Source of the DNA: a virus
Taxonomy: Duplodnaviria; Caudoviricetes
Virus record (IMG/VR): IMGVR_UViG_3300037424_001266
Span: 1 to 28,430 of that record
Length of the DNA stretch: 28,430 bases
Strand: one strand, 5' to 3'
Translations under genes and position numbers: made by a program
Notes under the pieces: generated by a model
The model's input: the letters and a program-made list of their open reading frames with translations, nothing else
Databases searched by the model: none
What the model was told of the DNA's origin: nothing
Part shown: positions 1 to 28,430 of the stretch, one piece after another
Layout: every line of letters starts with the position of its first letter
Position numbering within the stretch: position 1 is the stretch's first letter

Positions 1-291
1 TTGGCCGGCCGCCATGAGGAACGGCGTCTGATCGTCTGCCAGGAGCCCGGAGAGTCCCGTCAGCGTGAGTTCGTCGTTTCCACCGTTCTGGTGCGATCCG
101 GAGTGTTTCGTCGGCACGGAGGGGGTCGTGTTCTGGATCGGCAACCCCCGCATATCGAGCGGCCCCAGAAGTCGGACGGTCTTTCCACCGACCCCCTTCT
201 GGTTCTCAAGTTCCTGCCAGATCAAATCGAGATGGGCTTGCAACTGCACCATCAAATCCGGGGAGTTCGGTATGAGCCGTGGCGGCCTCAT
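1..291 (-). CDS. Virion/tail-fibre-like protein, N-terminal part (runs off left edge)
   Basis: Manual translation from ATG at 291, overlapping the upstream TAA: MRPPRLIPNSPDL...HSGSHQNGGNDELTLTGLSGLLADDQ. The HxxSHQNGGxDE...GLSGLLAD motif resembles phage tail-associated repeats. Not in the ORF track because it has no stop in the window. Confidence 0.6.
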   Translation of the reverse strand, partial: MRPPRLIPNSPDLMVQLQAHLDLIWQELENQKGVGGKTVRLLGPLDMRGLPIQNTTPSVPTKHSGSHQNGGNDELTLTGLSGLLADDQTPFLMAAGQ

Positions 292-2399
292 TATTCGATG
301 TACCAGGGATCGTAGAATTTCACCGCCGCGGCCGTGGTGACTTCGAACCGGAACCCCATCCGGTAGAAGTTCCCCTTCGGCAGGGACACCTTGCTTCGCG
401 TCCTGGCTGAGTTCGTGATCGTGATTGCCGTTTTCTCCACGCCGTCGCAGATCGGTATGATCGAGAGAGTCGCACCGGCAAGGTCGATATCGTAATGCAG
501 GGCCGAGAAGGATCCCGCCTCAATGAGTCCCGGGCCGCACGGGTATTCCTTCGTCGTGAGGGAGAAGGCCCGTGAAGCGGCCGTCCCGCCGAGCGTCATC
601 AGGTTTCCGGAGGCGTCTCCCAGGTAGACCGTGTTCGTCGTGAGATCCGCGAATCCGAAGGTCGCCGCCCGATCGCCTTCCGTGCCCCGGGCGTTCTCGA
701 TGCCGCCGATCAGGTCGATGACGAGTTCCCGGTCGTTCTCAATGGCGGTTCCGGAGGGGTAATAGAGCCGGTAATACCGGCCGTCCCAGAGGGAGAAAGC
801 CCGGGCGTACTCGTCCCAATTCACATTCGAGAGCAGGTTCTTCCCCTTCTCGAAGAACAGGGTCGACGTGAATCCGTTGAACAGCCAGAGGCCGTTCTCC
901 CGGGGGTAGATGAGCCCGAAGGGGGTAACCGACGAGGTTTTATCGGACAGCGGCCCCGTCGTGGCGAGGGTTTGATCGAGGACCCACGAATCCGGGTTTT
1001 TTCCCCGGAGCCGGATGAACCCCTTCTGGGATCCTACGTAGATGTTGTCATCCAGGGTGTTCAGCGAGGTATTGTCCTCATCGTCAAACACCGTGGTATT
1101 GAATCCGTCCCACCCCACATCAAGCGCCTGGGGCTCCATCGGCTGTCCCCACCAAAGGTATTTCCCGTAATTCGGGACTCCGATGAAGAACACCCGCTTG
1201 TCCTTGAACAGGAGACGGGCGCCGATCCCGCCGATCGACGGTTCAGCTTCTCCCGCAACCAGTTCCGATTCCATGAGTTTCGTAATGCAAGTGCCCTGGG
1301 CATCCCCTCCATAATGGATCGCATAGACGTATTCATTCGCGGTATGGAGGGAGGTCACGACCACCGAGCCGGTATCCACATATGCGGAACTATCGACCGC
1401 GGGGGGCCAGGTCAAGGAACTGTAGACCCTCCCTCCGGACCCGCCGAAGGAGAAGAACATTCTTCTTTGCGAGGCGTCATCGCCCGTCTGCCAAATATCG
1501 AAGGCCGCGTCGTACCCGGAGGCTCCGTTGACGCTTGTATCCTCGATGACCGCAATCGCCTGGTATTGCAACGTGACCACGTTTTTCCGGTAAAACAGCA
1601 GATCGCGCCTTTCTGCGCTTACATATCCCGATCCGAATCCGTACTGCCAGTTGTCATCCCACCCCTTCGGCAGTTGAGGATACCCACCATAAACATTGTC
1701 CAAGTAATCCATGTAGGGCCACATCGTTACCGAATAAATGCCCCAGGCGGCGCCCGGAGCGATCATCGGCGTCCCGCTTAAAGGGATCCCGAGAGGAACA
1801 AGGGATAACGACAGGGATCTCCAATCGGAACCGCTTGTATATCCGAAGAATCCCCCGGTATCTATCCAGAAAACGTCCCTTACTGCATATAGATTATTAT
1901 CCTGAAGCGAATCTCCGGAGGACAATCCAAGGCGTTTTCTATACCAATACTGATATCCCCCGGATATGAATACATTTGTATAGAAATATGTTCCGGAATC
2001 GGTGTAGGCAACAAAGGTTCTTCCCGAGTACCCGACGTAACCGGCCGTTGGAACATAGGAAGTGATGGAATTATCGGACAGATTCACATCAAGCAGGATT
2101 TTGGCTTGGTTTGACGATTTGAACCCCGCGATGCAGTAATGAAGATCTGCCGATAACTGCCCGAGGATTGTAGATTCATCATCGGCGATCGCGGCCATGT
2201 TGAACGTATAGCCGGCCAGGTAAGCGTTTAGATTCACCACCTGGACGAGTGTTGAGGGCCAGGTGAACTTATAGAGCCAGTATTCCCCTCCGGAGGACAT
2301 GATGAAGTACATCGAGTCGAGGTCGTTCGGATCCTGCACCGGCCCGTAAGGCCTTTGCCCTCCTGAGATGTTGTAGCGGCCGACGACGGAAAGGCTCAT
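291..2399 (-). CDS. Tail nozzle/stabilisation-like protein (C-terminal propeller part) with a Tyr/Gly-rich N-terminal beta domain
   Basis: 702 aa. The C-terminal ~310 aa (RVFFIGVP..LWWGQPMEP..; SVTPFGLIYPRENGLWLFNG) resemble podovirus nozzle propellers. Located in the late operon downstream of the adaptor. Confidence 0.6.
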   Translation of the reverse strand: MSLSVVGRYNISGGQRPYGPVQDPNDLDSMYFIMSSGGEYWLYKFTWPSTLVQVVNLNAYLAGYTFNMAAIADDESTILGQLSADLHYCIAGFKSSNQAKILLDVNLSDNSITSYVPTAGYVGYSGRTFVAYTDSGTYFYTNVFISGGYQYWYRKRLGLSSGDSLQDNNLYAVRDVFWIDTGGFFGYTSGSDWRSLSLSLVPLGIPLSGTPMIAPGAAWGIYSVTMWPYMDYLDNVYGGYPQLPKGWDDNWQYGFGSGYVSAERRDLLFYRKNVVTLQYQAIAVIEDTSVNGASGYDAAFDIWQTGDDASQRRMFFSFGGSGGRVYSSLTWPPAVDSSAYVDTGSVVVTSLHTANEYVYAIHYGGDAQGTCITKLMESELVAGEAEPSIGGIGARLLFKDKRVFFIGVPNYGKYLWWGQPMEPQALDVGWDGFNTTVFDDEDNTSLNTLDDNIYVGSQKGFIRLRGKNPDSWVLDQTLATTGPLSDKTSSVTPFGLIYPRENGLWLFNGFTSTLFFEKGKNLLSNVNWDEYARAFSLWDGRYYRLYYPSGTAIENDRELVIDLIGGIENARGTEGDRAATFGFADLTTNTVYLGDASGNLMTLGGTAASRAFSLTTKEYPCGPGLIEAGSFSALHYDIDLAGATLSIIPICDGVEKTAITITNSARTRSKVSLPKGNFYRMGFRFEVTTAAAVKFYDPWYIE

Positions 2400-2402
2400 G
2401 GG

Positions 2403-3353
2403 TTACGCTCCAAAGATCGGGCGATACCGTTCCCGGGAGAACGGTGCGGCCTGTACGAGATCTTCATCAGAGACGTTATCGGTGTATTCCGCGGTTCCTA
2501 TTTCGATTTCGTCGATGAGGAACGGTCCCACGATCACGTCCGGATCCGCGGTCATGTTCTGTGCGATCGCCTTATTCGTCTGGGACCTGACGATCGTTTG
2601 AAACAGATTCCCGAATTTCAGGGTTCCGGAGGATTGCTCGAGGGCCGTCTGCTTCGCCTCGATCGCCGTCCTCGCCTGTGCGAGAGTCGCCGTAACTCCG
2701 GACTTGTCCCGGTACAGCCGAAGGTGTGTGATCTGGGTATCCGGCGCCGTGGCAGGATAGGTCCAGAGGATCTTCGTGTTATCGACGATGAGGGGGAACA
2801 CCGGAGAGAGGTCGGTTTCGTACTCCGTCCCGTCCGGGTACTTCGCAACGTAGGTGTAATAGAGGGCATAGGTCCCGGAGGGGGATCCGGCCTCTCCAAG
2901 GGATCCGGAGGGCGCCGTCAGGGGATTCTCGATTCCCCATTCCGTCACGGCCAGGGTCGGGATGTAGACCTTCTTCTTCGTCACTCCTTCCGTGGCGTAC
3001 AGGAAGTTTTCAAAGGCGAACATCGAGATATCGTCGCCGTTGAAAGCTGAGGAAACGACGGTTTTAGCCATCGTCGTGACGAGGAAATGAACGAGATTAT
3101 TCCCCTCGCCCACGAACAGGTGATCCCCCGTCTTGAACATCGAATGGATCCGGCCCATGCCCGTGGCGATCACGGTATTCGCCTTGGAGATCCCGAGGGC
3201 TCCGATCTGGTCGAAATCCGCGTTAAGGAGTGTGGCCGCCTCGCCCGGATCCAGTAGGAGGCGGTTGACCTGGAAGGTGTTGATCCCCTTCGTGAAGGAT
3301 ATCTCTGGGGGCCCCTGGGGCTTGGTGCGGGAGGGTTTCGACTGGATCGCCAT
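2403..3353 (-). CDS. Tail nozzle/stabilisation-like protein, N-terminal part
   Basis: 316 aa. FTKGINT..LDPGEAATLLNADFDQIGAL, WGIENP, GTYALYYTYV..ETDLSP, HLRLYR and YTDNVSD resemble the N-half of P22 gp10/T7 gp12-like proteins in environmental podoviruses. Confidence 0.55.
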   Translation of the reverse strand: MAIQSKPSRTKPQGPPEISFTKGINTFQVNRLLLDPGEAATLLNADFDQIGALGISKANTVIATGMGRIHSMFKTGDHLFVGEGNNLVHFLVTTMAKTVVSSAFNGDDISMFAFENFLYATEGVTKKKVYIPTLAVTEWGIENPLTAPSGSLGEAGSPSGTYALYYTYVAKYPDGTEYETDLSPVFPLIVDNTKILWTYPATAPDTQITHLRLYRDKSGVTATLAQARTAIEAKQTALEQSSGTLKFGNLFQTIVRSQTNKAIAQNMTADPDVIVGPFLIDEIEIGTAEYTDNVSDEDLVQAAPFSRERYRPIFGA

Positions 3354-4495
3354 TACAGCCCGTTCCCGTCGCCGATGTAGTCCGAATCAAGCTCCATCGT
3401 CTCGGGGAATCCAAGGTTATCGCCGCACATCGCAATTCCCTTACTGATTGCGCCCTCCCAGAGCGTCATGAAATTCGCACCGAGGGATTTGTCGATCCGG
3501 CCGTCGTGTTCCGTCCCAAGAAGGATAGAAGCCGCGTACCATTCGAGGTCCCCATGAAAATCCTCGGGGATCTCCGGGTACTGGTTGTCGTTGGAGAGTT
3601 GCGCCGCCTTCCGGACGAATTCATACTCGAGGTTCCCGTTCGGCGTCGTGACGGCGCCCAGGACCCCGAATTCCGTGTTGAAGAGGTACTGCTCGGTGTC
3701 CGAAGCCCAGGACGTCAGGACTCCGTACTCCCCCGCGTAGATGATGACGGAATCCCCCACATCAAAATCGTTGTCTGTGCCTCCCGCCAGGGTGACGGTG
3801 ATCTTGTCGTTCGTCGCCTCGGAATCCCCGATCGCCGTGATCGCGCCCTTGGAGCCGTCCGTCAGGTTTTCGATCACCATCCCGACCATGACGCCCAGGG
3901 CTGACAGGTCCCGGCCTTCCGTATCGACGTAGAAGGCCGAGGATTCCCCCGTCTTATGGACTCCGGTAATGTTCCCGCCGAGCGAGATATTCGACCCGGA
4001 AACCACCACGCCGGTATCCTGGGAGACGTCGTAGGTCGCCCCATCGGCGTCCGGCACCGGATAGACCCCGATCATCCGGGTGTTGCCATACACCGGCCCC
4101 AGGAAGAGGCCCTTCGGCGTTCCCACTTCATCCCGCCAGGTCCCGGAGCCGTTATCGAGCCGCTGTACGGAGGTTCGGCCGAGGCGGGTGTACCCACTCC
4201 CGCCGGCGTCCCTGTACCTGGCAATCCACCTGGGATTTACGAAATCATGGAACCCCGTGGGGAGTTTGTAGAACCGGATGCCGGCCTTGAGGATCGTGAT
4301 CGCGTTCGTTTTCAGGAGACGGGTACGGACGCAGAAATCCCGGAGTGCGGTATTGAGGTAGGCGTCTACTTCGGCCTTCGTGTAGCGCGTGAAGGTCTGA
4401 GCCGTTTCACCGAGTTTCGAGAGGACCCCATCCTCGAGTTGAGTGAGGGTTTTCCCGGTGTAGACGCCCGTTGTGGTGGTCTGCAATTCAGCCAT
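3353..4495 (-). CDS. Head-tail adaptor (P22 gp4/tubular A-like) with inserted beta domain
   Basis: 380 aa. N-terminal KTLTQLEDGVLSKLGE..YTKAEVDAYLNTALRDFC and C-terminal PEIPEDFHGDLEWYAA are typical of adaptors; position fits. Confidence 0.6.
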   Translation of the reverse strand: MAELQTTTTGVYTGKTLTQLEDGVLSKLGETAQTFTRYTKAEVDAYLNTALRDFCVRTRLLKTNAITILKAGIRFYKLPTGFHDFVNPRWIARYRDAGGSGYTRLGRTSVQRLDNGSGTWRDEVGTPKGLFLGPVYGNTRMIGVYPVPDADGATYDVSQDTGVVVSGSNISLGGNITGVHKTGESSAFYVDTEGRDLSALGVMVGMVIENLTDGSKGAITAIGDSEATNDKITVTLAGGTDNDFDVGDSVIIYAGEYGVLTSWASDTEQYLFNTEFGVLGAVTTPNGNLEYEFVRKAAQLSNDNQYPEIPEDFHGDLEWYAASILLGTEHDGRIDKSLGANFMTLWEGAISKGIAMCGDNLGFPETMELDSDYIGDGNGL

Positions 4496-4501
4496 CGGCG
4501 T

Positions 4502-5050
4502 TTACCCCTTCCGGTTGGATTTCTTCCCCGGGACGGGTCCCGCGGGGTTCGTCGCCGCGGGCGCCTCTACCGGATGAGAGTCTACATAATCCGATCCTTC
4601 CTGCAAGGGTTTTTCTTCAAGGGGCATCCTGATATCGAAAAGCTCTCCCGGTACGTTGTCTTTCCCCTCCGGGAAGGGAACGATCACGGGCTCGGTCGGA
4701 TCTGAGATGAGAGCCCGGATTTCCGAGTCGGCCGGGGTAACCGGATCCTCGCCGGCCGGCGGCCGGCCGGTTACCTCTTCCGCGGCCGGGGTAACGGGAT
4801 CCCGCGGAGCTGCTCCTGGAGCCGTTACCCCTGCGGGGGGCACACCCTCGGGGAGTTCCGGAATCTCGATCCCGCCCTGGGGCACCGAGAAATCCGGAGG
4901 CGCCAGGGATTGCGCCGGGAGTTGCCCCGGCAGAAGGGCTTTCGTTACTGGATGGAACCTCCACGCGCCTTGCGTGATCCACCGTTCGCCAGTTGCAGTT
5001 TCGACGCCGATACCGGAAGGCTTATTGGGGTTGAAGATGATCGCCGCCAT
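4502..5050 (-). CDS. Pro/Ala-rich hypothetical protein (182 aa) carrying two GTAAC-N28-GTTAC elements
   Basis: ATG at 5050 preceded by AAGGAGG; shorter than the track ORF 4502..5143. Confidence 0.6.
   Translation of the reverse strand: MAAIIFNPNKPSGIGVETATGERWITQGAWRFHPVTKALLPGQLPAQSLAPPDFSVPQGGIEIPELPEGVPPAGVTAPGAAPRDPVTPAAEEVTGRPPAGEDPVTPADSEIRALISDPTEPVIVPFPEGKDNVPGELFDIRMPLEEKPLQEGSDYVDSHPVEAPAATNPAGPVPGKKSNRKG
4737..4774. repeat. GTAAC-N28-GTTAC element #1
   Basis: GGG GTAAC CGGATCCTCGCCGGCCGGCGGCCGGCCG GTTAC CTC. Confidence 0.95.
4791..4828. repeat. GTAAC-N28-GTTAC element #2 (16 nt after #1)
   Basis: GGG GTAAC GGGATCCCGCGGAGCTGCTCCTGGAGCC GTTAC CCC. Confidence 0.95.
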
Positions 5051-6582
5051 TTTCTGAATACCTCCTTCATCCTTGGGATGATATCTGATGGATCGTACTC
5101 CGCGGCACAAGCGGAAACCCTGAATTGCTCGTTTACCGGACATTCCTTGATCGAGAAGATCATCTTGTGGCAGGGCGAACAGGATTGCCGGGATTGGACG
5201 GAGTTATCGTTTATCCAATACTTGCAGAGATTCGCCCAGGACGAGTGCGACAGCATACAGATCTTCGGGGTATCGAAGCACCCCGCCATGTTCAGGACTC
5301 CCGTTTCCGGCCCGATCACCAGATCCGCGTATTTCACAGCGATCGCCGTGTTGCGGATCCCCCACCGGCCGGATCGGTGCATATAGTTCGGGTTGTCATC
5401 AGCCGCCAACTCCAGTAGTTTCTCCGCGTGGCCGCCCACGGTGATGAAAAGCGCCTCCGGGTTGATCCGTGCGAATTCAGCCATCGCCATAGCGGCGTAG
5501 GGGAATCGCTTGTGCGGCCCGGATCCCCCCAGGGCCCAGATCACCACGAACCGTCCCTCGAGGGTCTTTCTCCAGATCCGGGCTACGCCTTCCTCTTCAT
5601 CGGAGAAGAACATCTCCCCGTTTTCCCTGCGCCGGTCGATCCCCGCTACCTTCAAGGCGTGATCGTAATAGTTGACGTTCCCGAACTTCGCCCGCCGTTC
5701 GTCATCGGTTAAGTCGTACTCCGGGCTACCCTTGATCGACAGGAGAGCTTCTTCGAGCGTTCCGGAGAGGTTCACAACGCGATCGTAGCCCTTGGAGAGG
5801 GCTTTCCAGTAGCCGTTCAAATCCGCGTTCGGCACTTCATCCATCGCCTGATAGATGAACCGATCGACGTTCGGGTTGTGCCTGGCAATCTCCATGCCGT
5901 TATCTGAGGTATTGAACGTGACGTGATAGCCCTCTTCCTTGAGGGCTCGAAGCACGGGTGTTGCGATGATGGCGTCTCCGATGCCTCCGTACCGGATCAC
6001 CAGGGCTTTCTTTTGATCCGGCGCCGGCAAGGCGCGCCGGTCTACCGTGAGCCCCGGCACGGACGAGAGTTTTTTCAGCACCAGGTCGAACGAATACTCA
6101 TTGTCCTCCGCGTGGATCTCGTTGTGTAGGACTTCAAACGACGCGAATTCCCGCATGACTTCAAGGATCATCTCCGGGGTGAGATCGCTCTTGTGGTCCG
6201 GATTCGCTCCCGGATGGCCCACTCGCGGGTAAAGCTCCGCATGGGGGAGGTACAGCACCAGGTTTCCCCCTGGCCGGATCGTCCTCCACCATTCTTGAAG
6301 AAGTCCCGGAGGATCCTTGGCGTGTTCCAGGTAATGAGACGAGAAGATGAAATCGAATGTATCCGAGGCGAACAGCGTGAGCCCCCCTTCGAGGTCGATC
6401 GCAAAATCAGCTACCGAATCCGCTCCCTTCCCGATATCCAGGCCGATCGCCGTTTCCTTGATCTTCTTCGCTCCGCAAGCCAGGTCGAGCCCTTGGCCCT
6501 TGCAGAACTGGAGAAGCCGCGGCCGGCACTTCTCCACTTCCGGAACGTATGGATTCTCCTTGTCGATGGGTTTCCAGGTCAT
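4945..6582 (-). CDS. Class I SAM methyltransferase fused to a GT9 (heptosyltransferase-like) glycosyltransferase
   Basis: N-terminal GLDLACG..FDFIFSSHYLEH..WWRTIRPGGNLVLYLP. C-terminal IRYGGIGDAIIATPVLRALK..ADLVIGPETGVLNMAGCFDTPKI, plus a CSPC..C..C tail. Confidence 0.85.
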   Translation of the reverse strand: MTWKPIDKENPYVPEVEKCRPRLLQFCKGQGLDLACGAKKIKETAIGLDIGKGADSVADFAIDLEGGLTLFASDTFDFIFSSHYLEHAKDPPGLLQEWWRTIRPGGNLVLYLPHAELYPRVGHPGANPDHKSDLTPEMILEVMREFASFEVLHNEIHAEDNEYSFDLVLKKLSSVPGLTVDRRALPAPDQKKALVIRYGGIGDAIIATPVLRALKEEGYHVTFNTSDNGMEIARHNPNVDRFIYQAMDEVPNADLNGYWKALSKGYDRVVNLSGTLEEALLSIKGSPEYDLTDDERRAKFGNVNYYDHALKVAGIDRRRENGEMFFSDEEEGVARIWRKTLEGRFVVIWALGGSGPHKRFPYAAMAMAEFARINPEALFITVGGHAEKLLELAADDNPNYMHRSGRWGIRNTAIAVKYADLVIGPETGVLNMAGCFDTPKICMLSHSSWANLCKYWINDNSVQSRQSCSPCHKMIFSIKECPVNEQFRVSACAAEYDPSDIIPRMKEVFRKWRRSSSTPISLPVSASKLQLANGGSRKARGGSIQ

Positions 6583-6893
6583 ACGCTCCCCCCGATGAAC
6601 CGGATCGGCTTCCCGTGAATCTTCGCGTAGTTGATCTCACTTCGCGTCGATTCCCCGATGTACCCTCCAACGTCGAGGACAAGCACTTCATCTGCCAGGT
6701 CGATCTTCCGCTTGTGGAGTTCGTCGAGTTTGACCTTCTCTTCCGGCGTCGGGGTGTACTTATCTCCATCGGCGTGTCCGAACCACCCAACGGTGAGGAC
6801 GATGTTTCCGGCCATCGTCTCCTTGAAGTTTCGGTTGATGAATTCCCGCTTGAACCGCGTTGAGCCACAGAGGCACACGATTTTCGGTTTCAT
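6579..6893 (-). CDS. Nucleoside 2-deoxyribosyltransferase-like/DUF4406-like small protein
   Basis: MKPKIVCLCGSTRF..LDELHKRKIDLADEVLVLDVGGYIGESTRSEINYAKIHGKPI. ATG at 6893 overlaps the stop of the upstream gene (ATGA). Confidence 0.7.
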   Translation of the reverse strand: MKPKIVCLCGSTRFKREFINRNFKETMAGNIVLTVGWFGHADGDKYTPTPEEKVKLDELHKRKIDLADEVLVLDVGGYIGESTRSEINYAKIHGKPIRFIGGSV

Positions 6894-7579
6894 CGGGAGG
6901 CCGCCATCGTTACGAGATCCCGGCAGTAATCCGGGTTGCGGTTCGCCGCTTCGAGGTAATCCCACCCCTCCACTTTGTACCCGCACTTGTGGATCAAGGC
7001 CGAGAGGGACTTGAGGCCGTAGTAGTGAAGATGCTCCCCGGGCTTGTAGTGTCTCCATCCCATGATCGACCCCCGGGCGGGCGTGTTCATCAGCGGATCG
7101 ACGTTCGGCGTGAGGATCACCAGGAGCTTGGGATTCATCAGACGGATGAAATTCCGAGGGCTCTCCATGTGTTCGATCACATCGAAGGCGGTCACCACAT
7201 CCGGCCGGTCTATCACGTCCTTTTCCGGCCGGCAGTATTCCGAGAACGGGTTGATATCGAATCCGTGGAGTTCCACTCCCGGGAGGGCATGGGAGGACCG
7301 CAGGAAAGCTCCCGTGCCGGCGCCCACGTCCAAGAGGGTGATATGCCCGTTCATAAATCTCCGCAGGAATCCCCACCGGAAGGCCTCGATCTTCGCCCCG
7401 AGTTCCGTCTTGGCGAGGTTCCGGTAGTGTTCCAGGTACTTCTCGTCATACAGAGCCCTGTTGTTCGGGGCGTCGCACGTTACCAGGTTGCACGACGGGC
7501 ACCGAAATAGGCCAGGTGCGAATTTCACCATCGCGGTCCCGTCTGTATCGCATCGTCCGGTAAACCATGTCGATTGCAT
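6890..7579 (-). CDS. Class I SAM-dependent methyltransferase (Methyltransf_23-like) with N-terminal CxxC
   Basis: FRCPSCNL; LLDVGAGTGAFL; HGFDIN; DVVTAFDVIEHM; TPN; EHLHYY. Start uncertain (7579 has an upstream AGGAG; 7531 is the alternative). Confidence 0.8.
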   Translation of the reverse strand: MQSTWFTGRCDTDGTAMVKFAPGLFRCPSCNLVTCDAPNNRALYDEKYLEHYRNLAKTELGAKIEAFRWGFLRRFMNGHITLLDVGAGTGAFLRSSHALPGVELHGFDINPFSEYCRPEKDVIDRPDVVTAFDVIEHMESPRNFIRLMNPKLLVILTPNVDPLMNTPARGSIMGWRHYKPGEHLHYYGLKSLSALIHKCGYKVEGWDYLEAANRNPDYCRDLVTMAASR

Positions 7580-8522
7580 CAAGGATCGTCTCCTGTTGGA
7601 ATTTGTTGTTACAGACCGTTTCATCCGGCCCGACGTGAGGGTGGTAGCAATCCTCCGGTTCGTAAATCGCCCGAAGGCATGGGGAACAGTCGATTTGCGC
7701 TTGCAGGGAGAAATCGTTTCTTTGCCCCTCGGTGCATTGGAACACCGACGAGGACGTACAGAGCATCGTCTTGGGCGTTCCCCACATCCCCGCCGCGACC
7801 AGGAGTCCCGTCTCCGGTCCCAGGACGTAATCCGCGAACCGCGCCATGAGCATCACTTGACGGAAGGACGTCTGGAAGACCGGATAGACCCGGTGATCCC
7901 CATAGGAGAAGCTGTACTGCTTTTCGTTCGGACCCCCGGCCGGATAGAGGACCGCATCCGGGTAGAGGTCGAGGATCTTCCTCCCGATCTCCTTGGCGAA
8001 CGGAAACCTCTTCTGAGCGTTGGATCCCGAGACGGGCATCAGAACCACGAAATCATTACGGTGGATTTCCCTCCACCGTTGCGCCCATGCCAGTTCTTCC
8101 TCGGTGAACACCAAAGTTCCGCAATCCCCCAATTCCCGCACCGTGGAGTACCCCGCCACTACAAGCGGAACCGAATAGAAGCTCTCCCCCTTCACGAGTT
8201 TCCTTCGCGTTTCCACCGGCAGATGAAAAGCCTCGTTATCCCTCCCCGGGATCAAGGTCCCTTCGAGCGTATTCGAAAGATTCACGATTTCATCCGGGTT
8301 GACCGCCTCGATATCCTTATCCAGAATCGCTTGCCAGTCCTCCTTGGTAGCCGGATTGATGGCCAGGATCGACTTGAAGCGGTTGTCGCTCCCGAAGATA
8401 TCGAGCCCGCGGATTCCTGTATGGAGGTAGATTTCCTTCCCGTCTGCCAACATCCGGTCGATCACCGGAAGTAAATACAGCAGATCCCCGTAAGCTCCGT
8501 ACCTCAAGATCATCGACTTCAT
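7446..8522 (-). CDS. GT9-family glycosyltransferase
   Basis: LRYGAYGDLLYLLPVI; ADYVLGPETGLLVAAGMWGTPK; CSPC..C..C C-terminal motif. Paralogous to the GT9 domain at 4945..6582. Confidence 0.85.
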   Translation of the reverse strand: MKSMILRYGAYGDLLYLLPVIDRMLADGKEIYLHTGIRGLDIFGSDNRFKSILAINPATKEDWQAILDKDIEAVNPDEIVNLSNTLEGTLIPGRDNEAFHLPVETRRKLVKGESFYSVPLVVAGYSTVRELGDCGTLVFTEEELAWAQRWREIHRNDFVVLMPVSGSNAQKRFPFAKEIGRKILDLYPDAVLYPAGGPNEKQYSFSYGDHRVYPVFQTSFRQVMLMARFADYVLGPETGLLVAAGMWGTPKTMLCTSSSVFQCTEGQRNDFSLQAQIDCSPCLRAIYEPEDCYHPHVGPDETVCNNKFQQETILDAIDMVYRTMRYRRDRDGEIRTWPISVPVVQPGNVRRPEQQGSV

Positions 8523-8526
8523 CGGT

Positions 8527-8760
8527 TCACTCGTTCCGCGCGATCGAGGCGTTCGCCCACATGACGGCCTCTTCCAGAGCCGTAAGCGCCAAGGACCGCT
8601 CCCGGGACGGCGGGCAGTTCATCATGAGGACACCCGCATAGGCTTTCGCCAGATCCCGGATCTCGATGTACCGAGGCGCCTGATCTTCCTTCGGCGGGTG
8701 ATAGCTGAAATCCTTGTCCAACCGGCGAATCTCGTCATCAGATACCTTGTATTTCTCCAT
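8527..8760 (-). CDS. Acb2/Tad1-like hairpin protein (putative cyclic-nucleotide sponge, anti-defence)
   Basis: 77 aa from ATG 8760 (upstream GGAAGGGG): FSYHPP..RY..IR..CPPSRERSLALTALEEAVMWANASIAR. Resembles the Tad1 C-terminal helix as I recall it (SRENACALTHVEEALMW). Confidence 0.7.
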   Translation of the reverse strand: MEKYKVSDDEIRRLDKDFSYHPPKEDQAPRYIEIRDLAKAYAGVLMMNCPPSRERSLALTALEEAVMWANASIARNE

Positions 8761-8781
8761 CCCCTTCCCTCCTGGTTCGAT

Positions 8782-8805
8782 GAGGGGCCCCCGGAGGGGC
8801 CCCTC
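8782..8805 (-). terminator. GC hairpin after capsid/decoration genes (attenuator or mRNA-stabilising stem)
   Basis: GAGGGGCCCC-CGGA-GGGGCCCCTC: perfect 10-bp stem with a 4-nt loop. No U-tract on the minus strand. Confidence 0.55.
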
Positions 8806-8827
8806 GTTGGATGCTGTATTTGCCCGC

Positions 8828-9256
8828 TTACTCGGAGACGAAAGCCTCCTGGAACGAGCAAGCGACGGTGACCACGAGGGTCTGCGCGACCGTTCCCGCG
8901 GCGATCGCAAGGCGAAGGATATCGCCTCCAAGGACCGTGACGGTGGAATCCACTCCACCGGCAAGGACCGTGGCATCGGCATACGTCCCCAGGAAAGCGA
9001 GGGACCCGATGGTGACGTAGGCGCCCGTGCCGGCCAGGGACCGCTGAATCAGCCCCGTGACGCCGGCCGAGGCCACCGTCCCGCCCGTCACGATATACGC
9101 CGAGACGCTTTTCAGGATCCCGTTCCAGGTGGAGGGGACCTTGAAGATGCAACCGGCGATGCCCGCGATGGCGGCGTTCGTCCCGCCAAGGGTTACCCCG
9201 TGGCCGATCGGGAACAGGGTTTCGGGGCCGTAGGATGAATAGGATCTCTGTCCCAT
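8828..9256 (-). CDS. Putative capsid decoration protein
   Basis: 142 aa, Gly/Ala/Thr/Val-rich beta protein starting MGQRSYSS, immediately after the major capsid stop. Confidence 0.55.
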   Translation of the reverse strand: MGQRSYSSYGPETLFPIGHGVTLGGTNAAIAGIAGCIFKVPSTWNGILKSVSAYIVTGGTVASAGVTGLIQRSLAGTGAYVTIGSLAFLGTYADATVLAGGVDSTVTVLGGDILRLAIAAGTVAQTLVVTVACSFQEAFVSE

Positions 9257-9258
9257 GA

Positions 9259-10173
9259 TTAGGCCCCCCCATACTTGACGATCGAGTTGTCCGGATCCGA
9301 TGCCCAGAAGATCTTGAAGCCCAGGATTGCGTACCACGCGATCATCTTGTCGCGGCCCACATCCTTGACTTCATAGCGGATCTCCTCGGGGATGACGATC
9401 GCTTCCACCACCGTATCGGCGCCGAAGATGTACGCTTCTCCCCAAGCCGCGGAGATTCCCTGGGCGTTGGAGAGGGCGTGGTTGGAACGGGAGAACCGAG
9501 TCTGGTAGTACGACCCGATCTCGCCGTTGACGGGGTACTTCGTGTACTGCCAGATCGCCTGGAGCTTGTCGTGCAAGCCCCTGGCCGCCTGGGTGGAGAG
9601 GATCCCGTGGTAGAACCCCCCCGAGAACTTCGCCGCTTTCATGGTCGCGTAGAGATAATCGACCATGTTTTTCGCGTGGAAGTCATCGAAGGACACGGAA
9701 CAGGTCTGGGTGGGAGTGCCGTCGGTGTAGATGTTGTACGCGGTTGCCGAGGATCCGACGTAGACGATCTTCGTCGAGGCGAATTCGGCTTCCACGGTGG
9801 TATCCATCACTTCCACCATGTCGTTCTTGATGATGCGGTTGATCTTCTGGCTCTCGTCGAACTGCGACAGGGCTTCGAGCTTCCCCGTGTACCCGTGCCC
9901 GTTGCCGTATTCCGTCACGGACAACGTGCCCTTGTACGGGGTGTGGGACCGTCTCGGCATCGTTGCGGTTTCCACGAGCGTCCCGCCGGCCGTGCTGATG
10001 TTGCCCCACTTGTCGAAGTTTACCGTGTCGCCTTTGCTCTTGCCGAATTCCTCCTGCACGTCGGCGTACTGACGGAACACCATCTCCGCTTGCGCCGCGT
10101 GGCGGGTGGTACGGCTGAGTTTGGGGTTGGCCAGGTAGGATCCCTGGCTCACCCAGTTGGATGATACTGCCAT
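9259..10173 (-). CDS. Major capsid protein (N4-gp56-like, HK97 fold)
   Basis: VFRQYADV..GKSKGDTVNFDKWGNI..TLVE..LSVTEYGNG..GEIGSY..DVGRDKMIAWYAILGF. Follows portal and scaffold. Confidence 0.85.
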   Translation of the reverse strand: MAVSSNWVSQGSYLANPKLSRTTRHAAQAEMVFRQYADVQEEFGKSKGDTVNFDKWGNISTAGGTLVETATMPRRSHTPYKGTLSVTEYGNGHGYTGKLEALSQFDESQKINRIIKNDMVEVMDTTVEAEFASTKIVYVGSSATAYNIYTDGTPTQTCSVSFDDFHAKNMVDYLYATMKAAKFSGGFYHGILSTQAARGLHDKLQAIWQYTKYPVNGEIGSYYQTRFSRSNHALSNAQGISAAWGEAYIFGADTVVEAIVIPEEIRYEVKDVGRDKMIAWYAILGFKIFWASDPDNSIVKYGGA

Positions 10174-10203
10174 GATGGTTCTGTTTGGCCTCCTTGAAGG
10201 TCG

Positions 10204-11142
10204 TTAGAGGGTTGGCCGAAGGACGCGATTCCGCTGAGCGTTCCGATGCGCGACTTCCGCGGACGGATCATCTCCCGGATCTTCGACTTCACCCGTTCCC
10301 GGCGCCCCGCCTGTACCCGGCAGGGTCCCGGCGCCGATATTCTCACGCTTGGTGTTGATTCGCGCCGCAATCGCCTTCTCCCGTTCCGCGTCCTTGGTCC
10401 GGAAGTGAGTCGCTACGGCGTCCCCGATTTTTGCGAGTTGATCGAGTTCGGACAGGCCCGCGATTTCCGGGCCCAGGCGTTCGGCCTCCTTGAGAAACAC
10501 GCCGTATGCCTCTCCTGAATGAGCATACGGAAGGACGTGGGAGTTGTTCTTGTAGTAATCCTCAAGAAACTTCTCCCGCGTCGGTGCGTCCAACGTGGAC
10601 GGTGAATCGCTCGGCTGTTCGGCCGGGGGCGGGGCGGTCTTGAGGGCTTCGAGATCCCGCTTCGTCACCGGCTTGTCGAGGTCGGCTTCTACTTCCGTCT
10701 TGTCGTGTTCCTCGAGCTTGTCGAGGTCGACGTACTTCCCCACCTTCGCAAGTTTCGCCTCGGCTTCGGCCTTTTCCCGCTTGAGCCGAGCGTTTTCCTG
10801 CGTCGAGGTGTGGAGGGCCGCCTGTGCGTCCCTCACTCGTTTCTCTGCTACGGGGTCCGGTGTCCCTTTGCCCTTGTCCGGATCCGGAGTCACGTCTCCC
10901 GCTTTCGCCGAATCCGGGCTTGCCGGGGGCTTTGCGGGATCCGCGGCGGGTGCCGGCGGGGCTTCTACGCCTTCGGTTCCGGAATTCGGGGCGGCATCGG
11001 CGTTATCGTAGATGCGCTCCCGAGCGGAAACGGACGGCAAAGGTGGTACTCCTGTTACGGGGGATTCGCCACCACCCCCCGCGCCACCGTCTGACCCTGG
11101 TTCTTCCAGGGTGAGTAGACGGTTTCTGAACATGAACTTCAT
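10204..11142 (-). CDS. Scaffolding protein
   Basis: 312 aa with an acidic/Pro-rich N-terminus and a coiled coil (EKRVRDAQAALHTSTQENARLKREK), directly upstream of the capsid gene; AAGGAGG RBS. Confidence 0.7.
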   Translation of the reverse strand: MKFMFRNRLLTLEEPGSDGGAGGGGESPVTGVPPLPSVSARERIYDNADAAPNSGTEGVEAPPAPAADPAKPPASPDSAKAGDVTPDPDKGKGTPDPVAEKRVRDAQAALHTSTQENARLKREKAEAEAKLAKVGKYVDLDKLEEHDKTEVEADLDKPVTKRDLEALKTAPPPAEQPSDSPSTLDAPTREKFLEDYYKNNSHVLPYAHSGEAYGVFLKEAERLGPEIAGLSELDQLAKIGDAVATHFRTKDAEREKAIAARINTKRENIGAGTLPGTGGAPGTGEVEDPGDDPSAEVAHRNAQRNRVLRPTL

Positions 11143-11154
11143 AGCGCCTCCTTC

Positions 11155-11448
11155 TTACTTTTTCTTCCCGGCCGGTAGTTTCTCCTGGCCGGAAGAGGTT
11201 GAGGGTTGCGAAAGTGAGAGGATGTAATCCTTCCCGATCTCGATCTCTTCGCTGATCGCCAGTTCCGGGCTCATGAGCCGGAAGGCCGATTTCCCGGCGA
11301 GTTCGAGGAATTTCCCCCGATCGAGCAGGGGATCGAACACCGGGACGAACGTGAGGACCGAAACCACGCACGGGGTCTTGTTCACGATCGCCACTTCCTG
11401 GCCGTTCTTGGTGCAGGTGACCTTTACTTTGATCTCGTTGACTAACAC
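11155..11448 (-). CDS. Hypothetical protein
   Basis: 97 aa, GTG start with purine-rich RBS, fills the gap in the operon. Confidence 0.55.
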   Translation of the reverse strand: MLVNEIKVKVTCTKNGQEVAIVNKTPCVVSVLTFVPVFDPLLDRGKFLELAGKSAFRLMSPELAISEEIEIGKDYILSLSQPSTSSGQEKLPAGKKK

Positions 11449-11460
11449 CTTCCCCCCTTT

Positions 11461-11760
11461 CTACTGCCCGAGTTCCGGAGATTGATCCTCCGGGAGATCA
11501 TCAGCCGTCATGTGCGCATCGGCCGCGGTAGCTATCAGGGAGTCGACGAACAGCTCCCACTCGTAGAGAGCCCCCACCGTAGCCGCCAGGACCGGATGGT
11601 TCTCGATGACCTGGTACTCCTTCTCCGTCAATTCCTTCTTCCGAAGGACGATGTACCCCTGGATATGCGTCTTGTAGATGTCCGATCGCAGAAATTCCTC
11701 GATCTCCTTCCCGCGTTGGATCCGGGCCTGTAGGGCAAGCTCTCTTTTTATCGTGTCCAT
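11461..11760 (-). CDS. Hypothetical helical protein downstream of portal
   Basis: 99 aa with GGGGGAG RBS. Small helical genes are typical at this position in podoviruses. Confidence 0.65.
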   Translation of the reverse strand: MDTIKRELALQARIQRGKEIEEFLRSDIYKTHIQGYIVLRKKELTEKEYQVIENHPVLAATVGALYEWELFVDSLIATAADAHMTADDLPEDQSPELGQ

Positions 11761-11770
11761 TCACTCCCCC

Positions 11771-13804
11771 TTATTGAACCGCGCCGCTGTGAATCCTCGA
11801 ACCGGCCGCCTTGAGAAGCTCCATCACCACGTTCGGATCCATCGGCGCGCCCTCTCCCGGAGGACCGGGCATCGGCGCCGCGGGCGGCACTCCTGGTGTA
11901 ACTGCGGGCCCGCCAGGTGGAGCTCCGGGCGTTACCCCAGGCCCCGGAGGAAGAGGCTGACCCGTTGCGGGGTCAATTCCCGGAGGGATGGGTTGACCCG
12001 TGACGGGATCCACGGTCCCCGGCGCCCCGGGGATGGCGGCCGGCATATCGAGGACGAGTTGATCCGGATTCGGCCAATCGAACGTATTGAAGAACCGCGT
12101 AAGGAATTCGTCCAGGTCGAGGCGTTGCAGGAGAGGCGGGATCTTGGCGAGGACTTCGATCGCCATGATGATATCCTGCCGATCCGCTTGCTTATCGAAG
12201 AAAGCCGAGAGCCCCCTCACCTTGATCGGGTACCGCTTGTTGAGGAAGGCGTACTTCTGAGCTTCCGGAAGATTCTCGATATCGAAGCCTTCCTGCCGGA
12301 AGATATCGTCCGTCTCGGGGTTCAGGAGCGGATCCATGAAGAATTGCACCGTCATATCCCGCGACACTTCCACGGACTCGATGACGCCGGATTTCTCGAT
12401 CGACGATGCGATGTTCTCGAAAGCCAGGGAGGAAGCCTCCGTCTTGCGGTTGACTTCCGTGGCCGTGACGTCTCGCCGGCCCTGCATCCCCTGGATGAAT
12501 TCCGTCCATCCGGTATAGTTCTGCACGGAGTTTTTCAGGAATTCGGCAAAGGAGAACCCCCCCTGCGGGATATCCCCTCCCTGCTGTTGATGAAACGCCT
12601 GTCCGAGGGGCCCCTTGGTCTTGAACATCTTCCCAGGGGTAAGCCCACCCTCGGCCTGTTGCGGATCCTTCAAGGCGTCGACGTTCACTTCGGACGGAGC
12701 CAGGAGTGCAAAGAGGGCCTTGTCCCCCATGATGTTTACGATGTTGTCCAGGGCGTTGATGATTGGACGGATGCCGTCGATCATGCCGGCGCCGATGCAT
12801 TGGAACAGGACCTTCAAGGGGTTGATGAACACATAGGGGTGTTTCCGTAGCCAGTACGGGGAGGGGGCGGGTTTCAGGAGCAGATACTTCTGGTTTGCAA
12901 CGATGAAGTACCCATCCTTTACGACGATTTTCCCCTTTTCATCGGTCACCGATCCCCAATAGGTGTGCAGGACCACTTCCCGGCGATACTTATTCTTCGG
13001 TTCCTTGATCTTGAGCATGAGAAGGCGCTGATTATCGGCTTCGGTGCGGGCGGCCGATCCGAAATCCTCTTTGACGAGGCGATTCAGTTCCTTTTTGTCC
13101 CAGGGGATCCCCTCCGCGTTTTCGATCAGGGTATGGAGTTGCGGCCTGGATTCCTCGATGATCCAGGAGCGATCGAGCGGGAAGTGAAGCAGGAGCGGAT
13201 TTACCACTTCGATCTTGAGCTTCGCCCGTTTCGTCGTTTCCTTGAGGAAATCGTGCTTCTGCACCACGGCCTTTCCGGTAGCGGGGTCGATCACCGGCTG
13301 TCCCGTGTTCGGATCCACAACGGGGATCGGGCCCCAGACTATCCGTGCATCCTCCACATTGACCGGGGAGAACCGTAGCGCGCCGATCATCACGGCCAGG
13401 GCAGACTCCACGCCTTCCTCGAATTTTTCGATGAATTCAGCCTCGTCCATATGGAAACGGACCTTCCGTGTGAACCCGCGGGCGAAGTTATCCATCATGT
13501 CCTTGATCGGCTGTCCGGTAACGGGATCCATCTTCTGCGGCGCGTCATCCTGCCGTTCCGGCGTGAATTCGAAGAACTTGTCGGACTTCATGAGGATCCG
13601 TTTCAGGAGCCCCGAGGCGCCCTTGATGGCCGGATAGACGGACGGAACGACGATCTTATGTTGCCAGTCCTTCTTCTTCGAGTAATCCCGGAAGGATCGG
13701 TAGCGGTCGTAGCACTCCATCTGCACCTTGCGGAACGGGCCGAAGGTATCCTCGGACTCCTTGAGACAGGCGTTCAGGAAGTTAACTACCTCTCGGTTCG
13801 TCAT
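11771..13804 (-). CDS. Portal protein
   Basis: 677 aa. Pattern YRS..K..WQ.KIVVP; DVTATEV; VRGLS; Pro/Gly-rich tail. Lies between terminase and scaffold. Confidence 0.85.
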   Translation of the reverse strand: MTNREVVNFLNACLKESEDTFGPFRKVQMECYDRYRSFRDYSKKKDWQHKIVVPSVYPAIKGASGLLKRILMKSDKFFEFTPERQDDAPQKMDPVTGQPIKDMMDNFARGFTRKVRFHMDEAEFIEKFEEGVESALAVMIGALRFSPVNVEDARIVWGPIPVVDPNTGQPVIDPATGKAVVQKHDFLKETTKRAKLKIEVVNPLLLHFPLDRSWIIEESRPQLHTLIENAEGIPWDKKELNRLVKEDFGSAARTEADNQRLLMLKIKEPKNKYRREVVLHTYWGSVTDEKGKIVVKDGYFIVANQKYLLLKPAPSPYWLRKHPYVFINPLKVLFQCIGAGMIDGIRPIINALDNIVNIMGDKALFALLAPSEVNVDALKDPQQAEGGLTPGKMFKTKGPLGQAFHQQQGGDIPQGGFSFAEFLKNSVQNYTGWTEFIQGMQGRRDVTATEVNRKTEASSLAFENIASSIEKSGVIESVEVSRDMTVQFFMDPLLNPETDDIFRQEGFDIENLPEAQKYAFLNKRYPIKVRGLSAFFDKQADRQDIIMAIEVLAKIPPLLQRLDLDEFLTRFFNTFDWPNPDQLVLDMPAAIPGAPGTVDPVTGQPIPPGIDPATGQPLPPGPGVTPGAPPGGPAVTPGVPPAAPMPGPPGEGAPMDPNVVMELLKAAGSRIHSGAVQ
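11898..11935. repeat. GTAAC-N28-GTTAC element #3 (portal 3' tail)
   Basis: GGT GTAAC TGCGGGCCCGCCAGGTGGAGCTCCGGGC GTTAC CCC. Confidence 0.9.
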
Positions 13805-14178
13805 CCTCGGGACCCTCCATAAGATCTCGGAACCTGGAAGATCTCCATCTCCGGCTTCGTACCGCCGCGGCCGTCCTTTTCGTGATAAAACCGCTTCAAG
13901 ACTGAGGACGTGAGGCGCAAGGTACGTTTCACCCGTGGATCCTCTATGTCGATCGCGCCGCCGACGCCGGCTTCCTTCACTGACCGCGGGACCTTATGGA
14001 CGCCCCCGCAATCCTGGCACTCGAAGATCTGCACGATCTGGTGAGAATGACGCCCATCGACGAAAGCCGTACCCTTGAATTCCATGAGGGTGTGCTCGCA
14101 ATCGAGGGGATCCTTCTGCCAGGGCGTTCCCAAGAGGGTCTGCTTCGGCTGACGTGCCAGGAATTCGGCCTTTTCCAT
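13801..14178 (-). CDS. Hypothetical Zn-ribbon protein
   Basis: 125 aa from ATG 14178 (AGGAG RBS): CEH...FECQDCG. Stop overlaps the portal ATG. The 459-aa track extension upstream is spurious. Confidence 0.65.
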   Translation of the reverse strand: MEKAEFLARQPKQTLLGTPWQKDPLDCEHTLMEFKGTAFVDGRHSHQIVQIFECQDCGGVHKVPRSVKEAGVGGAIDIEDPRVKRTLRLTSSVLKRFYHEKDGRGGTKPEMEIFQVPRSYGGSRG

Positions 14179-14189
14179 CGTCTCGCTCC

Positions 14190-15017
14190 TTACGCGCTCG
14201 GCGTCAGCGTCATCGCTGTACGCTCCGAGGAAGTATTGATCGTTGCGGCGACACGAGTGGCAGTCCCGGAGGGATCCTTGATCGTCGCCCCCGCCGCGGT
14301 AGTCACGCCGGCCAGGACGGCAAGGATGATCGAAATGGCCTGTTGCAGGGTGATTGTGCCCTCCGCTTCGACCACGGCCGCCTTGATGGCGTTGACGATC
14401 TCGGTGACGGCATCGGTCGCCAAAGAGGCCGCGTTGACCACAACCCCGTCCGTCCCGGTGTCCAAGAGGATGGCGGCCGTATCGTCCTTGATGGCGCCTA
14501 TCTCGGTATCGACGTACGCCGCGATCGTTACCAGATCGGCAGAGACAGACACACCCGCGGGGGCTCCCAGGCGGGCGAAGGCGTCTCCCGTCATGGCCGG
14601 CGCCGCGCTCCCCTTCCAGTTCACCACGTCGGCGTTGAGGTTCCCCGTGCCGAACATGGCATCCCACATCTGGGCCGAGATCACCATGAATTCGTGGAAC
14701 ACCGGGACGTGGTTCGCCGCGTCGGTGATCGTGAGGAAAAGGCGTCCGAGGAAGTTCACGTTCGCCGCGGTCAGTTCCAGTTGCATGAGCCCCGCGTCGT
14801 TGTTCGTGATGTAGTTGAGGTCGTTGTCCGTGGCCGAGGTCGCTCCGGTCACGTTGTCGAGGATGATCGTCGGGGCGTTCCCGTCGTCCGTGTCCTTGAT
14901 CGCGGTGATCCGCTCGTTGGTGATCGTGAGGGATCCCTCGATCGTCACCCCGTCCGTTTTGTCGTAGAAAGGGCCCACCGTGACGATTACGGCCGTGTTC
15001 GTTTTCAGAAACCTCAC
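14190..15017 (-). CDS. Putative virion structural protein
   Basis: GTG 15017 with GGAGG RBS, overlapping the upstream TGA. LKTNTAVIVTVGPFYDKTDGVT; Thr/Ala/Asp-rich. Confidence 0.65.
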   Translation of the reverse strand: MRFLKTNTAVIVTVGPFYDKTDGVTIEGSLTITNERITAIKDTDDGNAPTIILDNVTGATSATDNDLNYITNNDAGLMQLELTAANVNFLGRLFLTITDAANHVPVFHEFMVISAQMWDAMFGTGNLNADVVNWKGSAAPAMTGDAFARLGAPAGVSVSADLVTIAAYVDTEIGAIKDDTAAILLDTGTDGVVVNAASLATDAVTEIVNAIKAAVVEAEGTITLQQAISIILAVLAGVTTAAGATIKDPSGTATRVAATINTSSERTAMTLTPSA

Positions 15018-15676
15018 GCCGCCCACCTCCTGCGATATTGGGAGTTGACGATCGGAGCGGAAGAACCCCCCGCTTCTCCTGCGGGGGTAAGAAATATCCC
15101 AAGGCCCCCGACCATGACGAAAAACTGGTAGTCGAGAGTCTTGGCACCAGACGCTCCCGGGGAGACTTGGAGATCCGCACAGCAGTATTGCCCGTTGGAG
15201 TAATTGCGCTCAGTCAGGGACGTGGAAGTGAGGGTGGAGATGTTGTTCCCGGCCGTCATCTGAACGTAAGCCGCGCTGGCGCTCGTGGAAGTGATGGAAC
15301 CTGTGACAAAGGCCGCGTTCGTGGGTCCATACCCCGTGTAGGGCGTACCTTCCCACGGATCTCCGGTGGTAATGCACCCGGAAAACCGCTTCATAATTCC
15401 GGAACAGGAGTTACTGGTCGCCCTGGTCCAAGTGTATGACGCTCCCTCGCTCCCCCCGGCCCGGAGCCAATAGGAGTACCAGTACACGCCGCCCGTATTT
15501 ACCGTCGATCCTATTTGAACCCACCCCGCGGGTGGTGTTGGGGCTGTCGTATTGTTGATACAGAGAGTGCAAAGAAGAATATCGTTTTCGACCGTGTTGG
15601 CGGGTTTGGTGAAAACCATGTTCGTGCGAACACTATAATTTAATGTGCTCGCTTCTCCAACAAGACTAATCGACAT
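15014..15676 (-). CDS. Putative virion beta-sandwich protein
   Basis: 220 aa, Thr/Ser/Gly-rich (KPANTVENDILL..PTPPAGW..AGGSEGASYTWT), lower GC than flanks. Confidence 0.6.
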   Translation of the reverse strand: MSISLVGEASTLNYSVRTNMVFTKPANTVENDILLCTLCINNTTAPTPPAGWVQIGSTVNTGGVYWYSYWLRAGGSEGASYTWTRATSNSCSGIMKRFSGCITTGDPWEGTPYTGYGPTNAAFVTGSITSTSASAAYVQMTAGNNISTLTSTSLTERNYSNGQYCCADLQVSPGASGAKTLDYQFFVMVGGLGIFLTPAGEAGGSSAPIVNSQYRRRWAA

Positions 15677-15679
15677 GGG

Positions 15680-15874
15680 TTACTTCCCGCCCCTTTCGTC
15701 CCGCTTGGATTCTTCCAACATCTTGTTCATGTTCTTGTTGCCGGTGCGCATCGGCTTTTCCTCGGGCTTCTTGAATCCCGTGGACGAACGGCCGTCCTTT
15801 GGGGTCCGCTGATATCCAACCTTCTCCGTCGCTTTCGGTTCGATCATGCTTTTCATGTCATCGAGAATTCCCAT
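15680..15874 (-). CDS. Small basic hypothetical protein
   Basis: 64 aa MGILDDMK.. with AGGAGG RBS. Confidence 0.55.
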   Translation of the reverse strand: MGILDDMKSMIEPKATEKVGYQRTPKDGRSSTGFKKPEEKPMRTGNKNMNKMLEESKRDERGGK

Positions 15875-15887
15875 CGGTTCCTCCTGG

Positions 15888-16811
15888 TCAGGTAGCGTAG
15901 GATGACGAAATATCGGCAACCGGCCGCGGCCGGGGCCCCTGTTTCTTGATTTGGAAGATACGGGAAGCGACGTACTCGAGGGCGTTCATGATGTGCGAAT
16001 ACTCGTTCTTGTCGACCTCATCCGAGTAGATATCCTTCCCGATGACCTTCTTCCGGCGGTACCCGCCCGTAAAGGCGGTGATGATGAACCTCTCCCGCGG
16101 GTCGACCTGTAGGAAGTTGACGCCATCCTCTTCCGACCGTTGGAGGGCCATCTCCATCGCCTCGAAACGGCCCTGCCAGGTGACCTCGCCCGTCTGTACC
16201 GAGAGTCCGAACCCGCCGCCGTCCTTCAAAGGCACGTTCGGATCCCCGTTGAGAATGTCGAAGCACTTCCGTTCGTCGGTCTGGGACCGCTGATTGCCGG
16301 CCGGATCCGCGTAGTCGAGCCAGGTGTGCCCGGGATAGGCCAGGTTGCAGTAGTTGATGACCTCGGTTCCGAACCGGCTGATGCCCATAAATTGATCGTT
16401 CGGCACGAACAGGGAGGGAAAGACGTTCCAATGCGGCGCCGGCATGAAGATCCGTTGTGTGATGGCACAGGCAGGCGTACCGCCGAAGTCCCACCCGCGG
16501 ATCATGGGAATGTTCTTGACGGCACGGAGGGGAGTCGGGGCGACGTGGCGCTGTTCGTTGAACGTCTTGTAGATCGGCAACCCCTCGCGGATCGAGAAGT
16601 CGATCTCCTGCTCCTTGCGCCATATCTGATTCTCCATACCGCCGGCGAGGCCCTTCGTCATCGTATCTCGCCATGCCTTGCCGGCCGGCGTGGCGGGGTC
16701 CCTGGCAGGGAAAGCGGAGTAATGGAGACGGATGGAGCGGATACCCGATTCGGTGGTCCATTTCTGGATTCCCTTGAGGGGAGGCAGGAAGGATCCCGCC
16801 GCGTTGCTCAT
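15888..16811 (-). CDS. terL: Terminase large subunit, lid and nuclease (RNase H-like) half
   Basis: ATG 16811 (ATGA overlap, GGAGG RBS). LHYSA; WRKEQEIDF; IYKTFNEQRHV; IRGWDFG; YADPAGNQRSQTD; SHIMNALEY. Confidence 0.85.
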   Translation of the reverse strand: MSNAAGSFLPPLKGIQKWTTESGIRSIRLHYSAFPARDPATPAGKAWRDTMTKGLAGGMENQIWRKEQEIDFSIREGLPIYKTFNEQRHVAPTPLRAVKNIPMIRGWDFGGTPACAITQRIFMPAPHWNVFPSLFVPNDQFMGISRFGTEVINYCNLAYPGHTWLDYADPAGNQRSQTDERKCFDILNGDPNVPLKDGGGFGLSVQTGEVTWQGRFEAMEMALQRSEEDGVNFLQVDPRERFIITAFTGGYRRKKVIGKDIYSDEVDKNEYSHIMNALEYVASRIFQIKKQGPRPRPVADISSSYAT

Positions 16812-17122
16812 CCTCTTACCTCCGGAAGCTCGGTTTGAATCGAGGCGATCGCGGCGTCCAGGGCAGACACGGACTTGCGAAGGTAGTCGATAGAAACCCC
16901 GATGTAGGCTTCGGTCTGGGGGAACCTCACGGGAGGCGGGATGCCTGGATCGAGTCCCGCAAGGACGCCCAGGACCTCCTGACGGGCCTGGATGCAATCG
17001 CCCATGACTTCCTTCCAGGTGGACGGGGTAACCGCCGGCGCCGGCGCTGCGGCCTCGGGCGTTACCTCAGGGGTAACGGGATCCGGGACCTGGCCGGCGA
17101 TCGCCGTTACCTTACCAGACAA
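16808..17122 (-). CDS. Hypothetical protein between terminase halves; 5' end built from two GTAAC-N28-GTTAC elements
   Basis: 104 aa track ORF (TTG start, uncertain) with a helical C-terminal half. Stop overlaps the nuclease ATG. Confidence 0.55.
   Translation of the reverse strand: MSGKVTAIAGQVPDPVTPEVTPEAAAPAPAVTPSTWKEVMGDCIQARQEVLGVLAGLDPGIPPPVRFPQTEAYIGVSIDYLRKSVSALDAAIASIQTELPEVRG
17028..17065. repeat. GTAAC-N28-GTTAC element #4
   Basis: GGG GTAAC CGCCGGCGCCGGCGCTGCGGCCTCGGGC GTTAC CTC. Confidence 0.95.
17073..17110. repeat. GTAAC-N28-GTTAC element #5 (7 nt after #4)
   Basis: GGG GTAAC GGGATCCGGGACCTGGCCGGCGATCGCC GTTAC CTT. Confidence 0.95.
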
Positions 17123-17231
17123 TTTGAGCCACCGAGAGGAAGAAGATACCGGCGCCCACCAGGGGCCCGAACTGTATCCCGAGAAGGATGCATCCCACGG
17201 CCAAGAAGAGGAAACGGGCGTGGTCGCTCAT
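17112..17231 (-). CDS. 39-aa hydrophobic membrane peptide
   Basis: Manual translation MSDHARFLFLAVGCILLGIQFGPLVGAGIFFLSVAQIVW*. ATG overlaps the terminase ATPase TGA. Confidence 0.55.
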   Translation of the reverse strand: MSDHARFLFLAVGCILLGIQFGPLVGAGIFFLSVAQIVW

Positions 17232-17971
17232 GATGCGAAGGCGTAGGAGCTTGTCGGATCGGTCATGAATCCCCCCATTCGTCCGAACTCGGAAGGATCG
17301 GCCGAGGAAACGGCGACGATCTTCCGGCAGGAAGGTTTCGCGGCACGGAAAGCTTGAAGGAAGAACGGCTGAAAGGCCGCCTCATCGGAGAACAGCCCGG
17401 ATCCCGTGTAGGACCGGATGGTGTCCGAGCCCTGGGGGATGCCCCAGATCTTTGAACCGTTGGAGTAGTGTTTCTGCCCGTAGGACGGCTTCGGACCCTT
17501 GGGATCCTGCATCCACCAGGGAAGGCGGGACTCGATGAAGTCGATCCGGGCGCTCCCGGGCTCCTTGTTGAACACCAGATTCGCGGCGTCCTCTTCCTTC
17601 TTCGACTGGATGAAGAGAAGCTGACCGCCGTAGAAGCGAGCCCACCAACAGAAATACGCGCACATGAACCAGGTGACCATCAGTTGCCGGCTCTTGCCGA
17701 TGAATACGAGCGGGTTGTTGTGGACCTCGTAGAGGACGTCCAGAAGGGCAAGCTCTCGCGGGAAGGGCTTGATCGTCTCGATCATCGAGTATTCGTCCTT
17801 CGTCCAGACGTATTTGAGCGGGTGGAACAGCCAGTACGCGCAGGACCGCTTGCACTTCTCAAGCTCGATGACGCGCGAGGCGGGATCCTCGTCCAGACCG
17901 GCGCCGTAGTGGAACCATTGCTCGGCCGTCCAATCAGGATATAGCGCGTCGAACGGACCCTTGGCGGGCAC
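17228..17971 (-). CDS. terL: Terminase large subunit, ATPase half
   Basis: IKPFP (adenine motif); FIGKSRQLMVTW (Walker A); LFSDEAAF (Walker B); IVAVSSA (coupling motif). Ends about 20 aa later. Confidence 0.85.
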   Translation of the reverse strand: MPAKGPFDALYPDWTAEQWFHYGAGLDEDPASRVIELEKCKRSCAYWLFHPLKYVWTKDEYSMIETIKPFPRELALLDVLYEVHNNPLVFIGKSRQLMVTWFMCAYFCWWARFYGGQLLFIQSKKEEDAANLVFNKEPGSARIDFIESRLPWWMQDPKGPKPSYGQKHYSNGSKIWGIPQGSDTIRSYTGSGLFSDEAAFQPFFLQAFRAAKPSCRKIVAVSSADPSEFGRMGGFMTDPTSSYAFAS

Positions 17972-18506
17972 GGGCGGCCTCCTCGATTGCCTGGTTGATC
18001 TCTTCGTCCGTCATGGAGCCCACCTTCCGACGAAGCTCGTTGTACCGGGATTGCCGGCGCAAGGCCAGTTCGTCGACCTGTGTTTTCGCGGCCTGGTCGC
18101 CGGTGACGCCGATCAGGAAGCCCATCTGGGCCATGAGGCGGTGGTAGAACTTCCGAACATTCCAATCCGGCAAGAGGGTGTCGACGTGGGATACCTCTTT
18201 CGTGTCCTTGTTGACCACAACGCGGATCCTGGTTGCGGTGATCCCCTCGAGGATGGCCCGGAGTAGCACCTGGTCCGAAAGCCCGTTGGCGGCCATCAGG
18301 ACGCGCAATTGAGGCTGTATGCGCTCCAGGAGGCGGGCGCCGATCAGGCCGGCCTCGTGGGGATCCGTGCCCTTGCGGGCTATGCCGGATTCGAGGGCCG
18401 CGGCGCCAGGATCGGCGTTTCGAAGGTAGATCCGGAGAAATTCACGTTCCTTGCGGGTGAGGTTGACGGGCTCGCCGTCCTGGTCGATGGGGAGATCCTT
18501 GCTCAT
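17934..18506 (-). CDS. terS: Terminase small subunit
   Basis: From ATG 18506: LTRKEREFLRIYLRNADPGAAALESG is an HTH typical of TerS. Directly upstream of TerL. Confidence 0.75.
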   Translation of the reverse strand: MSKDLPIDQDGEPVNLTRKEREFLRIYLRNADPGAAALESGIARKGTDPHEAGLIGARLLERIQPQLRVLMAANGLSDQVLLRAILEGITATRIRVVVNKDTKEVSHVDTLLPDWNVRKFYHRLMAQMGFLIGVTGDQAAKTQVDELALRRQSRYNELRRKVGSMTDEEINQAIEEAARARQGSVRRAIS

Positions 18507-18514
18507 GGGAACGG

Positions 18515-18544
18515 ACGGTACAGGAACCGACAAAAGGCTGTCAA
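18515..18544 (-). promoter_or_regulatory. Possible sigma70 promoter for the late operon (near-leaderless)
   Basis: Minus strand TTGACA-N18-TACCGT, 8 nt before the terS ATG, which has no visible SD. Confidence 0.35.
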
Positions 18545-18712
18545 GAAAATAATTCAAGGCGTTCAGGCACTTATACCGCCACAGCATAAACGAGGATGAG
18601 GGTCTTTTACATCAACGACAAGGAAAATCTACTTCTCCTGTGACTGACTTGAGGACTCCGCTTTCCATTCCTCGAAGCCTTTTTCAAACCGATACTGCAC
18701 GTCAAAAACGAG

Positions 18713-18753
18713 TTATCCACAGAAAAAGGGACTTATCCACAGGGTTATCCACA
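18713..18753 (+). promoter_or_regulatory. Three perfect DnaA boxes (putative origin)
   Basis: TTATCCACA at 18713-18721, 18733-18741 and 18745-18753, same orientation, in an intergenic region. Confidence 0.85.
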
Positions 18754-18899
18754 GGATGGGGTGGTTCCTCTCTCAGACTCTCACCTCCCTTCACACCCGC
18801 CGAAGGCGCCACTATTTAAAGCCTCTTATCTTATTTCTATGTTCCTTTAATTCTTGCGTTCGCAGTTCGGGGCCAAACGGGCGAACCCGAAAAGGCCCC

Positions 18900-18945
18900 A
18901 AAGGGACGATCCCGTTTTGCCGTAAAGGGACGATCCCGTTTTGCC
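18900..18945. repeat. 22-bp direct repeat x2 (iteron-like)
   Basis: AAAGGGACGATCCCGTTTTGCC at 18900-18921 and 18924-18945, adjacent to an AT-rich tract (~18810-18855). Confidence 0.8.
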
Positions 18946-18964
18946 AAAATGGGCCGGCCCCGTT

Positions 18965-19423
18965 TTAGTCGTTCTCGCGGATCCCACATAGCATATTTAA
19001 TTTCTTAATCACGGGTCGAATCATGGGTTTATTGAGGCCATGTAGGTGTTTTGCGAGGGGCTTATAGATTTTACTCTGCGGTAAAAAGTGCAGGATCTTG
19101 ACCGCCATATTGACCTGTTGAGTGTTCCTATAGTCCTCGATCGGGTTCAATCCCAGGGTGGGATCGAGCATGATGAGGCCCTTCGATTCGTCTTTATACA
19201 CAAGCTGTAATTCGACCAGGCTTGCCAGGGGTTTTTGAAGATCCTCCGGTTTCCACGATAAATCAGCGCAAAGGTAGTAATCCGGGCACTTGAACACCCC
19301 GACCATGTTCGAATGTTGCGAAATCAGGATCTCAAGGAAAAGGTTGTAGCGGTCGGCGCACAGGTCGTAGGGTTGGAGGATCTGTCGAAGGTTCGTTGGC
19401 ACCCATTGTCTCCGCGGATTCAT
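18965..19423 (-). CDS. Phage replication initiator-like protein (N-terminal wHTH only)
   Basis: LFLEILISQHSNMVGVFKCPDYYLCADLSW..DLQKPLASL..LVYKD resembles replisome-organiser N-termini. Sits beside the iterons and DnaA boxes. Confidence 0.6.
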   Translation of the reverse strand: MNPRRQWVPTNLRQILQPYDLCADRYNLFLEILISQHSNMVGVFKCPDYYLCADLSWKPEDLQKPLASLVELQLVYKDESKGLIMLDPTLGLNPIEDYRNTQQVNMAVKILHFLPQSKIYKPLAKHLHGLNKPMIRPVIKKLNMLCGIREND

Positions 19424-19632
19424 ATCTTCTTATCCTGCTCAATCCATGAGAAGAAATCAGCGAACTTCAGGGCTCCACCGGACCAGGCGATCATCCGGAC
19501 GGCCAGAGGGGACGGTATGGGGATCTTCATTGCCTCGTACCGGGAGTAGGCCCCCTGGGTGATCCCGAGCTTCTCAGCCACATCGGCCTGTCTCTTCTTA
19601 TGCTTCTTACGCCAAGCCTTGACCTTCTCCAT
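19420..19632 (-). CDS. XRE-family HTH regulator (Cro-like)
   Basis: WRKKHKKRQADVAEKLGITQGAYSRYE..IPSP. Confidence 0.85.
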   Translation of the reverse strand: MEKVKAWRKKHKKRQADVAEKLGITQGAYSRYEAMKIPIPSPLAVRMIAWSGGALKFADFFSWIEQDKKI

Positions 19633-19660
19633 CGGAATCCCCCTTTTATGGAATGTCCTG

Positions 19661-19734
19661 TTTATACCGAGGAAATATATATTCTGTCAAAGTATATTTA
19701 CCTGTTGACATTCTGGTGACAATACGGGTACAAA
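19661..19734. promoter_or_regulatory. Back-to-back divergent sigma70 promoters
   Basis: Leftward TTGACA (19690-19685)-N18-TATAAA (19666-19661). Rightward TTGACA (19705-19710)-N18-TACAAA (19729-19734). AT-rich, at the strand switch. Confidence 0.65.
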
Positions 19735-19772
19735 TAAGATAGGGCTAAAATAAACGCGGGAGGTTACAGGGG

Positions 19773-19961
19773 ATGGCCTACATTGTGAAAGCCGAAACAC
19801 AGTCTGGAAAGGTCCGGTACGCGGGCATCAGCGACGGCCCGCCGGTGAAGGACAAGGGCGAAGCTCATGCCTTCTTCGACCGCGGAGAAGCGGAAACCGT
19901 GGCACGGAAGATCCGAAGCGTCATCCCGGCGACCTGTACGGTCACCGTGGAAACCGTCTGA
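19773..19961 (+). CDS. Hypothetical early protein
   Basis: 62 aa with GGAGG RBS; first gene after the rightward promoter. Confidence 0.65.
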   Translation: MAYIVKAETQSGKVRYAGISDGPPVKDKGEAHAFFDRGEAETVARKIRSVIPATCTVTVETV

Positions 19962-19994
19962 CAGGCAGTTATCCTATCCCTGGGGAGGGATCCT

Positions 19995-20204
19995 ATGGCG
20001 AGATGGATATGGAAGCGAATTGCCGAGGCGCTACACGCGAAGGGGTACGTCTGTTCCGTACAAACCATGCACGGCCGCAAGCTGTATCAAATCGTCAATC
20101 CGGATCCTTACGGCGGTTTTCGCTCCCGGTTTGACACGGTGGAGGAAGTTCGGGATTCATTCGGATTCGGCGATCCATTAACCGACGAACAAGGAGGATG
20201 GTGA
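19995..20204 (+). CDS. Hypothetical early protein
   Basis: 69 aa with GGAGG RBS. Confidence 0.6.
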   Translation: MARWIWKRIAEALHAKGYVCSVQTMHGRKLYQIVNPDPYGGFRSRFDTVEEVRDSFGFGDPLTDEQGGW

Positions 20205-20205
20205 C

Positions 20206-20703
20206 ATGGCAAAGCTCAAGTACCACCTGGTAGTGGCGCAGGGTTACCCCGCGATCGACGCGGCGGCCAAGCTCGATTCGAAAGTAAACAACCTCATGGA
20301 GGCAGGATGGGAACCCTCGATGCCTCCGGGAATGTTCGTCGGCCCCTTGACGGACCCGGGCGGCCGCCTCGATTCGGAATTCTACACAGCCTTTCAGACG
20401 CTTCTCTGGAATCCCGCAAACCAGAATCCCTTCACAGAGAGAAGGGTAACCGCCGGCGGCGGCCGCGGCGAGGATCCGGTTACCCCGGTCGACCACGAAA
20501 TCCAGGTATTCAATCGTGACACTCAGCTTTGGAAAGACGCCTGGGCGGCCCTCGAGTATGAAGTTGGCGATATCTCGATCTGGATGTATATGTCCTCCAA
20601 GCTCATTAACCTCGGGCTTTCCTGGGAACACTCCTTCAAGCACATCGAAACCCGGACGTATCGAACCGTCACAACGCCGCGGCAGCCACAAAAGGAGGGG
20701 TAA
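20206..20703 (+). CDS. Hypothetical protein containing element #6 as a central linker
   Basis: 165 aa with AAGGAGG RBS. N-terminal KVNNLMEAGWEP is DUF1737-like. Confidence 0.65.
   Translation: MAKLKYHLVVAQGYPAIDAAAKLDSKVNNLMEAGWEPSMPPGMFVGPLTDPGGRLDSEFYTAFQTLLWNPANQNPFTERRVTAGGGRGEDPVTPVDHEIQVFNRDTQLWKDAWAALEYEVGDISIWMYMSSKLINLGLSWEHSFKHIETRTYRTVTTPRQPQKEG
20446..20483. repeat. GTAAC-N28-GTTAC element #6
   Basis: AGG GTAAC CGCCGGCGGCGGCCGCGGCGAGGATCCG GTTAC CCC. Confidence 0.95.
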
Positions 20704-20706
20704 CCG

Positions 20707-20787
20707 ATGGCCTGGTGGGGATGGTGCATCTTCGCGCCGGCGCTCCCGATCCTGGTCTTTTACTGGCTCAAGGAACGGGGATGGTGA
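20707..20787 (+). CDS. 26-aa membrane peptide
   Basis: MAWWGWCIFAPALPILVFYWLKERGW*, preceded by AAGGAGGGG. Confidence 0.4.
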   Translation: MAWWGWCIFAPALPILVFYWLKERGW

Positions 20788-20852
20788 CCAACATGAATCC
20801 GCGCACCTGGTTCCATAAATCGGTCCTGGGGCGCAAACGATGGGAGGAAGAG

Positions 20853-21128
20853 ATGGCCAAGCACGAGTACGACGAGGGGAAGGACGCCCTCATCCGGGAA
20901 CTCGACTACGTTGCAATTGGGGAACGGCAATTCGCCTGTATCGGCATCTGGAGCTACAACGGTGGGGAAGCAAAGCTCGGGATCCAGAGGAAGATCTCCA
21001 CCCGCCAGGGCACGATCACCAAGGCGATCGGCCGTATGACGCGCTCCGAAGCTAATATCATCTTCAAGGTTATCGCCGAAGCCCTGGCCGATGATTCCGT
21101 TTGGACGCCGGGCGCCGTGAAGGTGTAG
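20853..21128 (+). CDS. PC4/YdbC-like ssDNA-binding protein (tentative)
   Basis: GIWSYNGGEAKLGIQR..KAIGRMTRSEA; GGAGG RBS before ATG 20853. Confidence 0.5.
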   Translation: MAKHEYDEGKDALIRELDYVAIGERQFACIGIWSYNGGEAKLGIQRKISTRQGTITKAIGRMTRSEANIIFKVIAEALADDSVWTPGAVKV

Positions 21129-21131
21129 GCC

Positions 21132-21362
21132 ATGTGCAACTACGTTCCTGCGGGGGATCAACCGGATGATTTGTATCTCGCCATCCAAATTCAGCGATGC
21201 CCGGAAGAGGCCGCGGCCTATCTCGCTGACGATTGCCGGAAGAAGGACAAGACGATCCAGACCCTCAACACGGAGCTTGCCAGGGCAAGGAAGGAGTTTG
21301 CCATCATGAAGGAAAAGGCCGAAACAATGCTAAGGAGGTACTCATGTCCAAAGTCAGGATGA
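21132..21362 (+). CDS. Hypothetical coiled-coil protein
   Basis: 76 aa, in operon. Confidence 0.5.
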   Translation: MCNYVPAGDQPDDLYLAIQIQRCPEEAAAYLADDCRKKDKTIQTLNTELARARKEFAIMKEKAETMLRRYSCPKSG

Positions 21363-21517
21363 CAATCCACATTCCGGAGGGGCTCCGGACCCTCATCGTG
21401 GATGAAGCAGAACAGCATGAAGAATCCCTCTCGGAGTTTTCCCGGAAGGTTTTCGAGAGATACTTCAAAGTCTTGGAGGACGCCAATCCGGCGCCCAGGG
21501 AGGTAAGGAAGCGATGA
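21344..21517 (+). CDS. Ribbon-helix-helix (CopG/Arc-like) protein
   Basis: MSKVRMTIHIPEGLRTLIVDEAEQHEESLSEFSRKVF; TAAGGAGG RBS. Confidence 0.7.
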   Translation: MSKVRMTIHIPEGLRTLIVDEAEQHEESLSEFSRKVFERYFKVLEDANPAPREVRKR

Positions 21518-21687
21518 AAGATAACGGCCTCAACATCGTTCAAGAGCTTCTGCTCAAGAAGCGGATCCGCGACGAGCTTCTCATCGAGGCGGGGTACAAG
21601 AGACTCGCGGACAAGGCCGCGGGGATCAAACGGCCGACGTTCATCTACAGCGGGTTCAAGCGCATCTGGCACGTCGTTTTCAATTAG
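21514..21687 (+). CDS. Hypothetical protein (57 aa)
   Basis: Manual translation MKDNGLNIVQELLLKKRIRDELLIEAGY..; ATGA overlap with the RHH gene. Confidence 0.55.
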   Translation: MKDNGLNIVQELLLKKRIRDELLIEAGYKRLADKAAGIKRPTFIYSGFKRIWHVVFN

Positions 21688-21696
21688 GAGGGCACC

Positions 21697-22341
21697 ATGC
21701 CAAGGCTACCAAGGCCCAGGGGCGCCGCGATCGACCTGGTTCATACCTGGATCCGGCGCCAGGTCCTCACCCTCAAGCGGGAGATCGCCGGCCTTGAGAA
21801 GAAGGGCATCCTCCTGGCATACCCTCATTTCAAGAAGGGGACCAGGAGGATGTACCTACTCGAACCCACCAACGGCGGGAAGCGGAAATACCACTACATC
21901 GGGGGTAACGAGATATCCCAGAAGTTCGCCCTCGAGAAGATCGAGCGTTACCACAAGGTTCATGTGCTGTGCTTGATGCTCGGAGAAGTAGAGCGATGGC
22001 TCTCGGACAATAAAAGCTCCTTGGATCGCCTCCTGGACAATTTCATGATGACGAACAGGGCCGCCGCGCAAGCCATCAAGGACGGGGAGAAGTTCACCTG
22101 GAAGCACACCACGATCGAAAACGGGGTAACGCCGCGGAGCTGCTCGAGGCCTCGGCCGGTTACCCAGGATCCCGACGAGGAACGGGCCTGTAGGATCTGC
22201 GGTTGCACGGAATTCACCCCATGCCCAGGGGGATGCTTCTGGGTGGAAGAGGATTTATGCTCGAGTCCGGAGTGCGTCAAGAAGGGTAACAAGGCCCCGG
22301 GATCCGGATCTCGATCGCGTTACCCATCGAAAGGGAGGTAA
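21697..22341 (+). CDS. Putative DNA-binding protein (basic 3-strand sheet plus helices) with C-terminal Cys-rich finger; contains elements #7 and #8
   Basis: GILLAYPHFKKGTRRMYLLEPTNGGKRKYHYIGG flanked by helices; CRICGCTEFTPCPGGCFWVEEDLCSSPEC; AGGAGG RBS. Confidence 0.55.
   Translation: MPRLPRPRGAAIDLVHTWIRRQVLTLKREIAGLEKKGILLAYPHFKKGTRRMYLLEPTNGGKRKYHYIGGNEISQKFALEKIERYHKVHVLCLMLGEVERWLSDNKSSLDRLLDNFMMTNRAAAQAIKDGEKFTWKHTTIENGVTPRSCSRPRPVTQDPDEERACRICGCTEFTPCPGGCFWVEEDLCSSPECVKKGNKAPGSGSRSRYPSKGR
22126..22163. repeat. GTAAC-N28-GTTAC element #7
   Basis: GGG GTAAC GCCGCGGAGCTGCTCGAGGCCTCGGCCG GTTAC CCA. Confidence 0.95.
22286..22323. repeat. GTAAC-N28-GTTAC element #8 (different reading frame from #7)
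   Basis: AGG GTAAC AAGGCCCCGGGATCCGGATCTCGATCGC GTTAC CCA. Confidence 0.95.
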
Positions 22342-22345
22342 GACT

Positions 22346-22735
22346 ATGGCCTTCTGGTACAACCGTTGGACGCTTTCCGGCCGCGTAGTGAAGGATCCCG
22401 GGCCCCCTCGGTATCTTCCATCCGGCCAGCCTCAACTGGATTTCATGATCGCCAACAGCCGGCCTTCGGCCGGGAAAGGGACCACACAAACGGAACAGGT
22501 ATCTTTCTTTGAAATCGTAACCCGCGGCCGTCAGGCCGATGCCTGTGCGGAACATCTCCGGAAGGGCTCTCCCGTCTTTATCGAAGGGGAGGCCATGCAG
22601 ATGGCCTATCCGGCATCCGGCAACGCCCCCATCCGGAAGCGGGTCGTTCTCCGAGCCCGCATGGTCTGGTTTCTCGCACCGGGGATAAACATGACGGCCG
22701 CGGAGGACCCGAGCGGGGTGGAGGTTCCGGAATAA
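22346..22735 (+). CDS. ssb: Single-stranded DNA-binding protein
   Basis: YNRWTLSGRVVKDP..RYLPSG..F.IANSR..FFEIVTRGRQADACAEHLRKGSPVFIEG: SSB OB-fold. Confidence 0.85.
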   Translation: MAFWYNRWTLSGRVVKDPGPPRYLPSGQPQLDFMIANSRPSAGKGTTQTEQVSFFEIVTRGRQADACAEHLRKGSPVFIEGEAMQMAYPASGNAPIRKRVVLRARMVWFLAPGINMTAAEDPSGVEVPE

Positions 22736-23445
22736 TGGCTCTATGTGTAAAGTGTAATAATAATGAGAGGGTACATCGCCTTAGAATGTGTAGAAGTTGT
22801 ATGAATGAAAGAGCAAGGTTTTTGCACTCTGAGAGAAATAAAGGTATTTATCAAACTCGGCCCTGCTATGTAAATGAGCCGTATGATGGCCCATGTATTA
22901 GATGTGGGAGTAATCCATCGGTAGATGGCCGCAAAATATGCGCGGAATGCGTGAGAATTCAAGCCAGAACCTTTTATAACAATAATAAAGAAAAGATAGC
23001 AAAACAACGCGCATTATTATTCCATCCAAGGTCCTTAGATCCGTGTTGCCGTTGTGATACTAACCCAAGAGAACCAGGAAAAAGAATCTGTTGTGAGTGC
23101 AAAGACAAGACCGCGGCCGCCTACAAAATATCAAAGAAATTGTACCAAGAACAATTGCGGAAGATTCCAGGACACTATAAGCGCAGATATCATAAGTACA
23201 GGAAAACAATATTAAATAGATTGAAGTCTAATTGCGAGGAAATGCGTGATTCTTACATAAAAGACTTAATCCACGCAAAGACCGGCATTTCTGTTACCAA
23301 TATAACAGTCGAAATGATCCGCATACAAAGAGAAGGACTAATTATCTACAGATTACTAAAAGATATGAGGGAGGAATTCCATGTCGACGAAACAAAAAAG
23401 ATTTACGCAAGCTGTTATCATTCTGCAAGAAACACAGGAAGATAA
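22735..23445 (+). CDS. AT-rich protein with three C-x2-C-x11-C-x2-C zinc fingers
   Basis: CVKC..CRSC, CIRC..CAEC and CRC..CCEC repeats. Markedly lower GC than flanks. Confidence 0.65.
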   Translation: MALCVKCNNNERVHRLRMCRSCMNERARFLHSERNKGIYQTRPCYVNEPYDGPCIRCGSNPSVDGRKICAECVRIQARTFYNNNKEKIAKQRALLFHPRSLDPCCRCDTNPREPGKRICCECKDKTAAAYKISKKLYQEQLRKIPGHYKRRYHKYRKTILNRLKSNCEEMRDSYIKDLIHAKTGISVTNITVEMIRIQREGLIIYRLLKDMREEFHVDETKKIYASCYHSARNTGR

Positions 23446-23659
23446 CGAGAAGATCAAAAAAGCTCTTAATTTATCGCTCGATGAAATTATCCATGTTCTT
23501 GAGAACAAACAGAAGATCACCGATCGCACGAAGATGGCAACAGCTACCTTCATGGGATACACGCGCTTGCGTTCTACCCAGGTTCACCAAAGAGCGTTGG
23601 AAGTAGCCGTTGCCCGCAAGGACGTCCTCCCGCTACCGCCGCATGGAGAAGGGGAATAG
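23381..23659 (+). CDS. Hypothetical protein
   Basis: 92 aa with GGAGG RBS. Confidence 0.6.
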   Translation: MSTKQKRFTQAVIILQETQEDNEKIKKALNLSLDEIIHVLENKQKITDRTKMATATFMGYTRLRSTQVHQRALEVAVARKDVLPLPPHGEGE

Positions 23660-23664
23660 TCTTA

Positions 23665-24063
23665 ATGAAAAAGAAAGATGACTTAACGATGGACCTGTTC
23701 GGTCATGACGATCCCGATTACCCGCTTCCAAGCGCGAGAACGAACGACCCTGAAACATCACACTTGGCCGCGATCGACGCGAGAAAGAGCATGGGCCCCG
23801 GGCACAGATTGGTTTTGCGCTTCCTGTATATCGCACCCATGACTGATTACGAGCTTGCCGAGGCGACGGGATTTCAACAAAACAGCATCGGAAAGCGGCG
23901 GGGAGAGTGTGAGAAGGTAGGGTTCGTCACCGTAAAAATCGGTGATGACGGAAAACGGCTGAAACGCCCCGCGCCGTCCGGGTCCTTGTCGCTCGTATGG
24001 TGTTTGACACTTAAAGGAATAATGCATTTCGAAGAACACAGAGCCTCATGGGAGGACGCATGA
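23665..24063 (+). CDS. Winged-HTH phage protein (ARxxDPxTSHxAA type)
   Basis: ARTNDPETSHLAA..PMTDYELAEATG..SIGKRRGEC..LVW. Confidence 0.7.
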   Translation: MKKKDDLTMDLFGHDDPDYPLPSARTNDPETSHLAAIDARKSMGPGHRLVLRFLYIAPMTDYELAEATGFQQNSIGKRRGECEKVGFVTVKIGDDGKRLKRPAPSGSLSLVWCLTLKGIMHFEEHRASWEDA

Positions 24064-24383
24064 CTGATTACTGCGTCGGATGTTCCAAGCGGATGTGGTG
24101 GTGGCAGAAGAAGGACGTTCACGGCCGCCCCTGGCACTTCCGCTGTTTCGCCTCCTGGGAGACGGGATACAGGACCGCCCAGAGGTTCGCCCAGGAGGAA
24201 AACGCCCTGCACGGCTATAAGGGCCCCTGGGACCTGTACGGGGATCGAATGTTGAACCAGTACCTCTATTCAAACCTCAAGGAAGGATCCCCCCCGGGAA
24301 AAGGTCCCATCGTCTCTACTATGTCAAAAAAGGATTTTCTACCGCCAGGATGCCCAAAACCCGAAGGAGGTACATTCTCTTGA
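24060..24383 (+). CDS. Hypothetical Cys/His-containing protein
   Basis: ATG 24060 (GGAGG RBS, ATGA overlap): CVGC...HFRC. Confidence 0.55.
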   Translation: MTDYCVGCSKRMWWWQKKDVHGRPWHFRCFASWETGYRTAQRFAQEENALHGYKGPWDLYGDRMLNQYLYSNLKEGSPPGKGPIVSTMSKKDFLPPGCPKPEGGTFS

Positions 24384-24922
24384 TCCCTCACACCGTCCAT
24401 ATTTCCCTGCTGTTCCCGGCCGCCGTCGCCGGCGGGATTCTCACCCTTCTCCTGTTGACCTTTTTCAAGGAGGGCCCAGACGAGGGGGAGTACCTTTCCA
24501 GGATCCACGATCTTGAGTGTCGCCTCGCATCCGAACACCACAAGAAAAACGCCTATAAGACGGCCTACGACTCCCTGTGCAGGGCTCCCAGGTACGTCGA
24601 CGTAGCAGGGGAAGGGGCCCAAAGGATCGTCAAGGAGCGAATCCGGCAGAAGGTTTCGGAGGGATGGACTCCGGAGCATGACGCGGGGCACATGGAAGGT
24701 CAGCTATCCGTCGCCGCCGCCTGTTACGCGATCCACGGAGTAAGAATCGACTATACTCCGGTTTCCGTCGAAATGGCCTCCGGTGGTGACGCATGGCCCT
24801 GGTCTTTGAAGTGGGACAAGCGGGAGAAGCATGAACGGATGCGGCGCCTGGAGATTGCCGGCGCCCTGATCGCCGCGGAGATCGACCGCCTGGTATCCAA
24901 CCCCTTACCCGATGGCCGCTAA
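24350..24922 (+). CDS. Hydrophobic N-terminus plus conserved phage domain (ERxRQ..EGWTPEHD..AAACYA..WPW..AGALIAAEIDRL)
   Basis: Recognisable widespread phage domain of unknown function at the C-terminus. Start uncertain. Confidence 0.65.
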   Translation: MPKTRRRYILLIPHTVHISLLFPAAVAGGILTLLLLTFFKEGPDEGEYLSRIHDLECRLASEHHKKNAYKTAYDSLCRAPRYVDVAGEGAQRIVKERIRQKVSEGWTPEHDAGHMEGQLSVAAACYAIHGVRIDYTPVSVEMASGGDAWPWSLKWDKREKHERMRRLEIAGALIAAEIDRLVSNPLPDGR

Positions 24923-24943
24923 GGCCGAGAAGGAGGTAGCACA

Positions 24944-25486
24944 TTGAACCCATACGAACCAGGCAACCGTCCGCGCTGTATCGTCTGCCTCGAGGAACTG
25001 GCCCCGGCACCTTCCGAGCGAGACGGGGAACCGACCTATTCCGGTTTCCTGCCCTGTCCCGATCATCCCAAGGCCGCCGCTCTCTACAAAGACGAGGTAA
25101 CCGGATCCCCGACGTCGCCGGCGATCGCCGTTACCCCTCATCTCTCCGTTGGTACGTCCTCGAAGCTCCACCACCTGAAAACCTGGCCCCGGTGGTTCGT
25201 TCCCGCCTGGGCCGGCCTCAAGCCGTTCGAGGTCCGGAAGAACGACCGAGGCTTCATGGCCGGTGATGCCGTGATCCTCGAGGAATGGGATCCCAACAGG
25301 CCGTGCAGGGGCGTAGACGGCGCCTGTAAGGACGTTTGCATCTGCAAGTACACCGGCCGTCAGATCCAGGGAAAGATCACCTACGTCCTGCCAGGAGGCG
25401 ATATAAGCGGCCTTCCCGGCGCCGGGGTGAAGGGTAGTTGGTGTGTTTTCGGGTATCAGACGATTTCGAGGGTAGTTTCCCAATAA
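24944..25486 (+). CDS. ASCH/DUF3850-domain protein with N-terminal Cys motif; element #9 forms the linker
   Basis: HHLKTWPRWF..GLKPFEVRKNDRGFMAGDAVILEEWD..YTGR..ITYVL; AAGGAGG RBS with TTG start. Confidence 0.75.
   Translation: MNPYEPGNRPRCIVCLEELAPAPSERDGEPTYSGFLPCPDHPKAAALYKDEVTGSPTSPAIAVTPHLSVGTSSKLHHLKTWPRWFVPAWAGLKPFEVRKNDRGFMAGDAVILEEWDPNRPCRGVDGACKDVCICKYTGRQIQGKITYVLPGGDISGLPGAGVKGSWCVFGYQTISRVVSQ
25097..25134. repeat. GTAAC-N28-GTTAC element #9
   Basis: GAG GTAAC CGGATCCCCGACGTCGCCGGCGATCGCC GTTAC CCC. Confidence 0.95.
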
Positions 25487-25522
25487 ACGGCGCGTCAGGA
25501 GGCGCCAGGATCGACGATCTCG

Positions 25523-25553
25523 AACCCCCGGGGACTATCCCCCGGGGGTTTTT
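25523..25553 (+). terminator. Rho-independent terminator ending the early operon
   Basis: AACCCCCGGGG-ACTATC-CCCCGGGGGTT followed by TTT, between convergent genes. Confidence 0.8.
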
Positions 25554-25567
25554 CCGTCTTTTACGGG

Positions 25568-25605
25568 GTAACGGGATCCCGACCTGGCCAGCTCGATCGT
25601 GTTAC
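25568..25605. repeat. GTAAC-N28-GTTAC element #10 (mostly intergenic; supplies the stop codon of 25602..25994)
   Basis: GGG GTAAC GGGATCCCGACCTGGCCAGCTCGATCGT GTTAC CCA. Confidence 0.95.
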
Positions 25606-25994
25606 CCATGCTCGGTACACTTCGGGCCCCTTGGCTCTTTCCTTCTTTCAGGCCCCCCGTATCCGGGAGAGAACTTTCCTTCTCCGTGCCCTCCCATCTG
25701 TACGATCGCATCATGAGCCCCCCGGAGGCGGTTATGAGAAGCGATCACCCCGTCGATCTTTATATCCTGGGAGGAATTATGTTCCCACAAGGCCCGGAAG
25801 GTATCGACGACCCGTTTTTCCATATCGTCGAACCGGGACATGATCGGCCCGATTTCCAAGCGGATCTCGTCTCGTAGAACTTTGAGGATCTTGTAGGTCG
25901 CCACGACAACCGACAAGACGATCGGCACGGCGAGAGCGATGAGGTTCCATAAGATCGCCGGGGAGAAGGATTCTCCCCCGGGTGGGTTTGTCAT
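25602..25994 (-). CDS. Single-TM plus coiled-coil protein (lysis-associated)
   Basis: ILWNLIALAVPIVLSVVVATY TM segment; last gene of the lysis cassette. Confidence 0.6.
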   Translation of the reverse strand: MTNPPGGESFSPAILWNLIALAVPIVLSVVVATYKILKVLRDEIRLEIGPIMSRFDDMEKRVVDTFRALWEHNSSQDIKIDGVIASHNRLRGAHDAIVQMGGHGEGKFSPGYGGPERRKEPRGPKCTEHG

Positions 25995-26482
25995 TTACCG
26001 ACTCCTTTGATTTTCTCCACGGATCTCAACGTACCAAGGCCGAGCATCCCTGCCAGGAGGACGATCAGATCCCCCATCGGCACTTCGGGCAGGATGGGGA
26101 CGCTCAGGACGTCCCGCCCGGAGATCACCGCGCCACACTCGAAGATGAACGGCAGGATCGGTTTCAAGAGGAAGGTGTAGAACAGCCCCAGGACGCACAC
26201 CCATCCCACGGCCGGCCGCCATCGCGTGACAAACGGATCCTGAGACGCCGCTTCGAGCTTTGCGATCGCGGTCTGTCCCTCCATCTGGGACCGATCATAC
26301 TCTGCCTTGGTCTGGGCCGCGGCCGCCTCGAGGGCGGTCATCTTCATCATGAGTTCAGCCTGTTGATTCGGATCGAGGATCGACTTCCCGGTGATCGCCT
26401 CCCGGAGATCCTTCGCAAACACACCGAGCCCCGAGAACAGCCCCGAAGCCCCTCCTGCCAGGAGTTCCGAGAAGAAGGACAT
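25991..26482 (-). CDS. Holin, 3TM (GTA-holin-like) family
   Basis: EAASQDPFVTRWRPAVGWVC..LLAGMLGLGTLRSVEKIKGV. Confidence 0.8.
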   Translation of the reverse strand: MSFFSELLAGGASGLFSGLGVFAKDLREAITGKSILDPNQQAELMMKMTALEAAAAQTKAEYDRSQMEGQTAIAKLEAASQDPFVTRWRPAVGWVCVLGLFYTFLLKPILPFIFECGAVISGRDVLSVPILPEVPMGDLIVLLAGMLGLGTLRSVEKIKGVGK

Positions 26483-26616
26483 TAGAGTTTCACCCCCCGG
26501 AGAGTTTCCTCAGCGGCCTTGATCCGTGTGTAGTGTTTCCGCATCACCAGGGCCCCGACCGCAAAGCCCACCGCCAGGGCCCCGACCACCAATCCCAACA
26601 CCGTCCATCCGTCCAT
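26482..26616 (-). CDS. 44-aa single-TM protein
   Basis: MDGWTVLGLVVGALAVGFAVGALVMRKHYTRIKAAEETLRGVKL*; AAGGAG RBS. Confidence 0.6.
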   Translation of the reverse strand: MDGWTVLGLVVGALAVGFAVGALVMRKHYTRIKAAEETLRGVKL

Positions 26617-26673
26617 TGTGAATCTCCTTTCACTCGTTAAGGTTTGCGTCTGGAACCATGTCCAGGATCTCGA

Positions 26674-27042
26674 TCAACGGACGCCCCCTCCTGTACCAGG
26701 GGGGCTTTTCGGTATTCCCACGGGGGATGTCCACGAAAAAGGGGGGGAGAACGGGCCCCCCACTCCTTTCGCCGTCACCGATTTCACCCGGAGGGTGTGT
26801 TGTACGTTATGCCCGTAGGGTTTCGGAATGGGTACGGCTAATGCCGTGGTCGCCGGAAGGAGCGTCCCATCCCACTCCGCGACATACGAGAGAGGGAGAT
26901 CGGCTGGCTCGATCGCCGTGTTATCGGTGTACTGCGTTGCTGATTGCCAGAATGCCTCGCAGGAATCCGGGCACGTCGCGCTTGCGAAGCCCGCGTACAT
27001 CAGAATCACCATCGCCGCCAGAATACCGAGAATCTTTTTCAT
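26674..27042 (-). CDS. Secreted protein (signal peptide plus Fn3-like beta sandwich)
   Basis: ATG 27042 (GGAGG RBS): MKKILGILAAMVILMYAGFASA|TCPDSC..W..YTDNTAI..LRVKSVT..GPFS. Confidence 0.6.
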   Translation of the reverse strand: MKKILGILAAMVILMYAGFASATCPDSCEAFWQSATQYTDNTAIEPADLPLSYVAEWDGTLLPATTALAVPIPKPYGHNVQHTLRVKSVTAKGVGGPFSPPFSWTSPVGIPKSPPGTGGGVR

Positions 27043-27479
27043 GTTGCCTCCCTTTCGCCCTTGGCGAGTTCTCTGCAAATCCGTTCCGCACGTTTTCCGA
27101 CCTGCCCGAACCACAGCGAATCCATCGCGTGTCCCGCGATTTCGCTCCAATCGTCCGGATCCTTGTCCATGATCTCCCGGACCATATTCCGGAACTTCCG
27201 GACTCCATCTTCGCCCAGGTTGAAGATCATGTCCACCAGACACTCCTGCCGAACCTCGTTGATCGGTGTAGGGACCCCGAGGAACAGGTCGATGAACCCT
27301 CCCACCGCCGTCAGGATATGCCTCCACAAGAGCTTCTCCGCTTCCGGTTCGGTGATCGTCGCCCCAGGCCCAGGCGCCTTGCACCCGTACCCGTAGGTCC
27401 ATTGTTTCCGATCCCAATACGCCTCGGCCCGGAACCCTTCCTCGGTCTTTACTCGTTCGATGATCCGCTCGATGTTCAT
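27039..27479 (-). CDS. Endolysin, GH24 (T4-like) lysozyme
   Basis: EEGFRAEAYWD..WTYGYG..RQECLVDMIFNLG..KFRNM..MDSLWFGQVGKRAER. Confidence 0.85.
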   Translation of the reverse strand: MNIERIIERVKTEEGFRAEAYWDRKQWTYGYGCKAPGPGATITEPEAEKLLWRHILTAVGGFIDLFLGVPTPINEVRQECLVDMIFNLGEDGVRKFRNMVREIMDKDPDDWSEIAGHAMDSLWFGQVGKRAERICRELAKGEREAT

Positions 27480-28274
27480 TTACCAGGCCGCCTGGGCCGA
27501 GCGTTTCCATGCGTTATCCGCGGCCGGCACGGTGTAGATGTACGAGTTGTCGATCGCGATCATCCCCGGTTTTCCGAAGGCCGTTGCCGATGCGGGAGTC
27601 GCCCGGAAGGGCGGGTAGATGGCGATCCACGTTCCCGGGGTGCCGGCCACGGAGCAGTACCAGTAGATCGGCGTGTCGGCGATCACCGTGGGGATCGCGG
27701 CGACGGTGCTGTAGACCCGATCCCCCACGGCATACGTCCCGGACGTCGGCGCCGCGGCGCCCGTGTCGAACACCTTTCCGTCGATCGTCACCTTCAAGAA
27801 AGCTCCGATATTCGCCGTTGAGGTCCCGGAGTTCGTCACCCCGGTTGTGGTAATGGCCCCCGTTGTCAGACTGTCCGATACGAAAGCCCCGCTGAAAGTG
27901 CCTGTCGTTCCGGTGAGGGCCCCCGTCAAGGTCGTCTCCCCCGTGATGCTTGCCGTACCGGACGCCACAAAATCGACGATGGAGAGGATATACCCCGAGA
28001 TCGTCCCGGAACCGTCCCCGGTGATATTCAGGGGCCGGATCGTCCTGGTGTAGGAGTTATCCCAGGGGATTTGCGAGCCGTTGAGCCTGGTCAGCGTGAT
28101 CGTTGAGCCCGTGGAGGTCGCCCGGGAGAACGTCTGCGCCGGCACGTTATCCGTGCCCATGTAGATATCTTCCTTGCCGATCAACCCTTTGGTGATCGTA
28201 TCGGCCCCGACCGAGAACACCACGACGGACAGGACCGCCGTGACGAACAGCAGAAACCACAATTTGTTTCTCAT
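27480..28274 (-). CDS. Tail-fibre-like protein with an N-terminal signal-peptide-like segment
   Basis: MRNKLWFLLFVTAVLSVVVFSVGA; Thr/Gly-rich; AAPTSGTYAVGDRVY..WYCSVAGTPGTW; PASATAFGKPGMIAIDNSYIY..WKR fibre-type motifs. Confidence 0.6.
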   Translation of the reverse strand: MRNKLWFLLFVTAVLSVVVFSVGADTITKGLIGKEDIYMGTDNVPAQTFSRATSTGSTITLTRLNGSQIPWDNSYTRTIRPLNITGDGSGTISGYILSIVDFVASGTASITGETTLTGALTGTTGTFSGAFVSDSLTTGAITTTGVTNSGTSTANIGAFLKVTIDGKVFDTGAAAPTSGTYAVGDRVYSTVAAIPTVIADTPIYWYCSVAGTPGTWIAIYPPFRATPASATAFGKPGMIAIDNSYIYTVPAADNAWKRSAQAAW

Positions 28275-28429
28275 CACTTACCTCCGTAGACTTTATTCAT
28301 ACGCAAAAACGCCGGCCGTTGCAGGACGGGTTGTTTCAGGAGTCCACGCAGTTCCGGGGGTAGCATCGTCTCCCCGATCTGCTTCTCGATCGCCTTCTCG
28401 TCGATCATGATCCATTCCTCGGGCGGTAC
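28274..28429 (-). CDS. C-terminal end of an upstream gene (starts beyond window)
   Basis: Open frame ..VPPEEWIMIDEKAIEKQIGE..YGGK*. Its TGA overlaps the next ATG. Confidence 0.55.
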   Translation of the reverse strand, partial: VPPEEWIMIDEKAIEKQIGETMLPPELRGLLKQPVLQRPAFLRMNKVYGGK

Positions 28430-28430
28430 T

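Follow-up and report, generated by a model that had tools for sequence, protein, structure and literature searches.

Introduction

Several phage proteins recognize widely separated half-sites or sites dispersed over a genome; they are described here as far as the available parts of the cited accounts go. AimR of phages SPbeta and phi3T is a dimer that binds two perfect 6-bp inverted repeats with a long spacer, and in SPbeta these repeats are 25 bp apart and the binding heads 75-90 A apart (PMC6458997). The p4 protein of phi29 is an elongated dimer that contacts guanines 25 bp apart in two short inverted half-sites and reads the spacer indirectly (PMC1904284). Cluster A mycobacteriophages carry stoperators, asymmetric sites of 13 bp (26 in the cited study) at which a monomeric protein with a pair of HTH-type domains binds and blocks both initiation and elongation (PMC9283540). 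DarB of P1 is a virion protein that acts in cis, and the available part of that account describes no dispersed cis site (PMC5512222).

We analysed a 28,430-nt window, the whole stretch of DNA presented above, in which the inverted repeat GGTAAC-N28-GTTACC occurs ten times (Table 1). A sequence-only reading of this window knew of no phage system with such geometry, which was mistaken given the precedents of AimR and phi29 p4 (PMC6458997; PMC1904284). AimR is an activator that combines an HTH with a TPR peptide receptor, has few sites and tolerates changed spacer lengths (PMC6458997). By contrast, the candidate binder in this phage, o214, combines a beta-sheet and a coiled coil in 135 aa, its sites keep a strict spacer of 28 bp (27, 28 or 38 bp at homologues), and they number at least 13, most of them inside genes; no match to the TPR/RRNPP family, to which AimR with its adjacent aimP peptide gene belongs, was found among the ORFs scanned. 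The phi29 p4 protein differs in its four promoter sites, A-tract spacers and N-hook motif (PMC1904284), whereas the spacers here are 79% GC and the sites are dispersed in genes. As with stoperators, many genome-wide sites would be served by one phage protein, but these sites are 40-bp symmetric inverted repeats and o214 lacks an HTH. The likeness to P1 DarB is that these phages encode a DarB-like protein and that the element touches on restriction-site avoidance. REP/RAYT, MITE and attC-type elements have a hairpin or conserved interior, target duplication and a cognate nuclease; the element described here shows no end-to-end pairing and a variable interior, and no recombinase was found.

Results

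A fixed-spacing inverted repeat constrained at the DNA level

All ten sites listed by the sequence-only reading were recovered at the positions that it gave. When spacings of 0-60 were scanned in the window, n=28 gave 10 matches and n=37 gave 1, and 100 dinucleotide shuffles of the window gave 0 matches. Redrawing synonymous codons in the six carrier genes with the proteins held fixed (5,000 draws) yielded a mean of 0.2 sites and a maximum of 3, compared to 9 observed. We therefore conclude that the constraint acts on DNA, as had been proposed from the sequence alone. Eight of the nine coding sites are read in the frame that encodes VT-x9-VT; the two exceptions noted earlier also held, in that the site at 22286 lies in another frame and that at 25568 lies outside the listed genes. 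In the carrier proteins, the sites occupy permissive linkers.

The arm is 6 bp long, GGTAAC. Of the 122 half-sites, which come from 61 distinct spacers, 120 have G before GTAAC, and none has C at either of the two positions that precede the arm. Related phages bore out the preferred spacing. A search that tolerated one mismatch at most gave 52 matches at n=28, and no more than 7 at any other spacing, in 172 kb of overlapping element-positive contigs; in 115 kb of element-negative relatives it gave 1 match at n=28. Relative L136 has 3 further sites beyond the window. Taken together, the sites are dispersed in and between genes as stoperators are, and their density in this lineage is at least 13 per ~45 kb.

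Table 1. Positions of the repeat elements and associated genes in the window.
Feature	Position	Strand	Sequence feature	Context
Site 1	4736..4775		GGTAAC-N28-GTTACC; duplicated in tandem with site 2, in a unit of 54 bp	Pro/Ala linker of ORF 4502-5143(-)
Site 2	4790..4829		Spacer with GCTGC and GAGCTG, which are purged in the remaining genome	
Site 3	11897..11936		Left arm TGTAAC	C-terminal tail of portal protein
Site 4	17027..17066			Inside small ORF 16808-17122
Site 5	17072..17111		In tandem arrangement with site 4 at a distance of 45 bp	
Site 6	20445..20484			Early ORF 20206-20703(+)
Site 7	22125..22164			Within o214
Site 8	22285..22324		Other reading frame	3' end of o214, just upstream of SSB gene
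Site 9	25096..25135			DUF3850 ORF 24944-25486(+)
Site 10	25567..25606			Between converging early and late gene blocks
Small ORF	16808-17122			Between terminase gene 17228-17971 and ORF 15888-16997 (read as second terminase half)
o214	21697..22341	+	3' tail built largely from sites 7 and 8	Candidate cognate DNA-binding protein
SSB gene	22346..22735	+		Follows o214 and site 8 directly; may be a target of regulation

The small ORF that carries site 4 is missing from element-negative relatives. The window also contains three DnaA-box-like 9-mers and a 22-mer repeated twice at 18713-18945.

The element is confined to one phage sub-clade

Relatives were retrieved by their capsid protein, which is unbiased as to the presence of the element. 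Sites were found in both relatives with the terminase type of this phage and in none of the eight with the other type; the element-negative contigs end before the o214 region, so this comparison bears on the sites and not on o214. A metagenome scan for N28 sites returned 60 distinct loci, 40 of them homologous to the phage group and 20 unrelated with one site each, and five bacterial genomes gave 1 match in total. As a chance control, a scan of genome contigs with a spacer of 27 gave 11 scattered single matches. Within the scope of these scans, a family of host-chromosome sites was rejected. Judged from these sequences, the element is restricted to a single sub-clade of uncultured podovirus-like phage.

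Spacers are palindrome-rich, retain purged words and are copied between loci

The spacers proved to be GC-rich, as the sequence-only reading had noted, with AA/TT almost lacking; beyond what it described, they are rich in palindromes and hold words purged elsewhere. In 77 of 122 halves a 4-bp palindrome has its start at position 3 of the spacer, compared to 11% in GC-matched windows. Outside the elements, GCWGC occurs 3 times (61.5 expected) and CCAGC 4 times (122.5 expected), and ATCGAT, CCATGG, CTGCAG and GGTCTC are absent from 105 kb. Sixteen of the 24 copies of (G/C)CAGC fall within 1,064 bp of elements, where 15 of 28 elements contain the word; outside the elements, 47.5 kb of GC-rich DNA holds 7 copies. 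This retention of restriction-like words hints at shielding of the spacers. Most purged 6-mers are missing from the spacers as well, and a general decoy array of host restriction sites was rejected for this reason.

Spacers at non-homologous loci with unrelated flanks are identical at 25-26 of 28 positions, whereas shuffled spacers reach at most 21; the spacer of site 3, for example, has a counterpart identical at 26 of 28 positions in relative L182, where the site belongs to another gene. Eight-base end blocks swap between spacers, and the elements are additional sequence compared to empty relatives. These comparisons indicate that whole elements are copied between unrelated loci. At most loci, orthologous spacers keep a single orientation, and the spacer of site 7 is 95% conserved among o214 orthologues, compared to 71% for its flanks. 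Across the 61 distinct spacers, end-to-end pairing was not above expectation, and a hairpin or cruciform was rejected accordingly.

Two enzyme-based sources of the 28-bp spacing were considered and dropped. Type IIS/MspJI-like cut distances add up as 12+16=28, which we regard as numerology only. Head-to-head sites of Type ISP enzymes work from 5 bp upward according to the available part of the published account (PMC4666363), so that collision geometry does not single out 28.

Fold and family of o214

The best candidate for the protein that binds the sites is o214, and we think this assignment probable, judging from gene and site linkage. Its AlphaFold2 model (pLDDT 95) has a helix at residues 8-36, three strands at 42-69 and a second helix at 72-132; this structured part of 135 residues is a helix-sheet-helix without an HTH. 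The head is a basic three-stranded sheet with the strand 'GKRKxxYxG', followed by the long helix. The family comprises 51 clusters at 50% identity, with conserved residues G37, P57, R63, G69, A78 and R84, among which no catalytic motif is evident. A language-model score of 0.90 links o214 to DUF6788 clusters, and of 52 family members only 2 are matched by the Pfam DUF6788 profile (E 0.03); no mention of DUF6788 was found in the literature searched.

No fold search with o214 gave a significant match. Weak similarities were to AP2 structure 6sy0 (Foldseek probability 0.84, E 0.39), to arm-type integrase domains, namely that of the Mx8 integrase (probability 0.96, E 0.1) and, for a model of the head (pLDDT 62), 3jtz (VIA Z 4.1, rmsd 2.4, 50 aligned). 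The o214 model shows an antiparallel three-stranded sheet that packs against a helix. DUF6788, AP2 and arm-type integrase domains share with this model a beta-beta-beta-alpha head with a basic strand, but in o214 the head sits in a long helical hairpin, which sets it apart from all three. A further ORF, o62 (19773-19961), is 95-100% conserved and was dropped as a lead because it had only 2 homologous clusters.

Homologues of o214 are flanked by related sites

Distant o214 homologues, 28-32% identical, occur in other mobile elements of Desulfobacterota genomes. Among the distant representatives, the five best (41-46% identity) include 4 that end in VT-x9-VT, and the 45 others include none; this peptide trace is missing in 46 of 50, where sites could lie outside the reading frame. 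Profile searches found homologues in 1/401 and 5/401 genomes, at 10 loci of which 6 are copies within one genome. Using the degenerate pattern GG[GT][GTA]AC-Nn-GT[ACT][AC]CC, which was composed after the first loci were known, and n=15-59, we found all 15 matches at n=27 (5), n=28 (3) or n=38 (7); shuffled loci gave 0.1 matches at these spacings. Fourteen of these matches fall no farther than 250 bp from the gene, and at least one is present at 9 of 10 loci. Homologue L233 has no site. At five Desulfobacterota loci the start codon is preceded by a site 53 bp upstream, whereas no site was found upstream of o214 in this phage. In genome G363, 3 of 4 genome-wide pattern matches flank the homologue. 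The arm also differs, being GGTAAC in the phage and GGG[T/G/A]AC, with right arm GTACCC, at homologue loci.

Linkage of the candidate regulator and the site thus recurs across lineages: o214 contains two sites, 4 distant homologues show VT-x9-VT, and 9 of 10 loci have sites; because o214 carries its own sites and its homologues are bracketed by related ones, we conclude that gene and site travel together. The cassette is found in both an inovirus-like and a tailed prophage, with 62% protein identity and a DNA match at 1365-1910 of 3.3 kb. The step from 27/28 to 38 bp is 10 bp, one helical turn, and homologue spacing therefore appears to follow helical phase. P0015 DNA was not found among viral contigs, further o214 relatives were not found in viral contigs or cultured phages, and a second phylum gave homologues in 0 of 251 genomes.

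Discussion

We propose that the ten sites are operators of o214, likely a dimeric repressor, and hold this with about even confidence; that their job is repression or roadblocking is put a little more tentatively. Taken as a whole, an autoregulated system in which o214 would bind and repress is the most likely account. The earlier suggestion of a dimeric binder with widely spaced heads gains support from a candidate gene that carries sites and from distant homologues flanked by them (27/28/38 bp). o214 is predicted to form a coiled-coil dimer with one beta-sheet head per arm, and dimerization through its ~60-residue helix (~90 A) could span the 34 bp (~115 A) between arm centres. Ancestrally, the unit may have been a portable cassette of the order site-gene-site(s); its site at -53 of the start codon would mediate autoregulation and its 3' sites would face the next gene, SSB here and a Rep-like gene in two inovirus-like prophages. 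Selection in this phage lineage would then have multiplied the site by duplication and copying into protein linkers, and bound dimers could act as symmetric transcription roadblocks, by analogy with mycobacteriophage stoperators. Against operators stand the differing arm, the homologue with no site and the lack of a site upstream of o214 in this phage; moreover, o214 belongs to an early operon and is not a classic immunity gene, and a plain repressor leaves the palindrome-rich spacers, and the purged words inside them, unaccounted for.

Those two spacer features speak for a role in defence against host restriction-modification instead of gene control. Bound o214 or the DarB-like virion methylase-helicase would dock on and cover the 28 bp, and restriction sites would survive or be displayed under the bound protein, with the DarB-like protein entering the cell with the DNA; we consider this role unlikely. 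A little slimmer is the chance of its fuller form, in which the portable gene and site cassette would be a sequence-addressed DNA shield, a small coiled-coil protein clamping three or four helical turns, and would hide DNA from host restriction enzymes as a genome-wide array, multiplied in this phage lineage, of protected palindrome-rich patches displaying restriction/methylation targets. Besides the purging of GCWGC, CCAGC and other restriction-like words outside the elements and their retention within, element-positive phages encode a ~3,700-aa DarB-like protein (PHROG 10089), and the element-negative G002 is without the methylase-helicase block. However, the element-negative G004 and G005 retain that block at 65-73% identity, and neither the element nor another wide-spaced dispersed repeat was found in ten distant DarB phages or in two close DarB-bearing relatives (partial contigs). 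The retained word is in little over half of the elements, its counts are inflated by copying between loci, and the refuge effect was not clearly repeated at Desulfobacterota loci (CCAGG at 0.7-1.3 of expected). An early protein such as o214 would also be absent at DNA entry, and any shielding could be a by-product of operators. Our searches found no equivalent of a cis-acting shield as a class of anti-defence element.

A role in genome organization or inheritance, with o214 dimers binding and bridging sites of an extrachromosomal phage genome that would thereby be compacted, tethered or segregated, ranks below these in our estimate; we take such sites to be comparable to matS or parS. Symmetric sites spread over early and late genes, a long coiled coil suited to bridging, the failure to find an integrase in element-positive contigs, and DnaA-box-like 9-mers and a repeated 22-mer as in plasmid-like origins would all fit, and coiled-coil KfrA proteins are a precedent in plasmid maintenance, according to the available part of that account (PMC7783346). 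However, no ParA-like gene was found, nor a ParA/ParB or SMC partner among the scanned ORFs (partial contigs, small ORFs in part). Moreover, the homologues reside in apparent integrated prophages with 1-3 sites each, all at the gene and one over a putative promoter/RBS zone, which implies an operator layout and leaves the earlier suggestion of partition or condensation unsupported. Recombination, with arms as crossover or end signals of a cassette or selfish mini-element and palindromic blocks as exchange regions, is improbable. Near-identical spacers at non-homologous loci, swapped end blocks, insertion compared to empty relatives and transfer of gene and sites among unrelated mobile elements speak for it, and the copying part of the earlier recombination/insertion proposal stands; its enzymatic part drew no support, with no recombinase or transposase found in the ORFs scanned and no catalytic motif evident in the o214 family. 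In addition, no target-site duplication was seen, gene conversion between repeats accounts for the copying, and orientation is fixed at most loci. Least probable by far is a signal in protein (VT-x9-VT for glycosylation or cleavage) or an RNA/ssDNA hairpin. The predominance of the VT frame and the presence of glycosyltransferase and sugar-kinase genes favour the former, which was rejected on the codon redraw and is contradicted also by the sites in another frame and outside genes; the unpaired spacer ends oppose the latter.

If o214 operators are the correct explanation, the element and o214 likely constitute a genetic switch of a new, widely spaced kind, and a second, unrelated route to stoperator-like control. 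The DUF6788-like o214 family of mobile elements would for the first time have a candidate target site, together with a rule of helical phase (27/28 or 38 bp). A small, putatively regulatory cassette is seen moving among tailed and inovirus-like prophages; within a single lineage of phages, its operator would have been multiplied inside structural genes. Were the bound protein to shield restriction sites, this would be a new anti-restriction principle and a compact tool to protect a chosen 28 bp against cleavage.

Literature searches, with subscription papers outside their coverage, returned nothing relevant on the element or the o214 family. Among element-negative relatives and DarB phages no comparable fixed-spacing motif was found: GTTGC-N27 in SopranoGao resolved into two tandem N7 sites, and the repeat in MT835532 is a short-spacer palindrome.

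A fixed-spacing inverted repeat in the phage group

The window, a whole virus record, is a podovirus-like phage with genes for portal, capsid, adaptor, terminase, holin, and SSB, and all ten GTAAC-N28-GTTAC sites reported by the sequence-only reading were found at the reported starts. When the spacer length (n) was varied from 0 to 60, a search gave a single match at another length (n = 37), and 100 dinucleotide shuffles of the window gave no N28 match. The n = 37 pair lies within the coding region of o214, the candidate binder gene, and was seen again in several relatives; it is probably kept by protein conservation, though near the N38 form found in homologues. We conclude that the ten-site N28 repeat is a real feature, in which spacing is fixed and helical phase is kept.

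Anatomy was compiled from 61 distinct spacers (122 halves) at about 14 loci that are not independent. The full arm reads GGTAAC (120/122 halves have G at -1), and the spacers are GC-rich, as had been noted (mean 79% GC; AA, TT, and TA nearly absent). The spacers contained 169 palindromic six-mers, compared to 72 ± 7 after dinucleotide shuffling. A 4-bp palindrome starting at spacer position 3 was present in 77/122 halves (GATC 46, CCGG 17, CGCG 7, GGCC 6, and TCGA 1) compared to 11% of GC-matched windows. Elements sit within Pro/Ala linkers and, when aligned with empty relatives, are either extra sequence or replaced sequence. Elements have multiplied by tandem duplication and by copying between unrelated loci. 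The portal-gene site and a site in a different gene of element-positive contig L182 have spacers identical at 26/28 positions, and the o214 and inter-terminase ORF sites at 25/28, compared to at most 21/28 for shuffled spacers. The spacer of site 7 is 95% conserved compared to 71% for its flanks; at the remaining sites with orthologues, spacers are about as variable as flanks. A small site-bearing ORF lies between the terminase halves in element-positive phages, and the halves abut in 4/5 aligned element-negative ones.

A capsid-protein search recovered 12 relatives (84-90% identity), with n = 28 sites in 4 and absent from 8. Whole records G001 and G003 have 4 and 5 sites, respectively, and G002, G004, and G005 have none. 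Where the terminase was in view, sites accompanied the window-type terminase (84-92%) in 2/2 cases and the other type (55-62%) in 0/8. A metagenome scan at n = 28 identified 60 distinct loci, of which 40 are homologous to the window's phage group and 20 are unrelated singletons; every locus with at least two sites belonged to that group. The bacterial genome-contig scan used a spacer of 27 and so serves only as a chance control for the N28 element.

Features in the window and in related contigs
Sequence	Position (strand)	Feature
Window	4945-8522 (-)	Methyltransferase-glycosyltransferase cluster, late region
Window	8527-8760 (-)	Acb2/Tad1 hairpin-domain protein (anti-defence sponge family), amid head genes
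Window	15888-17971 (-)	Large terminase, seemingly split into two genes
Window	17934-18587	ORF read as small terminase
Window	18713-18945	Three TTATCCACA 9-mers and a 22-mer repeated twice, between the ORF above and the gene below
Window	18965-19423	DnaD-like loader gene
Window	19773-19961 (+)	First early ORF, 62 aa
Window	21697-22341 (+)	o214
Window	21905-21951	n = 37 GTAAC/GTTAC pair
Window	22125-22164	Site 7
Window	22285-22324	Site 8
L136 (element-positive)	7364-15781	DarB-like ORF
G003 (element-positive)	73-8328	DarB-like ORF
G003	12678-15314	SIS, cytidylyltransferase, and PfkB genes (heptose-pathway-like)
G002 (element-negative)	20323-25305	DarB-like counterpart

Candidate binding protein

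The first suspect was the ~3,700-aa DarB-like virion methylase-helicase of element-positive phages. Two findings count against it: site-less G004 and G005 retain the protein at 65-73% identity, and ten distant DarB phages contained no comparable wide-spaced dispersed repeat. The DarB-like protein has a GGDEF-like stretch, an adenine methylase (NVPF motif), and an SNF2 helicase; that of G002 lacks a ~2,050-aa methylase-helicase block. Background on DarB comes from PMC5512222, and that on Type ISP spacing from PMC4666363.

The o214 protein fits the binder role better. It is conserved in element-positive contigs, its gene carries sites 7 and 8, and we predict with reasonable confidence that it binds the N28 sites. 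Residues 1-135 were modeled (pLDDT 95) as a helix followed by three strands and then by a second helix of 61 residues. Language-model features placed o214 with DUF6788 clusters (score 0.90), and Pfam DUF6788 matched 2/52 family members, weakly. Structural likeness to AP2 and arm-type integrase DNA-binding domains was weak and not significant, and a whole-model fold search returned only generic helical hairpins. Among protein sequences of 50 distant o214 representatives, VT-x9-VT terminates four, all within the best five, and the other 46 contain no VT-x(3-19)-VT of any kind. A literature search found nothing relevant on the N28 element or DUF6788.

Homologues of o214 in bacterial genomes

The o214-family profile matched 1/401 genomes in the phylum of Geomonas (Desulfobacterota), 5/401 genomes (10 loci) in the order of that first match, and 0/251 in another phylum. 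The first homologue, in genome G363, is 32% identical to o214 across 94 residues, is flanked on both sides by GGGTAC-N28-GTACCC, and carries an N38 copy within its 3' end; the 3.7-Mb genome contains just 4 such matches, 3 of them at this gene. A degenerate arm pattern, drawn up once the first loci had been seen, gave 15 matches at the 10 loci for n = 15-59, every one at 27, 28, or 38 and 14 close to the homologue gene, compared to 1.3 matches overall and 0.1 at these lengths in shuffles. At five loci, a site lies 53 bp upstream of the homologue start codon; locus L233 had no site by this search. These loci represent about four independent contexts, because six of the ten are copies in one genome.

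Judged from their open frames, G363 and G723 appear to contain integrated inovirus-like prophages in which the o214-like gene precedes a Rep-like gene; G767 appears to contain tailed prophage copies with an o214-like cassette. G723 and G767 have a common cassette (62% protein identity) in different surroundings. Six cassette matches occur in G767 (L232 and L235-L239 on contig C1), and several of these are either broken or split by open frames resembling transposases. The gene-site linkage holds across ~70% protein divergence and unrelated mobile elements.

Proposed role and alternatives

The sequence-only reading recognised no phage system with this geometry. Published work does contain precedents: AimR recognises 6-bp inverted repeats separated by 25 bp (PMC6458997), and phi29 p4 makes guanine contacts 25 bp apart (PMC1904284). 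Stoperators are dispersed intragenic repressor sites (PMC9283540). The N28 element may work like all three, yet belongs to none: unlike AimR it has no TPR receptor, unlike phi29 p4 sites it has no A-tracts, and unlike stoperators it has no asymmetric 13-mer and its candidate binder has no HTH. Operator-like palindromes are also dispersed in phage DNA of MT835532 (GTGCGACA-N3 arms, 8-12 places) and SopranoGao (GTTGC-N7-GCAAC, 6 places).

We regard the element as a likely operator with widely spaced arms, whose candidate regulator belongs to an uncharacterised protein family; a refuge for restriction-like words accompanies it. The o214 protein would dimerise via the 61-residue helix (about 90 A), and the dimer would contact the two arms from one face of the DNA, across a distance of 34 bp (about 115 A). 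The -53 site could mediate autoregulation, those at the 3' end would point toward whichever gene follows (SSB or Rep-like), and sites in the window lineage, which total at least 13 in about 45 kb (ten in the window and three in L136), may act as symmetric roadblocks. We put the chances of this whole operator/roadblock reading with o214 at about even.

The refuge is unexplained by the operator reading. In five pooled, partly overlapping contigs (105 kb), GCWGC occurred outside elements 3 times (61.5 expected), CCAGC 4 times (122.5 expected), and ATCGAT, CCATGG, CTGCAG, GGTCTC, CACGTG, and GAGCTC zero times each; their avoidance suggests restriction targets. Inside the 61 spacers, GCWGC occurred 23 times and CCAGC 7 times. 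Counted per contig, 16/24 (G/C)CAGC lay inside 1,064 bp of elements, a count inflated by copying of elements between loci, and GC-rich DNA outside elements had 7 in 47.5 kb. Shielding of element DNA from restriction seems unlikely; (G/C)CAGC is present in just 15/28 elements, most other purged words are missing from spacers too, and the effect was not clearly repeated at the Desulfobacterota homologue loci.

A role as genome organisation or inheritance sites, which we consider rather improbable, would be consistent with the failure to find an integrase in element-positive contigs and with the repeat region next to the loader gene, whose 9-mers are DnaA-box-like and which looks like a plasmid-type origin. 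Coiled-coil KfrA proteins are reported to help maintain plasmids (PMC7783346). Sites were not dispersed across the Desulfobacterota chromosomes. That the element is a recombination cassette, as its copying between loci might suggest, is very doubtful. Conservation of a protein-level motif or a hairpin is hardly credible. At eight sites translation yields VT-x9-VT; a ninth is translated in another frame, and the tenth lies outside the listed genes. The proposed DNA-level constraint was borne out when synonymous codons of six carrier genes were redrawn by genome usage under fixed proteins, giving a mean of 0.2 sites (maximum 3 in 5,000 draws) compared to 9 observed. No end-to-end pairing was found within the 61 spacers.

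Other features of the phages

More than 25 restriction-like four- to seven-mers are below 0.2 of expectation in the window and relatives, and the set differs between relatives. Five of them (G002, L079, L082, L083, and L086) purge AGCT, which element-positive phages do not, and L088 avoids a smaller number of these words. The first early ORF is 95-100% identical across relatives compared to 60-85% for its neighbours, and its homology search gave two clusters only and no family match. The glycosyltransferase cluster and the G003 sugar genes raise the possibility of virion or surface glycosylation.
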